Shown here: positions 1-64,000 of the stretch, one piece after another | Numbering within the stretch: the stretch's first letter is position 1 | Layout of the letters: the number at the start of each line of letters is the position of its first letter | NCBI GenBank assembly: GCA_965552055.1 | Contig: CBEVQO010000002.1 | Span: 256,001 to 320,000, forward strand | Source of the DNA: an uncultured bacterium | GTDB taxonomy: Bacteria; Hydrothermota; UBA3073; NMUJ01; CBEVQO01 | Length of the DNA: 64,000 nucleotides | Direction: 5' to 3' | Notes under the pieces: model-generated | What the model was told of the DNA's origin: nothing | The model's database searches: none | What the model saw: only the letters and a program-made list of their open reading frames with translations | Made by a program: the position numbers and the translations under genes

Positions 1-720
1 TTCGCCATATTGTTTTCCATATTCTTTTATTAACTTTTTAGCTTTTTCCATTGCTTTCTCAATCTTATATCTCAGTTCAAAATACCATGTAGCATCTGTA
101 AGTCCTCCGAATGCCGAAGGTTTATCGGGGTCAATCTTATATGGCGGATTAAAAGGAGGCAAATATTCGTCAACTTTATCTTGCTCCGGAATATCAACAA
201 CTTCATAGGTATGTGAAAGGAAAAATGCATCAAGCACAACCATACTCGGTAAAAGAACCTCTTCACCCACTTTATACGCCTGAATAACAGTATCAAGCGC
301 TTCCTGATTATTTTCACAATAATACTGGATTATACCTGTATCTCTTTGCGAAAGAGAATCAGTTTGCTCTGTCCATATCGACCACGGAGGTGCCATTGCC
401 CTGTTTATATTACAGAGAACAATAGGATGCCTGCCACCAACAGCCCAGTGTATCATCTCATGCATAAGCGCCAAGCCCTGAGCTGATGTAGCAGTAAAAG
501 CACGAGCTCCTGCAGCAGATGCACCTATGCACGCAGCAAGTGCAGAATGCTCGGACTCAACCTTTATGAAGCGGGCTTTGAGCTCACCGGATGCACACAT
601 CTCAGAAAGCAGCTCAACAACCTGTGTCTGAGGAGTAATGGGATAGGCAGCAATAACTTCCACACGGGATAATTTGGCACCATAAGAAAGAGCATGATTG
701 CCCATTAAAACTTTCTTCAT
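1..720 (-). CDS. porA: 2-oxoacid (pyruvate):ferredoxin oxidoreductase alpha subunit, N-terminal part (runs off window)
   Basis: Manual translation from ATG at 720: MKKVLMGNHALSYGAKLSRVEVIAAYPITPQTQ...VESEHSA...TATSAQGLALMHE. Absent from the ORF track because it is truncated by the window edge. Confidence 0.93.
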   Translation of the reverse strand, partial: MKKVLMGNHALSYGAKLSRVEVIAAYPITPQTQVVELLSEMCASGELKARFIKVESEHSALAACIGASAAGARAFTATSAQGLALMHEMIHWAVGGRHPIVLCNINRAMAPPWSIWTEQTDSLSQRDTGIIQYYCENNQEALDTVIQAYKVGEEVLLPSMVVLDAFFLSHTYEVVDIPEQDKVDEYLPPFNPPYKIDPDKPSAFGGLTDATWYFELRYKIEKAMEKAKKLIKEYGKQYGE

Positions 721-1004
721 CGCCCCTCCCTTACTGCTTCTATAGCACCTCTTGGACACTCAACTATACAAATACCACAACCCTTACAATACTCATAATC
801 AATAACAGGTTTATCTTCCTCAATTTTTATCGCTGGCTCAGGACAATACTTCCAGCATATCATACACTTTATGCATTTCTCATAATTTATAACAGGTCTT
901 ATAACTCGCCAGGATGAGGTCTTATTCCATCTCATCGTCTTCAAAGATACAGCAATCTCTGGCAATTCATCAACATCTTTAAAAGTAATTTTTTCTTCCA
1001 TCAT
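717..1004 (-). CDS. porD: 2-oxoacid:ferredoxin oxidoreductase delta subunit (2x[4Fe-4S])
   Basis: TSSWRVIRPVINYEKCIKCMICWKYCPE and CKGCGICIVECP motifs; lies in the por operon. Confidence 0.92.
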   Translation of the reverse strand: MMEEKITFKDVDELPEIAVSLKTMRWNKTSSWRVIRPVINYEKCIKCMICWKYCPEPAIKIEEDKPVIDYEYCKGCGICIVECPRGAIEAVREGR

Positions 1005-1009
1005 ACCTC

Positions 1010-1330
1010 CTACTTAAACCAGCCTTCTTTTTTCATAATTTCAGTGGAAATCCTGATAGAAGGACCATCACCCCTCGCAACAGAAACAGCAACATTACTG
1101 CCTGCCACTCTCTTTATTTCTGCTACATCTTCATGAGTAAAGCCCGGACACAACAAAATAGAATGGATTTTCTCTTTTTCAACAAATTCCTTACAAACTT
1201 CTACGGCTTCTTTTTGATTTCTCACAACCACCACAAACAATTTATAGTAGTGCGGGGTCTCAATAGTACATCGATACTTATTTGCATCACCATCGGGTGC
1301 ATGTGCTATGAAAAGTGTTTTAAATGCCAT
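1010..1330 (-). CDS. DUF6506-like conserved protein
   Basis: LFIAHAPDGD...ILLCPGF...ARGDGPS resembles DUF6506; coupled to porC. Confidence 0.7.
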   Translation of the reverse strand: MAFKTLFIAHAPDGDANKYRCTIETPHYYKLFVVVVRNQKEAVEVCKEFVEKEKIHSILLCPGFTHEDVAEIKRVAGSNVAVSVARGDGPSIRISTEIMKKEGWFK

Positions 1331-1878
1331 TACATTATCACACTGTTATATGCTTCTTCAGCGGCTTTCGCATTCTCCTCGGGCTTAGCAGGGACATTTT
1401 CTTTTATAGCTTCGATAACAGAAGATAGTTTAACAATTCCCATAACTCTGGCAAATGCACCAAGCATAGGAGTGTTAACAATGGGAGCAGCTTTTGAACC
1501 CAAGCCATATTTAAGAGCAATACCTGTAGCATCAACAGTAGCAACTTTGTATTTTTGGGGAAAGTTAAGTTCATCAGGTTTTCTCACAGTGTTTATTATT
1601 ATCCAGCCACCTTCTTTTAATCCAGCAGTGACATCAATGGCTTCGAGCAACGCAGGGTCAAGCACAACGATGTGGTCCGGCTCATATACTTTGCAATGCA
1701 ATATTATCGGTTTGTCATCAATCCTTATGAATGCATAGACAGGAGCACCTCTTCTTTCGACACCAAACTCAGGAAATGCCTGAACCCATTTGCCTTCCTT
1801 CAAAAGTGCATCAGCAAGTGTCTTTGCAGCAACCACCGTCCCCTGACCACCTCTACCATGAAATCTTATTTCAATCAT
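1330..1878 (-). CDS. porC: 2-oxoacid:ferredoxin oxidoreductase gamma subunit
   Basis: [13 protein letters not shown]...[13 protein letters not shown]...NTPMLGA signature. Confidence 0.95.
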
Positions 1879-1885
1879 GACACAA

Positions 1886-1912
1886 ATTATAATCCCATTT
1901 TCAGTTTGTCAA
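1886..1912 (-). promoter_or_regulatory. sigma70-like promoter of the por operon (TTGACA-N15-TATAAT), probably leaderless
   Basis: Perfect boxes; 7 nt between the -10 box and the ATG; no SD. Confidence 0.75.
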
Positions 1913-1931
1913 TCATTTTTTTATAAAATTA

Positions 1932-2398
1932 TTAGCCCCTCCTCCCTGTCCCCACCACCCTCTTGCACACCCCTCGCTACGCAGGACACAGACCTCACCC
2001 TATCATCGCTCCTTAAACGCTTTACCCGTAATCAGTCAAGTTCCCAACCAGAAACCTCTTTCCCACCTCAAACCCTCACTCGCTTCCATTCCGCTATCCA
2101 GCAACCAGCCAAACACTCATCTCAAAATGCAGTCCCACCTCCTGCTCTCATCAGCACCTATCCGCAAACCACCTTTAATAAGCGCAGTCCGCAACCCAAA
2201 CCTTTATCCCATCTTGAACTCTTAATCGCTCTCATTGCGTTATTCAGCAGTCAATCTGATACTTCCCTCAAAATGTGGTCCCGCTCTCACTCCTATCAGT
2301 AAAAGAACTCCTCATCTGCTCCCAAAATGTGGTTCCGCTTTCAGCGCTCGGGGTGTTGACCTACAACCCATATGTAACATGCTCGGCTCCGCCTCGCA
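1932..2398. repeat. C-rich intergenic element whose ends are shared with 30881-31041; contains internal direct repeats
   Basis: Left end TTAGCCCCTCCTCC(G)CTGTCCCC and right end CAACCCATATGTAACAnGCTCG...CTCGCA occur at both loci; CAAAATGTGGT(C/T)CCGCT(C/T)TCA at 2269 and 2323, degenerate copy at 2123. Confidence 0.75.
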
Positions 2399-2437
2399 AT
2401 AATTTCTTGACAAATTTCGTATTTAAGTTATATTAGG

Positions 2438-3694
2438 ATGAGTGCAATGAATAACTGGGCTAGAATAATAATCGGTGATAGTAGAAAAATGATAGAAGTC
2501 GAAAATAACAGCATAGATTTGATTGTTACATCTCCTCCTTATTGGCATATTAAAGATTACGGAGTTGAAGGACAAATCGGATATGGTCAAAGTTTACATG
2601 AATACTTCAAAGATTTATACAGAGTATGGAAAGAGTGCTACAGAATTCTTAAGCCCGGAAGAAGATTATGTATAAACATAGGCGACCAGTTTGCTCGCTC
2701 TGTAATTTACGGCAGATATAAAGTTATCCCCTTGCATGCTGAACTTATAGCACAATGTGAGGACATAGGTTTTGATTTTATGGGTTCAATAATCTGGCAG
2801 AAGAAAACCACAATGAACACCACTGGCGGAGCAAATGTAATGGGCTCTTATCCCTATCCACCTAATGGAATGATTGAGATTGATTATGAGTTTATACTTA
2901 TTTTTAAAAAACCCGGAAAAAATGGAAAAGTCCCAAAAGAAATTAAAGAAAAGTCTAAACTAACTAAAGAAGAATGGAAAGAGTATTTCTATGGACACTG
3001 GTATTTTGGTGGAGCAAGGCAGTTAGAACACGAAGCCATGTTTCCAGAAGAATTACCAAAAAGGCTGATAAAAATGTATACTTTCATAGGAGAAACTGTT
3101 CTTGACCCTTTCCTCGGTAGCGGAACTACTGTAAAAGCAGCATTAAACCTGCATAGGAATGCAATAGGTTATGAAATAAACGAAAAATTTCTGGATGTGA
3201 TAAAGGAAAAACTCGGTTTAAAACAAAATTTGCTTCAATTTAATAAAAACATTCAGATAATAAAGCGAGGAAAAACAATAAAAGTTGATGCGGTTAATTA
3301 TATCCCAAGGATTAAAGATGCCAGACCAAGAATAGACCCCAAGAAATTTAATTTTAAAAATGACAGACTTTATAAAGTTGTTGATATTATAGACGAACAA
3401 ACCATTAAATTAAACACAGGTCTGCTTGTTAAATTTTTGGGAGTTAAAATAATCAAAAAGGAAGAAGCGTTAGAGTATCTAAGGAACCGCATTTTGAAAA
3501 AAGAAGTTTATCTTAAATTTGACAACCATAGTGACAATATCATAGATGAAAACACCGTCAGCGCTTATGTTTATTTAAAAAATAAAATATTTGTAAATGC
3601 CTATCTCATCAGGTCTGGAATGGCCAAAGCAGACAGGACAAAAGAGTATAAGTATAAAACAAAATTTATTGAATTAGAAAAAGAGCTAAAATAA
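2438..3694 (+). CDS. Beta-class N4/N6 DNA methyltransferase fused to a C-terminal thermonuclease (SNase)-like domain
   Basis: TSPPY motif IV precedes DPFLGSGTT motif I; C-terminus KVVDIIDEQTIKL...AYVYLKNKIFVNAYLIRSGMA has an SNase-fold pattern. Confidence 0.88.
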   Translation: MSAMNNWARIIIGDSRKMIEVENNSIDLIVTSPPYWHIKDYGVEGQIGYGQSLHEYFKDLYRVWKECYRILKPGRRLCINIGDQFARSVIYGRYKVIPLHAELIAQCEDIGFDFMGSIIWQKKTTMNTTGGANVMGSYPYPPNGMIEIDYEFILIFKKPGKNGKVPKEIKEKSKLTKEEWKEYFYGHWYFGGARQLEHEAMFPEELPKRLIKMYTFIGETVLDPFLGSGTTVKAALNLHRNAIGYEINEKFLDVIKEKLGLKQNLLQFNKNIQIIKRGKTIKVDAVNYIPRIKDARPRIDPKKFNFKNDRLYKVVDIIDEQTIKLNTGLLVKFLGVKIIKKEEALEYLRNRILKKEVYLKFDNHSDNIIDENTVSAYVYLKNKIFVNAYLIRSGMAKADRTKEYKYKTKFIELEKELK

Positions 3695-4362
3695 TGGCAA
3701 AAGAGTGGATATTAAATATGGCAACAAACAGATGGGGATTAAATAAAGAGAATAGCGTCGGTCCCGTATCCCAATGGATTCGTGAATGCAGCCCAAAAAC
3801 AATTAAAGATTGGGAAGAATTCTATTACAAAAAACTCGCTGATTTCCTTAAAAGCAAAGATATCTCTTTATCCCCTAAGGAATACCTCGAAGATCTCGGA
3901 AGAAAACTATATGTGAAAATTACAGAAGTTATCCAGGCAGAAATTGAGGAAGTAACAGAGGAAGATTGTATCGAATATATTTACAACCTTGTAATTAACA
4001 GAACTTATGACGGCTATCTAACAGAAATAAAAACAATATACGGGAAATTACAAAGAGATTTGGGTGTAGAGATAAAACCTGCACCGGATGAGTGGGATAG
4101 ACTTTATAATGTGGATTTTTACATTCAGGTTGGGGAGAAATACATTGGTTTGCAAATAAAACCCATAACCTATGAGCAAACGCCAGAGATTTACAGATGG
4201 AAAGAATGGCTTAGCAGAACACATAAAAAATTTGAACAAAATTTCGGCGGAAAAGTATTTATTGTATTTTCAATCAAAAAAGATAACAGGAAAGAAATTT
4301 ATAACTCTGAAGTAATTGAAGAAATAAGAAAAGAAATTGGAAGACTTAAAGGGAGTAAGTAA
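3694..4362 (+). CDS. MjaI-family type II restriction endonuclease
   Basis: VGPVSQWIREC...WEEFYY...VDFYI...GLQIKP (PD-QxK) pattern; coupled to the MTase. Confidence 0.82.
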   Translation: MAKEWILNMATNRWGLNKENSVGPVSQWIRECSPKTIKDWEEFYYKKLADFLKSKDISLSPKEYLEDLGRKLYVKITEVIQAEIEEVTEEDCIEYIYNLVINRTYDGYLTEIKTIYGKLQRDLGVEIKPAPDEWDRLYNVDFYIQVGEKYIGLQIKPITYEQTPEIYRWKEWLSRTHKKFEQNFGGKVFIVFSIKKDNRKEIYNSEVIEEIRKEIGRLKGSK

Positions 4363-4364
4363 AC

Positions 4365-5369
4365 ATGTCTGAATTCAGACAGAATTTTATCACAAAGGAA
4401 TGGGTGATAATAGCACCTGAAAGGAAAAAGCGTCCGCATGACTTTAAAAAAGAAGAAACACAAACTAAAATCCCGGAATACGATAAAAATTGTCCTTTTT
4501 GTCCGGGAAATTACTCTGAAAAATATGAAGAAACGCTTTTTGAAATAAAAGAAGGCAATAGATGGCTCTTAAGGGTTGTGAAAAACCGTTATAGCGCGCT
4601 TCATCCCGATACAGAACCCATGCGTCAAAGAGAAAAATCATATTTAAAAGTTATGGGATATGGATTTGCAGAAGTGATAATAGAATCGCCTTATCATAAT
4701 AAAAATTTCTCAAATTATACACTTTCTGAAATTAAAAATATCTTGCTTGCATATAAAAATCGCTACGATACACTATCACAATATCATCCAAAAATTGATT
4801 TGATTTTGATTTTCAAAAATTATGGAAGATATGCAGGAACTTCTTTGATTCATCCTCATTCTCAAATCATTGCCACACCCATAGTGCCACTTTCTTTACG
4901 CACGGCTCTTCTCGAAGCACGGGTATTTTGCGATGAACAGGGAATATGTCCATTCTGCCAGATGATTAAAGAAGAAAAAGAGCAAAATGTAAGAGTACCT
5001 TATGAGAATGAAAATTTTATTGCAATATGTCCTTTTGCATCACGAACACCATATGAAGTGTGGATTCTGCCGAAGCGCCATAGCGCAAAATTTGACTTTA
5101 ACGATGAAGAATTAACGGATTTTGCAGATATTTTATCAAAAATTTTAAAAGCGTTACATAAAATTTTCCCCGATTTATCATATAATTATATTATAAAGTC
5201 GGCTCCAATTGAAGACCACAATGTTGAATATTTTCACTGGTATTTAGAAATTTTACCACGCCTCACAATGCCAGCAGGATTCGAAATGGGCTCGGGTATC
5301 TACATAAATCCCACACCACCAGAAGAAGCATCAAAAGAGATAAAAGAAAGAATAATAAATTATGACTAA
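4365..5369 (+). CDS. galT: Galactose-1-phosphate uridylyltransferase
   Basis: RKKRP, CPFCPGN, AGTSLIHPHSQ (HxH) and AGFEMGSG motifs. Confidence 0.92.
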   Translation: MSEFRQNFITKEWVIIAPERKKRPHDFKKEETQTKIPEYDKNCPFCPGNYSEKYEETLFEIKEGNRWLLRVVKNRYSALHPDTEPMRQREKSYLKVMGYGFAEVIIESPYHNKNFSNYTLSEIKNILLAYKNRYDTLSQYHPKIDLILIFKNYGRYAGTSLIHPHSQIIATPIVPLSLRTALLEARVFCDEQGICPFCQMIKEEKEQNVRVPYENENFIAICPFASRTPYEVWILPKRHSAKFDFNDEELTDFADILSKILKALHKIFPDLSYNYIIKSAPIEDHNVEYFHWYLEILPRLTMPAGFEMGSGIYINPTPPEEASKEIKERIINYD

Positions 5370-6402
5370 ATACATCTGGATTGACATAGATAACGCACCT
5401 CATGTCTTGTTCTTCAGACCTTTTTTAAAAGAGTTTAAAAAACGAAAAGAAAATGTACTTTTAACCATTAGGTATCACGAAAAACTCATTCAACTACTTT
5501 CAATTTATGGAATAAACGAATATTCGGTTATAGGATGTCATCCGGGTAGAAATAAAATAAAAAAGGCATTGAATTTATTTATCCGGGCGTATCTGTTAAA
5601 CAAATTGGTAAATCTACCGATAAAAGTTGCAGTTGCATCTTCACGAGGGATTGTATTACCCGCTTACTTACACAAAATACCGTTAGTAATACTTTACGAT
5701 TACGAGTATATGTTTGACTGGCTTTACAGAAAATTCGCAACAATAATTGGCATGCCAGAAGTCGTAAGTAAAGAATATCTAAATAATTTGAAAAAAGAAG
5801 GAGTTAAATATTTCCTTTATCCGGGGATAAAAGAAGGTGTCTATCTGTTTGACTTTCAGCCGCAGAATTTCCGCTTACCAGATATTGACTACTCAAAATG
5901 TGTGATTTTGATACGCCCACCGGCTACTACTGCACATTATCATAATCCTGAAAGCGAAAAAATATTTGCCGAAATTATTGATTATTACAAAAATTCAAGG
6001 GAAGTGGAAATCTTAATAATTCCGAGAAGTGAAAGAGAAATCAATATACTTTTTAAAAAATACTTTAATGTAAAGAATTTACACATATTAAAAACTGCTG
6101 TAGATGGTCCTACTTTAATATGTAATGCAGATGCTGTGATAAGTGGGGGAGGCACAATGGTTCGAGAAGCTTGTGTGCTGGGAATACCGGCTTACAGCTT
6201 CTTTAAAGGCAAAAAAGGAGGCGTTGACAAATACCTGGAAAAAGTTGGACTCTTAAAATTTATAAATTCAGCGGAAGATTTGAAAAAAATTAAATTCAAG
6301 AGCAATAAAGAAGAAGCAAAAAAATTGAGAGAAATCGGCAAAATGGGTTTCAAAAAAATCATCGAAGTGATAGAAGAAGTTAGTAAAAGACGCTATGATT
6401 GA
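5362..6402 (+). CDS. DUF354 family protein (GT-B-like putative glycosyltransferase)
   Basis: IWIDIDNAPHVLFF...ISGGGTMVREA. Confidence 0.85.
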   Translation: MTKYIWIDIDNAPHVLFFRPFLKEFKKRKENVLLTIRYHEKLIQLLSIYGINEYSVIGCHPGRNKIKKALNLFIRAYLLNKLVNLPIKVAVASSRGIVLPAYLHKIPLVILYDYEYMFDWLYRKFATIIGMPEVVSKEYLNNLKKEGVKYFLYPGIKEGVYLFDFQPQNFRLPDIDYSKCVILIRPPATTAHYHNPESEKIFAEIIDYYKNSREVEILIIPRSEREINILFKKYFNVKNLHILKTAVDGPTLICNADAVISGGGTMVREACVLGIPAYSFFKGKKGGVDKYLEKVGLLKFINSAEDLKKIKFKSNKEEAKKLREIGKMGFKKIIEVIEEVSKRRYD

Positions 6403-7097
6403 ATTTTAGTTTTTAACCTTAATCTTTCAATTACCGCTTTCATTTCCTCACTTAATCCTGCTTTTATCTCTGTCTCTTTCTTTGTAAAAGGATGGACAAA
6501 TTTCAAACTAAAAGAATGAAGTGAAAGAGCTTTTGGATGTGCTTTAATTATTGGCTCAAATATTTCCTTATACTCTTCCGGTAAACTTTTATTGTAAACA
6601 GGGTCAACTGCTATTGGATAGCCAATATATTTCAAATGCACCCTTATTTGATGGGGACGTCCTGTTAGTGGCAAAATCGATAGTAATGTAAATCTTTTAA
6701 ATCTTTCCATGACTCTATATTTTGTAACAGCTGGCTTACCATTTTCCGCAACCTTATATTTGCCTTTGCGCCCCTGTCTTATTGGCTTATCAATGGTGCC
6801 GTCATACTCAACATCGCCCATCACAATGCCTATATACCTCTTTTTTACCTTCCTGTGTTCAAAAAGAATGCACATTTCCCTGTGCGCTTCTGATGTCTTT
6901 CCAAAAATAACAAGCCCACTTGTACCCCTATCTATCCTGTGAATCACCCATAATCTTCTTCCGAATTTTTCTTCTAAAATTCTTCTTAAAAATGGTTCAT
7001 CTTTATCAAACCTCCCGGGTATTACAAGTAAACCATGGGGCTTTGAAACTCCCAGAAGATATTCATCTTCGTAAACTATTTTGACTTTATCTATCAT
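6393..7097 (-). CDS. RluA-family pseudouridine synthase
   Basis: HRIDRGTSG and TGRPHQIRVH motifs. Confidence 0.93.
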   Translation of the reverse strand: MIDKVKIVYEDEYLLGVSKPHGLLVIPGRFDKDEPFLRRILEEKFGRRLWVIHRIDRGTSGLVIFGKTSEAHREMCILFEHRKVKKRYIGIVMGDVEYDGTIDKPIRQGRKGKYKVAENGKPAVTKYRVMERFKRFTLLSILPLTGRPHQIRVHLKYIGYPIAVDPVYNKSLPEEYKEIFEPIIKAHPKALSLHSFSLKFVHPFTKKETEIKAGLSEEMKAVIERLRLKTKIQS

Positions 7098-7720
7098 AAT
7101 TTATTTTTAGCACCGATAACAACGAAACCACCTTCACCATACCCCTTCTTAACGGGTTCAATCTCCTTTATGTTTTGCGGTAAATCAAAAATTGTCTGAT
7201 AAAATTCAAAATCACAAAAGTCAAACTTTGAAAGCATCTCAATAACTTCTTCTGTTGAATAAAATTTAGCATATTTATAAAATTTGCTTTTCTTTCTGGA
7301 ATAAAATTTGCCAAGAAAACTCTCCTTATCAATGAAACCTATTATTATCTTACCATCATCTTTTAAAACTCTTTTTGCCTCCTTTATTAAACTTTCGGGC
7401 TGTTTAACAAAACAAATGGTAACAATAATTAACACAAAATCAAATGTTGAATTTTTGAATGGCAGATTTTCTCCTTTTGCTATACAAATTTTCATGCCTC
7501 TTTTATATGCTATTTTTGCCATATTATAAGCGGGTTCTACCCCGTATTTTACGCCAAGCGGAACACCAAATCTACCTGTACCAGCGCCTATTTCAAGACC
7601 TATACCTTTACCAATAAGTTTTTTAACGGCATGCAGTTCGGATTTGTAAACTTTATCATATTTCTCAAACCATTCATCATATTCCTTTGCATACCTTTCA
7701 AAAAGTTCTATTACTTTCAT
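7094..7720 (-). CDS. Class I SAM-dependent methyltransferase
   Basis: LEIGAGTGRF, GENLPF, FDFVL motifs. Confidence 0.9.
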   Translation of the reverse strand: MKVIELFERYAKEYDEWFEKYDKVYKSELHAVKKLIGKGIGLEIGAGTGRFGVPLGVKYGVEPAYNMAKIAYKRGMKICIAKGENLPFKNSTFDFVLIIVTICFVKQPESLIKEAKRVLKDDGKIIIGFIDKESFLGKFYSRKKSKFYKYAKFYSTEEVIEMLSKFDFCDFEFYQTIFDLPQNIKEIEPVKKGYGEGGFVVIGAKNKL

Positions 7721-7934
7721 TTTTCATAGAAATTTGTGCTACAATTAATTCTTTTTCTTCTGGAATCTCTTTTCCTTCTTCTCGCATTACTTCGATATGT
7801 AATTGAATTGCTTCTTTTATATTCGTTATAGCTTCCTCAATAGTTTCTCCCTGTGAGTAACAACCGGGGAGTGCAGGTACCTCTACCCAATATCCGCCTT
7901 CTTCTGCCTTATGGATTATTACCATAAATTTCAT
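7698..7934 (-). CDS. HicB-family (UPF0150) antitoxin, orphan
   Basis: EEGGYWVEVPALPGCYSQGETIEEA...IKEAI. Confidence 0.88.
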   Translation of the reverse strand: MKFMVIIHKAEEGGYWVEVPALPGCYSQGETIEEAITNIKEAIQLHIEVMREEGKEIPEEKELIVAQISMKNESNRTF

Positions 7935-7942
7935 TCAATTTT

Positions 7943-8677
7943 TCAATGATGAATTATTGATTTATAAACTATGAGTAGGGCGAGTGCGACAACGAGCACC
8001 GATAATCCACTTTCAAGCCATACAGGTTTTGACTTTAAGGCAACTTTACTACCCAAGAAAGCACCTATCATCGAACCAGCTAATACGCTCACAGCAGGTA
8101 GCCATTTTATATCTCCACGATGCCAGTAAATAAAACATGCAGATAACGCAGTAAAAATTGTAACAAATAAAGATGTAGCAATGGATTTATGAATGTCAAT
8201 ATTTAAAGCCCTTAAAAACGCAGGAAAAAGAGAACCACCACTCCCTCCTCTCATACCGGTGATTAAATTTATCAAAAAAGCACCAAATAAAACTTTATTT
8301 GAAGTAGCCTTTAACTTTTTTGTAAAACTCGGAGCAATTCTATGAAGATAAATCCCGGATACAGTTAAAATTGTTATTATGAGGAATATTATTGCGAGAA
8401 TCAATGTCGGTATAAAACCAACAAGATATGCACCCGTAATGGAGCCAGCAATCCCTCCTATAACCATATAAATTGATAATTTAAACTCAATGTTTTTACG
8501 ATGACTTATAGCACCCACAAGTGAAGAAAAGGGTATCACAAAAAGATTTATCCCGTATGCAGTTAATAAAGGCAAACCCGCAACCGTAAGCAAAGGAATA
8601 CGAACAGAACCACCCCCTATGCCAAACATGCCACTCATAAAACCAGCAAAAATGCCTATGAGAAAATAAATAAACAT
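7943..8677 (-). CDS. Sulfite exporter TauE/SafE family membrane protein
   Basis: GFMSGMFGIGGG and a second GGSGG repeat; multiple hydrophobic helices. Confidence 0.87.
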   Translation of the reverse strand: MFIYFLIGIFAGFMSGMFGIGGGSVRIPLLTVAGLPLLTAYGINLFVIPFSSLVGAISHRKNIEFKLSIYMVIGGIAGSITGAYLVGFIPTLILAIIFLIITILTVSGIYLHRIAPSFTKKLKATSNKVLFGAFLINLITGMRGGSGGSLFPAFLRALNIDIHKSIATSLFVTIFTALSACFIYWHRGDIKWLPAVSVLAGSMIGAFLGSKVALKSKPVWLESGLSVLVVALALLIVYKSIIHH

Positions 8678-9114
8678 TAAGTTTTTGCTCTATCAACCAC
8701 CGCAGCTGTTAGCGTGCCTTCAGCTACAAGAGTATCATCAACATAGCTTTTTGCTTCCATCACAAAAAGATTTCCTCTCTGCCTTACGATTTTTACAACA
8801 TTTCGTAAAGTATCACCCGGGCGAACGGGCTTTCTGAATTTAACTTTATCGATACCAGCGAAATAGCCTATTTTATTTTCTTTATCCTCAATTTTACTCA
8901 TCATAAGTAAGCCACCTGTCTGTGCCATTGATTCAACGATTAGCACTCCGGGCATTATGGGGTCACCGGGAAAATGTCCCTGAAAGAAAGGTTCATTTAT
9001 CGTTACATTTTTTATTGCTACTATCTCGTCTCCCTTAATCTCAAGGACTTTATCAACAAGCAAAAAAGGATACCTGTGCGGTAAAAACTCCATTATTTTG
9101 AAAATGTCCATCAT
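8677..9114 (-). CDS. fabZ: 3-hydroxyacyl-ACP dehydratase
   Basis: [11 protein letters not shown]...[10 protein letters not shown]...[11 protein letters not shown]. Confidence 0.96.
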
Positions 9115-10421
9115 AACACCCCCCTTGCTCCAAGATAAACCTTTAAACCCTCTTCCCTGAATCCTTCGTAATACTCATACTCCTGATTCAAAATATTTTT
9201 TATCTTTAAAAAAATTATAACACCAAAAGGGGTATAAAATTCTCCTGCCAGATTCAAAAGCAAATAAGATTCCATTTTTTGCCTGTAATTAAATTGTGAT
9301 TCAAAAATTCCTGCAAAATTTTCACCCCTTAGTTTATAATTGATTGCAATTCTCAACAATGGAAGATATAAAGGTCTGCCAAAGAAACACAAATTTGCCT
9401 CTCCTTCAAAATCTTTATAGAAAGATTTAAGCCATAAAAAAGATAAAGAAGTATCACTCATACCATATCCCGTATCTTTCTTAACAAAATACAAATATTT
9501 ATCATAAAAAGTAATGCCCGTCTTTATAACGGGTAAATCACTTATCTTCATCCCTGCATTTACTTTTATCTGCGAAAGACATACAGGAGAATAATCCGCT
9601 ATAAATGGATTTTCAAAGATAACATCGGATAATTTATAAAGCACATTTTGTCTCATAAATTCTATTTCTGCATTCTTATACTCGAGATAAAATCTCAATC
9701 CGGCATTTAAAGGATAATAAAATGATACACCGAATTTGCCGAAGTATTCAAGATATTCAAAAGAGGTGGTTGCGAATAATGAAAAATAATTCAAAGTATC
9801 GAGCAAAGTAAAATTAAGCCCACCATCCACAGGATAACCTTTATAATCGAAATTTCCTTTTAAATGGAAGGAAAAACCCTGCTCTGTGAGTTTACCTTCT
9901 TCGGTATAAAAAACATCACAAAAGCCCATAACATTGGAGCCAAAAACAGCACCCAAACCCGCTTTACCACACACAATATCGCACTCAGATAAGTTCAAAC
10001 TATCGGCACGCTTCACTCTATTTTTTAAAAAATCACAATAAAGCAAAAATTCGGGCTCAGATTCAACACGCATTAACCTTAACCCACCATATAACCCCGA
10101 TTTATATCTCCCGATATCCGAAAATAATCCAAAAGATACACCAGCCCATCTATAAGCACCTGTGACCAAGCTGTAATAAGAGCCAAAAAATCCTTTGTAA
10201 GTGATACGCCAGTTCTTTTTAATTTTCTCTGGCAGATAAAAACTTATTTTCCCGATTTCTGGAAGAAAAGGCTCAAACCCTGCTTTGCTGAACACAACAT
10301 TTATCTCCGATGGAGTCAAATCTGGTTTCTCAATTTCAAGCACGATTTTCCTTTCACCATAAATAACAACTTCTGGTAATTCAAGTGCTTTAACTTCTGC
10401 TATGAAAAACAAAAAAATCAT
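9111..10421 (-). CDS. Putative outer-membrane beta-barrel protein
   Basis: [10 protein letters not shown]-terminus; alternating aromatic strands; KNILNQEY...[11 protein letters not shown]-terminus resembles TonB-dependent receptor ends; follows a TPR gene. Confidence 0.6.
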
Positions 10422-13012
10422 CGTAAGTGCTTTTTGGCTTCTTTCACAAGGTCTTTTCTATCACCCCTATCCACAACCATTTTATACAACCTTTTTGCTT
10501 CTTCTTTTTTGCCGAGTTTCTCAGCACATTGAGCAGCTTTAAAAAGTGCAGGGCTTATCCATTTGCTTTCCCTTATGTATTTCACTTTTAAATAAGCCCT
10601 CATCGCTTCTTTATAATTGCCCGATTTAAAATATGCTTCACCGATTTTATACTGGGCTTCCGGCTTCAATGTAACATCTTCAATTTGACCGAACAAAGTA
10701 ATCGCCATCTTATAATTTCCCTGTTCAAGATAAATATCGCCAAGAACCAATTGTGCCTTTTCTTTCAAATCTTTTCTTTTTTTAATCACTTCATTTAAAA
10801 TCGCTTCCGCCTTTAAAATTTCACCTTTCTTCCAGTAACATTTTGCTAGATAAATTTTTGAATCACCAAAATCTATTTTTTCAAAAAGAGAAAGTGCCTT
10901 ATCATACTCCCCACGTTCAAAATAAAGAATACCCATTTCATATCGGGCTTTTTTAGCATAATTTGTTTCAGAATATTTTTCTATCAATTTTTTCAATATT
11001 TTTTCTGCATCTTCCTTTTTATCAAGTTTAAGATAAGTTTTTGAGAGCCAGTACATACAATAAGGAGTTTCACTTTGTTTATAGAATTCAACAGCGATTT
11101 TATACTCGCCCTGATTATACGCAATATCTCCTGCTTTCGCACAGATAAGGTCACACAATTTTTCACCTTTAAATCTATCAATGTAAGATTGGGCAAGCTT
11201 CTTGAAAGAACCCTTACCTGCAGAATAATAGCGTGCTTCCAGTAATCCCCCTATTGCCCTTATCGCCCTATCAGGATATTTAACACCAAATACCCTCAAT
11301 GCCTCTCTATAAGCGAGTTCCGCTTCTGAATATTTTTTCATATCAAAATAGTTATCACCAATTACGCATCGTGCTTCGTAAATGTATTTTGAATCAGGAT
11401 AGTTATCAATGAGTTCATTCATCTCTTTTATTGATTTTTCATATTTCCCGAGATGCCTGTAAGCCATACCGATTAAATATTTTGCCTCACTTGCTTTCTC
11501 ATGCAAAGGATAGTGCTTTATAAAATTACGAAAACTGCGGATACAATACCAGTATTTGCCGAGATTAAAGTAAATCTCACCTATCCTGTATAAAGGAATA
11601 GCACCTTTACATTTTGAATACCATTTTATTGCTTCATCATACTTTTTCTGCAAATAACAAATATTTCCAAATTCAAAAAATGCCTCTTCAGATGGATACT
11701 TATCAACTAAAATTTTGCCAACTTTATAGGCTTCTGCATAATCTCCCAATTTTGTCAAACAATACATTTTGCCCATCAATGCTTTTCCTTCAAATTCCTT
11801 TGATTTCGAAGCTATTTCATAATCTTTTAACGCTTCTTTATAATTTCCTTTTTTATAATTTATTTCTGCAAGCAAGAAATATTTTCTTTCATCATCTTTA
11901 CTATATTTTTTGATATATTCTTCGGCACTATCGAGTTCGCCTTTTTTGTAATAACTCAATGCGATGTAATAGAGCAAATTTTCATCTTTTTTCTCATCAT
12001 AAATTTCTTTATATCTTTTTATTGCACCGTCATAATCTCCCTTGTTAAAGCATGCATGTGCAGAATAAAGGCGCGCTTCATCCGTGCCCGATTTGTCAAA
12101 ATATTCAACTGCTTTTCCATAATCCTTTATTTCAAAGTATAATTTTCCTATTTTCTCATAAGCAATGGGTTTTAATTCTTCATTTTCTTCTACCGCCTTT
12201 TTATAAGAATCAATCGCACTTTTTAACTTTTTCATTTTGTAATAACAATCTCCAATTCTTATCCATTTTTCTGCTTCTTCAAGTTTTTGATATTTTTCTA
12301 TCGCTTTTTCATAGTTGCCTATTTTTTGATAGCAATCTGCAATCATCATCTTTATCTGAGGATATTTTTCTGCTTTTTCTTCAATTTTTGACAGTAAATC
12401 AAGTGCTTCTTTATATTTGCCCATAGCGTAATAAGATGATGCAAGCATAACTTCTGCTTCTAACTTATATTTATCTTCTTTAACTTCTTTCAAATATTTA
12501 ACAGCACTATCATATTGAGAAAGCTTAAAATAACAATATCCTGTGGAATATACAGCATAATCTTTGTATTTGCCTTTTTGCAATTTCTTGTAATATTTTA
12601 TTGCCGATTTGAAATCTTTATTTTTAAAATAAGCCTCTGCAAGCCAGTAATTCACATCTTCTGGATAATATTTCTCTACTTCTTTAAAAATTTTTAGGGA
12701 TTTTTCAAAATCACCGAGATAAAAATAACATTTGGCAAGATTTAATTTTGCTTCTTTTACAAATTTACTTCTTGGATAAACTTTTAAAAAGTTTTCGATT
12801 TCTTTAACTGCTTTATCGTATTTTTTTAATTTATAAAGACAGAGTGCGGAATAATATTTTGCATCTTCACATAAATTTGATTGAGGATAATTTTTTAAGA
12901 ACCGTAAAAATTCTTCTCTGGCAAGTTCATAAAGTCCATCATTGTATAAACCTACTGCAAAATTAAAATCTTCCTGAGGAGTGGAAAGCAATATAAAAAG
13001 CAAAAAAATCAT
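10418..13012 (-). CDS. Long tetratricopeptide repeat protein (exported)
   Basis: Many TPR units (YxLA..YY..GxY..A) and YPxS turns. Confidence 0.92.
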   Translation of the reverse strand: MIFLLFILLSTPQEDFNFAVGLYNDGLYELAREEFLRFLKNYPQSNLCEDAKYYSALCLYKLKKYDKAVKEIENFLKVYPRSKFVKEAKLNLAKCYFYLGDFEKSLKIFKEVEKYYPEDVNYWLAEAYFKNKDFKSAIKYYKKLQKGKYKDYAVYSTGYCYFKLSQYDSAVKYLKEVKEDKYKLEAEVMLASSYYAMGKYKEALDLLSKIEEKAEKYPQIKMMIADCYQKIGNYEKAIEKYQKLEEAEKWIRIGDCYYKMKKLKSAIDSYKKAVEENEELKPIAYEKIGKLYFEIKDYGKAVEYFDKSGTDEARLYSAHACFNKGDYDGAIKRYKEIYDEKKDENLLYYIALSYYKKGELDSAEEYIKKYSKDDERKYFLLAEINYKKGNYKEALKDYEIASKSKEFEGKALMGKMYCLTKLGDYAEAYKVGKILVDKYPSEEAFFEFGNICYLQKKYDEAIKWYSKCKGAIPLYRIGEIYFNLGKYWYCIRSFRNFIKHYPLHEKASEAKYLIGMAYRHLGKYEKSIKEMNELIDNYPDSKYIYEARCVIGDNYFDMKKYSEAELAYREALRVFGVKYPDRAIRAIGGLLEARYYSAGKGSFKKLAQSYIDRFKGEKLCDLICAKAGDIAYNQGEYKIAVEFYKQSETPYCMYWLSKTYLKLDKKEDAEKILKKLIEKYSETNYAKKARYEMGILYFERGEYDKALSLFEKIDFGDSKIYLAKCYWKKGEILKAEAILNEVIKKRKDLKEKAQLVLGDIYLEQGNYKMAITLFGQIEDVTLKPEAQYKIGEAYFKSGNYKEAMRAYLKVKYIRESKWISPALFKAAQCAEKLGKKEEAKRLYKMVVDRGDRKDLVKEAKKHLR

Positions 13013-13434
13013 TTTTCAAAAAGTTTAGAAAAAGTGTCAATTATCACCCTTGCATACTTAAAACCCGCTTTTACCATATCAACATTCACCCCTCCTCTGT
13101 AATAGCCAAAAATATGAAGGTTTTCGTAAACGATTCTGAAAGCTGCGAGCAATTTACCATTGTGAGGCGCTTTCTTCAACCAATCTCTGTATCCCTGATA
13201 AGAAGTGGGCAATTCCGATGGCTTTTTACCTTTGCTTAAAATAAAAGCATCAATAGCGAATAATGCGGATAAATATCCAATAGCACATGCTTCTCTTACT
13301 TTTTTGCCATCTTTGTAAATTCCATATTCAACCGGAACTTCCTTCAAAATATTTTTTGCATTTTTATAATACCTTTTGGCTTCTGCTATCGCTTCTTCCA
13401 CACTTACAGGTCTATCTTTATCTCTTTCATCCAT
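13009..13434 (-). CDS. DUF5618-like (HEPN-like) protein
   Basis: EAKRYYKNAKNIL...YKDGKKVREAC...YENLHIFGYYRG. Confidence 0.7.
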   Translation of the reverse strand: MDERDKDRPVSVEEAIAEAKRYYKNAKNILKEVPVEYGIYKDGKKVREACAIGYLSALFAIDAFILSKGKKPSELPTSYQGYRDWLKKAPHNGKLLAAFRIVYENLHIFGYYRGGVNVDMVKAGFKYARVIIDTFSKLFEK

Positions 13435-13439
13435 CTCTT

Positions 13440-13466
13440 ATTTTAACAAAAAGTTTATATTGTCAA
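13440..13466 (-). promoter_or_regulatory. Promoter TTGACA-N15-TAAAAT, probably leaderless
   Basis: 5 nt from the -10 box to the ATG at 13434. Confidence 0.7.
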
Positions 13467-14014
13467 GAAATTTTACTTATCAGTTTAACAAAATAGTAAA
13501 TTTTACATGAATGTTCGAGCATACATGTGTAAAAGAAAGCTTCTTTTAAATTTTCGCCAACTGTGAAAACACCATGTCCTCTTATTATAACAGCATTCAC
13601 AGTTGAAAGTGCATCTGCTACTTTTAAAGCAAGTTCATGACTGCCAGATTCTCCTTCAACTATTGGGACTTCTTTTAAAAATCTTTTTGTCTCATAATCA
13701 AGGGGGACATATTTTTCCTTGCATAATATCGACATTATTACAGAAAAAATTGGGTGCGAATGAACGATTGCTCTGGCTTTTGTCTTTTTATAAATCTCCC
13801 TGTGAAGAGGTAATTCCACCGATGCAAATTTATCTTTATCTGTTTTCTCAAATATTGGCAATTTTATTAAATCTTCCTTTTTTAATTCCGAAAGAACAGT
13901 CCCTGTTTTTGTTATTATCAAAAAATTATCCACCCTTACGCTAATATTACCGAAAACAGAATAAGTTAAACCTTCTTCTTTCAATTTTTTACCTATTTCA
14001 ATGATTTCTTTCAT
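13463..14014 (-). CDS. Class II aldolase/adducin family protein (fuculose-1-P aldolase-like)
   Basis: GNISVR, SVELPLHREIY, AIVHSHP, RGHG motifs. Confidence 0.9.
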   Translation of the reverse strand: MKEIIEIGKKLKEEGLTYSVFGNISVRVDNFLIITKTGTVLSELKKEDLIKLPIFEKTDKDKFASVELPLHREIYKKTKARAIVHSHPIFSVIMSILCKEKYVPLDYETKRFLKEVPIVEGESGSHELALKVADALSTVNAVIIRGHGVFTVGENLKEAFFYTCMLEHSCKIYYFVKLISKIS

Positions 14015-14058
14015 TTCTTAAATTTATTTCAAATATGCATTTGACAAGAAAAAAATTC

Positions 14059-14085
14059 TTGACAATCGGATATAAAGTTTAAAAT
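14059..14085 (+). promoter_or_regulatory. Promoter TTGACA-N15-TAAAAT followed by SD (AAGGAGG)
   Basis: Boxes and SD seen upstream of the ATG at 14104. Confidence 0.72.
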
Positions 14086-14103
14086 AATATAAAAGGAGGG
14101 GGT

Positions 14104-16785
14104 ATGAAGAAGGCGTTAATAATATTAGGTCTAATGGGGGCAGTAGATTTATGGAGCTATCGGATATTTAGATGTGAACCCATTCTGCCTACTTCGAATA
14201 TGTTGGATTTGATAAGAGAAGATAGTGTAAAACTCCATGGTTATGTTTATTTTCTAAAGCATCCGGATAGTATAAGAGCAGACACATTTCCTGATTTTCC
14301 CTCGTCTTCGGAATGGATTGGATGGGATCCGAGTGCAGGTAGGGTTTGTTTTAGAGTAAACGCCGATAGTGAAAACCTTCCAAAAAGTAAAAATGTGGGA
14401 GATACCTGTATTTTTGTAATTATGACTGAAAGATTTTCCGGTACATTAAATCATGTTGGATATTATGCTGTTATAAATGACACCTTTACTGGAGCAACTG
14501 AAGATTTTACTAATCCCTGTTCTCTTAGAGTTATGCCTTATCCTGTTGTAGTAGAAACCAAACCTAACTGTGTAAAGCTTGCATGGAAAAAAGCAAAAGT
14601 AGATTCTGGTACACCTCCGATGAAACTCGTAGAAGGTTATCAGGTGTGGAGAAGTGAAGATGGAATTAATTTCTCGATCCTGTGCACTCTGGTTACAGAT
14701 ACATTTTATGTAGATTCCATTACTTACGGCACGAAAAAATATTTTTATGCATTAAAAATCGTGTTTGCTGGGAAAAATGCCACATGGTATCTATCCCGTG
14801 CTACTTCAGTAAAGCCCAAATATGACGCAGGTGTAGTTGAAAAAATTGAACCTGCTAAATGGGTTGAAGAAGATGATACTATTTATCCATCGGTAATAAT
14901 AGAAAATGAAGGATTTGATACAACTGAGACCATATTCGTTTATATAAGGATCGATAGTAATAGTGTGGTGGTTTATAACGATACTGTGAAAATAGCTCAC
15001 TTACCTCCGAATTCGATTGACACAGTTACATGTGATAAAAGCTGGGTACCGGGTATTCAGGGCAAGGAATTTAACTTTGTCTGCTATGTTGTGACAGATA
15101 GTGATGGATATGTCTATAATGACACATTGAAGGATACGGTCAGAACCTATTTTCACGATTTAAATGCAATAAATATCGAATTCCGTGAAGAACAATACTG
15201 GGACTTACAGGATACACTCCTGCGTCCTTATTTCCCGACAAGGTTATGGGTCTTTGTAATGAATGAGGGAAACGCTCCGGAAGAAAATTACATTGTTGAA
15301 ATCTGGGTGGATAGTGATACTGTGAATGTTTTTTATAAAGCAGATACACAGCATTCTCCTCTGACACCTGGTGACACTGCAGAAGTATGGTTCGATGGAT
15401 GGAGTACAGGTGCGCCTCATATTACTTATACTTTCAGAGGGAAAGTTACTTCGCTACGCGATAAGGTAAACGATAACGACACTGTATCGTGGAGAGCCAA
15501 AACGATTGCTCTTGATGTTGAAATAGATAGTATCATCTTTCCTTCGCCAGATGGTAGTGATTCACTGGAACCTGATACTATCCATCGCCCAAGAATAAAA
15601 GTGAAAAATAACTCAAAAATTGTATTATATAGATTGTGGATTAAAACCATTTATAAATTCGACACAGTGATGCATACGATTGACAGCACACTTGCAGGTG
15701 ATAAAATTTACCCAGATGCTTCAATCGAAGTAGTATGCAAAAAATGGGACCCGAAGAATATAGGTGGTAAAGAATTCAATCTTACCTTTATTAATCTAAC
15801 AAGAGGAGATACTTTCAATCATAATGATACAGCTTCTGTAAACTTTTACACTTATCTCCACGACCTCTGCATTACGAGAATAATTTTCCCGGACACCGTT
15901 TATCCCGGTCTATCATATATACCTTATTGCGTAATTTATAATAGAGGCGATAAAACTGAATCTAACATAAAAGTATTCTGTACCGTAAACAAGGAGACAC
16001 TTGAGGCTGTTTATTACGATACTATAACAATATCTTCCCTTGCTAAAAATGATTCCTCTTTGTGCGAATTTGCACCCTGGCAGGCAGGTAACGACAGAAA
16101 GTATAGAGTAGCATTTAGACTAATTCACGATAAAGACCTTGTTTATACAAATAACCAAATGTCGAAGTATGTGTTCAATTTGTTACACGATATTTCTGTT
16201 GATAGCATATTTATACCTGATACCTGCATAATAGACAGTTCTTACTTACCTTTTGTTAAATTAAGTAATAAGGGCAATTTCACAGAATATCAAATAAAAG
16301 CGGTCGCTTCAATTCTCTATGGTAAAGATGAAGTTTACAGAGATAGTGTCCTTATAAATGAATTACCCATTGGCGGTATATTTACACATTTCTTTAAAGA
16401 ATTTGTCCCGAATAACAGAGGAGATTATATCCTGGTGACAAAAGTAGATTATGATGACAACTGGACACTGAACAATACATTAACCAAGTCGTTTGTAGCA
16501 ATTGAATATGGTATTGAAGAACCTCTAAGCACATACTCTGTTAAAATAATGGGAGAAAATCCTGCGATTAATAGTATGTCCCTAATTTATACCCTGCCGG
16601 AGAAATCAATGGTAAAAATTTATCTGGTAGATGTTTGCGGCAGATTAGTAAAAATGCTCGAAAATTCGGAAAAAGATAAAGGTAGATATACAATAAAATT
16701 GTTTAATTTGCCGGCAGGAATTTACTATTGCGTGTTCAAACTGGGAGATAAAAAATTCATAAAGAAAGTAATTTTCATAAAATAA
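14104..16785 (+). CDS. Secreted multi-Ig/CARDB-like repeat protein with T9SS/FlgD-like C-terminal sorting domain
   Basis: Signal peptide; repeated HD(L/I).(I/V)..I..P...NxG...NDT domains; tail IYLVDVCGRLVK...LPAGIYY...KKVIFIK. Confidence 0.8.
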   Translation: MKKALIILGLMGAVDLWSYRIFRCEPILPTSNMLDLIREDSVKLHGYVYFLKHPDSIRADTFPDFPSSSEWIGWDPSAGRVCFRVNADSENLPKSKNVGDTCIFVIMTERFSGTLNHVGYYAVINDTFTGATEDFTNPCSLRVMPYPVVVETKPNCVKLAWKKAKVDSGTPPMKLVEGYQVWRSEDGINFSILCTLVTDTFYVDSITYGTKKYFYALKIVFAGKNATWYLSRATSVKPKYDAGVVEKIEPAKWVEEDDTIYPSVIIENEGFDTTETIFVYIRIDSNSVVVYNDTVKIAHLPPNSIDTVTCDKSWVPGIQGKEFNFVCYVVTDSDGYVYNDTLKDTVRTYFHDLNAINIEFREEQYWDLQDTLLRPYFPTRLWVFVMNEGNAPEENYIVEIWVDSDTVNVFYKADTQHSPLTPGDTAEVWFDGWSTGAPHITYTFRGKVTSLRDKVNDNDTVSWRAKTIALDVEIDSIIFPSPDGSDSLEPDTIHRPRIKVKNNSKIVLYRLWIKTIYKFDTVMHTIDSTLAGDKIYPDASIEVVCKKWDPKNIGGKEFNLTFINLTRGDTFNHNDTASVNFYTYLHDLCITRIIFPDTVYPGLSYIPYCVIYNRGDKTESNIKVFCTVNKETLEAVYYDTITISSLAKNDSSLCEFAPWQAGNDRKYRVAFRLIHDKDLVYTNNQMSKYVFNLLHDISVDSIFIPDTCIIDSSYLPFVKLSNKGNFTEYQIKAVASILYGKDEVYRDSVLINELPIGGIFTHFFKEFVPNNRGDYILVTKVDYDDNWTLNNTLTKSFVAIEYGIEEPLSTYSVKIMGENPAINSMSLIYTLPEKSMVKIYLVDVCGRLVKMLENSEKDKGRYTIKLFNLPAGIYYCVFKLGDKKFIKKVIFIK

Positions 16786-16794
16786 GGAGGGGGC

Positions 16795-19698
16795 ATGAGG
16801 AAGTTTGTCTTATTAATTGGCTTTATCAGTGTTAATTTGTTTGGAGTCACAAACATCTACAAAATGAAGATCGAAAAACTGAAACTCGACAGAAGCTCTT
16901 TATTGCAGGCAAAGGGCAAAGTGTTTTCTCTAAATCTCAAGAAAGTATCTTTTTCTAAAGGTTTATACAAATCGGATACCGTTGATGAATATGGCTATAC
17001 TGCTGTAACGATTTCTCCTGGTAAATGGGTAGAATTGAAGGAAATGGGCAGCGCCGTTGAAGTGCCTGCCGAGGACTTTGATGTCGGAGAATACCCCGGT
17101 GACGATGCATTAGCAGGGCCTTTTGACATCGGGTTTGATTTTCCGTTTTACTGGTACAGATGCTCGCAATTTTACATAAATGTAAATGGTGCAATTTCTT
17201 TTTCCGATACAATACAGTATGCACCACAATGGAGTGGCATTCAGACAACATTGATCCCCTCTCCGAAGCGCCCAAATGACCTCGTAATACCGCTGGGAGG
17301 GGACCTGACACTTGTCAGTGATTATCCAACTGCTCTACCAGGTGCAAGAATCCTTTATTACACAAATAACAAAGACACCCTTATTGTTCAATGGGATAGC
17401 TTAAGAGAATGGACTACGGGAGGTCCACAGAATGCTTTTACCTTTCAATTAATTCTTTGCAAAACGGATAGTTCTATTACCTTTAATTACAAAATTGTTG
17501 AAACAAATTTAAGTATGAGAAACTGTGTCGGAATAGAAAATATTTACGGTAATATTGGAATTCAATACTTAAGAGATACCACCATAAACATCCTTTTACC
17601 CGGGAGGTCCATCAAATTTATTCCTCCTGCCGAAGGAAAACCAATTCATGATGTTACTGTTATTGCAGGAATTGATGAATACAGTCAGTTTTACTTCCTG
17701 TCACCCTACAGTGTGTTTAATATCGGTTTAACAAAAGTTCAGAATTTAGGTAACTATAGTGAAAGTTTCCCTTGTGTATGTCAAATAGTTGATGCAGCTA
17801 AAAATATCGTTTTCATTGATTCGGCTATTATTGCACAGCTGGATTCTGGTGCGACCGCTTATGGTAACTTTAACCATTACTGGATTGTCACCGAGGGCAC
17901 GGGCGATTATAATGCGAGATTTATTGCACAATTGAAGACCGACATTGTAGCCCGAAATGATACCTTAATTGTACCGATCAGAGTAGTGGAACTACCGGAT
18001 CTACTTTATTATGATGATAGTAGCCCAGAATATTTGTATGCCTTCAGATACGAAAGCACAGCGATTGCAGTAGAATATGTTCCCCCTGCCGGAGAATACA
18101 TGATTGATTTTGTGGTCGCAATAGTGGGGTCGTATGAAGCAGGGAACAAGCCCTTCAGATTTCTCATAATGGACGAAATAGATACAACAGGATTTGGACA
18201 TATCATCTGGGATACCGTTGATATCTCACCTCCTGCAGGTTATTATGCGTATTATGTTTATGACTTTTTGAGAAATCCATTGATTATTAAAAAGCCCACC
18301 ATTTACCTTGTTTACCAGCAATTGCAAAATTCGACCCCCGGTCACTTCGATGTACCTGTGCTATTCGAAGACGCTAACCCTCCTCATGCAAATCGTTATT
18401 TTGTATATTCCCCGGGATACGGCTGGTCAAGACCATCGGAATATATGGACCAATTCTTCTGGGTATGGATATCTCCCATACCAGAAAGAGATGTCTCTAT
18501 CCTTAAAATATTGTCACCTAAAGGCTTTGTCGCCGAAACAACAACTTATACTCCAACAGTAAGAATTAAAAGCTTCGGCAAGGAAAATGTTGATTGTAAA
18601 TTAAATGTCAAAATAATAAATAAAGCAAGCGGCGATACGATATACGATGAAATCGTTGATGTTCCTTCATTAAGTTTTCAGGAAATACGCGATATCAAAT
18701 TACCTGCATTTACAACGGGTTTAGCAGGAGAGGAATATCGCATAGAAGCCAGAACAATCCTTGATTTCGATGAAAGAACATTTAACGATACTATGTCAGC
18801 GGAAGCAGAAGTAACAGGCAGAGATTATATATTGTGGGATCCATCCGGCACAGGATACCATTTATACGAATTACTAAAAGAACTCGGGCATTTTGGACTG
18901 TACTGGACAGGAAATCTTTCAGAAATCTCCATTCTTGACCAGTTCCCTGTATTGTTCATCACATGTGGCAAATATGACGGAGGATATGTAATTCAAGAAT
19001 CTTCTCCTGATGCCCAAGCTATACGCGAATTCCTCGAAGCCGGTGGTAAAGGAATTTATATAGAAGGTGAAAAAGTATGGTACACCGACCCCGTTCAATA
19101 TAATGGTATGGAATTATTGCCTCTGTTCGGTTGTACTTCTGGAGGTGCAAGGGGACCTTTCTGGGAAATTCACGGAGTAACAGGTTCTCTCTGTGAAGGT
19201 TATTCATTCGATTTAACAGCTACTGCTTCAATGTCGAATAATTATTTTGTTCCTTCACAAGCAGAAAGTGCATTCTATGACAATGTGAAAAAATATGTAA
19301 GAAGTGTGTATTATGAAGCCGATAAATACAGGGCATGGGGAACTTCTGTGCCTATCACCTACCTGCCAGATACGGGGACAGCCTATGTAAATGTAAAACA
19401 GCTTTACGAATTGATCTATGAATTCCTGACCTATCAAATTCCGACAAAAGAACTAAAAGAAAATCTCATCGCCCTGCAAAAATGCAACATATATCCTAAT
19501 CCCACAAAAGGCATATTGAAAATTTATTCCAGCAGACCCGCGGATATCGAAGTATTTGACATAAACGGAAGAAAAATCAAAAGCTTATCGGCAAAACCCG
19601 AGAAGGGCGAAATAAAAATTAATTTGAAAGAATTACCAGCAGGTGTTTATTTCGTTAAAGTAAATCGCAAAATCTATAAAGTTAATCTGGTAAAATAA
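16795..19698 (+). CDS. Secreted protein with nidogen-like and CARDB-like domains and a T9SS-type C-terminal domain
   Basis: Signal peptide; DD..GPFDIGFDFPFY..YINVNGAISF; tail YPNP...FDINGRKI...LPAGVYFVKV. Confidence 0.8.
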   Translation: MRKFVLLIGFISVNLFGVTNIYKMKIEKLKLDRSSLLQAKGKVFSLNLKKVSFSKGLYKSDTVDEYGYTAVTISPGKWVELKEMGSAVEVPAEDFDVGEYPGDDALAGPFDIGFDFPFYWYRCSQFYINVNGAISFSDTIQYAPQWSGIQTTLIPSPKRPNDLVIPLGGDLTLVSDYPTALPGARILYYTNNKDTLIVQWDSLREWTTGGPQNAFTFQLILCKTDSSITFNYKIVETNLSMRNCVGIENIYGNIGIQYLRDTTINILLPGRSIKFIPPAEGKPIHDVTVIAGIDEYSQFYFLSPYSVFNIGLTKVQNLGNYSESFPCVCQIVDAAKNIVFIDSAIIAQLDSGATAYGNFNHYWIVTEGTGDYNARFIAQLKTDIVARNDTLIVPIRVVELPDLLYYDDSSPEYLYAFRYESTAIAVEYVPPAGEYMIDFVVAIVGSYEAGNKPFRFLIMDEIDTTGFGHIIWDTVDISPPAGYYAYYVYDFLRNPLIIKKPTIYLVYQQLQNSTPGHFDVPVLFEDANPPHANRYFVYSPGYGWSRPSEYMDQFFWVWISPIPERDVSILKILSPKGFVAETTTYTPTVRIKSFGKENVDCKLNVKIINKASGDTIYDEIVDVPSLSFQEIRDIKLPAFTTGLAGEEYRIEARTILDFDERTFNDTMSAEAEVTGRDYILWDPSGTGYHLYELLKELGHFGLYWTGNLSEISILDQFPVLFITCGKYDGGYVIQESSPDAQAIREFLEAGGKGIYIEGEKVWYTDPVQYNGMELLPLFGCTSGGARGPFWEIHGVTGSLCEGYSFDLTATASMSNNYFVPSQAESAFYDNVKKYVRSVYYEADKYRAWGTSVPITYLPDTGTAYVNVKQLYELIYEFLTYQIPTKELKENLIALQKCNIYPNPTKGILKIYSSRPADIEVFDINGRKIKSLSAKPEKGEIKINLKELPAGVYFVKVNRKIYKVNLVK

Positions 19699-20345
19699 GG
19701 AAGCAATTTCTTCAACCTCTTCTTAATTTTCTTTTCTCTTTTATGAAAATAAAAATAATGTGTTTGATTTATATTTGCCTGATATAATCGCAAAAGCATG
19801 TTTAACTTATAAAATAAAAACATGCCTTTTATCAAATTAAATTTTTTGTTTTTCACATCCTTACAAATGGAATACAGCAAATAACTGGCTGCGCACAAAA
19901 AGGTCATCCCCTTTAAAATACAGCCCTCGAGAATAAGCCCACTGCCCGGCAGCAAATAAGCCAGAACCGAATAAAAATTCGAACCGCTTCGCACATACAT
20001 ACATATTGCTTTAAAAGTGTCAATCAACCCTCCCCCCTGATATTTTAACAGATTAGATACTTCCTCATAATTTCCTGCCAATAAATAAAAATATATCGCC
20101 TTTTCATTTAAATAATCTATAAGCGAAGGTTCTTCTGAATAGTTTAATGCAATGGAAAGACATCGGAATCCTTCTTTATATCTACCGGTCATAAAATAGC
20201 ATGTCGATAGCCTATCATAAATTCTTACAAATTCCGAAGCATTTTTAGCAAATGTCAAAATCCTTTTGTATTCTTTTATTGCGAGAGCATATTCCCCCCT
20301 TGCGAAAAGCGAATCAGCAAAAAGTGAAAAAACAAAAATTATCAT
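19674..20345 (-). CDS. TPR-containing membrane-associated hypothetical protein
   Basis: FADSLFARGEYALAIKEYKR; LLPGSG membrane motif. Confidence 0.6.
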   Translation of the reverse strand: MIIFVFSLFADSLFARGEYALAIKEYKRILTFAKNASEFVRIYDRLSTCYFMTGRYKEGFRCLSIALNYSEEPSLIDYLNEKAIYFYLLAGNYEEVSNLLKYQGGGLIDTFKAICMYVRSGSNFYSVLAYLLPGSGLILEGCILKGMTFLCAASYLLYSICKDVKNKKFNLIKGMFLFYKLNMLLRLYQANINQTHYFYFHKREKKIKKRLKKLLPYFTRLTL

Positions 20346-21058
20346 GGCAATTTAATAGCATTTTGTTTTTTCACCTTTCTGCAAAATTCCCTTTTACTTT
20401 TCCAGTTATAATATTTAGCCGAAGTATAAGCCCCATAAAGTTCTCCGAGATATAAAGAAAAAGATAATGCTCCAAAGAAATAAAGTTTAAAATTGTCTTT
20501 AGTTTTATAACCCAGATATGCGAATGAAGAAAAAATACAAAGCATACCCAATGATGCTACTCCATCCCAAATTCTACCTGCATAAACCCTGCCTGCTCCC
20601 GGTAATAAAGCCGATAAAAATAGAGCACACAGGGGAAAACGATGAGAAGGTTTACCACGAAAAGATAAAAATTTGCGTGCTTCCCTGTATCTCCCAGCAT
20701 ACAAATAAATAAGCCCCATTAATTTCTCATCCTTCCAGTATTTTAACGCAGAATCCCATTGCCCTTCAAAAAAATATAACTTGCCAAGTTTTAACCTATA
20801 CTTCTCATCTTTTTTATTAATCCTTTTTAACTCATTTAACGCTTTTTGAAATTGACGGGTTTTCAAATATAACTCAAATACAACATAATGTAAACTATCT
20901 TTCAAATTTTTGTCTTCAGTTAAATAAATTGCTCTTAAATATTCGCATATTGCATTTTTATAATCTTTTTGTTCTTCAAGATATTTTGCAAATTTTAAAA
21001 TTTTAGGAATTGAAGTAAATAAATCACTCTCTATAAAAATCACAAATAACAGGCACAT
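20342..21058 (-). CDS. TPR protein with C-terminal membrane domain
   Basis: AICEYLR TPR; LSALLPGAGRVYAG motif. Confidence 0.7.
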   Translation of the reverse strand: MCLLFVIFIESDLFTSIPKILKFAKYLEEQKDYKNAICEYLRAIYLTEDKNLKDSLHYVVFELYLKTRQFQKALNELKRINKKDEKYRLKLGKLYFFEGQWDSALKYWKDEKLMGLIYLYAGRYREARKFLSFRGKPSHRFPLCALFLSALLPGAGRVYAGRIWDGVASLGMLCIFSSFAYLGYKTKDNFKLYFFGALSFSLYLGELYGAYTSAKYYNWKSKREFCRKVKKQNAIKLP

Positions 21059-21386
21059 TTTTAAAACTCTTTAAAGTGTGGCGTTCCGGAGGGTCCCACA
21101 ATTTCCATCCCCTCTTTTTATCATAAGCCCAGCCATAATCTCTTGCGTAAATGCGAGCAAATGGATTGCATCTTATAAAGCGGTCAAAAGCCATAAAAAA
21201 GCCCCAAAATTTATAGCGCTTTATAGATTGATAAGCATAATGAGAACATGAAGGAATAAAATTACAAACATCACCAAAAATGCCCGAAAAAGTGCGTTGA
21301 TAAACTTTTATGCAAAAAGTGGTAAAAGATATGGGTAGTGCTTGCGGTGGTAAAGTATCGGTTAATATCACAAAAAGTATTACCAT
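21024..21386 (-). CDS. yidD: Membrane protein insertion efficiency factor YidD
   Basis: YQ...CNFIPSCSHYA...RFIRCNP. Confidence 0.85.
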   Translation of the reverse strand: MVILFVILTDTLPPQALPISFTTFCIKVYQRTFSGIFGDVCNFIPSCSHYAYQSIKRYKFWGFFMAFDRFIRCNPFARIYARDYGWAYDKKRGWKLWDPPERHTLKSFKNVPVICDFYRE

Positions 21387-21982
21387 TGCTCTTCTTTTAT
21401 TTTCACATCCTCTGGCAATTCTATTTCAAAAATAGATGCGCTATCTACAACTTCTCTTACATTCATAAAAAACATTTTGTAACTATATTTTTGAGGATAA
21501 AAAACTTCTATTAAAATTTTTGAAGGGAAAAAATCCGTTGTTAATTTTTTGAAATCAAAAATTTTTACCCTTGCAATCGGTTTATTCTTAAATTCCTGAT
21601 AAACTTCGGTTATATGCTTTTTCCACTTTTTTATCAAAATGGCATTTCCTTTGTTATCATTGTAATAACAAAAGATGGTATCTTTTTTTGTTTTCTTCAT
21701 TATTAGGTTAAAACCTAGCTTTTGCAATATTTCAAATTCATTCTTAAACAAAAAGTTTTTTGTCGGATCAAAAGTTTTTGTTGTGAATCTGAAAGCGAGT
21801 TTGCGTTCGGGATAATAAACCAGAGTAGTATTTGCGTTCACGGTTATTATTTGATTTAAAGGATAAGAAACTTCATATTTTATTTTTCTCTTTTCTTTAT
21901 CAAAATATAACTTCCCTTTTACCGTATCTTTTTCAATTTGTATGAAATCAGCTTTTATTAACAATATCAAATAAACTATCAC
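21380..21982 (-). CDS. LolA-like exported hypothetical protein
   Basis: Probable GTG start at 21982 (VIVYLILLIKADFIQ...GKLYFDK...Y..PLNQII...YYPE...F..PEDVKI); the longer 22072 start overlaps the upstream gene. Confidence 0.55.
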   Translation of the reverse strand: MIVYLILLIKADFIQIEKDTVKGKLYFDKEKRKIKYEVSYPLNQIITVNANTTLVYYPERKLAFRFTTKTFDPTKNFLFKNEFEILQKLGFNLIMKKTKKDTIFCYYNDNKGNAILIKKWKKHITEVYQEFKNKPIARVKIFDFKKLTTDFFPSKILIEVFYPQKYSYKMFFMNVREVVDSASIFEIELPEDVKIKEEQW

Positions 21983-21984
21983 AT

Positions 21985-22410
21985 TTAATAGGCATAAGTA
22001 GTTGCAGATGCAGCGATGTAATAAATGTAACAGCAATAAAATGCAGCATATGCGATACCGCTCACTATACAACCTATAGTCGCCATACGGACCTGTTTAT
22101 CGCGACCTGCTTTCTTATAAGCAGCTGTATACAACTGAATCCATTCCGGGTCTTTGCCTATCAGTGTCGTTGCCGATGGAGTAGGCTCTATTAGATACGC
22201 AGCAAGAATCCCCCATATTCCGAGGAAAAATCCAGCTGCAAACCATAGCGTGCCATTTACCTCGGCTTCTGCATCCGTTTTACCCTGAGTGTAAGCATCT
22301 GTAACTTCGCCAGCATATTCTTCGCCATAATACTCTTCGTGATACTTGTATTCCTGAGCATACGCCGTCCCCACACTTATTGCGATGACAAAAGGCAATA
22401 TCTTCAACAT
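21985..22410 (-). CDS. Hypothetical membrane protein with signal peptide
   Basis: SD GGAGGTG; AYA cleavage site; two hydrophobic segments; own TTGACA-N15-TAAAAT promoter at 22429-22455. Confidence 0.75.
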   Translation of the reverse strand: MLKILPFVIAISVGTAYAQEYKYHEEYYGEEYAGEVTDAYTQGKTDAEAEVNGTLWFAAGFFLGIWGILAAYLIEPTPSATTLIGKDPEWIQLYTAAYKKAGRDKQVRMATIGCIVSGIAYAAFYCCYIYYIAASATTYAY

Positions 22411-22469
22411 AACTCACCTCCTTTCGCTATTTTAAACATTTTATATGGTTGTCAATAAAAATTTTAATG

Positions 22470-24122
22470 TTATTTTATCCCTAATAATTGTTTTGCGTGT
22501 TCGATAGCAGAAGGTGTTATCTTTTTACCCGATAATAACATTGCTATTTCTTCAACTCTTTCTTCATAAGATAAAGGTTTGGCAAAAGTAAAAGTTCTTC
22601 CTTCTTTCTCTTCTTTCCATACTTTTATATGATGGTCTGCTTTTGATGCAATCTGGGGTAGATGTGTAATGCATATTACCTGATGATGTTGTGATATTAC
22701 TTTTAACTTTTCACCAATAGTATCTGCTATTTTACCACTTGTTCCAATGTCTATTTCATCAAATATCAAAATGGGTATTTCATCGAGTTCCGCGAAGACG
22801 GACTTAAGAGCCAGCATGCATCTTGACAGTTCGCCACCTGATGCAATTCTACGCAAATGCAAGGGCTTTTCCCCTGGATTCGCAGAAAACAAAAATTCTA
22901 CTTTATCTATACCATAATGAAAAGGGGGACGAGTTTCAATCTTTATTTTAAAACAGGCTTTAGGCATACCAAGGAGTTTTAACTCCGATTCTACCTTTTT
23001 CTCAAGATTTCTCGCACCCTTTTTACGCTCATGTGAAACCTTATTACTCAATGCGTAATACTCTGATTCTAATTCCCTTATCTCATTCTCAAGATTTTTG
23101 ATACCTTCTTCGCTTTCTTCGAATGATGCCAATATTTTTTTTAATCTTTCACCGTATTCGAGAATTTCCTTTACAGATTTTCCAAATCTATCTTTCAATT
23201 CCTGAATTTGCATTTTTCTTTTTCTCAATTCTTCCAATTTTTGTGGGTCATATTCGAATTTATCACGGAAATCTGCGATAGATTTTGCGATTTCACTTGC
23301 ATTTATCAAAATATCTTCTATTTGCTTCGCATAATCTTCAAACTCTTTCACATTATTGGATAATTCTTTCAAATTGAAAAGCACCTTTTTAAGCATATCG
23401 ATAACGGCATCTTCCCGTTCATATAGCAAATTTATTGCTTCATCAATTAAAATTTTATTTTTCTCATAGTTTTCAAGCAAGTTCAATTCCTTTTCTATTT
23501 CTTCATCTTCTCCTTCATATAAATTCGCATTTTCTATCATCTCCAGCTGGAATTCATAAAATTCTTTTTGCTTTTTAAATTCTTCAAATTCTTTTTTCAT
23601 CTTTTCGAGCTTTTCTTTTTTATCGTTTATTTCGAGCCATAGTTTTTTTAATCTTTCTCTTTCTTTTTGTAATTTACAGAAAGCATCCAGTATTTCTAAT
23701 TGCTTTTCTGGTTTCAGCAAAGATTGATGCTCATGCTGTCCGTGCATATCTATTAATTCATCGCCTATCTCTTTTAAGAATTTGAGAGATACAGGCTCGT
23801 TATTAACCCAGCATCTTGATTTACCCTGTAAAGAAATAACCCTTTTTACATAAATTGTGTTATCTTCCACATCTATTCCTTTTTCCTTTAAATAATTTTT
23901 TAATTTTTGAGAAATCTCAAATGTTCCTTCAATTACCGCTTCCTTTTCACCTGTTCTAACAGAAGACCTATCCCCTGCCTCCCCTATTAATGCGTTTATA
24001 GCATCAACGATTATCGTTTTGCCGGCTCCTGTCTCGCCTGTCAAAATATTTAAACCTTTTTTAAAATTTAGATATAGCTCACCTATTAATGTAAAATTCC
24101 TGACATGTAAATCTAATATCAT
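22470..24122 (-). CDS. recN: DNA repair protein RecN
   Basis: TGETGAGKT, HGQHEHQ, ASGGELSR, FDEID, THLPQ motifs. Confidence 0.97.
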   Translation of the reverse strand: MILDLHVRNFTLIGELYLNFKKGLNILTGETGAGKTIIVDAINALIGEAGDRSSVRTGEKEAVIEGTFEISQKLKNYLKEKGIDVEDNTIYVKRVISLQGKSRCWVNNEPVSLKFLKEIGDELIDMHGQHEHQSLLKPEKQLEILDAFCKLQKERERLKKLWLEINDKKEKLEKMKKEFEEFKKQKEFYEFQLEMIENANLYEGEDEEIEKELNLLENYEKNKILIDEAINLLYEREDAVIDMLKKVLFNLKELSNNVKEFEDYAKQIEDILINASEIAKSIADFRDKFEYDPQKLEELRKRKMQIQELKDRFGKSVKEILEYGERLKKILASFEESEEGIKNLENEIRELESEYYALSNKVSHERKKGARNLEKKVESELKLLGMPKACFKIKIETRPPFHYGIDKVEFLFSANPGEKPLHLRRIASGGELSRCMLALKSVFAELDEIPILIFDEIDIGTSGKIADTIGEKLKVISQHHQVICITHLPQIASKADHHIKVWKEEKEGRTFTFAKPLSYEERVEEIAMLLSGKKITPSAIEHAKQLLGIK

Positions 24123-24823
24123 TCTTCCCAGAAGAGGATTCTACCGCATTGCTGGCAAATTATTAATTTTTCTCCTTTCCTTACTTCGTTGATAATCTGA
24201 GGGGGTACTACGGCGTGGCATCCTGAGCAATATCCTTTATTTACATTGGCAATGCCTATGCCATTTCTAATAGCCCTTATTCTTTCATAGCGATTTAAAA
24301 CCTTTTTATCAATTTTTGATGATAATTTTTGCCTCTCCTCTTTCTTGCTTTTCAACTTATCTTCAATTTCTTTTAATTTGCGATTTAATTCTTCTTTTTT
24401 CTTTTCAAAAGCCTTTTTTGCCTCCTCGAGTTCTTTTTCAGCATTTTTGATCTCTTTGCTCAAATTATCCATATTTTCCATCAGTTTTAATCTCTCTTCT
24501 TCCATCAATGAAATTCTTTCCTCTTCATGTTTTATTTCATTAGTTATGGAAATGTATTCTTCATTTGTTTTGACCTGCAGTAATTGTCTTTTATATTTTT
24601 TAATTTTATCCTGCACCTCTGCAATATCGATATCCAAACGGGCGTCTCTCTTTTTTACTTTCTCAAGTTCTTCCTTTTTCTCGGATAATTTTTTCTCTTT
24701 CTCTGCTATTATTTTTTTTGCATTCTCTATCTCTTTTGGTATTCTTTCCTTTTCTTTCTCTATTTCCTGAATTTTATTATCTAATTTTTGTAAATTCCAT
24801 AAATTTTTAAGCTGCTCCTTCAT
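24119..24823 (-). CDS. Coiled-coil protein with C4-type zinc ribbon (CT398/HP0958-like)
   Basis: LQKLD...long coiled coil...CSGCH...CQQCGRIL. Confidence 0.9.
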   Translation of the reverse strand: MKEQLKNLWNLQKLDNKIQEIEKEKERIPKEIENAKKIIAEKEKKLSEKKEELEKVKKRDARLDIDIAEVQDKIKKYKRQLLQVKTNEEYISITNEIKHEEERISLMEEERLKLMENMDNLSKEIKNAEKELEEAKKAFEKKKEELNRKLKEIEDKLKSKKEERQKLSSKIDKKVLNRYERIRAIRNGIGIANVNKGYCSGCHAVVPPQIINEVRKGEKLIICQQCGRILFWEE

Positions 24824-24825
24824 TT

Positions 24826-24901
24826 TGGTGGGCAGGGCCCGATTCGAACGGACGACCTTCTGGATGTGAACCAGACGCTCTAACCACTGAGCTACCTGCC
24901 C
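24826..24901 (-). tRNA. tRNA-Val(CAC)
   Basis: GGGCAGG acceptor stem; anticodon arm TCTGG-TTCACAT-CCAGA; GTTCGAA T-loop; encoded CCA; promoter TTGACA-N15-TATAAT at 24911-24937. Confidence 0.96.
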
Positions 24902-24983
24902 TCACTCTCTATTATAACAATTATCATAATTTGTCAAGTGAAAATTTCAAATTGACAAAATTAAAATCTCATTATTTATTTGT

Positions 24984-25505
24984 GTGAATGTTTTAATCAC
25001 GGGAAAACCGGGTGTCGGAAAGACGACCCTTATCCTGAGAGTTTTAACAAAATTGAAACGAAAAGCATCTGGTTTTTACACACAGGAAATCAGGGAATTC
25101 GGAAGAAGAACGGGCTTTGAATTAATCACACTAAAAGGAGACAGCGAAATACTGGCAGATGTGAATCTTGACTCCCCATATAAGGTGGGCAAGTATAAAG
25201 TTAATCTGAAAGCAATGGAACTGGCATGTAAAGCAATAGAAGAAGGCTTAAAAGAAGGAAATCTAATAGTAATAGACGAAATTGGCAAAATGGAACTTTT
25301 TTCTTTTCGCTTTCAGGATTTAGTACTCGAAGCACTTGACTCAGATTGCGATGTTTTGGGAACGATAATGTTAAGACCTCATCACTTTACAGACCAGATA
25401 AAAAGAAGAAAAGATGTAAAACTTTACATTTTGACACAGGGAAATTTCAAAGAAATTTTCGAAAAAATACTTTCCGATTTTTCGATAAAAAATGGGCAAA
25501 TGTAA
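24984..25505 (+). CDS. NTPase (NTPase_1/THEP1 family)
   Basis: ITGKPGVGKTT, GFYTQEIR, VIDEIGKME. Confidence 0.92.
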   Translation: MNVLITGKPGVGKTTLILRVLTKLKRKASGFYTQEIREFGRRTGFELITLKGDSEILADVNLDSPYKVGKYKVNLKAMELACKAIEEGLKEGNLIVIDEIGKMELFSFRFQDLVLEALDSDCDVLGTIMLRPHHFTDQIKRRKDVKLYILTQGNFKEIFEKILSDFSIKNGQM

Positions 25506-26517
25506 AAACTGTGGAAAAGAGTCCCCTGAAATATCAGATGTTATAGGTTTTTGTGCTGACTGTATAAGAAAAGGCGAAGCAGATTTATCTTTGCTTCATA
25601 AAAAATCAAGGGAAATCTTTGGATTACCTCCTTTTCCTCCCAAATCAGAAAATGGTATTAAATGTGGGATGTGTGTTAATGAATGCATATTGAATGAGGG
25701 CGAAACAGGGTATTGTGGCATCCGCAAAAATATAAATGGCAAAATCGTTACAATTGCAAATGGTCATCTTGACTATTACTTTGACCCGCTACCGACAAAT
25801 TGCGTAGCTGAATGGGTTTGCCCGGGCAGATTCGCTTATGGATACAAGAATCTCGCGGTATTTTACAGAGCTTGTACCTTCAATTGTTTATTCTGCCAGA
25901 ACTGGCATTTTAAACAGGGGAGCATTAGAGAAGTGCCACCCGATGTGCTTGCAGAAGAAGTTGATGATAGAACATTTTGCATCTGCTATTTCGGAGGTGA
26001 CCCCACTCCTCAACTACCGCACGCAATAAAAACATCCAGACTCGCATTGCAAAAAAGAAAAATAAGAATTTGCTTCGAAACAAATGGAACTATGAATAGA
26101 AATTTACTCGAAGAAGCAGCGGAAATAGTTTTTGAATCAGGTGGATGCATCAAATTTGATTTAAAAGCATACACAAAAAATCTAAATGTGGCACTTTGTG
26201 GTATCACAAATGAAAGAACTTTTGAAAATTTTGAATATCTTGTAAAATATTTTAAGAAGAGAAAAGAGCCTCCTTTCCTTGTAGCAAGCACCTTACTGGT
26301 ACCGGGATATGTTGACCTTTATGAAGTGGAACAGATTGCGAAATTTCTATATAAACTTGACCCTGATATTCCTTATTCTTTACTCGCTTTTTATCCTTCT
26401 TTTATTTTAAATGACTTACCCACAACAAGCAGGGAACATGCCTTTGCTGCAAGAGATATTGCCCTGAAAATAGGTTTAAAAAGGGTAAATATCGGAAATA
26501 TACATCTGCTAAGGTGA
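25492..26517 (+). CDS. Radical SAM protein, PFL-activase-like
   Basis: CTFNCLFCQN; N-terminal Cys clusters; FGGDPTPQ; ETNG. Confidence 0.88.
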   Translation: MGKCKNCGKESPEISDVIGFCADCIRKGEADLSLLHKKSREIFGLPPFPPKSENGIKCGMCVNECILNEGETGYCGIRKNINGKIVTIANGHLDYYFDPLPTNCVAEWVCPGRFAYGYKNLAVFYRACTFNCLFCQNWHFKQGSIREVPPDVLAEEVDDRTFCICYFGGDPTPQLPHAIKTSRLALQKRKIRICFETNGTMNRNLLEEAAEIVFESGGCIKFDLKAYTKNLNVALCGITNERTFENFEYLVKYFKKRKEPPFLVASTLLVPGYVDLYEVEQIAKFLYKLDPDIPYSLLAFYPSFILNDLPTTSREHAFAARDIALKIGLKRVNIGNIHLLR

Positions 26518-26523
26518 TAATCT

Positions 26524-27078
26524 TCATCTCCATTCTCCCACTATTTCTGTATATTTATCTCCCCGTGTTAGAGATTTTGTTATAGTAATTTTTAAATCTT
26601 TGCAGCCTGATATTTCCAGTGCTCTCTCAATCCATCCTGCAATCCTGTATTCAACAACAATTTGCGGCTTGCCAAATTCTGTTATATGTAAAACAGCTCT
26701 ATTTTTACCCCTCTCCACTACTTCCATTTTTGATGGTCTGTAATAATTGGAGAAAATGGCGCTCGCTCTGTCAATTATAAACCCTGGTGAACCTATTTTT
26801 ACAAAAACTTTATAGATTCCTCTGAGGGCAAAATCAGCACTGAATCTGCCAGCTTCCCAAGCACCCCTTAGGTCTCCATTGTAAAAAAGTTCGCAAATCT
26901 TTAGTGTTGGAATAATGAAAGCTTCTTCTAAGGGATACCATATTGCAGCTAGTATTGGCTTTGTCATTATCTCTCGAGATTTCGGTGGCAAAGAATTCAA
27001 CCATTCTTCATACCTTTCGCCAAATTTTTCTTTAACAAAAAGAGGTATGCTCTCTACAGCTGTGCCTTTCACTTCCAT
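26524..27078 (-). CDS. Hypothetical protein (DUF2378/V4R-like)
   Basis: VKGT..WYP...GRFSA...GWIERALE..G pattern. Confidence 0.6.
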   Translation of the reverse strand: MEVKGTAVESIPLFVKEKFGERYEEWLNSLPPKSREIMTKPILAAIWYPLEEAFIIPTLKICELFYNGDLRGAWEAGRFSADFALRGIYKVFVKIGSPGFIIDRASAIFSNYYRPSKMEVVERGKNRAVLHITEFGKPQIVVEYRIAGWIERALEISGCKDLKITITKSLTRGDKYTEIVGEWR

Positions 27079-27079
27079 T

Positions 27080-28576
27080 TTATCCCCCTATCAATTTCGA
27101 TATTCTTTCTTCTATTTTTTTACTCAGTTCTTCTGTGATACTTTTAACTGCTTTTTGTAATGCTGTTTTACTGGCTTCTTCTTCCGATGCACCAAATCCT
27201 TTTACATTTACCTTCTTGATATCAAAAAGTATCTCCCCTGATTTCACATAGACCGCCCTTATCGAAACATCTGCACGAGAATGTGGCATACCGGTAACCT
27301 TCTCGCCAGTAGGCAGCTCAACTACATCTCCAAGATACTCAGACCTCGCAATACCAACGATAATGATATCCGCATCTGTCTTATCCTTTATCTCCTGTAA
27401 CATAGCCCTATCACCGTAAAACGCACCTTTAACCATCGAAGGATTTATAACATTAACAATCTCAGGAGCAGTTATAACATTGAATTTGTTTTTCAACATC
27501 TCCTCTGTTAAACATTGTTCAACCACAGATGGCACCTGTAATTTCCCGTTGATTTCTTCATAAACCCTTACAAGTATTTTCAACAAACGCCTGGGGGATA
27601 TTGCTTCGCACATAAATCTCACAAATAAACCTTTTAAGCCATCAAGATGCGAAGTTATATCGGTTATCGCTGTATCACCCATAATTTCTCTTTTCATAAT
27701 TTTTGTATCAAAACTTGCATTTATTATTCCTTTTCCTTCACTTTTTATCTCATAAACTTTACATTCTGCTACACCGTTTTTATCCGTTCGCGAAAGTGTA
27801 TCATATTTTGCATCAACGCCCTCTATTTTAAATCTAACAGGTATATTTACAAGTGGTTTATTTTCTCTTTCTATTTTTACTTTCAAAGGAAAATTTAATC
27901 CCTTTCCGCACAGAGTTTTTTGATTGTCACCTCCTTCTTTTTTAATCGTAATATTTGCGAATGCACGCTCAATTTCTATATCAACATCAGAAAGAGATAT
28001 TTTTTTCTCTTCAAAGAAAAATGGTCTGCCCGAAATTATCCTTGCATCTTCCTCAAATCCCATAGCCATCAAAATCTTATTCCTTGCTTTCAAAAGCAAA
28101 GATAAACCTTTTGTGAAAAAACCTTCATTAAGCAATTTTTTACCTTCATCGTATAATTTCTCTGCCTCATCATAATAAATGCTTGCCTTTTCAAAAAGGA
28201 GTTTACTGCTAAGCATACGATTAAGCACAGCAACGGCATACACTACCTTCTGCTTTTTGCTAACACCTACTTTCGCAAGTTTAACGCCTTCAAGCACATT
28301 TGAAACAAGGACTTTTGTCAACATTTCATAGTCCGAACTTATTTTTTTGCCTTTCTGTTGCAGTTTATCGATAAATTCGGCTTTTATCTTAACTCTTATC
28401 TGCTCGCCTATATTTGCGTATGCTTTGTTTTTCGCTATATCTTTGCATTTTTCTACATCACCATAAAGAGGTGCAACACCCACCCCAACGATATAACGGG
28501 TCTCCGGATACTTCTTCTTGATTTTGGTAATCTCTTTCTCATAACCTGCTATCAAACAGAGTATAAGCATAAACAT
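27080..28576 (-). CDS. Exported LPP20-like/Ig-like multidomain protein
   Basis: YIVGVG..AKNKAYANIGEQI; GGDNQ...TDKNGVA Ig-like segment. Confidence 0.6.
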   Translation of the reverse strand: MFMLILCLIAGYEKEITKIKKKYPETRYIVGVGVAPLYGDVEKCKDIAKNKAYANIGEQIRVKIKAEFIDKLQQKGKKISSDYEMLTKVLVSNVLEGVKLAKVGVSKKQKVVYAVAVLNRMLSSKLLFEKASIYYDEAEKLYDEGKKLLNEGFFTKGLSLLLKARNKILMAMGFEEDARIISGRPFFFEEKKISLSDVDIEIERAFANITIKKEGGDNQKTLCGKGLNFPLKVKIERENKPLVNIPVRFKIEGVDAKYDTLSRTDKNGVAECKVYEIKSEGKGIINASFDTKIMKREIMGDTAITDITSHLDGLKGLFVRFMCEAISPRRLLKILVRVYEEINGKLQVPSVVEQCLTEEMLKNKFNVITAPEIVNVINPSMVKGAFYGDRAMLQEIKDKTDADIIIVGIARSEYLGDVVELPTGEKVTGMPHSRADVSIRAVYVKSGEILFDIKKVNVKGFGASEEEASKTALQKAVKSITEELSKKIEERISKLIGG

Positions 28577-29381
28577 CTTTTCCTCCTTTTATTTTCATAA
28601 AATTCTTATAAGATTCTCTAACTCTATCTGCTGGTCTTATCTCAAAAATATAATAAGGGTCATGAGTTTCCATTATCTTCAAATATTTTCGAAAATTAAC
28701 ATTGCCTTTGCCAACAACATTGTGCTCATCATAATCACCTTTATTGTCATGCAAATGTACTTCTATCACTCTATCCAGGTGCTTTTCAAAAAATTTCTCC
28801 TCTCTTTCTCTTTCCTTATTTTTCCTCAAATTTGTATGTCCCCAATCCCATGTTAATTTTGCTGGTTTAAACTCATTCAATATCTTCTCCACAATCTCTT
28901 TACCCAAATCCGTTTTCACTGCCCCTGCATTCTCAATTGAAAGATATGGAGATTTATCTTTCGCATAAACAAAAACCTCGCATAGAGCATCGTAAACAAT
29001 ATTTTTAAACTCATCGGGAAAAAAATCATGTAATTTTTGAATCTTACCAAGATATGATATTGTGCAGGAATCCCCTATATGCATCGTTATTACTTTAATT
29101 TTTAATTCATCTGCAAAATCTATTATCTCTTTCATAATTTCAATACTTGCATTTACATAATGTTTTTCAAAAAAGAAGAAAGAAAGGGTATTCGGTGCGT
29201 GAAGCAAAATATCAATATCGCTATTTTTTATTGCGTTGTAATTTTCTTTTTTTATCCTATCTGGATAAAAATTTGGGTCTGTTAAATTAATTTCGATACA
29301 ATTAAATCCTTCTCTCTTTGCATTTGCGATTATATCTTCCAATCCGGCATCTTCGAACATTATCTGAAATCCTATTTTCAT
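28539..29381 (-). CDS. Sugar phosphate isomerase/epimerase (xylose-isomerase-like TIM barrel)
   Basis: IEN, WDWGH, VHLHDN, FE metal motifs. Confidence 0.85.
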   Translation of the reverse strand: MKIGFQIMFEDAGLEDIIANAKREGFNCIEINLTDPNFYPDRIKKENYNAIKNSDIDILLHAPNTLSFFFFEKHYVNASIEIMKEIIDFADELKIKVITMHIGDSCTISYLGKIQKLHDFFPDEFKNIVYDALCEVFVYAKDKSPYLSIENAGAVKTDLGKEIVEKILNEFKPAKLTWDWGHTNLRKNKEREREEKFFEKHLDRVIEVHLHDNKGDYDEHNVVGKGNVNFRKYLKIMETHDPYYIFEIRPADRVRESYKNFMKIKGGKDVYAYTLFDSRL

Positions 29382-30817
29382 TTTTCATTCCCAAGATAAA
29401 CTTTTTTCCAGTATTCTTCTGTCATCTTACCTATTATTTCACCATATTCTATCAATCCTTTTCTGTATTCTTCATCCTGCAATGCATCTTCTGCTTCCTT
29501 ATAAATTCCTCTTGCCCCTGTTTTCTTTATTATTTCGTAAATTTTCGCATAATGGTCTCTTATTATACACTGCCTTAACAAATTTCCTGCTTTATCCGGT
29601 GGCTTTGCATAGTAATATTCATCCTGCCATTTTCTTATTTCTTTAAAAAATGGAGTATTTATAGCGTCATCAAGATTTCCTCCTTTTTTATAAAGTTCTT
29701 TGAGATTTGTAACAGAATATGGTATGAACACACATGGCATTACATCAGCATCCCAGTTTATGTGGAAATATCCGCAAGCCCTTGCACCTGATATGCATCC
29801 GTCACTCGCAGTACCTGAATTCCAGAAATCAGCAATAAAATAACGCTTCTCCCTTACTAAACGCCATATATGATTGAATAACTTTAAGCGCTGCTCGGGC
29901 GTCGGCAACATGGATAAAGTATATTCCCTTCCTATCGGCATATAGTGGAAAACCCAGGCGTATATTGCTCCCTGTTCTTCAAAATAGAAATCCCAGAAAT
30001 CATCACGCAAAAGTATATCGGCATTTTCCCTGTAAGCAGTATAAGAAATACCAAAAGGCACTCCTTCTTCCCTCATATATTCCATCGCCGACATTATCTT
30101 TTCAAATACTCCTTTGCCCCTTCTTTCATCTGTTTCTTTCTTAAATCCCTCCACTGAAACTGCTGGCGTTATATTTCCGAGTTCTGACAATCTTTTTGCC
30201 ATTTTCTTATCAATAAGCGTCGCATTAGTATACATCAGGAAGTAACAATCGGAATGTTTCTCTGCAATATCAAGAAATGTTTTACCCTGACTGCGATACA
30301 AAAGGGGTTCGCCTCCTGAAATAACAAAGAAATTGGAGCCCCACAAATCTTTCGCTTCCTGAATTATTCTGTCAAAAATATCAAATTCAAGATGATTTGC
30401 TCTCTTCTCGGATGCCGCCGCATAACAGCCCTTACAGTGAAGATTACATGCCCATGTAGGACTTATCGTGATAAACATTGGGGGACGCCTTCCATATTTC
30501 TCCATGTATAATCTCCTTTTATAGAATCCCCCGAAAAATACATTTCCAAGAAACACTTTAAATAGTCCTTCGGCTGATTTGCGTGATAAATGCCCTCTTT
30601 TAAATGCCCTGTTAATGCTGTGTAAAAGTGCCCTACCCATATAGTATTTATCCATCTGCACCCTTTTGGGACGATTATCAGGGTTGCCTATTATCAAATC
30701 TTTGTATATCTTCCATTCCATCAATTTCAATATATTTTCTCTTGCGTAATTATTGGAAAGTGCAATGGCTCCTGCTTTTATGATAAAGTCAGCAGTTAAT
30801 TTTTGCGTCCTTCTCAT
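29378..30817 (-). CDS. Radical SAM protein with C-terminal SPASM/twitch-like domain
   Basis: CNLHCKGC, SGGEP, GCISG..Y.HIN..DVMPCVF; own promoter at 30836-30862. Confidence 0.9.
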   Translation of the reverse strand: MRRTQKLTADFIIKAGAIALSNNYARENILKLMEWKIYKDLIIGNPDNRPKRVQMDKYYMGRALLHSINRAFKRGHLSRKSAEGLFKVFLGNVFFGGFYKRRLYMEKYGRRPPMFITISPTWACNLHCKGCYAAASEKRANHLEFDIFDRIIQEAKDLWGSNFFVISGGEPLLYRSQGKTFLDIAEKHSDCYFLMYTNATLIDKKMAKRLSELGNITPAVSVEGFKKETDERRGKGVFEKIMSAMEYMREEGVPFGISYTAYRENADILLRDDFWDFYFEEQGAIYAWVFHYMPIGREYTLSMLPTPEQRLKLFNHIWRLVREKRYFIADFWNSGTASDGCISGARACGYFHINWDADVMPCVFIPYSVTNLKELYKKGGNLDDAINTPFFKEIRKWQDEYYYAKPPDKAGNLLRQCIIRDHYAKIYEIIKKTGARGIYKEAEDALQDEEYRKGLIEYGEIIGKMTEEYWKKVYLGNEK

Positions 30818-30880
30818 AATTCCCTCCTTTGTTTTAAGATAATGAATTTACAGAAAAGTCAAGCAAAAATTTGTTTATTT

Positions 30881-31041
30881 TTAGCCCCTCCTCCGCTGTC
30901 CCCGCCTTCCCGATTAAGTCAGCCCACTACTACAGCTAAAAATACGCAAATAGCAAATAAAGCCACAAACCCTGCCACAACCTTAAACCCGTAATGGGCT
31001 GACATATCAACCCATATGTAACAGGCTCGCTTTCGCTCGCA
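30881..31041. repeat. Second, shorter copy of the intergenic element, with an internal 13-bp inverted repeat
   Basis: Same ends as 1932-2398; GTCAGCCCACTAC (30918-30930) pairs with GTAATGGGCTGAC (30991-31003) with one mismatch. Confidence 0.75.
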
Positions 31042-31066
31042 TTAAAAATTTAATAAAAAATTAAAA

Positions 31067-31588
31067 TTATTTTAATAAGTTCAAAATCGCAGTAATTAAA
31101 GTGCCAACTATCCCTGATATTGCACCTATCAATAGCCACATTAATTTGTCAATCCTCCTGTTAGTTTCATCTATCCTCCTGTTAGTTTCGTCAACCCTCC
31201 TGTTAGTTTCCGCTGTCCTTTCATCAATCCTCTTATTAGTTTCATCTATCCTCTTATTAATTTCTGCTGTCCTTTCGTCTATTCTCTTATTAGTTTCATC
31301 TATTCTCTTGTTAGTTTCATCTATTCTCTTATTAGTTTCAACAATCTTTCTGTTAGTTTCTGCTGTCCTTTCATCTATTCTCTTATTTATGTCATTTATC
31401 GCTTTCTGGAACTCTTCTTTAGTCACGAATTTATCTAGTTTCTCTTCTATTCTTATCACCCTACCTGCTGTGCTCAGCTCAAATTTCTTGAACATGTCTT
31501 CTTCTACCAATGCCTCGGTAAGAATTTCTTTCACTACTTTCCTCGCCGCTTCTTCTAACCTCTCTTTCTTAATTTTTACTTCAGACAT
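31067..31588 (-). CDS. Membrane-anchored coiled-coil protein (head-neck-stalk-anchor, DUF1640/MempromCC-like)
   Basis: VTKEEF neck, tandem ETN(K/R)RID heptads with ERTA inserts, C-terminal TM helix; SD and promoter at 31606-31632. Confidence 0.8.
   Translation of the reverse strand: MSEVKIKKERLEEAARKVVKEILTEALVEEDMFKKFELSTAGRVIRIEEKLDKFVTKEEFQKAINDINKRIDERTAETNRKIVETNKRIDETNKRIDETNKRIDERTAEINKRIDETNKRIDERTAETNRRVDETNRRIDETNRRIDKLMWLLIGAISGIVGTLITAILNLLK
31145..31395 (-). repeat. Coding tandem repeats (21-nt and 33-nt units)
   Basis: Repeated gaaactaa(t/c)a(a/g)gag(a/g)atagat units encoding ETNKRID. Confidence 0.85.
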
Positions 31589-31639
31589 CTTTCCCTCCTT
31601 AATGAATATTAATCACAATTCTGATTTGTCAAATAATTT

Positions 31640-31675
31640 TGTAATAAGCTCGGCTACACTTCGCATTAAAAATTT
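31640..31675. repeat. Third partial copy (right end only) of the intergenic element
   Basis: TGTAATAAGCTCGGCTACACTTCGCATTAAAAATTT vs TGTAACAGGCTCGCTTTCGCTCGCATTAAAAATTT. Confidence 0.6.
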
Positions 31676-31734
31676 TTATTTTATACTTGACGAAAAAATA
31701 ATTTCATTAAAATAGGGTGCAAAAGGAGGGTGTT

Positions 31735-31974
31735 ATGGCAGTAAGGGATAAAGTAATTGATTTAATAGCGCAGCAACTTGGAGTCGAGAAATCCAAAATA
31801 ACGGATGATGCCAAATTCGTTGACGACCTCGGAGCAGATTCACTCGATATAACCGAGATGATAATGAAACTGGAAGAAGAATTCAAAATCGAAATTCCCG
31901 ATGAAGATGCACAGAAGCTCGACACGGTTGGCAAAGCAATTGAATACATTGAAAAGAAAGTAGCGGGTAAATGA
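31735..31974 (+). CDS. acpP: Acyl carrier protein
   Basis: [12 protein letters not shown] at 31735 follows an AAGGAGG SD; promoter TTGACG-N15-TAAAAT at 31687-31713. Confidence 0.96.
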
Positions 31975-33194
31975 GAAAGGTTGTAATAACGGGCATAGGA
32001 ATCGTATCCCCCGTAGGCAACAGTTTAAAGGAATTCTGGGATGCACTACTTGCTGGCAAAAGCGGTATCTCCCGCATTACTCGCTTCGATACCACGAATT
32101 TGACAGTAAAAATAGCAGCAGAAGTCAAAAATTTCGACCCCGCGAAATATTTCACGCCCAGGGAATTGAGAAGAATGGACAGATTTACCCAATACGCAAT
32201 GGTAGCTGCTATTCAGGCAGTCGAAGATAGTGGAATTGAGTTTAAGGAACCTTACAGAGCAGGTGTGATTATAGGCTCGGGAATCGGCGGTATTGAGACA
32301 TGGGAAGCAGAACATAAGAAGTTGCTGGAATCACCGAGAAGGGTTTCTCCTCTCTTTATTCCAATGATGATAATGAATACTGCATCTGCTATGGTTGCGA
32401 TGCGATGGGGATTAAGGGGACCGAATTTTGGTGTGGTATCTGCCTGTGCTACTTCAAATCATTCCATAGGCGTTGCATATCACATTATAAAACATGGGGA
32501 TGCTGATGTCATGCTCGCTGGAGGCACAGAAGCTGCCGTTACTCCGCTTTCTATCGCTGGCTTCGCAAATATGAAAGCACTTTCTACCCGTAATGACGAG
32601 CCCGAAAAAGCATCAAGACCTTTTGACAGGGATAGGGATGGCTTTGTGGTAGGCGAAGGAGCAGCTGTTTTTGTACTTGAGGAATATGAGCATGCTAAAA
32701 AAAGGGGTGCGAAGATTTATTGTGAATTGGCAGGATATGGTGCAAACTGTGATGCATATCATCTCACCGCACCTGAACCTTCTGGTGAGGTAGCAGCAGA
32801 TGTAATGTTAAGAGCCCTAAAAGATGCCGGGGTATCACCCGATGAAGTTGACTATATAAATGCACATGGCACTTCCACCCCCTTAAATGACAAAACAGAA
32901 ACTCTGGCTATAAAGAAAGCATTTGGAGAAAGGGCTTATAAAATTCCGATTTCTTCTACGAAATCGATGATAGGTCATCTACTTGGTGCTGCAGGTGCGT
33001 GTGAAGCAGTTGCTACTGTGATGACAATCAAAGAGAATGTAATTCATCCAACGATAAACCTGGAAAATCCTGACCCCGAATGCGACCTCGATTATGTACC
33101 TAAAGAGCCCCGAGAAAAAGAAGTGAAAGTAGCGATTTCAAACTCGTTTGGCTTCGGCGGACACAACGCCTGCCTCGTATTCAGAAAAATTTAA
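31971..33194 (+). CDS. fabF: 3-oxoacyl-ACP synthase II
   Basis: [29 protein letters not shown]. Confidence 0.97.
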
Positions 33195-33236
33195 AATCTC
33201 CCTTGACTTTCACCTAAAAATGGATATATTTTCGAG

Positions 33237-33560
33237 ATGGAAAAATTAATTAATAAATTGAAAAAATGGGGAGATGAAATAGGAAAGGAAGTATTTGGCA
33301 AAAGTATGGGACAAAAATTAGTCGATAATTTTGCAAAATCATTAGAATGTGCAAGAAGTATGGCTATCGAAGTAACTACTGATGAGGGTAAAAAAATTTT
33401 ATTTTATCTTGATGGGCTGAGAAAAATTTTAGTAAGTGGCTTAAATGTGAAAACACCCTTTGGCAATGTTTCACGAAAGGAAGCTATTATTGCTTTTATA
33501 GAGTGGAAATTATATCCCGGAATAAAACCTGGACATATACGCCGCAAGAATGGCGGTTAG
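33237..33560 (+). CDS. Hypothetical protein
   Basis: 107-aa ORF with promoter TTGACT-N16-TATATT 6 nt before the ATG; overlaps the next gene. Confidence 0.6.
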   Translation: MEKLINKLKKWGDEIGKEVFGKSMGQKLVDNFAKSLECARSMAIEVTTDEGKKILFYLDGLRKILVSGLNVKTPFGNVSRKEAIIAFIEWKLYPGIKPGHIRRKNGG

Positions 33561-33975
33561 AGTTAAAATAAAAATAAAAGTAGGAAATGAAGAAATAGAA
33601 ACAACGGCCCTTGCGAATTCTGGCTATGAAGCTTTTAAAAAACCCGAAATAATTTTGCCGGAGACACTCGCAAATAAACTTGGAATAAAGGAAGACAAAT
33701 TCAATTTCAAGAGAGTGCATTTTCAAGATATAAAAGGTGCATTTAATTCCCCTGTTTATCAAAACGCTGCTATTATTTGGCTAAATATTAATCCTGATAG
33801 AAAAGTAACTGTCGATGTAGTTGTTACAGATAGAGAAGAAGAAGTTTTATTGAGTGATAAACTAATAAGTGCACTCGGCATAGATATTGTAGATGCAGGC
33901 GAAGGTATCTGGAAATTAAGGGAAGACCCTCCTCATATTTTTAGAAAATCCGAAAGAAGACAGGTATGGAGTTAA
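33550..33975 (+). CDS. Clan AA aspartyl-protease-like protein (archaeal-type family, Asn at the catalytic Asp position)
   Basis: ETTALANSGYE..PEIILP..LA..LG; EVLLSD.LI.ALGI. Confidence 0.6.
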   Translation: MAVRVKIKIKVGNEEIETTALANSGYEAFKKPEIILPETLANKLGIKEDKFNFKRVHFQDIKGAFNSPVYQNAAIIWLNINPDRKVTVDVVVTDREEEVLLSDKLISALGIDIVDAGEGIWKLREDPPHIFRKSERRQVWS

Positions 33976-34512
33976 TTAAACTTTTTTGAGCTTGCCATCT
34001 ATCTCAAAATTGTTACCACCTAAATGATGTACTATTTTTACCTTATCAATATCCCAGTATTCTCCAAATACTCCTTCTTTTGCTTCTGCATGCACTATTT
34101 CTCCCACAAAAATCGTATATCTGCCGATATCAAAAGTATATTTCAATTTGCATTCTATAAAAGCAACGCATTCTCTTATCCATGGACATTTAACATTTTT
34201 GCCTTTCATCGGAGTTAATCTTGCCGCTTTAAATTTATCAACTTCACTACCAGATTTTGTACCGCATACCCATATTGCATTTAATAAACTTTCATCAGGA
34301 ATATTTATGGTAAATTCTTTTTCTTTCATTATTAAATCATGTGAATATCTTTCTTTTCTAACGCTTATTGCTACAAGTGGCGGACTACTGCATACAGGCG
34401 TCACCCATGCAATAGAAATTATATTGGGATAAGAAGGTCCATTAACGGTAACAAGAACACAGGGACCATTATTCACCAGTCTATAAGCATATTTCAAATC
34501 CACTTCTCTCAT
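33976..34512 (-). CDS. Flavin reductase family protein
   Basis: PCVLVT..NII.IAW..P.PPLVAISV..EFTINIP..CG..SG..VDKF; ATG at 34512 after SD GGGGGTGAG (ORF track starts at 34539). Confidence 0.9.
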   Translation of the reverse strand: MREVDLKYAYRLVNNGPCVLVTVNGPSYPNIISIAWVTPVCSSPPLVAISVRKERYSHDLIMKEKEFTINIPDESLLNAIWVCGTKSGSEVDKFKAARLTPMKGKNVKCPWIRECVAFIECKLKYTFDIGRYTIFVGEIVHAEAKEGVFGEYWDIDKVKIVHHLGGNNFEIDGKLKKV

Positions 34513-34520
34513 CTCACCCC

Positions 34521-35480
34521 CTATTTCATTATTTGCCATAGCCTTTTGAAATTCACATCTTTTATCCTTCGAATTAAACTCAATTTATCTTTCATACCCA
34601 TTGCAAGAATATACAGCAAAAATTTCTTTAAAATCGCGTTTTCAATACCTATGTTTTCCAGAATTAATCTTTCCCATATTATCATCCCTTCCGTTATTCC
34701 ATCACAATCTGTAAAATCTTTCAGCAAGTAAAAAGTATATTTCACGGGTTTTGCCGAAAAATATCTTTTTGTAAGTTTTTTGAATAAATTAAAATCAATT
34801 TTTACCTTCTGCATAAACATTATAATATCAAGTAGCCATTTCAAGCTTGCAAAACCTTCCTTCAACACATGGTTACATAAGTAAATCAGCTCCTGTTCCG
34901 GTTGCATAATGAAAAAATCTCCTTCTTTCTTTACATTTTCCCATATTTCATCGGGTTCTATCCTAAAAAACAATCTCTGAAAAGGACTTTTCTGGTTCAC
35001 AATATGCCAGTGTACTTCTATCATCACTTTTCCAAGAAAAGATTCATGGTTTCCTTCATTACTATAAAGTTTTCTGTATCCCATCTCTTTTAAAATTTTA
35101 ACAATTTCAGGATAGTCTTCTTTCTTTACAAGAACATCTACATCATTTAACTCTCTGGCACCAATATCTTTATAAACCGTCCTTAACATCCTTATACCTT
35201 TTAATGGAATGATTGGAATACCCTGCGCTCTTTGTATCAACCTATCAAATTCTGATAAAAACAAAACATTCCTGTAAACGGTTTGATTATAAAGTTTATG
35301 TATTTCTGCCAGTAAACTTTTATTTAATTTCTTGTCTATTTTATTTTCTGTAATTTTCGAATAGAGAAAAGGTAAAACATCAATCAAAAAGGGATTTTTT
35401 AACGCTTTTTCAATAAATTTCTCGAGTTCATGTAAATTTACTTCTGCAGGTCTTAAAAGAATTCCAAGGTATTTTCTCAT
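34521..35480 (-). CDS. Nucleotidyltransferase family protein (NTP_transf_5-like)
   Basis: PLKG...Y...R.LNDVDVLV...IEVHW...LIYLCNH...LKWLLDI. Confidence 0.87.
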   Translation of the reverse strand: MRKYLGILLRPAEVNLHELEKFIEKALKNPFLIDVLPFLYSKITENKIDKKLNKSLLAEIHKLYNQTVYRNVLFLSEFDRLIQRAQGIPIIPLKGIRMLRTVYKDIGARELNDVDVLVKKEDYPEIVKILKEMGYRKLYSNEGNHESFLGKVMIEVHWHIVNQKSPFQRLFFRIEPDEIWENVKKEGDFFIMQPEQELIYLCNHVLKEGFASLKWLLDIIMFMQKVKIDFNLFKKLTKRYFSAKPVKYTFYLLKDFTDCDGITEGMIIWERLILENIGIENAILKKFLLYILAMGMKDKLSLIRRIKDVNFKRLWQIMK

Positions 35481-36949
35481 TTTACTTTAACGATTTTTCT
35501 TACTTTAAATATTTTTCCGGTTTCAAGTGTTACAAAATACACGCCTGCTGGTAATTTTTCTGTTTTCCATTTTATAGTATAATAACCGGGTTCATATTGT
35601 TTTTTAGCGATAACTTCAATACATCTACCTGCTACATCGAAAATTCTTATTTTAACAAAAGATTTTTTTGGTATTGCGAATCTTATCATCATATAATTCT
35701 TAAATGGATTTGGGTAAACGGGATATAATGCGAACACTTTTGGTAGCAAATCCGGTTTATAAGTATCTGACTTTCCCTGCAAAGCATATATTTCTTTTTC
35801 GGTTATAAGAAAAACTTTTGCATCACACATTATGGGAGAAACTTTAACTTTTCCTTTTAGCTCTTCTTCATAAATTTTCTTTCCGGTTTCAATATCAAAT
35901 GCGAAGAATTTTCCTTGACTTGAGATACAGTAAATGATATTCCCCGAAATGATAGGAGAAACTGGCTTTTTTCCTGTGAATTCACCGAGTTTTTGGCACC
36001 ATTTTACTTTACCAGAAAACATGTTGATGCAATAAAGATATTCCCCTTTATATGCTGCTATTAAGACAACTTCATTGTTTCCGACTGCGATATTTGACAC
36101 TTTTAACTTTTCTGCCTTTAATGCACGCTTCAAAGGCGGTCCTACAAGGTATTCTGCCTGTGGCAACGGGATAAACTCTGTGGCTATTTCAATCTTCTCT
36201 CTTTGCCTCATTTTAATATCTTTAAGTAAATTATATTTCCATGCCAATCTACCATTATCTTTATTTACAGCGTAAAGATAGGGGTCAAAGCCACCGGGTG
36301 CGAAGAATACAAAATAACTCGCAGATGAAGGATTAAGAGACCTGAAAGCATTTTTAGTTGAAAATTCCCAGAGTTTTTCACCTGTTTCAATGGATATCGC
36401 ATAAATTTTACCATCATTTGAAGAAATATAAATCTTTTTATTTCTCACAACAGGCATTGAATGAATGAATTGCAAAGTGCTTATTTTCTTCTTCTCTCCT
36501 TTCTCTTCGATTATAAATTCTTTATAGGGTCTTCCTTTTGGATACAATAACTTTTCGCCATAGGGCAGTATTCCTCCCCTTGTTATACCAAGATTTTTCT
36601 TACAGATTGAAAATCTGCCTGTTTTTACATCGACCTTATAATAAATTCCCTTATCTGTTAAAAAATGACATTTTCCCTTTTTAATCGTTATAAACTCCGA
36701 AGGTCTTCCTTCCAGTTTTACCTTCCATCTAATTTTACCGTTCCATGTATTTATCGCAATCATTTTGCCTTCTTTCGTCCCGAACACAAGAATTCCCTCA
36801 TAGTAAACAGGATGTGTCACAATATCTGTCTCTGCTTTATATGTCCACAAATGTTTAAAAGGTGGTTTGATTCTTTCTCCTATATTTCTCGTAGCACTCA
36901 AATCGTATCCGGGATATAACCAATTTGTGAATAATATAAATAACAGCAT
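35477..36949 (-). CDS. PQQ-like beta-propeller protein with T9SS/FlgD-like C-terminal domain
   Basis: Repeated G.(I/L)YA...TG..LW blades; tail YPNPF...IFDVAGR...LPAGVYFV...RKIVKVK. Confidence 0.87.
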   Translation of the reverse strand: MLLFILFTNWLYPGYDLSATRNIGERIKPPFKHLWTYKAETDIVTHPVYYEGILVFGTKEGKMIAINTWNGKIRWKVKLEGRPSEFITIKKGKCHFLTDKGIYYKVDVKTGRFSICKKNLGITRGGILPYGEKLLYPKGRPYKEFIIEEKGEKKKISTLQFIHSMPVVRNKKIYISSNDGKIYAISIETGEKLWEFSTKNAFRSLNPSSASYFVFFAPGGFDPYLYAVNKDNGRLAWKYNLLKDIKMRQREKIEIATEFIPLPQAEYLVGPPLKRALKAEKLKVSNIAVGNNEVVLIAAYKGEYLYCINMFSGKVKWCQKLGEFTGKKPVSPIISGNIIYCISSQGKFFAFDIETGKKIYEEELKGKVKVSPIMCDAKVFLITEKEIYALQGKSDTYKPDLLPKVFALYPVYPNPFKNYMMIRFAIPKKSFVKIRIFDVAGRCIEVIAKKQYEPGYYTIKWKTEKLPAGVYFVTLETGKIFKVRKIVKVK

Positions 36950-36957
36950 TTCTCCTC

Positions 36958-37086
36958 CTAAGATTTATCTACCCCCAGATTACACTGCAAACCTGTTATA
37001 TCGCCTGCTGTCTGGCATTTATTACATTGTGCAACTGCATAAATTTTCTCTGATTTTACCTCCGGCTCTTTAAATTCTTTTTTCAT
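36958..37086 (-). CDS. Small Cys-containing RiPP-precursor-like peptide 2 (42 aa)
   Basis: SD AAGGAGGGG then MKKEFKEPEVKSEKIYAVAQCNKCQTAGDITGLQCNLGVDKS*; paralog of the adjacent peptide; below the ORF-track length cutoff. Confidence 0.85.
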   Translation of the reverse strand: MKKEFKEPEVKSEKIYAVAQCNKCQTAGDITGLQCNLGVDKS

Positions 37087-37097
37087 ATCCCCTCCTT

Positions 37098-37232
37098 TTA
37101 AGATTCCTTTGGCAAAATATTACAATCCAATCCCCCTATCTCTGCTATTGATACACATTTGCCACATGCCTGAGCTATTACATAGATTTTCTCACTTTTA
37201 CATTCGGGTTCATGCCATTCTTTCTTTTCCAT
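37098..37232 (-). CDS. Small Cys-containing RiPP-precursor-like peptide 1 (44 aa)
   Basis: SD AGGAGGTG then MEKKEWHEPECKSEKIYVIAQACGKCVSIAEIGGLDCNILPKES*; overlaps the last 55 nt of the giant gene. Confidence 0.85.
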   Translation of the reverse strand: MEKKEWHEPECKSEKIYVIAQACGKCVSIAEIGGLDCNILPKES

Positions 37233-40200
37233 TTTGCACCTCCTATTCCTATACGGAATATCTTACCGGATGTTGTAAATGTAATTACTCCTTGAGCGAC
37301 ATTTAGCATTGGAGTAGATTCTATTTTTTGTCCCGGGTCAAATTTCCATAATATTTTTCCTGTTTTTTCTGATACCGCTATTAATCCCTTTTCTGTACCG
37401 ATATAAATCTTTCCGTTGTACACCAGGGGTTTAGTTGTTGGCTTTGCACTAATGTTCAGAGGATATTGTGCCCAGCCCCAGGGATTTGGATTTCCATCAA
37501 TATCATAACAATAGATATTACCAAGTGTATCCGCAAAGTATATTTTACCCCACCAGTACCATGGTCCTTTTATAGCCGGAGCATTAAGTACATCCTGCCA
37601 AATTAAATCATAAGGCTGAGCTCTTAAACTATCGAGGCAATAAACATTTTTCTTAATGTTGCCAAAGTAAATCCTATAGTGGCTACCTGCCACTCTTCCA
37701 AATGCCGGTATATTAACGATATCTCCATCTGTTCCGTATTTTGCCTGCTCTACTCCTGTACCCGCACCGATTTTGTAAAGCGTATCGTCACATGAACCAC
37801 CATGCAGGAAACCGAATCCGTATCCCGGCATCGCTCTTATCGCGCCTCCTGTAGAGAAAGACCAGATAACACTGCCATCACCTCTATCAACTGCATAGAA
37901 ATTACCATCCTTTGCTCCAAAGTAAATTACACCACCATATTCAAATACACCGGAGATTATAGAATCACCAATATTCGTCCGCCATATCACATCACCATCT
38001 GTCCTGTTAACTGCATATAAAGTGCCAGCAGATGTGCCAAAGAACAAAGTATCACCTCTCACACAAATCAAATCACTTGCATAACCTCCATATTTTTTCT
38101 TCCATAAGAGATTACCCAAACTGTCGACAGCATACAATGTGCCGGATTTTGTAGAATAATAACTGGCACCATCAAATGCATGACCTATTCCTGAAGTTAC
38201 ATCTTTCCTGAATATCCTGATACCTGGATGTTGCCACTTTAGATCGATGTAAGCGGAATCTTTCCAAACTATTTGTGCACCATTAAGTTCTTCTTCATAC
38301 AATTCTCCTGAATGCTCTCCCATATAATTTTCACAGAAGATATAAATACCTGCACCATTCGCAGAAATATTTTTGTAACATGTAGTATCAAATAATAGAC
38401 CGCTGTAAGTATCGGAGTAAGCAGATGTTTTTATCACCCGCAAAGCTTTTGAAAGAGAGGACATATTCATAAACCATACATTTTCAAGAGTATCTATTTG
38501 TGATGTTGTATCGAGAATGAGACCCGATATTCCATCGCATAATAATCTGCTGATACTAACATTTCCTTTCAATCTTACTTCTGGATATTTTACACCCTGC
38601 TGTGTGGATGTTATTGAAGGCATTAAACCTTTTGCTATGAATTTGCCTTTTGCTATAAGATTTGCACCTACTTTTACTTCTGCCAGTGAGTCAATTATAA
38701 AAGCCGAATTTTGATCGATGGTAAGAACATTCTGCACTTTTAGAACAGATTTTCCTGAAAGGACGAAATCTGCATCCTGGAATTTGAGGTTATAGAAGTA
38801 ATTATTTTGTCCCTGTATTATTTTTACACTATCTTTTGCGATGACTATTTCTCCAGCTGAAGGCGTGAATGTTCCACCTGTATCTATCCAGTCACCCATT
38901 ACAATGTGAGTATAACTGCCAGGGTCAAATTCTCCCTTTAGAATCTTGAAATCACCGTAAATTGTTAGAGGACCTGTTGCAGTAACAGATGCTACCTGCT
39001 TTGTAGAATCTTTTTCTTCTTTCTTTGTAGAATAAGAATTTTCGATTATAAGATTATAAAACTTACTTTGCGATATTTGTTGCGGTTGATCACCGCAGAA
39101 AATGCAAGTCGAAGAATCAGGGATAAATTCACCGTTATTTATCCAGTCTCCTTTGATTCTTATAGTATCATCATTTGCCTTAAATACTCTTCCTGCATTT
39201 ATTTGTAAATCGTTAAGTATCACCAAATTATTCGTCAGTTTTATTGTATCTGCGTCTATTGTGAGGTTATAGAATGTATCTTCGGGTACATCCATTTTTG
39301 CCTGCAATATAACTGTGCCTGTTTGTGGCATAAACTTACCCTGATTAATCCATGAAGATGTCTTGAAAATAGCTCCTTCTCCTCCTTTGAATACTGCGCC
39401 TGTCCCAATATGGAAGCTATCTGTAACAGTGACCGTAACTCCTGCTGCAAGCGAAAGCGTATCGCCAGATATAACCAAGGACTTAAATGTTTCCGAATTC
39501 GTTATACAATTAGTTCCATCGAAAGTTACGACTCCTGCTGTCTGCTGGAATGTTCCGTTGTCAATCCATGTACCTGCGCAGAATATTGTAGATTTTGAAA
39601 TAAGATTTATTCCACCGCCTTTTTCTATCTTCACATTTCCATTGCAATCAAGATACATTCCGGGGACCGTCAAATTTACATTCGCTCCATTTTTCACAAA
39701 TATTGCAGCACATTGTGCAGTAGTGTTCACGGTTGGATCGAAAGGTGCATCCTGAATTATAACCTGATCTGTTGCAGTAGGCACTGTGCCATCCTGCCAG
39801 TTAGAAGGATTATCCCATCTATCATCAACTGTGCCTGTCCATACATCTGCAAGTATCCATTCTATTCTTGCGTACTGCGTAGTTGTATCATAAGCATCTC
39901 CTGCCTTATCTCCGGAATATGCTACCATGGTTACAATCGCAGAATCAGGGGAAGTGCATTTTAAATGGAAATTATACTGACATGAAGCATCATAAGAGTG
40001 CCCACTAAATGTAGCCGTATATCCTGCATTTCTGTAAATCTGTAAGAATGTTCCACCTGACTCGATATTTGTGAAATTAATGCCATCGAGTGCAGCAATC
40101 TGAGCATCTTCCCATATCCTCAATCCTCTCTTACAAACTCTATTTACATTCAATGCAGTTACATCTATCTCTCCTCTTACTTCAAATCCAAAGTAAGACA

Positions 40201-43200
40201 AATTATTTATACTCGTTATAGTTGGTGTTACTCCATTTGCACTGAATTTTCCGCCATTTTCGATAAACAATGTATCTGCTACTTTAAGTGTACAACTGCC
40301 ACTAAGCTGTAAGAGACCTCCGGAATTCACAATTATGTAAGAGTTAGCACTGACAACAGAGCTATTGAGTGTTAAAATACTATCAACAATTATCGAATCT
40401 CTAATAGTGTGTCTTCTATTCACGAAATCAAATTTCCCTTTCTTAATCCACAATTTTCCATCTATTTGAGTGCCTGTCTTTGTAACAACCTGTGTTCCTG
40501 AATCTATTATCACATCATAGAAATTATTTGTCGATTTCTGATATATTTCCTGATTTTCTCCGCAAAGTATAATTTCACCTGCTGATGGCGTAAATGTACC
40601 GAGAGTATCATTCCAGTTACCCTTCACATAGTGCGTGTAAGTACCTGGCACAAATTCTCCTGCTTCTATTACAAAATCTCCATATATCCTTAGTGAACTC
40701 TGTGCTGTCACTGTTCCGGTTGATTTCACAATCACACTATAGAAATTATTCTGGGTCAATTGTGTAATATTTTGGGATGTTCCTGCAAATATTATCTTTC
40801 CTCCCGTTGGTCTAAATGTGCATCCTGTTTCTATCCAATCACCTTTTACCGTATGAGTAAATGTATCTGGGACAAATATACCCGATGCAAGCTCTATATC
40901 TCCATAAATCCGTAATTTAGATAGTGCTTTTAAAGTATCTGTTTTTTCAATCTTTATATCGTAGAAATTATTCCCATTGCCCAATTTGACTGTAGATTTG
41001 CTTCCCAAGAAGATAACCTTACCCGATGTAGGTGCAAATGTACCTGATACTGTATTCCAATCACCGTAAATCCTGTGAGTATAACTGCCAGGTATAAACT
41101 CTCCTGATAAAAGTGTTAAATCTCCTTTAATTACTAAACTATCAAGTGCGGTTACAGATGCAGTTGGCGCCATACTCAAATTATAAAGATAATTTCCTGT
41201 GCCTAATTTTATCTGCTGCGCACCTCCTGCAAGATAAACAGTACCATCATCTGCTTTGAATTCGCCTCCTGAAGCATCAAAATCACCCCGTACTTCAAGG
41301 ACATTATCGGACGGTATAAAGACTCCCGATTTTACAGTAAAATCATTTTTTACAAAGATATCTGTCTTCTGCCATATTGTATCGCCATCGATCTCAAGAT
41401 TTATGAAATAGTTACTTGCTTTTTGCCATATTTCACCTTTTCCTGTTAAGACTATTTTTCCGCCAACCGGATTGAATGTCCCTCCCGTATCCACCCAATC
41501 ACCACCAATATAATGCGTAAAACTACCTGCAATAAATTTACCTTTATTTATTACAAAATCACCATGCACATGTAAAGAATCAAAAGCTTCCACACTTGTA
41601 AGGCAATTTATCTCGACATTATTAAAGTAGTTTGTCTGACTTGAGGTGATTTTCTGATAATTTCCTGTAAACTTTATTTTTCCTCCTGTTTGATGAAATG
41701 TTCCCAATACATCACTCCAATCGCCTTTAACTTCATGGGTAAAGGTATCTGGATTGAATGTACCTGTTATCGTTATATCCCCATAGATCTTCAGCGGTGT
41801 TTTTGCAGTTACAGTACCTGCTATTTTAATATTTGCAAAGTTATTATCTTGTGCCTGCCATATTTCTGAATTACCGGTAAATCTTATTTCACCACTTGTA
41901 GCTGTAAATGTTCCTCCTGTATCTATCCAGTTTCCTTCAACATAATGGATATAACTTGCTGGTGAAAATTCGCCTTTCAGCAACACAAAATCGCCTTTTA
42001 TATTAATCGGTGACTGACATAGCACTTTTCCCGAATTCTTATTAATCGTTAAATTATAGAAGTAACTTTGCGGTGTTAGATTTATTACCTGCTGGTAATC
42101 TCCACAGAATATTATTTCACCTGAATCTGCATAGAGTGTTCCATTTACTATTAAATCTCCTTTTAAATACAGTTTAAATGTATCACAATGTAAATAAGCG
42201 CTATCGTCTATTCTAAGGGACATGCAATATGCATTCGTATCGAGGTATGGGAATCTAACAGCAGTATCTGGTATTACGACATCTTCTGTATCCGTAGGCA
42301 CTCCTGGTGGCGACCAGTTATTGGGATTGCTCCATAAACTATCAACATCTCCCTGCCATACTCTCTGCGCAATCCAGTAAATGTGAGCTTTATTAACCTC
42401 TTCATCATAACTCTCACCTGCTTTTGCACCCGAATAATTTACCATATAAATCACTGTAGAATCTCCACCACCATCTGCATAAACATTCACACTGCAAGAT
42501 GCATCAAAATAACAACCTGTGAAGTTTTGAATAAATAGACCTTTCCTGTAAATTTGCAGATGTTTCCCTTTATTACCCACTTTCTCAAAACTCACATTAT
42601 TCAAACTAATTATTTCTGCAAGTGTGTCAATATAGAATCCATCACTATCCGCATATGAGAATTTCAATCTTTCACAATTTAATTTTCCTGAAAATCTAAA
42701 TGAAAAGCGATTCAATGTATCGAGTGCAGTTATTTGCGGTGTCAAACCTGTAAACTCACAATAAGAACCTTCCTGCGCCTTAAATGTTTCTCCTACTTTC
42801 AAAATAGATGCTCCCTGCATTATTAAAGTATCATTAATCACAATATATTTTCCTCTCAATTCTCCGCCTGTCATCTTTAAATTGCCGGAAATTATCACAC
42901 TATCTTCAACTGTATGTACTCCTGTTTGTATATCAAGTTCTCCTGTGAGTAACTTTAATTTTGAATTTATTTTAAGACCGGTTAATGGAGTAACTTTTTG
43001 AGAGTTTAATGTCAGGTTGTAGAAATTGTTTTGCGAAGATGTGATAATTTCTATGGTATCACCTTCAAATTTTATCTCACCTGCTGTTGGATTAAATTTA
43101 CCATTTTGGTCGTTCCAATTACCTTCGATTATATGAGTAAATGCCCCGGGTTCAAATCTTCCACCGCTTATTGTGATATCGCCCTTCACTCTAATAGGCG

Positions 43201-46200
43201 TTTCTGCTATTATCGTATCTGTAAGGTTTGGAGTTATATCAAGATTTGCAAAGTAATTATTTTCACCCTGATAAATTTTTGATGTTCTTCCTGTTAATAC
43301 AATTTTACCATCTGTAGGCTGGAAAACCCCTCCTGTATCAATCCAGTTACCTTCAACAGTATGAGTATAACTACCTGCATAAAATGTTCCTTTCTTCAGT
43401 ATGAAGTCTCCTTTTAATGTAAGAGCAGAAGATGCTGTTAACTGAGATAAATTCTTTTCTATTATAATTGTATTGAAGTAATTACCATTTGCTAATTCTA
43501 CCTGCGCAGAAGCATCCCCTCTAAATACAAATTTGCCGGAGTCAGCCGTAAAGACCCCTTGAGATGTAAAGTTTCCATAAACGATATGGGTATAACTCCC
43601 GGGATTTAAACTTCCAGACTCTATCGTAAGATTACCTTCACAGATGATTGATGATTTTAAGTAAGTATTGGATGTTTTAATTGTGAAATTCTGGAATCTA
43701 TTTTTAACAGTATCCTGTAGCACATTTGATACACTTCCTGTAAACCAGACATCAGCATTTGCTGGGAATACAACCACTCCTCCTGTGTCAATCCAGTCTG
43801 CTCCTACTTTAATAAGCGAAGGTGCATCAAATACCCCGGAATTCAAAACAAAATCTCCTTTAAGGGTTATATTTGTTTTTGCACTCAAAGTATCCTGAAC
43901 TTTTATTTCAATATTTGCAAAGTAATTATTTGCGCCTTGCCATATTTCTCCTTCTTTACCGTCGAACAATATCTTTCCTTCTTCTGCTGTAAATACCCCT
44001 CCCGTATCAATCCAGTCACCCCGCACCGTATGGGTGTAAGAACCTGCTTCAAATATACCCGAAGATAACATGAAATCACCGTAAATTTTCAATGCACTCT
44101 GTGCAAATACGGTATCACTTGCTCTAATTTCAAGATTAGCAAAGTTATTATTTGAACCTTGAATTATCTTAAATTTATTTCCATCCAGTATTATCTTCCC
44201 AGAATCTTGTGTAAATATAACTGCTGTATCAACCCAATCACCTGCTATCTCGTGCACATAACCCCACGGCTCTATCACTCCTGATAACATGTAAAGCGCA
44301 CCATTAACATCTATAGGCGAATCAAAGTAGACACTATCTGCATTTATTTCCATCTCGTAGAAGTAATTATCTGCATCCGTCAAAATGTGTTGCACTGCTC
44401 CATTGAACACAATTTTGCCTGCAGAAGGTCTAAATATACCTCCAGTATCCACCCAGTCACCTTTTACATAATGAGTATAAGATGAAGGCTCAAATCCTCC
44501 TTTATAAATCATAAAATCACCTTCTATTGTCAATCCATCTTGTGCAATTAATTCCCCGCCTGTGCTATTTATTATTATCTTATCAAATGCGCTTAAACCA
44601 CCCTTTACATATTGGTCGCTTCCACCATTAAATACAACATCAGAACCTCCGTGAATAAAATTACCGTCATTTATCCAGTCACCTCCAACATAAATCGTAT
44701 ACCCTTTTCCTTTCAATGTTTGCTTGATGTGTAAATCATTCATGCATATCAGCTCAGCATTCAGACTGTCTATTGCATTTATTACAAGGTTATAAAATGT
44801 ATCCTGTGGTAATGTCATATCTGCAAGAAACTCAACCGTGCTTTGCTCATAATGGAATTTACCGGAATTATTCCAGCTATAAACCTGTATCAAGGTATTT
44901 GTTCCTCCATGGAAATCTGCATTTGTGCCTATTATGAAATTATTTGTAATTTTCAAAGTATCGCCATAATTTACACTTACATTTGAATTATCCGCAAACT
45001 TCAAATTATAGAATGTGCATTTGCCTGAAATTACCCCTGTTGACTCTATTACAACCCATCCACCTGTATGGTTGAATACGCCATCATTTGTAAAGTCATT
45101 CCATACAAACAATGTTCCATCTGATAAATCAAATTGACCTTTAATTGTAAAATCACCCTGCACATGTAATATTTTATCCGAATTCATTGTAAGCTTTGCT
45201 CCACTCTTTATCAACACTCCTGCACATGTATCTGTGATATTTAAAATTGGATAATTATTATTCGCATTTGCTGGTATTATTACGAGTTCTGTATCTACAG
45301 GTGGTCTTCCTAATGACCAGTTTTTGGCATTGTGACTCGCAGGCAGACCAGCAGCTACTGCATCCCACCAGCTGCTATTTGTTCCTCCAACCCACACATC
45401 TGCACTCGTCCATTCAATATTGGCACCATTAACTTCATGATCATAGTTTTCACCCGCTTTACTTCCGCTTGCTCCACTCATTATTATATCAACATTATTA
45501 CCACCACCGTCAGCATAAACATTTGTATCACAGTATTGATCATAAGAATGCAAACTAAATGTAGCGTTAAAATCAGCATTTCTATAAATTTGCATATAAA
45601 CTCTATGTCCCGTGCCTCTTTGATTTGTAAACTTTACTTCATCTAACCTCGTAATCTGTGCCTGATTATAAATACATAAGCCTCCTGTATCTATATAAGA
45701 TATGGTTAAACCATCTATTTCGAGTTCTCCATAGACATTGAAATCAAAGGGTTTTGTTGTATCTTTTGCAGTAATTTCCGGAGAACCCGAAGTAAATATC
45801 TTTCCTCCATTTGCAATGTAAAGTTGTGTTCCCAGCTTCAATGCCGGGCTTCCTATTAATTTAAGCACCCCTCCTGATTGCACATTAAGCCCTGTTCCTA
45901 CTTCAAGTACAGATGTACCAAGATCAAGCGTTCCATAAACATTTACACCGGAAGCTACTTTATGTGTTAACCCATCTGAAAGATATAGTTCACCTGCGTT
46001 TATCAGCAATGCTCCATTTATATTAAGACCATCTTCCGCTGTTGCTACTCCTGTAACATCTATTGTTAAATTATAGAAGTTATTTGTCGCAGATGTATAA
46101 ATGTGCGGATTTTCACCATTAAGAATTATTGTCCCACCTGTAGGTTTAAATACTCCTCCTTTATCATACCAATCACCGCCTATTTCATGAGTAAAGTTAC

Positions 46201-49200
46201 CGGGTATAAATGTTCCTGACAATATTGCAAAGTACCCTTCTGTTTTCAGTGCTGTCATAGCCCATACAGTATCCGAAGGGTTTATTTTCACATTGTTGAA
46301 ATGATTACCAATTTTTGCATAAATCTTCTGTTTCGTTCCATCAAATATTATGGTCGAAGTTGTATCTATAAATATTCCTCCGGTATCTGCCCAGTTGCCT
46401 CCAATTCTATGAGTATATGCATTTGGTACAAATTCACCGGATAAAATCACAAAATCGCCATTTATATCCAGTGAATCTGCTGCTATAAGTTTATTTGTAA
46501 CCTCACATATTACATTATTGAAGTAATTACCTGCCTTTGTATTTATCTGCTGTGTAACTCCGTCAAAAATTATTGTTCCTGATATTTGATTAAATATTCC
46601 TCCCTCATCATCCCAATCACCTGCCACCCGATGCGTGAAACTACCAGGGTTAAATGTACCTGTTATTGTAATATCGCCATCAACATTTATAGAAGTATAT
46701 GCCGTTATGTTTCCAGAAATCGTAAGATTATAAAAGTTATTACCTGTACCCTGATAAATACCTTTATTAACACCGGAAAGTATTATCTCGCCTTCCTGTG
46801 CTTTAAACTCTCCGAGAGTATCAATCCAGTTACCATTAACTGTGTGAGTATAATCACCCGGTATGAATTTTCCTTTGATTTCAACATCGCCATTTATTTG
46901 CAGATTACTTTTTGCGATCGCTGTTCCTTCACATACAAAATCGTTGAAAATTTCATCATCTGTATAAATTTGTGATGAATCAATGAAGATAACCTTACCT
47001 GCATCTTGTTTAAAGTATCCGCCTATTGCATAAAAATCACCGCCTATTCTGTGGGTATAAGATTGAGCATAATAAACTCCCTGCAATATTTTAAAATCAC
47101 CCATAATCTTTATAGAATCAAGTGCTGTAACGGTATCATTTGCCTGTATCACTAAATTGTTGAAGTAATCATTTGCACTAACATTTATTTGTTGCTTATT
47201 ACCTGCAAATATCACAGTTCCCGTTAAATCCTGTATTACACCTGTTTCGGAATCCCAGTTGCCCTCTACCTGCAATTCGAAAGTATCGAGTATTAATTGA
47301 CCCGATGTAATTTTGACATCTCCTTTTACAACTACATCTGTTTGTAATGTTAAATTATTATCAACATCTATTTCTATATTATGGAAGTAATTTCCTTCTT
47401 TCTGTTTGATAACTGCATTTTGTCCGTTAAACAATATTTTTCCGGAAGTCGGTCTGAAAGTTCCATTTATTTCATACCATCCACCACCTACTATATGTGT
47501 GTAAACACCTGGTATGAATTCTCCCGATTTCAATGTAATATTGTTCTTTATAATTATTGGACCACCTGCTGTTATGCTTCCTGTTTGCTTATTGATAACA
47601 AGGTTGTAAAATTCTCCTGAATCTCCGAGTGCTATTTGATTTGCAAGTCCTGTAAATTCTATAGTCCCGTCACCTGCATCAAATCTTCCCATATTATGCA
47701 TATTTCCTTTTATAACGAGAGTATAGGAACCTCCGGGTCCTTCTTTAAATCTTGCACCTGTTTCGATGTTTAAGGAAGCAATTGTATCATCCATATCAAG
47801 AACAGGGTAATTTGTAAGTCCTCCTGGTATTACCACATCTTCTGTATCTGCTGGCAGACCAACTGGATCCCAGTTAAACGGATTACTCCACAAAGTATCT
47901 TGCGCCCCTGTCCATACTTTCTTTATCATCCAGATAATTTCTGCACCATTGACTTCCTCATCGTAATCTTCACCTCCCTTGGGACCAGAATAATCTGAGA
48001 AAATTAACCTTACCGAATTACCATAACCATTTGCATAAACATTTGTATCACATGAAGCATCAAAGGAGCAGCCAAGAAATTCTTTCTCAAAATCGGCATT
48101 TCTATGAATTTGTAAATGCCTGCTCGGATTGCCTCCCGGTTGTACACTCTGGAATGATACATTCGAAAGATCAATTATTGTAGCACTTGTATCAATATAC
48201 ATACCATTGACATCGGCTCCTGAAAATACAAGGCGCAAAACTTCGATTTCTCCTCTTACTTTAAAACTATAATAATTTATTCCATCATTCTGAATTTTAG
48301 GCGTCGTACCGAATGCCTCAAATTTGCCGTCAATCAAAGCCGCTTTTCCTAGCGTAAGTACACATTGATTCTCCATATAAAGGACACCTGTTTCTTTTAT
48401 TATCAAAGAATCACTCACTTTTAACTCACTCTGTCCAAGATGTAATGAATCTTCCGCTATTACCTTGCCATCTACGGTATGGGTTAAAGCATCACCAAGA
48501 TAAAATGTTCCTGAAATTATTCTCAAATTACCTTTTACTGTTATATTTGTCTGCGTTTCTATTCTTCCTGTCCCTTCAATTATTAGATTATTAAAATGAT
48601 TTGTTGCACCCTGATTTATAGTGGCATTTTCTCCTATCAATTTCACTGTTCCTGTAAGGTCTGTAAATGTTCCTCCTGCATCCGACCAGTTACCTCCGCA
48701 TATTACAGTATCTTCTATAGAGAATGTACCCTGTTGCAATGTAAAATCACCACCTATTAAAAGTTTAGTCTTCGCAGTAGCAACTCCAGATACATTAATT
48801 GTCAAATTGTTGAATTTATTACCTTCTTTCTGATAAATAACAGGTGATATTCCATCAAGCACCACACCACCTTCTGTTTGCACAAACTCACATAGAGTAT
48901 CGACCCAATCACTCGCAATATAGTGAGTATAAGCACCAGGAAGTATAACACCCGATTTCATCACAAAGTCACCATTTACATCTATCTGTGACTTAAATTC
49001 AACAGTATCTGTGCTGCCTACATCTATCACAAGATTCCATAGCTTGCTACCTGTATTTAATTGTAAATCTTTTGTGCTTCCTTGCAAAATTACTGTCGCT
49101 GCATCAAAGTCAGTATTTCCTCCTGCTTCTATCCAATCACCATCCACCCATAAAGTACATGCTACGGCATCTTTCAAATATCCACTCTGCAAAGTAAAGT

Positions 49201-52200
49201 TATTTACTTTTATATTTGTCTCAAGATTAACTACACTTCCGGTATTTATGGTGAGATTTGCGAAATTGTTATTTGCACCCTGTTTTATGTATATGGTATC
49301 TGCATCATCAAGCACTATCTCACCCTGTGATGGTTTAAATGTACACAATGCATCATCCCAGTTGCCACAAATGTAATGAGTGTAAGCACCCGGAATTATT
49401 ACACCATTTTGCATTATAAATTCAGAGTTTACATCGATAGATGACGCAAATTCAACTGTATCCTGAGCATTTTGTAACGCAATTTTTAGCTTATAGAAAT
49501 TATTCCCTGTTCCTTGCTTTATTTGTTGTTTGCCTGTTCCACATATCACTATCATTCCGGAATCCGGTGTAAACACTCCTCCTGCATCATCCCAATTACC
49601 CTTCACATAATGAGTAAAGTTACCGGGATTAAATTCTCCTTGCCTCAATTTAAAATCTGTAACCGTGATTGATGTCTTCGCATAAAGAACACCTCCTGTC
49701 TTATCAACAATTAATTTATTGAATGTTATTGCATTCCCTTTTATCTCTTGATTTCCTGTGCCATTAAAAATCACTATTCCAGAACCTGCATCAAAACTTC
49801 CATTGTTCATGAAATCACCACCAACATATAATGTACAATTAAGTGCTCTTAATGTCTTTGTTGATAATATCTTCAAATCATTCTTCACCACAAGCTTCGT
49901 ATAAGGTATCTTCGCATTAGCACCTATTGTGAGATTGTAAAATACTTCATTTGGCACTATTGTATCCCTAACGATAACTTCACCTGTTTGGCAATCAAAT
50001 GTTCCACCTGAATTGTTCCAACCTTTTACATCAAATACTGCGTTGTTTCCTCCATAAAATGTAGCTCCTGACAATAAGTTAAAACTATTTGTTACTTTTA
50101 CTGTTTCGCCATCTGCGATACCAACACCTGCTCCTGTGATTTTTATATTTAAAAATGTAGTACTCCATATCTTTGCGTTGGCACCATAAAATTCAACTAA
50201 ACCGCTTCGCTGATCAAATACTCCTCCCATATTTTTCCAGTTGCCTCCTACTCTTATCACACTATTCGAATCTTGCACAATCTTCGCACCGGATTTTAAT
50301 TCAACATCTCCTGATACATTCAAAGTACATACAGTATCTACATATAGCATTGTTGAAGAAAGTAAAAGTATTGATGCACATTCTGCGTGCAAAGTGTCAA
50401 CATGTGGATATACAGACCTTTGAGGTATTAGGACTTTATCGTTGAGTTTAGGAATATCGTCCGGTGGATCCCAGTTATGCGCTTTGCTCCATCTCCAGTG
50501 AGTACCTGCTGGCCAGGGGGCACCCGTACCTCCAACCCACACTTTACCCATTGTCCACAAAACAGCACCTCCATTTGTCTCCTCATCATACGCTTCTCCA
50601 GCTCCACTACCAGCATAATAGAAAACTTTTAACTTTGCTACAGTATCCGTAGTGGATACACCACCATCTATGTGAATATTAACATCACCTGCATAAACGG
50701 TATCATAATAGTGGTCATAAATAGTTTTATCAAAAGTACCACTTCTATAAATTTGCAGAAATCTATCGGTACCTGCTGTGCGCTGTAAACTATCAAATCG
50801 AACACTCGAAAGATCTGTCAATGTTGCTGCTGGATAAATGTATAAACCATTTGAATTTAAGTATCTGAAAATTGCACCTTCAACATCAATTTCACCTTTT
50901 ACTCCAAAGCCATAATATTGTCCTGAATTTCGATGTGTTATCAATGGCTGAGCATTTCCTACGCTTCTCGTTACAAATTTACCTGTTGATGCAACTTCTA
51001 TCCCTTTTACCAGCTGTAACTGTGCTGCTCCTTCCATTTTCATTAAACCTGCAACTATCACAGTATCCGCTGCTATGCCTCCGCCAGAATTTTTCATCAC
51101 CACACCACCTGATTGTCCTATTTCCATTTTGCCCGTTAGTAAACCTTTTGAATTGAGTATTAAAACACCCGATTTTACTTTTGTACTGTCAAGAACCATC
51201 AAATTACTTTGTGCCTTTACTGTATCACTTTCTATCACAAGTAGATACAAAGTATCTGTCCCAATGTCTATATTCTGTACCTCTCCGTTCAAAATAATTT
51301 TACTATTTTTCACAAGAAGCTTTCCATCTGCTGATTTAAAATCACCTTTTATTCTGTGAGTAAAGTTACCTCCATCGAATACACCTTGCTGATAGATCCA
51401 AAACATTCCATGAATATTCAGAGAATCTTGCGCTTTTATAGTATCGGATGTGCTTATTCCAAAGTTATAGAAGTAATTGCCTGTCCCAAGGTAAATATTT
51501 GATTTTCCGGGAAAACCAATCCAACCTGAAGTCGCATGGAAAATACCTCCTCTACTATCCCAATCTCCATAAACTTTCATTACTGTTTGAGGCGGAATAA
51601 ACTCACCTTGTGTTATAACAAAGTTACCTTTCACAATTATTCCTGTGTTTGCTTTCTTCGAATAAGCAGTATTTATCTCAAGATTATAAAAGGCATTCTT
51701 GGTTGTATCCTGATAAATAGAGTCAGCATATCCATCAAGTACTATTTTGCCAGAAGAAGGATTGAATACACCTCCCAAATCCCACCATGTACCGCCTATA
51801 TAGTGAGTATAAGAATCAGGATAAAATACGCCCGAAAGTATCTTAAAGTAACCATCAACATTTAATGAAGATTGAGCTTTTAATGAATCTTCTACTTCTA
51901 CCTTCACATTGTAAAAGTTATTTCCACTACCTGTTTTAACATCTTGTTTTATCCCTGTGAAATGCACGATCCCTGATGTCGGCGTAAATGTACCACCGGT
52001 ATCCACCCAGTCACCTTTTATCTCTATGTAGCTACCGGGTACAAAACTGCCTGATGAAAGAGTAAAGTCACCAAAAATTTTCAAAGGAGTAAGCGCCTGA
52101 CAATTTGAAGATATCTTCAGGTTATAAAAGTTATTCTTTGAAGTGTCTTGATATATTACCTGAATTCCTGTTCCATTAAATACGATTTCTCCAGACGATG

Positions 52201-55200
52201 GTGCAAACTTACCCTGCCTATCATCCCAATTTCCTTCTATGTAATGTGTGTAAGACTGAGGAATAAATTCTCCACCCAAAATTGTAAAATCACCTGTGAT
52301 CTTTAAAGAAGTTTGTGCTACTACACAATTTGTAACATTTATTTCAACATCAGCAAATTGATTATTCGCACCTTGCCATACATTTGAAGAATCACCATCA
52401 AATACAAACTTGCCAGAAGTTAATAATCTTCCTCCAGTATCATCGTAATCACCACCTACTCTATGTGTATAACTTCCGGCATCGTAACATCCTCCTTGTA
52501 TCTCAAAGTTTCCTTTCACAGTAATATCCGAAAGCGCCCATACTGTATCTGACACATTTATAACAAGATTGTTGAAGTAATCTCCTGTTAATAGTGTTAT
52601 CCTTTGTGTATCTCCATCGAAGATAAAAGTACCTGCATCTGCCCTAAACACTCCACTTATATTTTCAAAGTCGCCAGCTATTGTATGAGTAAAAGATTGG
52701 GGGTCAAATTCACCTTCCCTTATTCTTAACTTACCATCTATATCGAGCGAAGAATAGGCAACAACTTTCCCTGCTAGTTTATAAATATCAAGGTCATAAA
52801 TTGAACTGCTATCCGTTATCTTTATAGATTGATTATATTCACCTCTGAAACATAATTTACCTGTCCCGGGAATCAGCTTACCGTTATCTTCAAAATTACC
52901 AAAGATGTAAAGAACATTTGACTTCAATTTTAACTTTGCACCTGGATTTATCTTTACACTAAAAGCATATCCTGCAACATCAAGCACAGGGTCTCTTATA
53001 GTATCTGGTATTACTACATCTGAAGATTCATCTGGTACTCCTGCTGGCTTCCAGTTATTGGGATTACTCCACAAAGAGTCAACCGCTCCTGTCCAGCGTT
53101 TCTGTATGAGCCATTTTATCTCCGCACCATTTGTCTCTTCATCGTAAGCCTCTCCTGCTTTAGGACCGCTATACCCCGACACAAAAATTTTAACATTACC
53201 ACCTGCACCATCAGCATGGATATTTGTATCACATGTAGCATCAAAATATAAACCTATTAAAGTAACATTGTAAGTCCCTTGCCTATAAATATGCAAATGA
53301 GTGCTCGGATTACCACCAGGTTCAACATTCTCAAAAATAACATTGGAAATATTTTGTATAACTGCTGGCGTATCTATTACCATTCCTTCACTATTAGCAT
53401 AACTGAAATAAAGTTTTGTAATGTTTACAGTTCCCCTTATTTTAAATGAATAGTAAGTTGATGGAGATATGGATGTAACTGTAGGCGCTGCTCCCTCCGA
53501 GATAAACGAACCTGTTTCTCTTATAAGTACTCCTTTTGCTAACCTTAAAATAGAACTACCATAAAGATGCAAAACTCCATCACTCACAAGATTGCCTACC
53601 ACCACTAGATCACTACCTGATACATTAAGCTCACCCGATTGACCAATATAGACGCTATCTTTTAAAGTATCGTAGTAACCTGTTGAAAGATCAAATTCTC
53701 CTGAAACAACTTTTAGTAAACTATCCACTATTAATTTGCTGCTCATTAAAGCTGTACCTGTCACATTTATCGTTAACCTATTAAATTTATTACCCGAACC
53801 AAGATTAATTTGAGGAGATGTGCCTGCAAATACTATTTCGCCAGCTGAAGGAGAAAATGCACCCCCTGATACATCGAAATCTCCTTTTATTGTGTCAACA
53901 TAATTTCCAGGGTCGAAGCTTCCACCGTTTATTATCTTAAAATCGCCAAAAATTCTAAGACTCGTATTTGCTACTGCGTTTCCTCCATCAATTGTTAAAG
54001 AATAGAAATTATTTGTAGATGATGTTGTTATCTGAGGATTTGCTCCGGTTAAAATTATTTCTCCTGCTGTCGGTGTAAACTCAACTTGCGTATCATCCCA
54101 ATTCCCACTTATCCTGTGAGTATATGAACCTGGGTCAAATTTCCCACTTTCAAGATAAAGTGCACCATTCACAGTTATATTACTTAATGCTGTGACAGTA
54201 TTTGTGGGTCTTAAGATTAAATCATTAAAATAGTTGCCCGCACCCTGTGTAATTTGCTGGTTAACTCCACAGAAAACAATGCCTCCTTGAGATGCTTTGA
54301 AAATACCGCCCGCATCAGACCAATCTCCTTTTACAGTATCTCTGTAAGGCGAGGGTATAAATGTTGCATTATTTTGAATTGAAAAATCACCATAAATTGC
54401 AATACAACTTTCAGCTTCTACTGTATCTGCAACAATCCATAAGTTATAAAAATGATTTTGCGGTGAAGTGTAAATATATGTATGTGTGTTTCCACCAAGT
54501 TCAACACGCCCTGCATTTGGCTTAAATTCTCCATTTGTAACATCAAAATTACCTTTCACTTTCAATACATATGATTGTGGGTCAAAATAGGCATTTTCCA
54601 ATGTAAAATCACCATCAATAGTGAGATCGGACAACATTCGAATTGTATCACCCGAAAGCACCTCAAAGTCATAAAAACTATTTGTTGATAACTGTGTTAC
54701 TTTAAACAAAGAATTTGTTGTTGAAATACTTATTTTACCTTGACCATGCTGGAAAGTGCCTGCTTCTTCTAACCACTCTGTTCCCGAAAGATTTATTGTA
54801 TTGCCATTTTGATTGTAAGTGCCATTCTTCAAAACGAATTTTCCTTGAACCGTTATTGAAGTAACCTGGATAACAGTACCTGTTGCATTTATCACAAGAT
54901 CATTTAAATAAGATGTAGCACCTGTAACTTGTAAAGTCTCTACGCTACTTCCTGCAAATATCACACAACCTGTTCCACAATCAAAGTTCACTACCTTAAA
55001 ATCGCCTTTTACTGTCAAAGTCTCATCCTCTGCTCGACAGATACCAGTAGAAGTAACTACAAAATCATTTTCACAGGTTATATCTGTCTTCAAAGTACAC
55101 TCACCTGCTATTTCAAGGTTATAATAGGTCTCATCGGGTACGCCCATATCACCGGCAAGGACGACCGTACCCGTGCCATAATTGAATACACCATTATTTT

Positions 55201-55753
55201 CCCATTTTTTACATATTATCAACCTCGTATCGTTACCTGCATTTAAAATACCCGAAGATATTATCTTTAAACTGTCAGTCTTCGCACTATCTCCATCGTT
55301 AATTGAAATTTCGCCCGAGATTAAAATATTTTTGAATCTTCCCTCATTATGAATGACCGCTCCTTCTTCAAATTCTATGGTGCCATCAATTTGCCGTAAA
55401 GTTCCTTCATCGATCCAATGTCCTCCCACGGAGATAGTATAATTAGAGTTTAATCTTAAAATACCATTTGAACGAATTATTACATCGTGTTCAACTGACA
55501 GATTTTTATCAACGGTAAGCGATTCATCTTCAATTATGAGCCAACCGCATTCAGCGTCGTCCGAAAAAATGCGCGGACAACTGCGACCCGATGCTAAACT
55601 TGGAATCTTAACACTATCCGCAGTGGTAGGCACTCCTTTAGGTATCCAGTTACTCGCTCTATGCCAGTCAGAATCAGTGGAACCATTCCAAGTTCTAAGT
55701 ACCCCATAGAGGGGTAACGAAAAAAGAAAAATTATCACAGAAAATTTTTTCAT
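37178..55753 (-). CDS. Giant secreted repetitive protein (6191 aa): seven beta-solenoid-like super-modules plus C-terminal PQQ-like beta-propeller
   Basis: Uninterrupted ORF; signal peptide MKKFSVIIFLFSLPLYG; 7x W.G...W..P.NW...P start motif and 7x Y.G..(A/G/S)G(E/D).Y(D/E)...W end motif; C-terminal G.LYA...G...W blades. Confidence 0.92.
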   Translation of the reverse strand: MKKFSVIIFLFSLPLYGVLRTWNGSTDSDWHRASNWIPKGVPTTADSVKIPSLASGRSCPRIFSDDAECGWLIIEDESLTVDKNLSVEHDVIIRSNGILRLNSNYTISVGGHWIDEGTLRQIDGTIEFEEGAVIHNEGRFKNILISGEISINDGDSAKTDSLKIISSGILNAGNDTRLIICKKWENNGVFNYGTGTVVLAGDMGVPDETYYNLEIAGECTLKTDITCENDFVVTSTGICRAEDETLTVKGDFKVVNFDCGTGCVIFAGSSVETLQVTGATSYLNDLVINATGTVIQVTSITVQGKFVLKNGTYNQNGNTINLSGTEWLEEAGTFQHGQGKISISTTNSLFKVTQLSTNSFYDFEVLSGDTIRMLSDLTIDGDFTLENAYFDPQSYVLKVKGNFDVTNGEFKPNAGRVELGGNTHTYIYTSPQNHFYNLWIVADTVEAESCIAIYGDFSIQNNATFIPSPYRDTVKGDWSDAGGIFKASQGGIVFCGVNQQITQGAGNYFNDLILRPTNTVTALSNITVNGALYLESGKFDPGSYTHRISGNWDDTQVEFTPTAGEIILTGANPQITTSSTNNFYSLTIDGGNAVANTSLRIFGDFKIINGGSFDPGNYVDTIKGDFDVSGGAFSPSAGEIVFAGTSPQINLGSGNKFNRLTINVTGTALMSSKLIVDSLLKVVSGEFDLSTGYYDTLKDSVYIGQSGELNVSGSDLVVVGNLVSDGVLHLYGSSILRLAKGVLIRETGSFISEGAAPTVTSISPSTYYSFKIRGTVNITKLYFSYANSEGMVIDTPAVIQNISNVIFENVEPGGNPSTHLHIYRQGTYNVTLIGLYFDATCDTNIHADGAGGNVKIFVSGYSGPKAGEAYDEETNGAEIKWLIQKRWTGAVDSLWSNPNNWKPAGVPDESSDVVIPDTIRDPVLDVAGYAFSVKINPGAKLKLKSNVLYIFGNFEDNGKLIPGTGKLCFRGEYNQSIKITDSSSIYDLDIYKLAGKVVAYSSLDIDGKLRIREGEFDPQSFTHTIAGDFENISGVFRADAGTFIFDGDTQRITLLTGDYFNNLVINVSDTVWALSDITVKGNFEIQGGCYDAGSYTHRVGGDYDDTGGRLLTSGKFVFDGDSSNVWQGANNQFADVEINVTNCVVAQTSLKITGDFTILGGEFIPQSYTHYIEGNWDDRQGKFAPSSGEIVFNGTGIQVIYQDTSKNNFYNLKISSNCQALTPLKIFGDFTLSSGSFVPGSYIEIKGDWVDTGGTFTPTSGIVHFTGIKQDVKTGSGNNFYNVKVEVEDSLKAQSSLNVDGYFKILSGVFYPDSYTHYIGGTWWDLGGVFNPSSGKIVLDGYADSIYQDTTKNAFYNLEINTAYSKKANTGIIVKGNFVITQGEFIPPQTVMKVYGDWDSRGGIFHATSGWIGFPGKSNIYLGTGNYFYNFGISTSDTIKAQDSLNIHGMFWIYQQGVFDGGNFTHRIKGDFKSADGKLLVKNSKIILNGEVQNIDIGTDTLYLLVIESDTVKAQSNLMVLDSTKVKSGVLILNSKGLLTGKMEIGQSGGVVMKNSGGGIAADTVIVAGLMKMEGAAQLQLVKGIEVASTGKFVTRSVGNAQPLITHRNSGQYYGFGVKGEIDVEGAIFRYLNSNGLYIYPAATLTDLSSVRFDSLQRTAGTDRFLQIYRSGTFDKTIYDHYYDTVYAGDVNIHIDGGVSTTDTVAKLKVFYYAGSGAGEAYDEETNGGAVLWTMGKVWVGGTGAPWPAGTHWRWSKAHNWDPPDDIPKLNDKVLIPQRSVYPHVDTLHAECASILLLSSTMLYVDTVCTLNVSGDVELKSGAKIVQDSNSVIRVGGNWKNMGGVFDQRSGLVEFYGANAKIWSTTFLNIKITGAGVGIADGETVKVTNSFNLLSGATFYGGNNAVFDVKGWNNSGGTFDCQTGEVIVRDTIVPNEVFYNLTIGANAKIPYTKLVVKNDLKILSTKTLRALNCTLYVGGDFMNNGSFDAGSGIVIFNGTGNQEIKGNAITFNKLIVDKTGGVLYAKTSITVTDFKLRQGEFNPGNFTHYVKGNWDDAGGVFTPDSGMIVICGTGKQQIKQGTGNNFYKLKIALQNAQDTVEFASSIDVNSEFIMQNGVIIPGAYTHYICGNWDDALCTFKPSQGEIVLDDADTIYIKQGANNNFANLTINTGSVVNLETNIKVNNFTLQSGYLKDAVACTLWVDGDWIEAGGNTDFDAATVILQGSTKDLQLNTGSKLWNLVIDVGSTDTVEFKSQIDVNGDFVMKSGVILPGAYTHYIASDWVDTLCEFVQTEGGVVLDGISPVIYQKEGNKFNNLTINVSGVATAKTKLLIGGDFTLQQGTFSIEDTVICGGNWSDAGGTFTDLTGTVKLIGENATINQGATNHFNNLIIEGTGRIETQTNITVKGNLRIISGTFYLGDALTHTVDGKVIAEDSLHLGQSELKVSDSLIIKETGVLYMENQCVLTLGKAALIDGKFEAFGTTPKIQNDGINYYSFKVRGEIEVLRLVFSGADVNGMYIDTSATIIDLSNVSFQSVQPGGNPSRHLQIHRNADFEKEFLGCSFDASCDTNVYANGYGNSVRLIFSDYSGPKGGEDYDEEVNGAEIIWMIKKVWTGAQDTLWSNPFNWDPVGLPADTEDVVIPGGLTNYPVLDMDDTIASLNIETGARFKEGPGGSYTLVIKGNMHNMGRFDAGDGTIEFTGLANQIALGDSGEFYNLVINKQTGSITAGGPIIIKNNITLKSGEFIPGVYTHIVGGGWYEINGTFRPTSGKILFNGQNAVIKQKEGNYFHNIEIDVDNNLTLQTDVVVKGDVKITSGQLILDTFELQVEGNWDSETGVIQDLTGTVIFAGNKQQINVSANDYFNNLVIQANDTVTALDSIKIMGDFKILQGVYYAQSYTHRIGGDFYAIGGYFKQDAGKVIFIDSSQIYTDDEIFNDFVCEGTAIAKSNLQINGDVEIKGKFIPGDYTHTVNGNWIDTLGEFKAQEGEIILSGVNKGIYQGTGNNFYNLTISGNITAYTSINVDGDITITGTFNPGSFTHRVAGDWDDEGGIFNQISGTIIFDGVTQQINTKAGNYFNNVICEVTNKLIAADSLDINGDFVILSGEFVPNAYTHRIGGNWADTGGIFIDTTSTIIFDGTKQKIYAKIGNHFNNVKINPSDTVWAMTALKTEGYFAILSGTFIPGNFTHEIGGDWYDKGGVFKPTGGTIILNGENPHIYTSATNNFYNLTIDVTGVATAEDGLNINGALLINAGELYLSDGLTHKVASGVNVYGTLDLGTSVLEVGTGLNVQSGGVLKLIGSPALKLGTQLYIANGGKIFTSGSPEITAKDTTKPFDFNVYGELEIDGLTISYIDTGGLCIYNQAQITRLDEVKFTNQRGTGHRVYMQIYRNADFNATFSLHSYDQYCDTNVYADGGGNNVDIIMSGASGSKAGENYDHEVNGANIEWTSADVWVGGTNSSWWDAVAAGLPASHNAKNWSLGRPPVDTELVIIPANANNNYPILNITDTCAGVLIKSGAKLTMNSDKILHVQGDFTIKGQFDLSDGTLFVWNDFTNDGVFNHTGGWVVIESTGVISGKCTFYNLKFADNSNVSVNYGDTLKITNNFIIGTNADFHGGTNTLIQVYSWNNSGKFHYEQSTVEFLADMTLPQDTFYNLVINAIDSLNAELICMNDLHIKQTLKGKGYTIYVGGDWINDGNFIHGGSDVVFNGGSDQYVKGGLSAFDKIIINSTGGELIAQDGLTIEGDFMIYKGGFEPSSYTHYVKGDWVDTGGIFRPSAGKIVFNGAVQHILTDADNYFYEMEINADSVYFDSPIDVNGALYMLSGVIEPWGYVHEIAGDWVDTAVIFTQDSGKIILDGNKFKIIQGSNNNFANLEIRASDTVFAQSALKIYGDFMLSSGIFEAGSYTHTVRGDWIDTGGVFTAEEGKILFDGKEGEIWQGANNYFANIEIKVQDTLSAKTNITLKGDFVLNSGVFDAPSLIKVGADWIDTGGVVVFPANADVWFTGSVSNVLQDTVKNRFQNFTIKTSNTYLKSSIICEGNLTIESGSLNPGSYTHIVYGNFTSQGVFTADSGKFVFRGDASAQVELANGNYFNTIIIEKNLSQLTASSALTLKGDFILKKGTFYAGSYTHTVEGNWIDTGGVFQPTDGKIVLTGRTSKIYQGENNYFANLDITPNLTDTIIAETPIRVKGDITISGGRFEPGAFTHIIEGNWNDQNGKFNPTAGEIKFEGDTIEIITSSQNNFYNLTLNSQKVTPLTGLKINSKLKLLTGELDIQTGVHTVEDSVIISGNLKMTGGELRGKYIVINDTLIMQGASILKVGETFKAQEGSYCEFTGLTPQITALDTLNRFSFRFSGKLNCERLKFSYADSDGFYIDTLAEIISLNNVSFEKVGNKGKHLQIYRKGLFIQNFTGCYFDASCSVNVYADGGGDSTVIYMVNYSGAKAGESYDEEVNKAHIYWIAQRVWQGDVDSLWSNPNNWSPPGVPTDTEDVVIPDTAVRFPYLDTNAYCMSLRIDDSAYLHCDTFKLYLKGDLIVNGTLYADSGEIIFCGDYQQVINLTPQSYFYNLTINKNSGKVLCQSPINIKGDFVLLKGEFSPASYIHYVEGNWIDTGGTFTATSGEIRFTGNSEIWQAQDNNFANIKIAGTVTAKTPLKIYGDITITGTFNPDTFTHEVKGDWSDVLGTFHQTGGKIKFTGNYQKITSSQTNYFNNVEINCLTSVEAFDSLHVHGDFVINKGKFIAGSFTHYIGGDWVDTGGTFNPVGGKIVLTGKGEIWQKASNYFINLEIDGDTIWQKTDIFVKNDFTVKSGVFIPSDNVLEVRGDFDASGGEFKADDGTVYLAGGAQQIKLGTGNYLYNLSMAPTASVTALDSLVIKGDLTLLSGEFIPGSYTHRIYGDWNTVSGTFAPTSGKVIFLGSKSTVKLGNGNNFYDIKIEKTDTLKALSKLRIYGDIELASGIFVPDTFTHTVKGDWIETGCTFRPTGGKIIFAGTSQNITQLTQNNFYSVIVKSTGTVTAQSSLRIYGDFVIEAGEFVPGTYTHYVKGNWNDTLGTFTPSAGEIILCGENQEIYQKSTNNFYDVIIDSGTQVVTKTGTQIDGKLWIKKGKFDFVNRRHTIRDSIIVDSILTLNSSVVSANSYIIVNSGGLLQLSGSCTLKVADTLFIENGGKFSANGVTPTITSINNLSYFGFEVRGEIDVTALNVNRVCKRGLRIWEDAQIAALDGINFTNIESGGTFLQIYRNAGYTATFSGHSYDASCQYNFHLKCTSPDSAIVTMVAYSGDKAGDAYDTTTQYARIEWILADVWTGTVDDRWDNPSNWQDGTVPTATDQVIIQDAPFDPTVNTTAQCAAIFVKNGANVNLTVPGMYLDCNGNVKIEKGGGINLISKSTIFCAGTWIDNGTFQQTAGVVTFDGTNCITNSETFKSLVISGDTLSLAAGVTVTVTDSFHIGTGAVFKGGEGAIFKTSSWINQGKFMPQTGTVILQAKMDVPEDTFYNLTIDADTIKLTNNLVILNDLQINAGRVFKANDDTIRIKGDWINNGEFIPDSSTCIFCGDQPQQISQSKFYNLIIENSYSTKKEEKDSTKQVASVTATGPLTIYGDFKILKGEFDPGSYTHIVMGDWIDTGGTFTPSAGEIVIAKDSVKIIQGQNNYFYNLKFQDADFVLSGKSVLKVQNVLTIDQNSAFIIDSLAEVKVGANLIAKGKFIAKGLMPSITSTQQGVKYPEVRLKGNVSISRLLCDGISGLILDTTSQIDTLENVWFMNMSSLSKALRVIKTSAYSDTYSGLLFDTTCYKNISANGAGIYIFCENYMGEHSGELYEEELNGAQIVWKDSAYIDLKWQHPGIRIFRKDVTSGIGHAFDGASYYSTKSGTLYAVDSLGNLLWKKKYGGYASDLICVRGDTLFFGTSAGTLYAVNRTDGDVIWRTNIGDSIISGVFEYGGVIYFGAKDGNFYAVDRGDGSVIWSFSTGGAIRAMPGYGFGFLHGGSCDDTLYKIGAGTGVEQAKYGTDGDIVNIPAFGRVAGSHYRIYFGNIKKNVYCLDSLRAQPYDLIWQDVLNAPAIKGPWYWWGKIYFADTLGNIYCYDIDGNPNPWGWAQYPLNISAKPTTKPLVYNGKIYIGTEKGLIAVSEKTGKILWKFDPGQKIESTPMLNVAQGVITFTTSGKIFRIGIGGAKWKRKNGMNPNVKVRKSM

Positions 55754-55759
55754 TTTTTA

Positions 55760-55786
55760 ATTATAAACCGCTTTCGGGAGTGTCAA
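55760..55786 (-). promoter_or_regulatory. Promoter TTGACA-N15-TATAAT of the giant-protein operon, probably leaderless
   Basis: Perfect boxes; 6 nt to the ATG; no SD. Confidence 0.78.
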
Positions 55787-55819
55787 GAAAAAATTTTTAA
55801 AAATTTTTGTCAAATTTAA

Positions 55820-56245
55820 TCAGAAAATATAAGAGAAAAGAAAACCAAGGGACACGCCCAGAAAAGCACCGCACAATATCTCCAAGGGTGTGTGCCCCCA
55901 TATTTCTCTTAAAGGAACATAAGGAAATTTATGCTCCTTAAATAGCATCTGCACTATTTTATTTAGGATTTCGGCTTGCCTGCCTGCTGCACGCCGTAAA
56001 CCCCCTGCTTCATACATTATAAACAATGTAAGACAAAGTGAAATGCTAAATGCAGAAGAACCGACCCCCTCTCCAATACCAATTGCTGTGGTTAAAGCTA
56101 CAAAAGATGAAGTATGGGCACTAGGCATACCACCGGGCTCAACGAGCTTCCTGAAATCGGGCTTCTTATCCTTAATCCAGTATATTATAAACTTCAATAT
56201 CTGACTTATAACGGCAACAGCTATGAAAATAAGCCAGTAATACAT
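55820..56245 (-). CDS. Divergent PAP2 family protein (DUF212)
   Basis: SQILK..GGMPSAH..MYEA.GLRRAAG.QA..LN..GHTP.E. Confidence 0.92.
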   Translation of the reverse strand: MYYWLIFIAVAVISQILKFIIYWIKDKKPDFRKLVEPGGMPSAHTSSFVALTTAIGIGEGVGSSAFSISLCLTLFIMYEAGGLRRAAGRQAEILNKIVQMLFKEHKFPYVPLREIWGHTPLEILCGAFLGVSLGFLFSYIF

Positions 56246-57069
56246 CTTCTACCCCCCTCCACCAGAAAAATAAGAATTAACCTTAAGAAAAGACCACAAA
56301 TCACAAAAATATCGGTAAAAAAATTAAATCCATAATGCTTTTTGAAATACTTATACATCGAAATGTTATGATGGAGAAAAGCTTTTGCCCAATCTTTTTC
56401 CACAACTGCTCCAAATTTATGATAAAAAATAGCATCGGGATAATAATAATTTTTATAGCCCATCTTCTTTAATCTGTAACACAAATCCACATCTTCACAG
56501 AACAAAAAAAATCTCTCATCAAATCCACCTGCTTTCCAGAAAACATCTTTTTTTATTAAAAAAACAGCACCCCTTGACCACTCAATTTCCTGCACCTTTT
56601 CATAATCTGCATCGTACATCAAATATTCTCTCGAAAACCTGCTTTTTGGAAAAATCTTTCGCAAAATAGATTTCCGCCCAAAAGCAACCCTCATAATCGT
56701 TGGAAAACGACGCAAAGATAACTGCAAACTACCATCAAAATTCAATAATTTACCTGTCACAACTCCAGCATCTTCCTTTTTCTCTGCAAAGCTGAGTAAT
56801 TTCTCGATAGCATCGAGTTCCGGGATAACATCTGGATTTAAGAAAAGTAAATATTCGCCTTTTGCTAACTTCGCACCAAGATTGCAGGCACGGGCAAATC
56901 CAACATTCCTGTAAGGATAAATATAAATAACACCATCCAAATTGCAATCACCACTGTTATCAACCACTATTATCTCATTTTCTAATTTTAAATATTTTTT
57001 CAAATTCCTTACGAGATTTTTTGTAAATTCCGATGTCTTATAATTCACGATTATCACAGATATTTTCAC
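56221..57069 (-). CDS. Glycosyltransferase family 2 (WbbL-like)
   Basis: IIVNYK, VVDN, NVGFARACN, LNPD, GGFDERFFLFCEDVD. Confidence 0.92.
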   Translation of the reverse strand: MKISVIIVNYKTSEFTKNLVRNLKKYLKLENEIIVVDNSGDCNLDGVIYIYPYRNVGFARACNLGAKLAKGEYLLFLNPDVIPELDAIEKLLSFAEKKEDAGVVTGKLLNFDGSLQLSLRRFPTIMRVAFGRKSILRKIFPKSRFSREYLMYDADYEKVQEIEWSRGAVFLIKKDVFWKAGGFDERFFLFCEDVDLCYRLKKMGYKNYYYPDAIFYHKFGAVVEKDWAKAFLHHNISMYKYFKKHYGFNFFTDIFVICGLFLRLILIFLVEGGRRCITGLFS

Positions 57070-58895
57070 TTCTTTTCAAATATCACAAAATATCTTTTGG
57101 GGGAAGCAAATTCTTTATAAATTGCTAAAATCTTTTCATATTCGGGTAAAGAATATTCCTTCTTCTTAAAGCCAAATTCTCTCTCGCAAATCAAACTATC
57201 ATTTTTTTCTTCATACAGAATTTTGCAATATATTAAGTCATCTTCATATTCATATTTTTGTGGCAGATAAACGATTTTAATGTTTTCCGGCAATTTCACA
57301 CATACTTTATATTTTGACAAAAATGGTATATCAATTACAAGAGGATAATGTCTTTCTTTAATTGATAAATACATTGCCTCTCTACCTGTCCCCAATATAT
57401 TCGCAGGTAAACCAAAATTATAACGGTTTAAATACGAATGCCTTAAATAATCGGGTGCTATGAATTTTAAACTTATTTCAACAGCAGAATTTAAATCTTC
57501 AACTCCCTTTATCTCATAAGAAATTAATTTCGCTCCCTGCTTGATATTGTTTGTATAACCCTGCATCAACTTATCGATCTCTTCTTTGCTTTTTCGCATA
57601 AAAATCCTGCGATATAAACGAGATAAAGAACCTCTTACCTCACACATAAATTCACCTTCGAGGTTAAAATTTTTATCAATTTCGCCTTTCATAAAAACCT
57701 TTGTATAGGAATTATCAAAATCTGGTAAAGGAACACGATAAAATTCAAAACCTTTATCTTTCACGATAAATAATTTCCTGCCTGCAAACTTACTGCGGAG
57801 AACAAAATTTTCATTAAATCCTTTTAATATGCCAAAAATACCACCTTCCTGTATCTCAGGAAGAGGAAGCTTGGGGTCAAGCAGTAAATAGCCCGCTTTT
57901 TGCGGAACCGCTACGAGCATATCGGTAAATAATGGCATAGGTATCTCTGTATCTATCTCAAATTTCGAAAAATAAGCAGGATAAGCTTTTATACCGCACA
58001 ATTTTAAAAATGCAATCAAAAGTGCACATTTATCTTTTATATCACCATATTTATTTACATATATTTTAGAGCATCTGGTTGGTTTGAAACCTGCGAAAGA
58101 AAGAGCTATAGGGATATCACGCCATTCTTTCGTAACCCATTCATAAATGAGATACAAACTATCTGTGGTCAAATATTTCTTCAATTTTTTCATCCCTTTT
58201 TGAGATTTATTAAACTCTTTTCTCAGGTAATCGGCAACTTCTTTCCATGTTTTAAATGTGGTATATTGAACATTAGGAGTTATATCAGCTGATGGCGGAG
58301 AGAAAGGTTCGGCAATATACCTATCAACAGAATCCACCCAGAATCTGTAAATTTTAAATTTACCACTATCTTTTTCTTCAAACTTTATAATATCACCTTC
58401 AATCTTGTATTTAAAATATTGTTTTTTTGGCAAAATTATTTTCAACTCTTTATGAACTATTGGTTCACTTTTTTTCATCTGCACTTTATCATAAAGCATC
58501 AATTTTCCTTTTATCTTCTTCTCTTTTTCAAATTCAATAAATATCTCGCTACCCGGATTTACATCGGGATAAGCTATCGTTTTTGCCATTAAATTGGCAT
58601 ATTGCGGAGCTTTAAAAGTTTCGGATGCCGAGAGGTCTCCAATAGCTCCTTTAACGGGATGTTTCTTTTTGCCATCAACACATGTATACACCTGCAAGAT
58701 TTTAAAATCTTCTTCTTTGTGATATCGGAAATAATCGTTGCCATATTTTTCTCTTCCTCTTTTCGTCAAAATCTTCATGTGTTTTTTATATCTGTAGATT
58801 TGTTTTTTGCCATCAATCTTTATAACTTCATTTTCAAGCAGATAGACAGCGGATGCCCCTTTTAAATCGAAAAATATCAAAAAAAGAAAAATCAT
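57066..58895 (-). CDS. DUF3857/transglutaminase-like protein, catalytic residues degenerate
   Basis: YGDIKDKCALL (Cys to Ile), FTDML (His lost), LLDP. Confidence 0.78.
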   Translation of the reverse strand: MIFLFLIFFDLKGASAVYLLENEVIKIDGKKQIYRYKKHMKILTKRGREKYGNDYFRYHKEEDFKILQVYTCVDGKKKHPVKGAIGDLSASETFKAPQYANLMAKTIAYPDVNPGSEIFIEFEKEKKIKGKLMLYDKVQMKKSEPIVHKELKIILPKKQYFKYKIEGDIIKFEEKDSGKFKIYRFWVDSVDRYIAEPFSPPSADITPNVQYTTFKTWKEVADYLRKEFNKSQKGMKKLKKYLTTDSLYLIYEWVTKEWRDIPIALSFAGFKPTRCSKIYVNKYGDIKDKCALLIAFLKLCGIKAYPAYFSKFEIDTEIPMPLFTDMLVAVPQKAGYLLLDPKLPLPEIQEGGIFGILKGFNENFVLRSKFAGRKLFIVKDKGFEFYRVPLPDFDNSYTKVFMKGEIDKNFNLEGEFMCEVRGSLSRLYRRIFMRKSKEEIDKLMQGYTNNIKQGAKLISYEIKGVEDLNSAVEISLKFIAPDYLRHSYLNRYNFGLPANILGTGREAMYLSIKERHYPLVIDIPFLSKYKVCVKLPENIKIVYLPQKYEYEDDLIYCKILYEEKNDSLICEREFGFKKKEYSLPEYEKILAIYKEFASPKRYFVIFEKK

Positions 58896-60727
58896 TTTTC
58901 TTTCAAAATAATTTCACCCTCAAAAGCTTTTTCCATCTTATCATAAAATTCCTTACAAGCAGGATAATCCTCCGGAGGAATTAGGGATTTTTTGAAACAG
59001 AAGAAGGATTTTTGAATTATTTTATTATCTTCGATTTTTATTTGCCGTGCTACTTTTATATAATCATTCTCAAGGACTGTATCCCGTGGTACAAAAAATA
59101 TTTTTAGATTTTCGGGGATTTCTGTTTCGATTATAGATTTACTCGCCATTTTAACAGTGAAATAAACGGGATATTTCCTTTTTTCCAGTGCAAAAGGTGA
59201 AAATTGTGAAGGCGAAAATTTCACACTAACCCTGCCACCTCCCAGATGCCATTCATCTCCTATAATCGTCGCATAATCGGGAAGCGTTGCAAAAATCTCA
59301 AGGGTCATCGGTTTTGAGAAATCATCGGGATTGCCGAAGCGAATGGAATCAATTCTGGCAGAAGGATGAGCGGTAGAGAAGCTCTGTTCAAATAGTTGCT
59401 TTATCTGTTCCTTAGATAAAAACTTTAACATTGCACGCAAACCCATATCCGTAGAGCCCTTGCCCCACATCTTAAAATACATCTTCGCAACATTATCTCT
59501 GGATAAAGTAATCTTCGTCTCAACATAATTTAAATTGGCTTCAGGAGGAACAGACGGCGTCCTACGCATAGTATCGCCATAGGGTGTGCAGATAAGCACA
59601 TCTTTGTCGGCTTCTATCGGAGATAAAAATTCAACAGAACTTTCAATCGTAGGGTCAAGATAAATTATAGTGTCTTCTCTGACAATCGCACAGATAGCAT
59701 GATTAAAACGCGAAATATCTGCAATATCATGTGAAATACGCATAACAGGATTTGTAAGCACCATAAAGGCTTTTTTAATACCCGCTTCCCTTAGCATTGC
59801 ACAAAGTAAACCCGCTTTATCCCTGCATACCCCGTATTTCCTGTAATAAACACTATCAGGATACTCCGGAACAAAACCACCGTATCTACCTGTTAATCTC
59901 GTCTCAACATACCTTATCTCTTTATTGACAAATTCATATAAACTTCTCACCTTATCTTCAAAAGATTTCGCATTTTCTATCAATTCTTTAACTTTTTGTT
60001 TCAATTCTTTACCGCATTTCAATCTTTTTTCGCAGACATTATAATACCATCTTGAGATTTCTTTCCAGTCTTTTGCATTGCTGACAATTACTTTTGTAGC
60101 AACATCAGGAATGGGTGGCATTAAGGGTTCTTTTACAATCTGTGGAATATCCCTTGCATACCATTTGTATTTTATCATATTTCCCTCTTCTTTTCTTTCA
60201 AAAGACACACTTAAATTTCCTTCGATTTTATATTTAAATTTCAGGGATTCCGGAGCTTTTAATATCATAACTTTCTCCATAATGGGGTCTTCTCCTTCGA
60301 ACAAAGTAAAAGTCGAATAGTGACCTTCCATTGGTGGTACTTTCATCACATATTCTACTGCAAAATCTATTTCGTCTTCCTGAGACAATGTTGGGAAAAT
60401 TATTTTAACTGAACGGAAATTAGGTATAAGAAATCTTGAGCCCTTCCATGCGGGCATAGGCATATCCTTTATGTTATCAGGTGGAACAGTTGTAACAGTA
60501 CCATCTTTATGAATAACCTTAGCGGAAAGAACCCTAACAGTATCATAAAGTGTTATATACCAGAAAGTTTTTTCCGAATGAACTTTTATACCAAAGGGGG
60601 ATAACATTTTAATCCTTTTATGAATTATCATTTTTCCCGTGCAATCTTCATTTAAAAATATTTTTAAACTATCAAATTTCACGATAGCATCTGCTTCCAG
60701 CTGGAATATGAGAAGAAATACAGGCAT
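58892..60727 (-). CDS. DUF3857 plus transglutaminase-like protein with intact Cys-His-Asp triad
   Basis: YGVCRDKA, FNHAI, YLDPT. Confidence 0.85.
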   Translation of the reverse strand: MPVFLLIFQLEADAIVKFDSLKIFLNEDCTGKMIIHKRIKMLSPFGIKVHSEKTFWYITLYDTVRVLSAKVIHKDGTVTTVPPDNIKDMPMPAWKGSRFLIPNFRSVKIIFPTLSQEDEIDFAVEYVMKVPPMEGHYSTFTLFEGEDPIMEKVMILKAPESLKFKYKIEGNLSVSFERKEEGNMIKYKWYARDIPQIVKEPLMPPIPDVATKVIVSNAKDWKEISRWYYNVCEKRLKCGKELKQKVKELIENAKSFEDKVRSLYEFVNKEIRYVETRLTGRYGGFVPEYPDSVYYRKYGVCRDKAGLLCAMLREAGIKKAFMVLTNPVMRISHDIADISRFNHAICAIVREDTIIYLDPTIESSVEFLSPIEADKDVLICTPYGDTMRRTPSVPPEANLNYVETKITLSRDNVAKMYFKMWGKGSTDMGLRAMLKFLSKEQIKQLFEQSFSTAHPSARIDSIRFGNPDDFSKPMTLEIFATLPDYATIIGDEWHLGGGRVSVKFSPSQFSPFALEKRKYPVYFTVKMASKSIIETEIPENLKIFFVPRDTVLENDYIKVARQIKIEDNKIIQKSFFCFKKSLIPPEDYPACKEFYDKMEKAFEGEIILKEK

Positions 60728-60808
60728 CTTAAAGAATAATCATTATCCAGGTATGTCAATAGAAATTTTTGAGCTTGACAACTTGACAATTTGTGTATAA
60801 TAGAATGT

Positions 60809-60884
60809 GGGCGGTTAGCTCAGGGGTTAGAGCGCCTATTTGACATGTAGGAGGTCGCAGGTTCGAGTCCTGCACCGCCCACCA
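60809..60884 (+). tRNA. tRNA-Val(GAC)
   Basis: GGGCGGT/ACCGCCC acceptor stem; anticodon arm CCTAT-TTGACAT-GTAGG; GTTCGAG T-loop; CCA; promoter TTGACA-N15-TATAAT at 60775-60801. Confidence 0.96.
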
Positions 60885-60897
60885 AAAGGAGTGTGAT

Positions 60898-61278
60898 GTG
60901 GAAAACTATCTTAATTTACATCTTCAATATTTAAAAGAAGGGAGAAATCTTTTAAAAGATAAAAATTATAATCAGGCAGGTGAAAAATACTGGGGGGCTG
61001 TTGCAACTCTTATAAAGGCTGTTGCAGATAAAAAGGGTAAAAAATTAATGTCCCACGGAGAAATATGGAAATTTATAAAGGAAATAGCAGATGAAATGAA
61101 GGAGGAAGGCATTATAAACCTCTTTGGCAGTGCCAACAATCTTCATCAAAATTATTATGAAGGATGGTTGCCTCCTGAAGTCGTAAAAAAATATGCTGAA
61201 GATTGTGAAAAATTAATCGATAAGCTGAAAAAATTTTACAAACTGGATGAAAATGGAGAAAATCAAAATAAAAATTAA
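60898..61278 (+). CDS. PaREP1-family (HEPN-like) protein
   Basis: QAGEKYWGA...KAVA...SH...ANNLHQNYYE. Confidence 0.82.
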   Translation: MENYLNLHLQYLKEGRNLLKDKNYNQAGEKYWGAVATLIKAVADKKGKKLMSHGEIWKFIKEIADEMKEEGIINLFGSANNLHQNYYEGWLPPEVVKKYAEDCEKLIDKLKKFYKLDENGENQNKN

Positions 61279-63154
61279 AGGTAAGGAAATAGAAATCGAA
61301 AAAGGCAAAAGATTTATTGATATCTGTGATGACAAAAATGTGATAGCGGTTGAATTTAACGGCAAAATTTATGATTTACAAAGGGAGATAGAAGAAGAAG
61401 GAGAGATAAGGTGGCTTACTTTTGATGATGAAGAAAGCAAAAAAGTTTACTGGCATTCAACTGCTCATATAATGGCTCAGGCAGTAAAAGAACTTTTCCC
61501 TGATGCAAAGTTAGGCGTGGGACCACCCATTGAAAATGGATTTTATTATGACTTTGAAATAAAACCTTTAACACCCGAAGATTTGCAAAAAATTGAAGAA
61601 AAAATGAAAGAAATCATCAAAAAAGATTTAAAATTTGAAAGAATAAAAATAAGCCGAGAAGAAGCAAAAAAACTTTTTGAAAAGTTAGGTGAGAAATTCA
61701 AATTAGAACTATTAGAAGAAATCGAAGAACCCATTACGATTTACAAACAGGGAGATTTCGTCGATTTATGTACAGGTCCACATGTGCCTTCCACTTCTTA
61801 CATTAAGGCATTTAAATTACTAACAGTTTCAGCTGCTTACTGGAGAGGAGACGAAAAAAGAGAGAGTTTACAGAGAATTTACGGAATATCATTTGATTCT
61901 GAAGAAAAATTAAATGAATGGCTAAAGTATTATGAAGAAGCAAAGAAATATGACCACAGAAGGGTAGGTAAAGAACAGGATTTATTCTCAATTCAGGAAG
62001 AGTGCGGTCCAGGGCTTGTCTTATGGCATCCAAAAGGTGGAATCATAAGAAAAATAATCGAAGATTTCTGGAAAGAAGAGCATTTAAAAAGGGGCTATCA
62101 AATAGTTTACACACCACATGTTGCAAAAGCAGAATTATGGAAGATTTCGGGTCATCTGGATTATTACAAAGAATTTATGTGTCTGTGTAAATTTGGTGAT
62201 GAAGAATATGTTTTAAAACCAATGAATTGTCCTTTTCATATTTTGATTTATAAAAGTCAGGTGAGGAGTTATAGGGATTTGCCTATTCGCTATGCTGAAC
62301 TTGGCACAGTTTACAGATATGAAAGGTCAGGGGTGTTGCATGGCTTATTGCGTGTGAGAGGCTTTACTCAGGACGATGCCCATATCTTCTGTCGCCCGGA
62401 CCAGGTTGAAGATGAAATTTTAAATCTTTTAGACCTTGTCGAATATATGACAGGAGTTTTTGGATTAAAAGAATTTAAAGTGGAATTATCTGTGAGAGAC
62501 CCCCATCACAAAGAAAAGTATGCAGGAAATGATGAAGAATGGGAATTAGCAGAAGATTCTCTTTCAAAAGCGCTTGATAAAAAAGGCTGGAAATATAAGA
62601 GAGCAGAAGGAGAGGCTGTTTTTTACGGACCTAAAATTGATGTCAAGTTTAAAGATGCAATCGGAAGAGTATGGCAGGGACCCACTATTCAGTTTGATTT
62701 TAATCTTCCAAAAAGATTCAATGTGACTTTTATCGATAAAGATGGTAAAGAGAAAAATGTAGTGATGATTCACAGAGCAATACTTGGTTCGCTTGAAAGA
62801 TTTTTGGGTACCCTTCTTGAATATCACAGGGGGGCACTTCCTGTATGGCTTTCACCCATCCAGGTATGGATTTGCTCCGTTGTAACAGATGTAAATGATT
62901 ATTGTGAAAAAATAAAGGCAAAGCTTGAAAAAGAAGGAATTAGATGTTATTTTGACGATAGCGCAGATAGAATCACTGCGAAAATAAAAAGGGCAAGTTT
63001 ACAAAGACCACCTTATATACTTATTGTGGGCAAAAAGGAAGTTGAAGAAAATACGGTATCTGTGCGAAAACGAGGAAAAGGAGAAATTGGAAAATTTTTA
63101 CTTGACGAATTCATTAATTTAATAAAAAAAGAGATAAGTGAGAGGGTGGTGTGA
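61247..63154 (+). CDS. thrS: Threonine--tRNA ligase
   Basis: HSTAH, DLCTGPH, KPMNCP, RVRGFTQDDAH, HRAILGS; start may be 61253. Confidence 0.98.
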   Translation: MKMEKIKIKIKGKEIEIEKGKRFIDICDDKNVIAVEFNGKIYDLQREIEEEGEIRWLTFDDEESKKVYWHSTAHIMAQAVKELFPDAKLGVGPPIENGFYYDFEIKPLTPEDLQKIEEKMKEIIKKDLKFERIKISREEAKKLFEKLGEKFKLELLEEIEEPITIYKQGDFVDLCTGPHVPSTSYIKAFKLLTVSAAYWRGDEKRESLQRIYGISFDSEEKLNEWLKYYEEAKKYDHRRVGKEQDLFSIQEECGPGLVLWHPKGGIIRKIIEDFWKEEHLKRGYQIVYTPHVAKAELWKISGHLDYYKEFMCLCKFGDEEYVLKPMNCPFHILIYKSQVRSYRDLPIRYAELGTVYRYERSGVLHGLLRVRGFTQDDAHIFCRPDQVEDEILNLLDLVEYMTGVFGLKEFKVELSVRDPHHKEKYAGNDEEWELAEDSLSKALDKKGWKYKRAEGEAVFYGPKIDVKFKDAIGRVWQGPTIQFDFNLPKRFNVTFIDKDGKEKNVVMIHRAILGSLERFLGTLLEYHRGALPVWLSPIQVWICSVVTDVNDYCEKIKAKLEKEGIRCYFDDSADRITAKIKRASLQRPPYILIVGKKEVEENTVSVRKRGKGEIGKFLLDEFINLIKKEISERVV

Positions 63155-63648
63155 AGGATTTAAGGGTTAATGAAAGAATAAGAGCCAGAGAAGTAAAAGT
63201 GGTGGATGAAAACGGCAAATTACTTGGAATATTCGATATAAGAGATGCTCTGAGAATGGCTCGTGAAAGAGGACTTGACCTTGTGGAGGTTGCACCAAAT
63301 CAAAATCCACCTGTATGCAAAATAATGGATTACGGAAAATACAAATATATGAAAGAAAAGAAAGATGAAAGAAGAAAACATCAACAAGAAATGAAAGAAA
63401 TAAGAATGAGTCTGGGAATATCTGAACATGATTATGAGATAAAACTCAGACAAATAAAAGAATTTTTGGAAGATGGAGACAAAGTTAGAATTAATCTGCG
63501 CTTCAAAGGGAGACAGATACTATTCAAGGATAAAGGGATTGACCTTCTCAAGAGGATAATATCCGACCTCGAAGATACGGCGAAAGTGATTACAGAGCCG
63601 AAGATTGAAGGAAGGGTGGGTGTTTTAGTTTTAGCTCCAAAGAGATGA
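63151..63648 (+). CDS. infC: Translation initiation factor IF-3
   Basis: NERIRAREV...LDLVEVAPNQNPPVCKIMDYGKY. Confidence 0.97.
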   Translation: MKDLRVNERIRAREVKVVDENGKLLGIFDIRDALRMARERGLDLVEVAPNQNPPVCKIMDYGKYKYMKEKKDERRKHQQEMKEIRMSLGISEHDYEIKLRQIKEFLEDGDKVRINLRFKGRQILFKDKGIDLLKRIISDLEDTAKVITEPKIEGRVGVLVLAPKR

Positions 63649-63854
63649 GCAAGCAAAAATTAAAAACAAAAAAATCAATAGCAAAAAGGGTAAAGGAGAC
63701 GGCGACCGGCAAATTAAAGCGCCATCAGGCTGGAAAAAGCCACTATGCTACGAAAAAGGAAAGAAAGAGAAAGAGACATTTGAGAAAACCTTCACTCGTA
63801 TCTCCAGAGGACCAAGGTAGAATTAAAAAAGCATTACCTTATGGACTGCCATGA
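63645..63854 (+). CDS. rpmI: 50S ribosomal protein L35
   Basis: KLKTKKSIAKR..TATGK..KRKRHLRK; synteny. Confidence 0.95.
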   Translation: MSKQKLKTKKSIAKRVKETATGKLKRHQAGKSHYATKKERKRKRHLRKPSLVSPEDQGRIKKALPYGLP

Positions 63855-64000
63855 CGAGAGCAACTAATGCACCTGCATCGAGGCGTAGACGGAAAAAATG
63901 GTTAAAAATGGCAAAGGGATACTACGGAAAGAGAAGCAGTTGCTACAGGATAGCGAAAACAGCGGTAATGAAGGCTCTGAAACACGCTTACAGACACAGA
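63851..64000 (+). CDS. rplT: 50S ribosomal protein L20 (partial, runs off window)
   Basis: MTRATNAPASRRRRKKWLKMAKGYYGKRS; synteny. Confidence 0.95.
   Translation, partial: MTRATNAPASRRRRKKWLKMAKGYYGKRSSCYRIAKTAVMKALKHAYRHR

What the first reader, a model, noticed from the sequence alone, without database searches (positions are those of the whole stretch)
1886..60801. Housekeeping-type promoters with an invariant 15-bp spacer between -35 and -10
Seen, counted by hand: TTGAC(A/G/T) or TTGTCA and TAnnnT boxes separated by exactly 15 nt at 1886-1912(-), 13440-13466(-), 14021-14047(-), 14059-14085(+), 22429-22455(-), 24911-24937(-), 30836-30862(-), 31606-31632(-), 31687-31713(+), 55760-55786(-), 60733-60759(-) and 60775-60801(+). 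Four are perfect TTGACA-N15-TATAAT, including both tRNA promoters. Established: sigma70/sigmaA promoters have an optimum of 17+/-1 bp and 15-bp spacers are normally weak. The two 16-bp cases (2407-2434, 33203-33230) precede accessory genes. Inference: this lineage has a primary sigma/RNAP geometry (or DNA topology) tuned to a 15-bp spacer.
Basis: partly seen in the sequence, partly recalled or inferred. Interest (0 to 1): 0.8.

Follow-up and report, generated by a model that had tools for sequence, protein, structure and literature searches.

The report
Promoters with a 15-bp spacer
In this uncultured, likely heat-loving bacterium and its closest relatives, hundreds of ordinary promoter-type sites place their two recognition boxes 15 base pairs apart instead of the near-universal 17, which likely means that their RNA polymerase measures promoters with a shorter ruler.

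Summary
Confirmed and genome-wide. Perfect TTGACA-Nn-TATAAT sites number 121 at N15, 27 at N16 and 7 at N17; in non-coding DNA 104 versus 0.1 in shuffles. N15 sites head 20 tRNA/tmRNA genes, the rRNA operon and about 400 genes. Anchoring on start codons alone recovers both boxes 15 apart and leaves no room for a -10 two bases further downstream. The organism is probably WOR-3. Among 212 informative phylum genomes the mode is 16 in 157, 17 in 51, and 15 only in this order (3), so the step is about 1 bp from a 16-biased phylum. The sister family keeps N15 though RpoD is not found there. This genome keeps a fast-diverging RpoD, a short Bacteroidota-type sigma, reverse gyrase and a GyrA without its GyrA-box. 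No flap or zipper indel. Best reading: the core polymerase likely sets the ruler, and relaxed DNA may sharpen it; which sigma reads N15 is open. No RNA data. Not found in print in ten searches. This scan noted N15 before, in this genome and in other DNA.

The parts
1886..1912 (-). Perfect N15 promoter; ATG of the PorC-type oxidoreductase gamma subunit 7 nt after the -10 (near-leaderless)
   Evidence: TIGR02175 match starts at residue 1, profile position 1
2407..2434 (+). N16 promoter of an MjaI-type restriction-modification pair (2438-4362)
13440..13466 (-). N15 promoter; G-ATG 5 nt after the -10 (DUF5618 gene)
14021..14047 (-). N15 promoter with variant -35 TTGTCA that overlaps a + strand TTGACA; ATG of a class II aldolase 6 nt after the -10
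14059..14085 (+). N15 promoter, divergent partner; SD-led gene for an 893-aa T9SS-tail protein
22429..22455 (-). N15 promoter, SD-led 141-aa ORF
24911..24937 (-). Perfect N15 promoter ending 9 nt before tRNA-Val(cac) 24826-24901
30836..30862 (-). N15 promoter (TTGACT), SD-led radical SAM gene
31606..31632 (-). N15 promoter, SD-led 173-aa ORF
31687..31713 (+). N15 promoter (TTGACG), divergent partner, upstream of fabF (31971)
33203..33230 (+). N16 promoter; G-ATG 6 nt after the -10; 107-aa ORF without Pfam hit
55760..55786 (-). Perfect N15 promoter; ATG of the 6191-aa ORF 6 nt after the -10
60733..60759 (-). N15 promoter; G-ATG 5 nt after the -10 (DUF3857/transglutaminase gene)
60775..60801 (+). 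Perfect N15 promoter ending 7 nt before tRNA-Val(gac) 60809-60884, followed by a PaREP1 gene and thrS

Best explanation
These are the ordinary promoter-type sites of this genome, with canonical -35 and -10 boxes 15 bp apart, and they are likely read by an RNA polymerase whose core scaffold, inherited across the order, probably holds the -35-reading and -10-reading sigma domains one base pair closer than in the 16-biased phylum and two closer than in E. coli. Shown: the spacing, its place before tRNA, rRNA and ordinary genes, its restriction to one order, and its persistence in a sister family where RpoD is not found. Inferred: (1) the sites are active promoters, starting at a purine (often G) 5-7 nt after the -10; (2) the ruler lies mainly in the core (flap, clamp, zipper, dock) and changed by point substitutions, since no indel exists; (3) in this genome the diverged RpoD probably still reads many of them, which would explain the genome-specific extended -10 (TG one base further upstream than usual), while the short sigma does so in the sister family; (4) a relaxed chromosome (reverse gyrase plus a GyrA without GyrA-box) probably favours 15 over 16 somewhat further here.
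For: Spacing and controls. Order-level trait: G000 348/66/81, G001 62/18/6, G002 48/14/5 at N15/16/17; none of the other 259 phylum genomes has a strict N15 maximum (hand tally); G000+G001+G002 form a clade on RpoB+RpoC (SH-aLRT 99). N15 holds with and without RpoD: RpoD not found in G001-G003 (99, 87, 66% complete) by four searches, and dnaG is followed by another gene in G001 and G002. G030, whose RpoD is also decaying (terminal branch 1.38), has the same 16 mode as its sister G024 (150/55 and 129/50), so sigma turnover need not move the mode. The promoter signature differs between G000 (C before TTGACA 54%, TAwAAT, G at -15) and G001 (TAwwTT, no G-15 bias; n=22), while N15 is shared. Order-shared core substitutions include beta' zipper E39D (E in 22 of 22 others) and beta flap K825R. 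PMC2613000 (passages) says the flap positions sigma 4 and helps set spacer length; PMC3173786 (passages) says the zipper contacts the spacer.
Against: No transcript, biochemical or structural data. No indel in flap tip, zipper or dock. No single RpoD, RpoB or RpoC column separates five 17-mode from seven 16-mode families (0 hits; 135 of 150 random splits also 0). Clade-shared substitutions are expected for any clade, and N15 arose once, so they carry no statistical weight. The short sigma is shared by all N15 genomes and evolves more slowly there, which fits the rival just as well. Free sigma 2-4 peptides alone sense spacer length (Dombroski 1996 as cited in PMC2613000). The G030 argument rests on one genome and on an unproven takeover.
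Confidence: 0.5

Rival explanations
1. Sigma takeover: the short (about 265-aa, no region 1.1) sigma of the degP-sigma-M23 operon, a relative of the Bacteroidota primary sigma, became the housekeeping factor in the order's ancestor and itself imposes 15 bp. RpoD then decayed (G000) or was lost (sister family).
For: It is the only group 1/2-like sigma found in G001-G003. Rates are inverted: RpoD/short-sigma distance ratio 1.48 in G000 versus 0.25-0.63 in 11 class members. G000 RpoD keeps only 66 of 79 invariant columns and scores below the RpoD cut-off (284.8 < 354). Homologs are named Bacteroidota RpoD/SigA, and that family is primary there (PMC12632263, passages). Its region 3.2-4 linker is 2-3 residues shorter than RpoD's (read).
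Against: The same short sigma occurs in most 16- and 17-mode genomes. The 21 minority N15 sites examined in such genomes precede unrelated genes, with no common regulon. G030 stays at 16. G000 RpoD is full length, in the dnaG operon, keeps its main -35 and -10 reading motifs, and differs by one residue in a second assembly.
Confidence: 0.23
2. DNA topology is the main cause: reverse gyrase, and in G000 a type IIA enzyme that cannot supercoil, leave the chromosome relaxed, which rotates the best spacer from 16 to 15 for an unchanged holoenzyme.
For: Reverse gyrase is present in G000, G001 and G002 and not found in 18 other class members. G000's only GyrA lacks the GyrA-box, which 25 of 25 other C-terminal domains have; the box is needed for supercoiling (PMC12903076, passages). 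About 0.06 of superhelical density equals one spacer base (PMC9303308, passages), so 16 at -0.06 maps to 15 at about 0. N15/N16 is sharper in G000 than in G001+G002 with TAnnnT (odds ratio 1.9, p=2e-4).
Against: G001 and G002 have an intact GyrA-box, and gyrase dominates where both enzymes occur (PMC2647321, passages), yet they are N15. G029 (16) and G026 (17) have both enzymes and no N15 mode. Thermotoga maritima is centred on 17 (PMC3636130, passages). The sharpness difference is not significant with TAWWWT (p=0.10). Twist does not remove the shorter distance along the helix (own knowledge).
Confidence: 0.12
3. The diverged RpoD itself is the ruler in G000, through its one-residue deletion in region 3.0/3.1 and insertions in the finger and the 3.2-4 linker; the sister family's short sigma adapted afterwards to promoters that were already N15.
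For: These indels are unique to G000 among 27 aligned RpoDs. Changes at positions equivalent to E. coli V454 and E458 coincide with a TG shifted to -16/-15 (71 versus 16 of 255 N15 sites); H455 and E458 read G-14 in E. coli (PMC2613000).
Against: It needs a second, independent adaptation in the sister family. There is no close RpoD relative with which to date the indels: nothing between 100% and 53% identity.
Confidence: 0.1
4. The spacing is not what polymerase reads: the functional -10 lies two bases downstream (true spacer 17), or TTGACA is the site of a global activator or repressor.
For: TATAAT followed by A/T often contains a second TAnnnT at +2 (56 of 106 N17 hits). No transcript data exist.
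Against: EM with a free spacer puts T 0.97, A 0.97 and final T 0.86 at N15. In-frame ATGs peak 5-6 nt after the N15 box, so a shifted box would leave 3-4 nt. G occupies position 5 or 6 after the box in 16 of 20 tRNA/tmRNA promoters (p=0.001). TTGACA is not paired with its inverse at a fixed distance. The same counting returns sharp 17 in family f4 and sharp 16 in other families.
Confidence: 0.04

Closest known systems
Canonical sigma70/sigmaA housekeeping promoter (E. coli, B. subtilis, T. maritima; 49 TSS-mapped species in PMC12641261 and bioRxiv 10.64898/2026.09.23.753901)
   Same: TTGACA and TAnnnT boxes, C before the -35, A/T tracts upstream, AT-rich spacer with a G-rich 3' part, place before tRNA, rRNA and ordinary genes.
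   Different: TG at -16/-15 rather than -15/-14. Start likely 5-7 rather than 7 nt after the -10.
Bacteroidota primary sigma (sigmaA of Bacteroides fragilis, no region 1.1)
   Same: A short sigma of the same family is present and is the only group 1/2-like sigma found in the sister family.
   Different: Bacteroides promoters use -33/-7 elements with TANNTTTG (PMC12632263); here the boxes are canonical and only the geometry differs, and G000 still has RpoD.
Supercoiling-tuned spacer model (PMC9303308) and the GyrA-box-less type IIA topoisomerase of Aquifex aeolicus (PMC2647321)
   Same: Short spacers are favoured by relaxed DNA; G000 has reverse gyrase and one GyrA without the box.
   Different: In E. 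coli this tunes minority promoters around a 17 optimum; here 15 is the genome's norm, also in relatives with an intact GyrA-box.
Alternative-sigma promoters with nominal 13-16 bp spacers (sigma28, sigma32, ECF; recalled, from no call)
   Same: Short nominal spacer.
   Different: Different box sequences, longer -10 elements that account for much of the nominal shortening, and small regulons. G000 has a separate FliA-type and ECF-type sigmas.

Membership tests
sigma70/sigmaA housekeeping promoter | -35 hexamer TTGACA | tested here: met
   131 of 194 start-codon-anchored -10 sites have at least 5/6 TTGACA at N15
sigma70/sigmaA housekeeping promoter | -10 hexamer TAnnnT with conserved T, A and final T | tested here: met
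   EM matrix 0.97/0.97/0.86
sigma70/sigmaA housekeeping promoter | Spacer 17 +/- 1 bp | tested here: not met
   64.5% N15, 7.7% N16, 0.7% N17 of 689 sites
sigma70/sigmaA housekeeping promoter | Extended -10 TG at -15/-14 | tested here: not met
   TG at -16/-15 in 71 and at -15/-14 in 16 of 255; the 17-mode relative G013 shows the canonical position (n=16)
sigma70/sigmaA housekeeping promoter | Start about 7 nt after the -10 | tested here: inconclusive
   Indirect anchors point to 5-7 nt; no RNA run listed
sigma70/sigmaA housekeeping promoter | Drives stable-RNA and core genes | tested here: met
   By position only: 20 of 26 tRNA/tmRNA genes with an upstream TTGACA, tandem sites before 16S, 396 of 503 sites upstream of a same-strand ORF
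sigma70/sigmaA housekeeping promoter | Read by the group 1 sigma without an activator | not testable with these tools
   Two candidate sigmas in G000; needs reconstitution
Group 1 RpoD (G000 protein P0001) | Regions 1.1, 1.2, 2, 3, 4 and dnaG-rpoD linkage | tested here: met
   Pfam list; gene order
Group 1 RpoD (G000 protein P0001) | Score above the RpoD_Cterm (TIGR02393) cut-off | tested here: not met
   284.8 versus 354 bits
Bacteroidota-type short primary sigma | Regions 1.2-4 without 1.1, closest to FCB RpoD/SigA | tested here: met
Bacteroidota-type short primary sigma | Sole group 1/2 sigma and reads -33/-7 TANNTTTG promoters | tested here: not met
   G000 also has RpoD; the N15 class has TTGACA/TAwAAT boxes. 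TANNTTTG sites were not counted separately
DNA gyrase (G000 GyrA) | GyrA-box in the C-terminal domain | tested here: not met
   Absent in G000, present in 25 of 25 others; below gyrA cut-offs, while GyrB passes

The most novel reading that the evidence does not exclude
The -35/-10 ruler of bacterial housekeeping transcription is an inherited, stepwise trait (17, 16 or 15 by lineage within one phylum). This order reached 15 by re-gearing the core polymerase so that the whole promoter is compressed (spacer -2, start site -1 to -2, extended -10 shifted), independently of which sigma is primary, giving a natural orthogonal promoter class that 17-bp polymerases would read poorly.
Probability: 0.4. 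Interest if true: 0.88.

Novelty: new variant of a known kind. Interest (0 to 1): 0.76.

Why it matters
The 17-bp optimum is treated as a physical constant of the sigma70 holoenzyme, and a 2026 preprint concludes that the canonical spacer holds across the bacterial domain, from a genome-wide scan limited to 16-18. One phylum with families fixed at 17, 16 and 15 is a natural series for asking what sets the ruler (core, sigma or DNA twist), testable with recombinant proteins and no culture. It also means standard promoter finders miss this lineage's promoters, and it may supply orthogonal promoter-polymerase pairs.

Tried and rejected
Expression: no RNA holder listed for window 55500-64000; no evidence either way. 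Lineage by named genomes: the genome-contig scan returned four unrelated loci; the WOR-3 assignment rests on named RpoD hits at 52-53% identity. Closer RpoD relatives: the metagenome scan gave one 100% copy and two distant hits. Family f3 as a second N15 lineage: suggested by perfect sites (11/3/0) but rejected with the looser pattern (69/205/178 and 63/202/171). Flap, zipper or dock indels: none. A short-sigma N15 regulon in 16/17-mode genomes: 21 sites examined, unrelated downstream genes. Columns separating 16- from 17-mode families: none. Repeat family or palindromic operator: rejected. N16 equals accessory genes: p=0.12. The stand-alone sigma-3 hit near the window proved to be an insert in ribosomal S14. 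A CarD motif search found nothing, but it used a crude recalled pattern and shows nothing. Two papers (a -10 recognition structure and the Aquifex topoisomerase study) were not held, so residue-to-base assignments at -9/-8 were not used. No folds or complexes were predicted, since they cannot include promoter DNA. No Aquificota genome could be reached as a control. Rows dropped: G017 from the GyrA count (wrong ORF picked), G005 from the short-sigma alignment (motif missed), 50 of 262 genomes with fewer than 25 sites from the mode tally.
Full report
Observation. All twelve sites are present as written, four are perfect TTGACA-N15-TATAAT, two of these precede the window's two tRNA-Val genes, and the two N16 sites are real. 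The window lies in a 2.23-Mb, 97%-complete genome (G000). Perfect sites by spacer are 7, 121, 27, 7 and 4 for N14 to N18; with TAnnnT they are 45, 416, 93, 106 and 48. Of the 106 N17 hits, 56 come from a TTGACA that already has an N15 box; 410 of 416 N15 spacers are distinct. In 317 kb outside ORF cores, 104 perfect N15 sites stand against 0.1 in dinucleotide shuffles (max 1 in 20). Of 503 TTGAC[AGT]-N15-TAnnnT sites, 396 lie within 120 nt upstream of a same-strand ORF. ORFs came from my own simple caller, so starts are approximate.

Tests without pre-selecting the spacer. Taking all 689 non-coding TTGACA and learning the -10 with a free spacer gave 64.5% N15, 7.7% N16, 0.7% N17 and 25.6% none; shuffled input gave a flat result. 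Anchoring on 439 start codons alone, TTGAC[AGT] peaked at -32 (51) and TAWWWT at -11 (49), which is 15 apart; a second pair at -44 and -23 marks SD-led genes. Of 47 tRNA/tmRNA genes, 26 have a TTGACA within 60 nt: 20 have a TAnnnT at N15, one only at N17, and five none at 13-19. The 16S gene has two N15 sites in tandem. The same counting gives a sharp 17 in family f4 (for example 2/4/237), so the method is not biased to 15.

Where transcription likely starts. No RNA run was listed, so this part is inference. In-frame ATGs peak 5 (68), 6 (33) and 7 (23) nt after the -10 among 396 sites; two such starts in the window are backed by profile matches that begin at the protein's first residues. The base before ATG is G in about 93 of 105 gap-5 cases, against 140 of 659 SD-led cases (the 93 is back-calculated from a rounded percentage). 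G also stands at position 5 or 6 after the box in 16 of 20 tRNA/tmRNA promoters (p=0.001 against 25% G), which points to a start nucleotide rather than a translation signal. Across 49 species the start is centred 7 nt after the -10 (PMC12641261, section 17). A -10 two bases further downstream would leave 3-4 nt and is very unlikely. The extended -10 is also displaced: TG at -16/-15 in 71 and at -15/-14 in 16 of 255 sites, whereas the 17-mode relative G013 shows the usual position in a small sample.

Lineage. The nearest named RpoD hits (52-53%) are labelled candidate division WOR-3 or Cloacimonas, so the phylum is probably WOR-3. 16S GC of 62% and an amino-acid proxy near 68 C (formula recalled) suggest a thermophile. 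TTGACA-Nn-TAWWWT was counted at N15, N16 and N17 in 262 phylum genomes at least 70% complete. By hand tally, of 212 with at least 25 sites in their best class, 157 peak at 16, 51 at 17, one ties, and three peak at 15: G000 (348/66/81), G001 (62/18/6) and G002 (48/14/5). The 50 set aside include none with a strict N15 maximum. Other spacer lengths were not counted for these genomes. G000, G001 and G002 are the same order and a clade on RpoB+RpoC (SH-aLRT 99 with a composition warning for G001/G002). N15 therefore arose once, in a phylum already biased to 16; kin are not independent and I make no cross-genome statistical claim.

Sigma factors. G000 has five sigma-2 matches: RpoD (575 aa, after dnaG), a short sigma in a degP-sigma-M23 operon, a FliA-type and two ECF-type proteins. 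RpoD keeps its main -10 and -35 motifs but is diverged: 47-51% to relatives in regions 2-4, where other pairs share 49-80%, while its RpoB and RpoC are not unusually distant. It is below the RpoD cut-off and has a one-residue deletion in region 3.0/3.1, single insertions in the finger and the following linker, and changes at the equivalents of T440, R441, V454 and E458 (E. coli numbering partly from PMC2613000 passages, partly recalled). In G001-G003, four searches found no RpoD, only the short sigma and an ECF, and dnaG has another neighbour in G001 and G002. This is 'not found', not proof of loss. On a fixed tree the RpoD/short-sigma distance ratio is 1.48 in G000 and 0.25-0.63 in 11 class members. 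The short sigma occurs in most of the 30 relatives, and its homologs include Bacteroidota RpoD/SigA. Against a built-in N15 preference, 21 minority N15 sites in 16/17-mode genomes (G004 11 of 11, G020 4 of 4, G022 5 of 5, G024 1 of 4) precede unrelated genes, and G030, with a decaying RpoD, keeps its sister's 16 mode.

Core enzyme. The beta-flap tip has no indel in G000-G003; the zipper, clamp helices and dock have none either. Order-shared substitutions include beta' E39D in the zipper (E in 22 of 22 others) and beta K825R before the flap-tip helix (also in G029), and G000 alone has K for the zipper arginine that contacts the spacer (PMC3173786 passages). These are leads only. No column of RpoD, RpoB or RpoC separates 16- from 17-mode families.

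Topology. Reverse gyrase is present in G000, G001, G002, G026 and G029 among 31 genomes. G000's single GyrA lacks the GyrA-box and scores under the gyrA cut-offs; 25 of 25 other C-terminal domains have the box (one wrong row dropped). The box is required for supercoiling (PMC12903076 passages), so G000 is predicted to have a relaxed chromosome. One spacer base is worth about 0.06 of superhelical density (PMC9303308 passages): 16 at -0.06 maps to 15 at about 0, while 17 to 15 would need +0.065. But G001 and G002 keep the box, gyrase dominates where both enzymes occur (PMC2647321 passages), G026 and G029 are not N15, and Thermotoga is centred on 17 (PMC3636130 passages). G000 is sharper than G001+G002 with one pattern (p=2e-4) but not the other (p=0.10). 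Topology is at most a contributor.

Mechanism and odds. That these are the housekeeping promoters and are read at 15 I put above 0.9. For the cause: core scaffold, with relaxed DNA as a helper in G000, 0.5; short-sigma takeover 0.23; topology 0.12; RpoD indels 0.10; misreading 0.04. The core reading rests on one pattern, that the mode follows the lineage across a change of sigma complement while box details differ between the two families. It has no direct molecular support.

Literature. Ten full-text searches found no report of a housekeeping 15-bp mode; 'WOR-3 + promoter + sigma factor' gave 0 papers. Most subscription journals are not in the library. PMC12641261 (passages and sections 17-19) finds 17 predominant in 49 species with an E. 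coli-trained model. The ProFinder preprint (passages) reports a median of 17 in every panel genome and concludes that the canonical spacer holds across the domain, but its genome-wide gate allows only 16-18. I did not see their supplements (Fig. S3B; Tables S24, S47), which may hold per-genome or per-phylum spacer data for WOR-3. PMC12632263 was read in passages.

Earlier notes of this scan report N15 in this genome (e1-5215273), N15 with RpoD loss in other genomes (e1-7075373, e1-7541346, e1-7541342) and the phylum's 16 mode (e1-5058940, e1-5244173). They are unchecked notes and not independent support; my counts of both traits in the first 30 relatives preceded those look-ups. What the few lines shown did not mention: the start-codon and tRNA anchors with the G at +5/+6, the shifted TG, the sigma rate inversion, and the GyrA-box loss.

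Verdict. Real, strong and lineage-specific; a new variant of the sigma70 promoter whose cause can be settled in vitro. Interest 0.76.

Noticed in passing
G000:C1:27242-29584 (L254:143-2485, P0242), outside the window: The only type IIA topoisomerase A subunit lacks the GyrA-box and blade repeats, unlike 25 of 25 relatives; with reverse gyrase present this looks like an independent Aquifex-like loss of supercoiling.
   Followed up: partly
L147:1366-1671 (-), G000:C2 near 239,600, outside the window: Zinc-type ribosomal protein S14 carries an insert of about 40 residues that scores as sigma-70 region 3 (45 bits, cut-off 25.3; 16 of 27 identical to the genome's RpoD). Among 63 hits only its own 3-member cluster has both domains. 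It might tether polymerase to the ribosome; untested.
   Followed up: partly
Phylum-wide, handles G000-G263: A 16-bp mode is the commonest in the phylum (157 of 212 informative genomes), sharp in several families (G129 4/190/11, G162 10/377/47).
   Followed up: partly
G000 genome-wide; window 13434, 33237, 60727: Near-leaderless genes start with G-ATG 5-6 nt after the -10; the same pattern appears in G001/G002 but not in samples of G004, G013 or G014.
   Followed up: partly
G001:C15, G002:C16, G003:C8 (L042, L043, L041): Sister family: RpoD not found; the short sigma of the degP-sigma-M23 operon is the only group 1/2-like sigma.
   Followed up: yes
L038 (G030:C1:45408-49142): A second fast-diverging RpoD (62 of 82 invariant columns kept) in a 16-mode genome with a well-conserved short sigma.
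   Followed up: partly
window 37178-55753 (-): 6191-aa ORF directly behind a perfect N15 promoter; Pfam finds only a C-terminal beta-propeller, nothing in the first 3095 residues.
   Followed up: no
window 2438-4362 (+): MjaI-family restriction-modification pair behind an N16 promoter.
   Followed up: partly
window 60898-61278 (+) and 13009-13434 (-): PaREP1-family and DUF5618 small genes placed behind N15 promoters, the first between tRNA-Val and thrS.
   Followed up: no
G000, N17 list: Most of the 13 clean N17 sites fall into two or three near-identical groups (repeated promoter blocks), so independent N17 promoters are even fewer than counted.
   Followed up: no

Follow-up and report, generated by a model that had tools for sequence, protein, structure and literature searches.

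A giant secreted protein, precursor peptides and a pair of beta-propellers form a gene set conserved across two phyla of uncultured bacteria

Introduction

Why a giant secreted protein, two small peptides, a second propeller protein, a nucleotidyltransferase and a flavin reductase share one run of co-oriented genes is the question raised by a locus in the 64,000-nucleotide stretch of DNA analysed here, hereafter called the window. The sequence-only reading of this locus proposed that RiPP-like peptides and the nucleotidyltransferase are linked to the assembly or modification of a giant surface structure. Comparable enzymes are known from other peptide pathways. According to the available part of PMC13381572, the linear polyphosphorylated peptides (LPP) of Bacillota are cut after an FET triplet by an SpI-like peptidase with the help of an RRE, an HprK kinase phosphorylates a Ser, and the function of the peptide clusters with kinase and NTP-transferase genes found in capsule loci is described as unknown. 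In the pseudomycoidin pathway, the kinase acts on the last Ser and an NTP transferase is needed for the hexose on the phosphate (PMC6993621, available part). Thioether links have been reported on a Cys-rich protein (PMC13692751, available part).

Gene organization of the window

Six open reading frames on the minus strand were verified at 33976-55753 in the ORF listing of the window, and their features are as follows.

55760..55786, minus strand: promoter-like TTGACA-15 nt-TATAAT, read from the sequence, ending 6 nt before the ATG of the giant gene
37178..55753, minus strand: giant secreted protein, 6191 aa (ORF, Pfam, repeat analysis)
37235..38263, minus strand: tail-less PQQ-type beta-propeller at the C-terminus of the giant (Pfam PQQ_2, structure model, tree)
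37098..37232, minus strand: precursor peptide 1, 44 aa (WxxP leader, EKIY, CxKC-x10-C, last Ser)
36958..37086, minus strand: precursor peptide 2, 42 aa (FxxP leader, EKIY, CxKC-x10-C, last Ser)
35477..36949, minus strand: partner protein, 490 aa, with a tailed-type PQQ propeller (Pfam PQQ_2 and Por_Secre_tail, TIGR04183, tree)
34521..35480, minus strand: NTP_transf_5 nucleotidyltransferase, 319 aa (Pfam; LKG and DxD motifs intact)
33976..34539, minus strand: flavin reductase-like protein, 187 aa (Pfam; likely start at 34512), a passenger

The junctions from the giant gene to the reductase gene measure -55, +11, +8, -4 and -19 nt. The sequence-only reading had described six co-oriented genes with gaps or overlaps of at most 11 nt. 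The six genes are real, but the giant gene and peptide 1 overlap by 55 nt, the start of the peptide falling within the last 55 nt of the giant gene, and the last junction is -19 nt, or +8 nt when counted from the second ATG of the reductase, which has the better ribosome-binding site (RBS). A promoter had also been placed at 55760-55786. The -35 and -10 boxes are present there, but the spacer of 15 nt is shorter than canonical, and the site is unlisted by a promoter scan with spacers of 16-18 nt. The giant gene has no RBS before its ATG, and the promoter-like site would give a leaderless transcript. The 5' end of the transcript is not fixed because a co-oriented DUF212 gene lies only 66 nt upstream. 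Within 33500-38500, promoter-like sites (17 against 19.8 expected) and terminator-like sites (1 against 2.6 expected) occur at chance level.

No RRE, radical SAM, kinase or peptidase family was found among the six genes by Pfam and NCBIfam searches, as had been claimed. The reductase (Flavin_Reduct, E 4.4e-34, Pfam) does not keep the place in the set that it had been given, because no such gene occurs in any of 20 downstream Elusimicrobiota regions or near the 80 listed peptide loci, the same-class genome G018 or the metagenome locus L089 described below; it is a co-oriented passenger and no conserved member of the set.

The surroundings of the six genes hold further features. Two DUF3857/DUF3858 genes stand in tandem at window positions 57066-60727, upstream of the giant and co-oriented with it; one of them encodes a transglutaminase-like core, and they are followed by a GT2 gene and then by the DUF212 gene. 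At the other end, a pair of small plus-strand genes lies at 33237-33975; the second weakly resembles clan AA aspartic proteases, and the stop of the pair abuts the reductase stop with no terminator between them.

The giant protein and its C-terminal propeller

The giant has a signal-peptide-like start and no hydrophobic anchor, and it consists of seven super-modules, within each of which repeats lie about 74 aa apart. Seven tail motifs and six head motifs of the super-modules were located by pattern and one more head motif by eye, and alignment gives 24-35% identity between the super-modules and the last one. The repeat may adopt a beta-helix-like fold, and a sequence search found no solved structural relative of the super-module. 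At the end of the protein, PQQ_2 matches with an E-value of 3.9e-18 (Pfam), profile matches lead to solved propellers, and the last 343 residues are predicted to form an eight-bladed propeller, with a mean pLDDT of 89.4 and a strand pattern repeated eight times in the model, in keeping with four-stranded blades of about 40 aa. [quoted passage not shown]

The motif D-(S/T)-(A/I/L/V/M/T), which we take to be the Bacteroidota O-glycosylation sequon, occurs 87 times in the giant (37178-55753) against about 25 expected; its enrichment is 4.2-fold in roughly picked tail-bearing proteins of the genome and 2.0-fold in other long frames. A short basic extension after the propeller ends the giants of the window's lineage (window 37178-37232; L089:9178-9233; the long ORF of L090). 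This extension overlaps the start of peptide 1 in the window and in L089, and Elusimicrobiota giants stop at the propeller. Elsewhere in the window's genome, two secreted proteins of 1817 and 1478 aa (G000:C1:130809-136262 and G000:C3:94305-98741; L063 and L064) end in a tail-less propeller of the giant type. Their N-terminal parts are unrelated, neither adjoins a peptide or partner gene, and the C3 gene adjoins starch-use and ABC-transport genes.

The tailed partner and the nucleotidyltransferase

The 490-aa partner matches PQQ_2 (E 1.7e-25) and Por_Secre_tail (E 8e-13) in Pfam, and its T9SS type A-like tail comprises residues 411-487, with TIGR04183 above cut-off. The hydrophobic start at its N-terminus is short, and the protein shows both marks of a T9SS type A cargo, a signal-like start at the N-terminus and a sorting domain at the C-terminus. 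The sequence-only reading was right that the giant lacks a T9SS-like tail and the downstream protein has one, Por_Secre_tail being found only in the 490-aa protein, and that both carry PQQ-like propellers, PQQ_2 being found in each. PorV, the one part of the T9SS machinery searched for, has three matches in the window's genome, two of them above cut-off.

A narrow single-protein search with the tailed propeller matched two proteins. A 494-aa tailed-propeller paralogue lies in the window's genome between two Wzc-like genes and a Wzy-like gene (G000:C4:93651-102162; L066). The genes that flank it are the genome's best matches to the Wzc and Wzy genes of Elusimicrobiota, and this locus is probably a remnant of an ancestral cluster.

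NTP_transf_5 was detected in the 319-aa protein with an E-value of 5.3e-44 (Pfam). That this nucleotidyltransferase belongs with the set is borne out in relatives, since its gene comes directly after that of the tailed propeller in G018 and is present no more than 12 kb from it in 12 of 20 Elusimicrobiota regions, and it is a candidate tailoring enzyme for the predicted phosphorylated last Ser of the peptides. A single-protein search of genome contigs with this narrow query gave no match. The NTP_transf_5 family occurs in 76 of 272 genomes of the window's phylum, and at nine loci (L033, L034, L036-L039, L041, L043 and L045) it adjoins short leader-bearing ORFs of other types, lasso-like and others.

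Precursor peptides and maturases encoded in trans

The window peptides are 57% identical to each other, and each has an RBS, three Cys residues and a last Ser. Their reading as RiPP-type precursors is supported, and they match a G018 precursor that lies within a maturase cassette. The maturases missing from the window had been supposed to act in trans, and a genome-wide search located candidates on two other contigs. The sole PqqD of the genome directly follows an HprK-like gene on contig C7, and on contig C6 a radical SAM/SPASM enzyme (C6:50613-51617; Radical_SAM and SPASM above cut-off, CxxxCxxC and auxiliary-cluster Cys present) precedes an S26 peptidase gene. The four enzymes of the set, the nucleotidyltransferase among them, all keep their catalytic motifs. 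In G018, which belongs to the same class as the window's genome, PqqD, HprK-like, radical SAM and S26 genes form one cassette around a 56-aa precursor, and their best matches in the window's genome, searched in this one direction, are the C7 and C6 loci. The radical SAM enzyme of G018 is 40% identical to the C6 enzyme (E 1e-83; next best 2e-32); other SPASM matches in the genome were rejected as the maturase for their far lower scores against the G018 enzyme. Among 45,332 frames of the window's genome, the G018 precursor matches only two, and these are the window peptides.

A profile built from the two window peptides gave five weak matches in the 272 genomes, in longer frames or with a stop, which were treated as chance, and it missed the G018 precursor. 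The three-peptide profile matched 23 proteins among 1.84 billion, of which 21 are short peptides, 18 of these 21 ending in Ser; the other two, long repeat proteins, were dropped. No peptide fusion was found, the long co-members of the clusters (an S41 peptidase and a TonB receptor) being unrelated. No NCBIfam family fits the 21 peptides, and no Pfam family covers them either. A DNA pattern drawn from these 21 peptides led to at least 80 loci in species genomes, mostly of Elusimicrobiota and also of Armatimonadota and Firestonebacteria. The last Ser is present in 79 and the third Cys in all 80 of the 80 listed precursors, and neither was required by the search pattern. YxxP occurs in 77 and FET in 66 of them; core position 3 is Leu in 79 and Pro in one, and it is Ala and Cys in the window peptides.

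Within 10 kb of the 80 listed peptide loci, PqqD was found at 67, a radical SAM enzyme at 64, an HprK-like kinase at 59 and an S26 peptidase at 17 or more. The transferase and the propeller were each found at only two, because the giant gene intervenes: among 45 loci for which 8 kb or more of downstream sequence is available, 36 have a co-oriented ORF of at least 1000 aa after the peptide, versus 4 of 54 upstream.

Related cassettes were also seen. Those at L013 (G015) and L014 (G010) have different precursors with two or three Cys, ending in Ser, and lie beside Wzc/Wzy genes; they contain up to three SPASM enzymes, an S26-transferase fusion in G015 and a TPR-fused peptide-arginase-like gene in G010. 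In a Methanobacterium record (L182), genes for an S26 peptidase, a nucleotidyltransferase and PqqD lie near a matching peptide that has three Cys and ends in Ser, which suggests an archaeal version of the system.

Conservation of gene order and co-occurrence

The sequence-only reading was to be given up if the gene order proved not to be conserved in other genomes; the order giant, peptides, tailed propeller recurs in L089 and in Elusimicrobiota. Metagenome searches returned 46 loci, of which two are near-copies of the window's genome, L089 and L090 are true relatives and L130 and L133 probable ones; the remaining loci were rejected as generic propellers. L089 reads giant, peptide, peptide, tailed propeller. 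Its giant is colinear with that of the window and 47% identical to it over 3072 aa, and neither a nucleotidyltransferase nor a flavin reductase follows its tailed propeller. On a contig separate from its cassette, G018 repeats the window's order: a protein that ends in a tail-less propeller comes first, then a tailed propeller and then a nucleotidyltransferase, with no peptides between them.

Peptide loci were extended in nine genomes. In seven of these (G272-G276, G278 and G281), the giant measures 2866-9460 aa and has a tail-less propeller at its end, and the next gene encodes a protein that combines an N-terminal propeller with a secretion-type tail; the G277 locus breaks at a contig end, and the Armatimonadota genome G279 differs in layout. 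The Elusimicrobiota cluster comprises maturases, peptide, giant, tailed propeller and a PorV-like gene, often with a nucleotidyltransferase, an ABC-2 pair and Wza/Wzc/Wzy genes. In G274, the peptide adjoins the giant and no maturase was detected within 10 kb.

Among 251 Elusimicrobiota genomes, the tailed-propeller profile matched 39 and the peptide profile 42. By hand count, 35 genomes have both, four the propeller only, seven the peptide only and 205 neither, and in 15 cases the peptide and the tailed propeller share a contig and a strand, separated by 10-39 kb. Thirty tailed-propeller loci were fetched, of which three lay at contig edges. In all 27 readable loci, 21 of them outside the training alignments, the gene upstream stops 0-1 residues past the end of a giant-type propeller. 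The 12 kb downstream of the tailed propeller in 20 further Elusimicrobiota regions hold a PorV-like gene in 20, an ABC-2 pair in 15, a nucleotidyltransferase in 12, Wza and Wzc in six each, Wzy in five and a flavin reductase in none. The label PorV-like rests on three query proteins, of which one passed the PorV cut-off, one matched UPF0164 and one matched nothing.

A quick tree was computed from 63 rows, made up of 20 of the 32 tail-less propellers, 18 of the 30 tailed ones and 25 others. Every tail-less row falls into one group (SH-aLRT 99), and every tailed row, along with two rows from L130, into another (99). Both groups span the window's phylum and Elusimicrobiota, and the tailed protein of the window sits on a long branch. 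The passengers themselves are not related to one another, being repeat modules in the window, FN3-type domains in G278 and a beta-helix in G018. The matching divergence of the paired propellers (rho 0.84) was discarded as a sign of binding because shared descent explains it; co-inherited neighbours would give matching trees without contact.

Gene content, order and co-occurrence are thus conserved across two phyla. The window's genome also has two more tail-less members, an ABC-2 pair, PorV-like genes and the tailed paralogue beside Wzc/Wzy; the system is complete there but scattered, split over at least five loci.

Two further layouts were observed. L130 and L133 have a 1232-aa protein ending in a divergent propeller, encoded on the opposite strand between two tailed-type propellers, and probably represent a third lineage with the system. 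The Armatimonadota genome G279 has four precursor genes at four places (L143, L189, L231 and L232), with no maturases near the two loci scored. Two of its peptides directly precede secreted proteins with propeller-like C-terminal parts, one of 915 aa with a weak profile match and one of 1590 aa recognized by eye.

Comparison with known systems

As in LPP clusters, a discrete RRE, an SpI-like (S26) peptidase, an HprK-like kinase and an NTP transferase are present, on three contigs in the window's genome, and the YxxP leader, the FET before the cut site and the link to capsule loci are shared as well. However, the 80 listed relatives have no Ser at core position 3 and a conserved last Ser instead; a SPASM enzyme lies within 10 kb in 64 of the 80 listed loci and three Cys are invariant, whereas the LPP product is linear; no MsbA-like transporter is present in the window, and relatives carry an ABC-2 pair (15 of 20); and the peptide is tied here to a giant and a propeller pair. 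The terms 'radical SAM', 'propeller' and 'surface' do not occur in the main text of the LPP paper (PMC13381572). The paeninodin and pseudomycoidin pathways share a PqqD-type RRE, and an HprK-like kinase and NTP transferase with a C-terminal Ser (PMC6993621, available part), but neither the six window genes nor the G018 cassette includes a macrolactam cyclase or B2 peptidase, and the core is Cys-rich here. Judged from its genes, the predicted peptide chemistry resembles the LPP and paeninodin-type pathways and falls outside both as they are defined.

SynChlorMet and GeoRSP (TIGR04248-04251, TIGR04302-04303) likewise combine PqqD, a SPASM enzyme and a kinase-like gene, but all the scores lie far below the cut-offs (ScmD 41.6 against 100, ScmE 134.7 against 400, GeoRSP radical SAM 138.6 against 400), ScmC has no match, and there is one radical SAM enzyme instead of two. 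Sactipeptide and ranthipeptide systems resemble the present one in having a SPASM enzyme with a Cys-containing peptide; neither they nor quinohemoprotein amine dehydrogenase are known to include a kinase, a transferase, an S26 peptidase, a giant passenger or genes for polysaccharide export.

On the secretion side, a large surface protein beside a dedicated partner recalls T9SS type B cargo with its PorP-like partner (PMC9143113 and PMC12618676, available parts). The partner here is a soluble tailed propeller, not a barrel; its type A-like tail, and the PorV-like gene adjoining it in relatives, recall type A cargo with PorV. Unlike T9SS cargo, the giant has neither tail, and its constant C-terminal element is a PQQ-type propeller. 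Atlas clusters related to the propellers are generic PQQ/BamB ones only.

The apparatus as a whole matches no described system, and its enzymes fall below all the named cut-offs. In the literature searched, mainly open with a few subscription journals, we found no description of the gene set, nor of a surface-tethering role for a modified peptide. A preprint on giant genes (10.1101/2023.11.21.568195) reports very large genes in Elusimicrobiota; its available part mentions neither PQQ nor such a cassette.

A tentative model and its alternatives

With a probability of about 0.42, the window is the cargo-and-peptide part of a conserved surface system, in which the propeller pair carries and holds the giant and the modified peptides tether it to polysaccharide. 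The parts of this reading differ in strength. It is highly probable that the giant, peptides, partner and transferase are functionally one, and the peptides of the set, which recurs in two or more phyla of uncultured bacteria, are likely to be modified by enzymes; the specific tethering mechanism is tentative.

By analogy with LPP and lasso biochemistry, PqqD would bind the [WFY]xxP leader, and the S26 peptidase would cut after an aromatic-x-x triplet, FET in most relatives and YVI and YAV in the window, to leave predicted cores of 25 and 24 residues. On the same grounds, the HprK-like kinase may phosphorylate the last Ser, and the nucleotidyltransferase may add or activate a sugar on its phosphate. 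Family knowledge suggests that thioether links at the three invariant Cys are the work of the SPASM enzyme and that the ABC-2 pair exports the product. From gene pairing alone, the tailed propeller may be a pilot or dock for tail-less giants, which would then be handed to a PorV-like shuttle. Most speculatively, the peptide would be attached through its phospho-sugar end to the Wzc/Wzy polymer, and a propeller would grip the cyclised core.

Export and anchoring by the propeller pair are proposed because one kind of terminal propeller is kept by passengers that are otherwise unrelated, because the tailed partner always comes next, and because a PorV-like gene also follows the tailed partner in Elusimicrobiota. 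Tethering to polysaccharide, the weakest step, is proposed because the peptides stay with the giant when the maturases leave, and because the transferase sits between the partner and the export genes. The model in its full form, in which a thioether-cyclised, phospho-glycosylated peptide joined to the capsule polymer is a staple gripped by the propeller pair, and any giant with the tail-less propeller at its end is piloted out by the tailed partner and pinned to the cell, is doubtful.

Several findings run counter to the cargo-and-peptide reading. The counts overstate independence, because the genomes are related and several were reached through the peptide scan. Each propeller type occurs in two of 272 genomes of the window's phylum, with five to seven candidates scored per genome. 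The window's genome has three tail-less and two tailed members, two of its tail-less genes adjoin neither partner nor peptide, and the G018 tailed propeller is nearer to the C4 paralogue than to the window's copy. Polysaccharide genes lie within 12 kb in only six of 20 regions, L089 has no adjoining nucleotidyltransferase, and two of the four peptides of G279 have no adjoining propeller gene.

The strongest alternative, which we consider unlikely, is that the propeller pair alone is a secretion and anchoring device, and that the peptide is diffusible and acts as a signal or weapon, sharing only its regulation with the genes for surface and capsule. Capsule loci are also where LPP and paeninodin clusters are found, no propeller being mentioned in the available part of PMC13381572; G018 keeps its peptide and maturases on a different contig from the propeller pair, and in the stretches of G010 and G015 that were read, comparable cassettes adjoin Wzc/Wzy and no such propeller is present. 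A diffusible product accounts less well for the window, L089 and G274, where peptides stay against the giant or between the propeller genes with the maturases gone, and for the tight coupling between the presence of the peptide and that of the tailed propeller.

It is improbable that both propellers bind the peptide and not each other, so that envelope-displayed peptides retain tail-less giants exported by another route. Two peptides do lie between two propeller genes in the window and L089, and in G279 two peptides precede propeller-like proteins with no tailed partner seen. Elusimicrobiota, however, have one peptide per genome versus two propellers, and the adjacency of giant and tailed propeller (27 of 27), with PorV-like genes following (20 of 20), is better explained by joint export.

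The PQQ-type fold, PqqD and the SPASM enzyme are parts of cofactor pathways and a flavin reductase adjoins, so that the peptide might serve a propeller enzyme as its cofactor or as a small subunit, in the manner of PQQ or of the gamma subunit of quinohemoprotein amine dehydrogenase, which is thioether-linked and packs against the propeller subunit. Cofactors of this kind are formed from Glu and Tyr (PQQ) or Trp and Cys (CTQ). The conserved core positions lack the residues of known cofactors, both propellers, of about 350 aa, score far higher against non-catalytic eight-bladed proteins than against dehydrogenases, and the flavin reductase is not conserved; this reading is very improbable. A chance assembly of unrelated neighbours is practically negligible: the flavin reductase is such a neighbour, and the genome has dozens of tailed proteins and several generic propellers, but the order conserved in L089, G018 and Elusimicrobiota refutes chance for five of the six genes.

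Implications

Across two phyla, the peptide cassette is tied to a propeller pair and a giant, which gives the peptide a concrete and testable job. The findings also point to the C-terminal propeller as a sorting element that can be carried by different proteins, of up to 9,500 residues and with no secretion tail of a known type, in lineages from which hardly any members have been cultured. Because the domains are small, they can be expressed, so that binding and chemistry can be tested without the host. If the peptide is indeed a staple, the C-terminal propeller would represent a new sorting domain, the peptide would serve as a structural anchor, and this would explain the place of kinase/transferase peptide clusters in capsule loci.

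Follow-up and report, generated by a model that had tools for sequence, protein, structure and literature searches.

Two short open reading frames lie between the gene of a giant secreted protein and that of a propeller protein in the genome of an uncultured bacterium: do they encode precursors of modified peptides and, if so, which enzymes would process them? The stretch of DNA that was analysed, 64,000 nucleotides long, is called the window below; C4, C6 and C7 are other contigs of the same genome.

Two short genes at the end of a giant gene

Peptide 1 (44 residues) is encoded at 37098..37232 and peptide 2 (42 residues) at 36958..37086, both on the minus strand. The first-pass annotation had quoted them as ORFs of fewer than 60 residues, each with a strong Shine–Dalgarno sequence, and they exist exactly in this form: GGAGG is found at 37239..37243 (−), inside the tail of the giant ORF and 6 nt before the ATG of peptide 1, and again at 37091..37095 (−), in the 11-nt gap between the peptide genes and 4 nt before the ATG of peptide 2. 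That these genes are "hidden" holds for the ORF track used in that annotation, from which they are absent, but not for the public protein collection, in which they are already called, without a name or a Pfam match. Neither Pfam nor NCBIfam has a family for peptide 1, peptide 2 or 8 of their homologues. The ESM Atlas, which provides a lead only, gives a top match of 0.90 and clusters without a name.

The proposed paralogy is borne out by the pairwise alignment, in which 25 of 44 columns are identical (57%). The peptides have in common the leader K-K-E-[W/F]-x-E-P-E-x-K-S-E-K-I-Y, the spacing C-x-K-C-x10-C and a C-terminal serine. In peptide 1, the leader contains W6-x-x-P9, the predicted cut is after Q21, and the core contains C23-x-K-C26-x10-C37 and ends with S44; the corresponding elements of peptide 2 are F5-x-x-P8, Q20, C21-x-K-C24-x10-C35 and S42. 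When the whole genome (2.2 Mb) is searched by tblastn, one peptide retrieves the other with E 5.8e-8 and the next match has E 2.0, a gap which indicates that this genome contains no third copy and that the likeness is not due to chance.

The leader had also been said to contain the RRE-binding motif Y-x-x-P-x-L. The aromatic-x-x-P part of this motif is present, but the actual sequences are W-x-x-P-x-C and F-x-x-P-x-V. The cysteine of peptide 1 occupies a position of the RRE motif that is usually aliphatic, which counts against a RiPP pathway.

The predicted operon

The giant gene (37178..55753, −; 18.5 kb) encodes a secreted repeat protein of 6191 residues, with a signal-peptide-like N-terminus and a C-terminal PQQ-type beta-propeller (PQQ_2/Beta-prop matches in the last ~330 residues). 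This protein consists of about six large modules, with W-x4-N-W and Y-D/E-E-E marks every 850–1000 residues; its repeats match no Pfam family and it has no T9SS-type tail. The start region of peptide 1 overlaps the final 55 nt of this ORF in a different frame, and the same overlap is found in L192, an independent contig of a near-identical organism.

Downstream of the peptides, the Shine–Dalgarno sequence of the next gene (35477..36949, −) overlaps the stop codon of peptide 2. The product is a PQQ-type beta-propeller protein of 490 residues (PF13360) with a C-terminal Por_Secre_tail domain (PF18962, T9SS-type; TIGR04183 over its cut-off), on which the giant protein may depend. It is followed by a nucleotidyltransferase-fold enzyme of the NTP_transf_5 family (34521..35480, −; PF14907, E 5e-44), which is coupled to the propeller gene by a 4-nt overlap. 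The last gene of the same-strand run (33976..34539, −) is flavin-reductase-like (PF01613); it is probably outside the system, and it is not seen after the propeller gene in the metagenome locus L190.

A sigma70-type promoter, TTGACA-15 bp-TATAAT, can be read directly at 55760..55786 (−), 6 nt before the ATG of the giant gene. Genome-wide, 283 promoter sites have a 15-bp spacer, against 53 with 16 bp and 20 with 17 bp. A looser pattern, searched for on the minus strand from 33000 to 62000, gives no other perfect match and two weak ones within the giant gene; a scan for promoters and terminators in 33000–39500 gave matches at shuffle level. There is no Shine–Dalgarno sequence between promoter and ATG. 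It is likely, judging from these signals, that the mRNA of the giant gene is leaderless and that the operon starts here, and one transcript of ~22 kb would then run across the same-strand genes.

The genome contains a second gene for a propeller protein with a T9SS tail (494 residues), in the locus L043 (C4:93651-102162), where it is flanked by two Wzc/Wzz-like genes on one side and by an O-antigen-ligase-like gene on the other. This 494-residue protein is the closer relative of the propeller protein whose gene precedes that of the NTP transferase in genome G018. Elsewhere in the window, an ordinary type II restriction-modification pair (a DNA methylase with an SNase-like tail and an MjaI-type restriction endonuclease) is encoded at 2438-4362 (+), and, at 31067-31588 (−), a protein of 173 residues whose tandem repeats are heptad-like, as in a coiled coil, and whose C-terminus carries a membrane segment.

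Conservation of the peptides

The first-pass annotation had made its reading depend on the existence of homologues, and relatives with the same leader and cysteine pattern are indeed found in metagenomes. A single peptide used as query against 5.8 billion proteins retrieves only itself (1 candidate of 1). A profile built from the two peptides gives 7 matches among 1.84 billion representatives (E <= 0.001): both peptides, four short homologues and P0004 (371 residues, 11 repeats), which was dropped as a repeat artefact. A wider profile adds two further homologues. P0007 was kept in the set although it lacks the terminal serine.

In the metagenome loci L190 and L191, the counterpart of the 6191-residue protein has 47% and 45% identity to it, and two such peptides are encoded at the end of each giant gene; the first has, in both loci, the core type of our peptide 2. 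In L190 a propeller gene follows the peptides, and this 13.8-kb contig contains no NTP transferase gene after them or after the propeller gene, and no maturase gene.

The peptides evolve under purifying selection: pN is lower than pS in all 15 pairs formed by the two peptides and the four homologues from L190 and L191 (pN 0.08–0.43, pS 0.29–0.95), and dN/dS between peptides 1 and 2 is 0.26. The frame of the first peptide, counted from that of the giant ORF, is −1 in the window, +1 in L190 and 0 in L191, with its own Shine–Dalgarno sequence each time, which suggests that it is translated on its own and rules out a conserved frameshift that would fuse it to the giant protein. A search for longer fused forms, at 105–2000 residues, found none, which is weak evidence. 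In L191 (2-2779), the giant ORF continues in frame through the whole first precursor, with a difference in length of one base compared to L190; this join may be a genuine fusion or an assembly slip.

In an alignment of 11 rows, the K, P and E residues and the aromatic position are kept, while the cores diverge. A short ORF with a conserved N-terminal aromatic-x-x-P leader and a variable core is the layout of an RRE-dependent RiPP precursor. The terminal serine is present in 11 of the 13 close homologues and in 22 of 28 distant precursors.

Candidate tailoring enzymes

The partners that had been predicted for such precursors, a PqqD/RRE protein, a radical SAM/SPASM enzyme, an HprK-like kinase and an S24/S26 peptidase, are all encoded in the genome. 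Only the NTP_transf_5 enzyme is encoded beside the peptides; it is the one member of PF14907 over the cut-off (two matches in the genome), and its motifs LKG, D113-x-D115 and HWH are present.

The RRE gene (C7:48554-48853; E 3e-16), the only PF05402 match in the genome, overlaps the gene of an HprK-like kinase which has the motifs LHS, GxxGxGKT and GDE, and which no HprK-related model matches at E <= 1. This pair is preceded by WecA-like, PEP-CTERM-ATPase-like and HD-GYP-like genes. A degenerate HD-GYP-like gene is found before the kinase gene both here (C7:47255-48588) and in an Elusimicrobia locus (L064:7797-9733).

On C6, the gene of the peptidase (50275-50709), the only Peptidase_S24 match, with S47, H82 and D97 kept, overlaps that of the radical SAM/SPASM enzyme (50613-51617; PF04055 and PF13186 over the cut-off, CxxxCxxC and CxxCx5CxxC present). 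It is important to note that the genome has four other SPASM matches, which counts against the pairing of the peptides with the C6 enzyme. Radical SAM genes of the window at 29378-30817 and 25492-26517 were considered as maturases and rejected, being poor matches to the enzymes of the related cassettes. The peptide operon contains no MsbA-like exporter; the best matches to the ABC-2 pairs of related cassettes are at C6:6147-8772, a putative link.

The link between peptides and enzymes

Since only the NTP transferase gene adjoins the peptide genes and the four other enzymes are encoded on other contigs, the pairing of peptides and enzymes rests on homology. Among 272 genomes of the phylum, 23, including this one, have a match to the C6 radical SAM enzyme at E <= 1e-30. 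The closest, G018, belongs to the same class. There, the neighbourhood check proposed in the first-pass annotation finds the kinase, RRE, radical SAM enzyme, a homologous peptide of 56 residues and the S24 peptidase encoded in this order in one operon. One source assigns the G018 peptide to Candidatus Stahlbacteria, which we take to be part of the WOR-3 phylum. For each of the four G018 enzymes, the best or only match in our genome is the gene on C6 or C7 (E 1.4e-4 for the peptidase and 9e-11 for the kinase).

The peptides themselves are related. The two-peptide HMM finds the G018 peptide at E 5.8e-5, and its best three matches among 3512 ORFs of radical SAM loci are the peptides adjacent to the radical SAM genes of G018, G137 and G138. 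Over the 272 phylum genomes, the two-row profile has a best E of 0.014 outside our genome and misses the G018 peptide. An eight-row profile (A5) finds, at E <= 0.01, 5 of these genomes: the two training genomes plus G137, G270 and G138, in each of which the match is the small ORF adjoining the radical SAM gene. In the reverse direction, a profile of five relatives' peptides encoded next to radical SAM genes, which excludes our pair, puts its members in the top two places among 60,755 six-frame segments (E 0.003 and 0.004). As the resemblance of three of these five to ours was known beforehand, the search was repeated with eight peptides found beside the best-scoring radical SAM genes of the phylum, ours again excluded and the high-scoring locus L131, which has no peptide, left out; the ranks are the same, 1 and 2 of 60,755, with E 7e-4 and 0.28.

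More distant relatives are wide-ranging. Around 82 related radical SAM genes from many phyla, a kinase is encoded in 35 loci, an RRE in 35, a peptidase in 28 and an NTP transferase in 15. When 28 precursors picked by hand from these loci, which represent the commoner subtype, are made into a profile, our peptides come at ranks 1 and 10 of 20,957 small ORFs, but with E values of only 1.4 and 7.3; in a six-frame search, E is no better than 5. These values are not significant, and a difference in radical SAM clade would explain this: in a quick tree of 27 rows chosen by hand, the C6 enzyme groups with those of G018, G137, G138, G270 and L045 (SH-aLRT 100) in a clade of 11 of the 27 rows. In Methanoregula (L102:6937-8429), four tandem cysteine-rich precursors with Trp leaders occur with several radical SAM genes, a radical SAM–kinase fusion, RREs and an S24 peptidase. 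In another relative (L010/G010; contigs C11, C31, C37, C60 and C74), seven radical SAM matches of the C6 type are distributed over five distinct cassettes, whose precursors differ widely.

Peptides, RRE and maturase genes thus co-occur, in one operon in G018 and G270 and in trans in our genome. The genes are also split in G137 and G138, where those of the radical SAM enzyme and peptide lie apart from those of the kinase, RRE, peptidase and NTP transferase, and where a T9SS-tailed protein of ~1990 residues is encoded directly after the former. In the same two genomes, a peptidase which is lasso-B2-like by its motifs is encoded between the RRE and the NTP transferase (L182:15096-15491 in G138, L181:3809-4201 in G137); to judge from these sequences, it appears to replace the S24 leader peptidase.

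The first-pass annotation saw the peptides as precursors of an uncharacterised class of modified peptides, and the homologues, the selection, the maturases in the genome and the G018 operon argue for this assignment. We conclude that the two ORFs very probably encode RiPP precursors.

Leader recognition

The linear polyphosphorylated peptides (LPP; LppA/K/B/S/D/N) offer a structural view of how such a leader is bound. D70 of LppB makes a hydrogen bond with the leader tyrosine in the LppB–LppA crystal structure (Popov et al., Nat Commun 2026, PMC13381572). At the matching position, the RREs that go with a Tyr-leader precursor all have an Asp (30 rows of 30). This Asp is lost in 3 of the 7 rows with Trp or Phe leaders and kept in 4; it is replaced by Ser81 in the C7 RRE, by Glu in G018 and by Gln in G021. 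Four RREs which lack the Asp and have no labelled leader have no recognisable precursor nearby. The covariation is suggestive of a C7 RRE tuned to Trp/Phe leaders, and only suggestive, since the leader labels of the 49-row alignment were set by hand (12 of the 49 have none) and the rows are related, not independent.

A proposed pathway and its alternatives

We consider it probable, from comparisons of sequences, that the two paralogous genes, which are under purifying selection, encode RiPP precursors processed in trans by a tailoring set encoded at three places of the genome, as follows. The RRE encoded on C7 would bind the [W/F]-x-x-P leader, and the radical SAM/SPASM enzyme encoded on C6 would introduce cross-links, most likely thioethers, into the three-cysteine core. 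Phosphorylation of the C-terminal serine would fall to the HprK-like kinase encoded on C7, and the NTP_transf_5 enzyme encoded beside the peptides would add a sugar (hexose) or a nucleotide to this phosphate. The S24/S26 peptidase encoded on C6 would cut the leader after the Gln found 15 positions beyond its aromatic residue. This would leave cores of 23 and 22 residues, with masses of about 2319 and 2267 Da before modification, which would be exported and probably function at the cell surface, considering that their genes seem to be co-transcribed with those of the giant secreted protein and of the propeller protein.

The position of the cut is deduced from LPP, whose peptidase needs the RRE and cuts 15 residues after the leader aromatic residue (PMC13381572: Tyr at −16, cut after −1). 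Counting likewise leads to a Gln in peptide 1, in peptide 2 and in 7 of the 13 close homologues, and the predicted cores begin at C-x-K-C or one residue before it. In paeninodin/pseudomycoidin-type systems, a terminal serine is phosphorylated by PsmK and glycosylated by PsmN (PMC6993621). The core Ser3 targeted in LPP is absent from our peptides, so that the kinase most likely targets the terminal serine, like PsmK; by the same analogy, the NTP transferase most likely adds a hexose or a nucleotide to the phosphate.

It may be that the mature peptides are thioether-stapled, phospho-glycosylated mini-subunits of the cell surface, docked on the paired PQQ-type propellers of the giant, adhesin-like protein and of its T9SS-tailed partner, or tied to them through the C-terminal phosphoserine, instead of diffusible antibiotics, an idea which we regard as doubtful. 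The propeller pair is found with the peptides in L190, with the NTP transferase in G018 and with both in the window, and in L191 the reading frame of the giant protein is also that of the first precursor. On the other hand, the 82 distant loci yielded no PQQ-propeller gene, which limits this link to the lineage.

The thioether detail is the weakest part of the pathway. The C6 radical SAM enzyme reaches no curated family cut-off, so that other chemistries are possible; its best NCBIfam scores are those of the heme b synthase AhbD (150, cut-off 500), GeoRSP (139, cut-off 400) and ScmE (135, cut-off 400), none of them a thioether maturase, and it is below the cut-off on the StsB, AlbA, SkfB and PapB models and matches no characterised thioether-forming family. 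It is nevertheless rather unlikely that the peptides are RiPP precursors in which this enzyme forms a C–C cross-link, or catalyses an epimerisation or a decarboxylation, and in which the cysteines are free for metals or disulfides. Besides the terminal serine, cysteine is the only core residue kept in the 28 distant and 13 close precursors, and conserved core cysteines with a SPASM enzyme are the pattern of sactipeptides and ranthipeptides. Among the nearest solved relatives of the C6 enzyme are SkfB (E 2e-20) and further peptide maturases.

The dispersal of the enzymes over three contigs raises the question of whether the pathway has partly decayed after the break-up of an operon, so that true members of the precursor family undergo some of the steps only, such as binding of the leader and its cleavage, or are relics. 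The kinase, with 196 residues, is about 70–120 residues shorter than its relatives (about 260–320 residues) and may be impaired. The peptidase and the kinase evolve fast, as judged from their E values to the G018 orthologues, and three genomes of the same order (66–99% complete) have no match to the NTP transferase or to the radical SAM enzyme at the thresholds used. We consider decay distinctly unlikely, however: the catalytic motifs of all the enzymes are intact, both peptides are under purifying selection, and the split layout is itself conserved in G137 and G138.

That the peptides are mini-proteins which bind a metal by CxxC and a third cysteine, stay unprocessed and serve the giant or the propeller protein, their likeness to RiPP leaders being incidental, would fit the presence of CxxC in 10 of the 13 close homologues and the association of the peptides with the giant gene in L190 and L191, the former on a contig without maturase genes. 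The PDB matches, to a glutaredoxin-like protein (E 0.08) and to anti-TRAP (E 2), go in the same direction but neither is significant. This hypothesis is very unlikely, since the strongest conservation is in the N-terminal leader and not in the cysteine region, peptide 2 has no fourth cysteine, the homologues of G137, G138 and G270 have only two cysteines and no CxxC, and the homologues are encoded next to a radical SAM gene (in G018, between it and the peptidase gene).

Last, a lasso precursor of the paeninodin/pseudomycoidin type is largely refuted and has hardly any probability left: the aromatic-x-x-P leader, the terminal serine and the kinase/NTP-transferase module, which are the part of the lasso likeness that stands, are indeed present, the model on which the RRE has its highest score is that of the Bacillota lasso PqqD (55/80) and the nearest named Atlas cluster is a lasso-leader family (score 0.77, a lead only), but the scaffold does not follow, as no lasso B2 peptidase or macrolactam cyclase C was found in this 97%-complete genome, whose only Transglut_core3 match is partial and in a 432-residue secreted-type protein, whose two strong Asn_synthase (PF00733) matches, located elsewhere, are complete genes of the glutamine-dependent AsnB type, and which has no homologue of the B2-like gene of G138, while the predicted register has no Thr at −2.

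Significance

Returning to precursors processed in trans, the cassette to which these enzymes belong is spread over many phyla, and no product was found for it in the literature. Our search found no description of an RRE–radical SAM–kinase–peptidase–NTP_transf_5 cassette or of its product; it covered neither subscription papers nor bioRxiv supplements. The present genome offers a minimal, single-copy set of enzymes and two natural substrates, so that the radical SAM chemistry and the NTP_transf_5 step could be tested with six small genes. The latter step is still unexplained: LppN was silent in the LPP study (PMC13381572). The locus also illustrates that the genes of such a pathway can be dispersed in the genome, in which case cluster-based mining misses them, and it is a natural test of a specificity rule of RREs, the Tyr-binding Asp being lost with Trp/Phe leaders. 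Giant secreted proteins and polysaccharide genes recur near such systems, which speaks for a role at the surface rather than for an antibiotic; if the peptides are surface subunits, a structure of the cell surface would be built or tagged by a RiPP pathway.

Relation to characterised peptide systems

The LPP systems are similar in several respects (PMC13381572): they have a discrete RRE, a soluble SpI/S24-type leader peptidase with Ser-His-Asp, an HprK-like kinase and an NTP_transf_5 enzyme, no lasso cyclase, and one to three precursors with a conserved leader. The four enzymes are all encoded in our genome, although not in a cluster, no cyclase was found, and the 15-residue register from aromatic residue to cut is possible. 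The link to polysaccharide genes is shared too, the C7 pair following WecA-like and PEP-CTERM-ATPase-like genes. The leader differs: LPP have the consensus YxxPxVLxHQxIxFETxxS and a phosphorylated core Ser3, whereas our peptides have a W/F leader, no FET and no core Ser3, and carry three core cysteines and a terminal serine. The LPP cluster, described as restricted to Bacillota, has an MsbA-type exporter, and none is encoded beside our peptides. Radical SAM has 0 mentions in the LPP main text and appears in one of 834 columns of the supplementary domain matrix (PMC13381572). LPP systems thus do without the radical SAM/SPASM enzyme of our set.

Sactipeptide and ranthipeptide systems (SkfB, CteB, PapB) combine a radical SAM enzyme with SPASM, an RRE and a short precursor with conserved cysteines. 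Our set has likewise a radical SAM enzyme with the SPASM cysteines and a cysteine core, but the enzyme is far below all of their NCBIfam cut-offs and belongs to no characterised thioether-forming family, the RRE is a separate gene instead of a fused domain, and the kinase, NTP transferase and S24 peptidase have no known counterpart in those systems. A stand-alone PqqD encoded near a radical SAM/SPASM or HprK-related gene is also a feature of SynChlorMet (ScmD/E/F), GeoRSP and HPr-rel-A; the TIGRFAM scores obtained here are all below the cut-off (ScmD 42/100, GeoRSP PqqD 35/100, HPr-rel-A PqqD 27.5/35, ScmE 135/400, GeoRSP radical SAM 139/400).

QhpC, the gamma subunit of quinohemoprotein amine dehydrogenase, is a small cysteine peptide cross-linked by a radical SAM enzyme, encoded beside a beta-propeller protein and bound to it. 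The comparison is an analogy only: no haem alpha subunit and no CTQ-forming Trp/Cys pair were recognised here, and our propellers consist of PQQ-type repeats on secreted proteins.

Paeninodin and pseudomycoidin (PsmK, PsmN; PMC6993621) have in common with our system an HprK-like kinase, an NTP_transf_5 enzyme with DxD, a likely terminal-serine target (our peptides having both the C-terminal serine and the kinase) and, for peptide 1, a W-x-x-P leader. They differ from it by the macrolactam cyclase and the B2 peptidase, which were not found here, and by the absence of our cysteine-rich core and radical SAM enzyme.

By analogy, the system likely belongs to an uncharacterised class which resembles the RRE–kinase–NTP-transferase–peptidase module of LPP and paeninodin, with the addition of a radical SAM enzyme of the sactipeptide/ranthipeptide type. 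Specific to this locus are the three-way split of the genes, the twin Trp/Phe leaders with an RRE that lacks the Tyr-binding Asp, and the placement of the peptides between two PQQ-type propellers.

What the first reader, a model, noticed from the sequence alone, without database searches (positions are those of the whole stretch)
38260..55690. Hierarchical ABABABA architecture of the 6191-aa protein
Seen: seven super-modules start at W.G..W..NW motifs near nt 55690, 53095, 50539, 47914, 45394, 42358 and 39841 (about 865, 852, 875, 840, 1012, 839 and 525 aa). Each ends in a Y.G..AGE.YDE..N.A.I.W-like motif. Odd modules share a (V/L)P.(E/D).(F/Y)YNL.I segment; even modules share D(S/T)LWSNP.NW.P.G(V/L)P....DVVIP. 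Inside are dozens of ~75-80 aa repeats (TH.V.G(D/N)W.DTGG.F.P..G.I.F.G...N.F.N(L/V).I). Repeats are diverged at DNA level, so this is not an assembly collapse. Inference: an ancient ~1.7-kaa A+B duplication produced a long segmented beta-solenoid rod (adhesin or surface filament).
Basis: partly seen in the sequence, partly recalled or inferred. Interest (0 to 1): 0.7.

Follow-up and report, generated by a model that had tools for sequence, protein, structure and literature searches.

The report
Giant alternating beta-helix surface rod
An uncultured vent bacterium has one intact 6,191-residue gene made of seven repeat-filled segments whose starting caps strictly alternate between two types; it is predicted to fold as a long beta-helix rod that is likely sugar-coated and displayed on the cell surface, relatives differ from it by whole two-segment units, and a second version in the same species shares only the last 764 residues.

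Summary
Module heads from eight homologues split odd from even (support 100/99). Two close orthologues have five modules and lack one A+B pair; Planctomycete homologues show a recent two-module duplication. Refinement: only the heads are A or B; tails and body repeats do not sort by parity.

Best reading: a likely glycosylated, C-terminally anchored surface filament whose length changes by unequal recombination between like heads. Export route and ligand are untested. The scan had no earlier look-alike by sequence. Verdict: new variant of a known kind.

The parts
55760..55786 (-). Promoter-like site: perfect -35 and -10 hexamers 15 bp apart, 6 nt before the start codon (transcript likely leaderless)
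   Evidence: sequence; function not tested
37178..55753 (-). Giant ORF, 6191 aa
55703..55753 (-). Likely Sec signal peptide (aa 1-17)
   Evidence: read by eye; no predictor run
53102..55696 (-). Module 1 (A head, 8 repeats, tail); with module 2 it has no positional counterpart in the five-module orthologues
50546..53101 (-). Module 2 (B head, 8 repeats, tail)
47921..50545 (-). Module 3 (A, 8 repeats); best match to module 1 of P0002/P0003
45401..47920 (-). Module 4 (B, 8 repeats)
42365..45400 (-). Module 5 (A, 10 repeats)
39848..42364 (-). Module 6 (B, 8 repeats)
38270..39847 (-). Module 7 (A, 4 repeats, short tail); holds the allele crossover near 39470-39520
37238..38269 (-). C-terminal BamB/PQQ-like beta-propeller, with no T9SS sorting domain after it
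   Evidence: Pfam PQQ_2 E 1e-19; propeller folds at Z 14-17 over the confident half of the model
37181..39472 (-). Constant 3' part shared with allele P0003 (aa 5428-6191, 2 differences in 764)
37098..37232 (-). 44-aa cysteine-containing peptide ORF with ribosome-binding site, overlapping the giant gene's end
36958..37086 (-). 42-aa paralogous peptide ORF (61% identical over 37 aa)
35477..36949 (-). 490-aa propeller protein with T9SS type A sorting domain; candidate partner
34521..35480 (-). 319-aa NTP_transf_5 (PF14907) nucleotidyltransferase-like protein

Best explanation
The gene encodes a seven-segment repeat protein predicted to fold as a right-handed beta-helix rod ending in a beta-propeller, which is likely exported, O-glycosylated and held at the cell surface by its C-terminal end as an adhesin or spacer filament. 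Each segment is a cap, 4-10 repeats and a ~190-aa tail (shown). Caps alternate between types A and B (shown). Because the array alternates, unequal crossing-over between like heads would add or remove whole A+B pairs, which fits the five- and seven-module forms seen (pattern shown, mechanism inferred). The distal ~5,400 residues differ between alleles while the propeller end is constant (shown), which fits a cell-proximal anchor and a variable exposed shaft (inferred). From recalled beta-helix geometry (19-25 aa and 0.48 nm per coil) the rod would be about 110-150 nm long (inferred). In this organism the T9SS-like machinery is the likely exit, possibly with help from the neighbouring propeller-CTD protein (untested).
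For: Fold: the junction model (624 aa, 23-row alignment) has pLDDT 95.4 and pTM 0.80 and is nearly all beta. Best structural matches are beta-helices: Vag8 passenger Z 18.5, rmsd 2.8, 236 aligned; tailspike Z 18.1; NosD Z 17.2. Alternation. Module number: P0002 and P0003 are full-length five-module proteins matching modules 3-7. P0005 and P0011 have five modules, P0008 seven, and P0006/P0008 carry a ~2,100-aa internal duplication at 73% and 62% identity. Allele: P0003; a contig of the same 22,169-bp length carries the window's downstream proteins at 98-99.6% identity; run X1 has a contig that follows the window to 39523 and then diverges, while another starts at 39468 on the window allele. Glycosylation motif: 87 vs 24.8 expected; 4.1-fold in 69 CTD proteins, 1.45-fold in 838 ORFs classed cytoplasmic, three control motifs 0.45-1.13-fold; 31 and 26 of 46 motifs kept in the orthologues. 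Export context: PorV over cut-off, SprA-like gene, no secretin or T2SSF found.
Against: The protein has no recognised outer-membrane sorting signal. The SprA match is below the family cut-off (77.8 vs 200 bits). No ligand, expression or localisation was tested. The beta-helix matches include lyases and tailspikes at tied Z scores, so fold does not give function. Foldseek found no PDB match at E<=0.001. The direction of the five/seven change in this lineage (gain here or loss there) and the source of modules 1-2 are unresolved. The 100%-identical stretch in P0006 could be an assembly effect. The head tree rests on windows with large indels, and I assigned P0006's parity by hand.
Confidence: 0.65

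Rival explanations
1. It is a polysaccharide-binding or -degrading scaffold: each tail is a pectin-lyase-like active or binding unit repeated seven times along the rod.
For: The region spanning the last repeats and the tail (model residues ~100-412) matches lyases, epimerases and tailspike depolymerases at Z 13-18. The nearest named Atlas clusters are beta-helix/NosD families at 0.79-0.81, leads only.
Against: Identity to those enzymes is 6-13%. No Pfam or NCBIfam enzyme family matches modules 1-7. The invariant columns across six modules are mostly Gly, Trp, Phe, Pro and Asn. Catalytic residues were not mapped.
Confidence: 0.12
2. It is a structural envelope component (periplasmic or surface-lying strut, or S-layer-like coat) rather than a projecting adhesin, retained because it lacks a CTD.
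For: No CTD; a consensus promoter suggests high expression; Bacteroidota O-glycosylation also acts on periplasmic proteins (PMC12871550, passages).
Against: An allele swap of the distal 5,400 residues fits an exposed target. Many homologues carry a CTD: PF18962 or PF13860 is listed for more than half of the 82 hits. No close homologue of module 4 appeared in 40 relatives; 3 gave partial matches.
Confidence: 0.13
3. The giant gene heads a RiPP-like cassette, and its propeller binds or displays the two small cysteine peptides after modification.
For: Two paralogous peptide ORFs with ribosome-binding sites are coupled to the gene end. NTP_transf_5 lies downstream. Other NTP_transf_5 loci in the phylum carry radical SAM-, PqqD- and kinase-like ORFs with cysteine-rich peptides, read by eye. 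The genome has one PqqD and a radical SAM/SPASM gene 3.7 kb beyond the nucleotidyltransferase.
Against: The G018 locus keeps the propeller-propeller-nucleotidyltransferase order without peptides (15-bp gap). The peptides match nothing in 271 other genomes of the phylum or in NCBIfam. PqqD is on another contig.
Confidence: 0.06
4. The seven-module form or the shared 3' end is an assembly chimera.
For: No single contig laid spans the gene; all data are contigs, not reads.
Against: Repeats share no 25-mer. Three runs from two studies cover all 30 bins, and X2's depth is roughly even (5.5-11.2). Listed contigs bridge module boundaries, for example X2 49536-50885 across M2/M3 and 51539-53539 across M1/M2, and X2 37988-39998 crosses the crossover on the window allele.
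Confidence: 0.04

Closest known systems
Autotransporter passengers (Bordetella Vag8 7akv, UpaB, antigen 43) and TpsA filaments (FHA, CdiA; recalled)
   Same: Right-handed parallel beta-helix rod; top structural match Z 18.5, rmsd 2.8, 236 aligned; likely adhesive surface role.
   Different: No C-terminal barrel and no TPS domain. In CdiA the C-terminus varies (recalled); here the C-terminus is the constant part.
Unnamed 3,500-6,800-aa T9SS-type giants of Bacteroidota, Ignavibacteria and unnamed records (e.g. P0004, P0007, P0012-P0014, P0049)
   Same: Same cap, repeat and tail parts by my HMMs; 22-36% identity to module 4 among the distant hits.
   Different: They end in a CTD. P0004, P0007 and P0012 have tandem like modules without alternation. 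None has a described function in the searches run.
Giant beta-helix proteins Cag_663/Cag_665 of 'Chlorochromatium aggregatum' (bioRxiv 10.64898/2026.03.19.712371; abstract and section 6 read)
   Same: Predicted rigid beta-helix filaments in a related superphylum, tied to cell-cell contact.
   Different: Far larger, no alternating caps or propeller tip described in the part read; homology to this protein not tested.
Bacteroidota general O-glycosylation system (PMC11611037 passages; PMC12871550 passages and section 7)
   Same: Motif D-(S/T)-(A/I/L/V/M/T) enriched in non-cytoplasmic proteins; third-residue profile also favours S, G, C, F in CTD proteins.
   Different: This genome lies in a phylum of 272 genomes that no call named. 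The review names only Fibrobacterota as a second enriched phylum in the text read; its Fig. 2A, which I could not see, may already show this one. No glycan was measured.

Membership tests
Right-handed parallel beta-helix (pectin-lyase-like/pertactin-like fold) | Model superposes on solved beta-helices | tested here: met
   (predicted model; Z up to 18.5 over residues ~100-439)
Classical autotransporter (type Va) | C-terminal translocator beta-barrel | tested here: not met
   C-terminus is a PQQ-like propeller
TpsA (FHA/CdiA) | N-terminal TPS domain | tested here: not met
   0 Pfam families at E<=0.01 in aa 1-1737
TpsA (FHA/CdiA) | TpsB transporter in the genome | tested here: inconclusive
   PF03865 not found, but it rang in 0 of 14 controls
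T9SS cargo | C-terminal sorting domain on the protein | tested here: not met
   absent from aa 5304-6191; present on the downstream 490-aa protein
T9SS cargo | T9SS machinery in the genome | tested here: inconclusive
   PorV over cut-off; SprA-like below cut-off; motor and sortase families not searched
G8-domain proteins | Pfam G8 (PF10162) match | tested here: not met
   no hit, although several homologues list PF10162
Polysaccharide lyase / tailspike depolymerase | Catalytic residues in the groove and activity | not tested
   fold likeness only
Bacteroidota-type O-glycoprotein | D-(S/T)-hydrophobic motifs enriched in non-cytoplasmic proteins | tested here: met
Bacteroidota-type O-glycoprotein | Glycan attached at the motif | not testable with these tools
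   needs glycoproteomics
Lasso or radical-SAM RiPP precursors (the two peptides) | Family match and maturase with RRE in the same locus | tested here: inconclusive
   no NCBIfam hit; Atlas named lasso-leader cluster only 0.78; PqqD on another contig; Pfam not run on the peptides

The most novel reading that the evidence does not exclude
The C-terminal propeller is an undescribed export and anchoring tag. CTD-less beta-helix giants dock through it onto a co-encoded propeller-CTD carrier and ride the T9SS-like translocon, while the exposed, O-glycosylated shaft is swapped between strains as a 16-kb cassette and resized in A+B steps. At least three secreted proteins of this genome end in this propeller, and one other family keeps the propeller-partner-nucleotidyltransferase order.
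Probability: 0.2. Interest if true: 0.8.

Novelty: new variant of a known kind. Interest (0 to 1): 0.55.

Why it matters
Giant beta-helix surface proteins are known, but this family has no Pfam or NCBIfam model for its modules. It shows a simple rule, alternating caps kept from this phylum to Planctomycetota and Nitrospirota with length differing by two-module units, which allows tests of how long solenoids are segmented and resized. The constant-anchor, variable-shaft alleles suggest surface variation in an uncultured vent bacterium. The motif statistics point to Bacteroidota-type O-glycosylation in a small phylum, bearing on where that system arose. A CTD-less 6,191-residue secreted protein in a genome where only T9SS-like genes were found raises a concrete question about cargo export.

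Tried and rejected
Whole-protein self-BLAST printed nothing off the diagonal; I split by module instead. The PDB sequence search with the module profile returned only polyubiquitin constructs among 18 rows; I rejected these as a likely repeat-period artefact (76 vs 74 aa; the three best had no stretch passing alone). Foldseek against the PDB gave no match at E<=0.001; the viral library gave 6 weak beta-helix/fibre matches with TM<=0.23. The propeller model was poor beyond residue ~665 because its alignment mixed in CTD-ended proteins. Both genome-contig scans returned no loci, so the gene neighbourhoods of P0002, P0005, P0006, P0008, P0010 and P0011 are unknown. No RNA holder was listed. Only 4 of 12 listed runs were laid, and the upstream end of the allele swap is unmapped; one search was uninformative on it. 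Binding between the giant's propeller and the 490-aa neighbour is untested. The deep search for peptide relatives had not returned when I stopped. No call named the phylum; WOR-3, used as a search term, is my guess only. Literature: nine searches showed no listing that describes this family, alternating caps or a propeller carrier. The library lacks most subscription journals, and no supplements were read. Against a general T9SS-carrier model: propeller-ended homologues occur in Planctomycetota and Nitrospirota, where PMC11285876 (passages) says T9SS genes are absent; the two in-genome paralogues with this propeller have no adjacent partner gene; and the G018 partner's CTD appears cut short.

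Full report
Observation. The window holds one 6191-aa ORF at 37178..55753 on the minus strand. The seven cap motifs fall at the stated positions and give modules of 865, 852, 875, 840, 1012, 839 and 526 aa. An iterated HMM finds 54 strong ~74-aa repeats (8,8,8,8,10,8,4) plus one weak hit, against one hit in 20 shuffles. No 25-mer of DNA recurs in the gene. Contigs from four runs of two studies were laid on the region: three cover 30 of 30 bins, one 25 of 30, and none spans the whole gene.

Anatomy. Each module is a cap, a run of repeats and a ~190-aa tail. A modules have a longer cap and two extra short repeats; B modules go straight into a standard repeat. The N-terminus looks like a signal peptide by eye. 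Pfam and NCBIfam give no meaningful family for modules 1-7 and no T9SS sorting domain. A perfect -35/-10 pair with a 15-bp spacer lies 6 nt before the start codon, matching an earlier scan note on this genome's promoters.

Fold. A 624-aa piece across the module 5/6 junction folded at pLDDT 95.4, pTM 0.80, almost all beta. Against 48,161 chains the best matches are right-handed parallel beta-helices: Vag8 (Z 18.5, rmsd 2.8, 236 aligned), phage tailspikes, NosD and lyases, at 6-13% identity. These matches mostly cover residues 100-412. Foldseek gave nothing at E<=0.001. Module 7 also folded confidently; half of the propeller did not. The beta-solenoid claim stands; function does not follow from it.

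Is A/B real? Leave-one-out profiles, with positional orthologues removed, classed 7 of 7 heads correctly. I picked 8 of the 82 hits (this protein included) that are built throughout of these modules and lack a CTD end. A tree of their 45 heads separates 26 odd from 19 even with one change, support 100/99, in all 200 bootstrap trees counted. P0006's parity was set by hand because it begins with a tail remnant. Against a whole-module split: tails of three proteins put B on one side at only 66/82, tails of eight proteins need 4 changes (quick method), and body repeats average 33.0% A-A, 34.6% A-B and 37.1% B-B. So parity lives in the heads. Three CTD-ended homologues (P0004, P0007, P0012) have tandem like modules and do not alternate.

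Module number. P0002 (4523 aa) and P0003 (4480 aa) are complete five-module proteins whose modules match modules 3-7 here at about 41-52% (90% for P0003's last), while modules 1-2 have no counterpart. P0005 and P0011 have five modules and P0008 seven; P0006 and P0010 are partial. Names given by sources: Planctomycetota for P0005's cluster, P0006 and P0010, Nitrospirota for P0011; P0008 is unnamed but 81% identical to P0006. P0006 and P0008 contain a ~2,100-aa internal duplication at 73% and 62% identity, i.e. one two-module unit. All 6 complete alternating proteins have an odd count and begin and end with A. Unequal crossing-over between like heads would give this pattern; that step is inferred, and gain versus loss in this lineage is not resolved.

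Alleles. P0003 is 33-57% identical per 200-aa bin up to residue 5427 and differs at 2 of the next 764 positions. A contig of P0003's length (22,169 bp) carries FabF (405/407), the 490-aa protein (488/490), the nucleotidyltransferase (313/319) and the flavin reductase-like protein (185/187); I infer it is the same contig, hence the same locus and species. In run X1, labelled hydrothermal vent metagenome, a 6,794-bp contig follows the window from 36001 to 39523 and then diverges, keeping only short matches to the gene, while another contig starts at 39468 on the window allele. I could not read the divergent part, so its identity with P0003 is inferred from the matching breakpoint. The upstream end of the swap is unmapped.

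Glycosylation motif. The protein has 87 D-(S/T)-(A/I/L/V/M/T) motifs against 24.8 expected. Among 1,375 ORFs of 200 aa or more, sorted by crude rules, the ratio is 4.07 in 69 CTD proteins, 3.04 in 214 with a hydrophobic N-terminus, 1.56 in 253 membrane proteins and 1.45 in 838 others; three control motifs are at 0.45-1.13. This is the Bacteroidota motif (PMC11611037, passages; PMC12871550, passages and section 7). It is not a fold effect: among 22 homologues the ratio is 2.9-3.6 in this group and two Ignavibacteria proteins, 0.5-1.0 in the Planctomycete/Nitrospira group and 0-0.3 in six Bacteroidota proteins. Nine CTD-type ORFs from other genomes of the phylum give 137 vs 56. Glycosylation itself is inferred.

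Neighbours and export. Downstream, with no terminator-like site between the genes, lie two cysteine peptides, a 490-aa propeller with a sorting domain and an NTP_transf_5 gene. Among 271 other genomes of the phylum, G018 (same class, another family) gives the best match to both the 490-aa protein (E 3e-44) and the nucleotidyltransferase (E 1e-41). There they follow an ORF cut by the contig end that also ends in this propeller type (E 4e-32) without a CTD; it has no peptides and no match to my module HMMs. The genome (97% complete) has PorV and a weak SprA-like gene; secretin and T2SSF were not found while controls rang in 6 and 13 of 14 genomes. Two more secreted proteins here (1817 and 1478 aa) end in tail plus the same propeller but have no adjacent partner. 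Propeller-like ends also occur in P0006, P0008 and P0011 (E 3e-6 to 5e-5; P0005 not significant), in phyla said to lack T9SS (PMC11285876, passages). A carrier model is therefore possible here but not general, and binding is untested.

Comparison and verdict. It works like a long beta-helix adhesin but is not an autotransporter, a TpsA protein or a CTD-bearing T9SS cargo by the features tested. I also saw the abstract and passages of bioRxiv 10.1101/2023.11.21.568195, which link bacterial giant proteins to adhesion, and the abstract and section 6 of bioRxiv 10.64898/2026.03.19.712371. Nine searches showed no listing describing this family; other papers were seen only as listings, and supplements and figures were not seen. 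The scan had no look-alike by sequence; archaeal sequon-rich beta-helix giants it noted are analogues only. Verdict: a new variant of a known kind, interest 0.55.

Noticed in passing
whole genome G000: The Bacteroidota-type O-glycosylation motif is enriched about 4-fold in CTD proteins and 3-fold in other secreted-looking proteins, in a small unnamed phylum.
   Followed up: partly
window 36958-37232 (-): Two paralogous 44- and 42-aa cysteine peptides with a shared leader-like start; the first overlaps the giant gene's last codons. No relatives found in 271 genomes; the nearest Atlas clusters are unnamed (0.89).
   Followed up: partly
G000:C1:130809-136262, C3:94305-98741, C2:181575-184961: Paralogues reuse the cap and tail as a mobile block: two end in the same propeller, one in a CTD, behind unrelated N-terminal domains.
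   Followed up: partly
L069:8146-12772 (G018:C118): Same propeller - propeller/CTD - nucleotidyltransferase order with a different beta-helix-looking front end; the partner's CTD appears cut short.
   Followed up: partly
L070, L071, L072, L074: Other NTP_transf_5 loci of the phylum look like radical SAM/PqqD/kinase peptide clusters (L070, L074), or follow a ~1,540-aa CTD protein with kinase- and PqqD-like ORFs (L071, L072); read by eye.
   Followed up: no
G000:C7:47998-48853: The genome's only PqqD gene sits beside a kinase-like ORF directly before the grpE-dnaK-dnaJ-like genes, with no precursor seen.
   Followed up: no
P0014, P0016, P0042, P0049, P0053, P0081: Bacteroidota homologues strongly avoid the glycosylation motif (ratio 0-0.34) while Ignavibacteria and this lineage are enriched.
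   Followed up: no
window 55820-60727 (-): Upstream genes: DUF212, a family-2-like glycosyltransferase and two DUF3857/transglutaminase-like proteins; link to the giant gene unknown.
   Followed up: no
window 2438-3694 (+): A 418-aa ORF joins a DNA-methyltransferase-like part to a thermonuclease-like C-terminus, both below family cut-offs.
   Followed up: no
G000:C8:2787-4298: Four tandem ~128-aa ORFs about 376 bp apart scored alike in the peptide search, suggesting a DNA repeat array.
   Followed up: no
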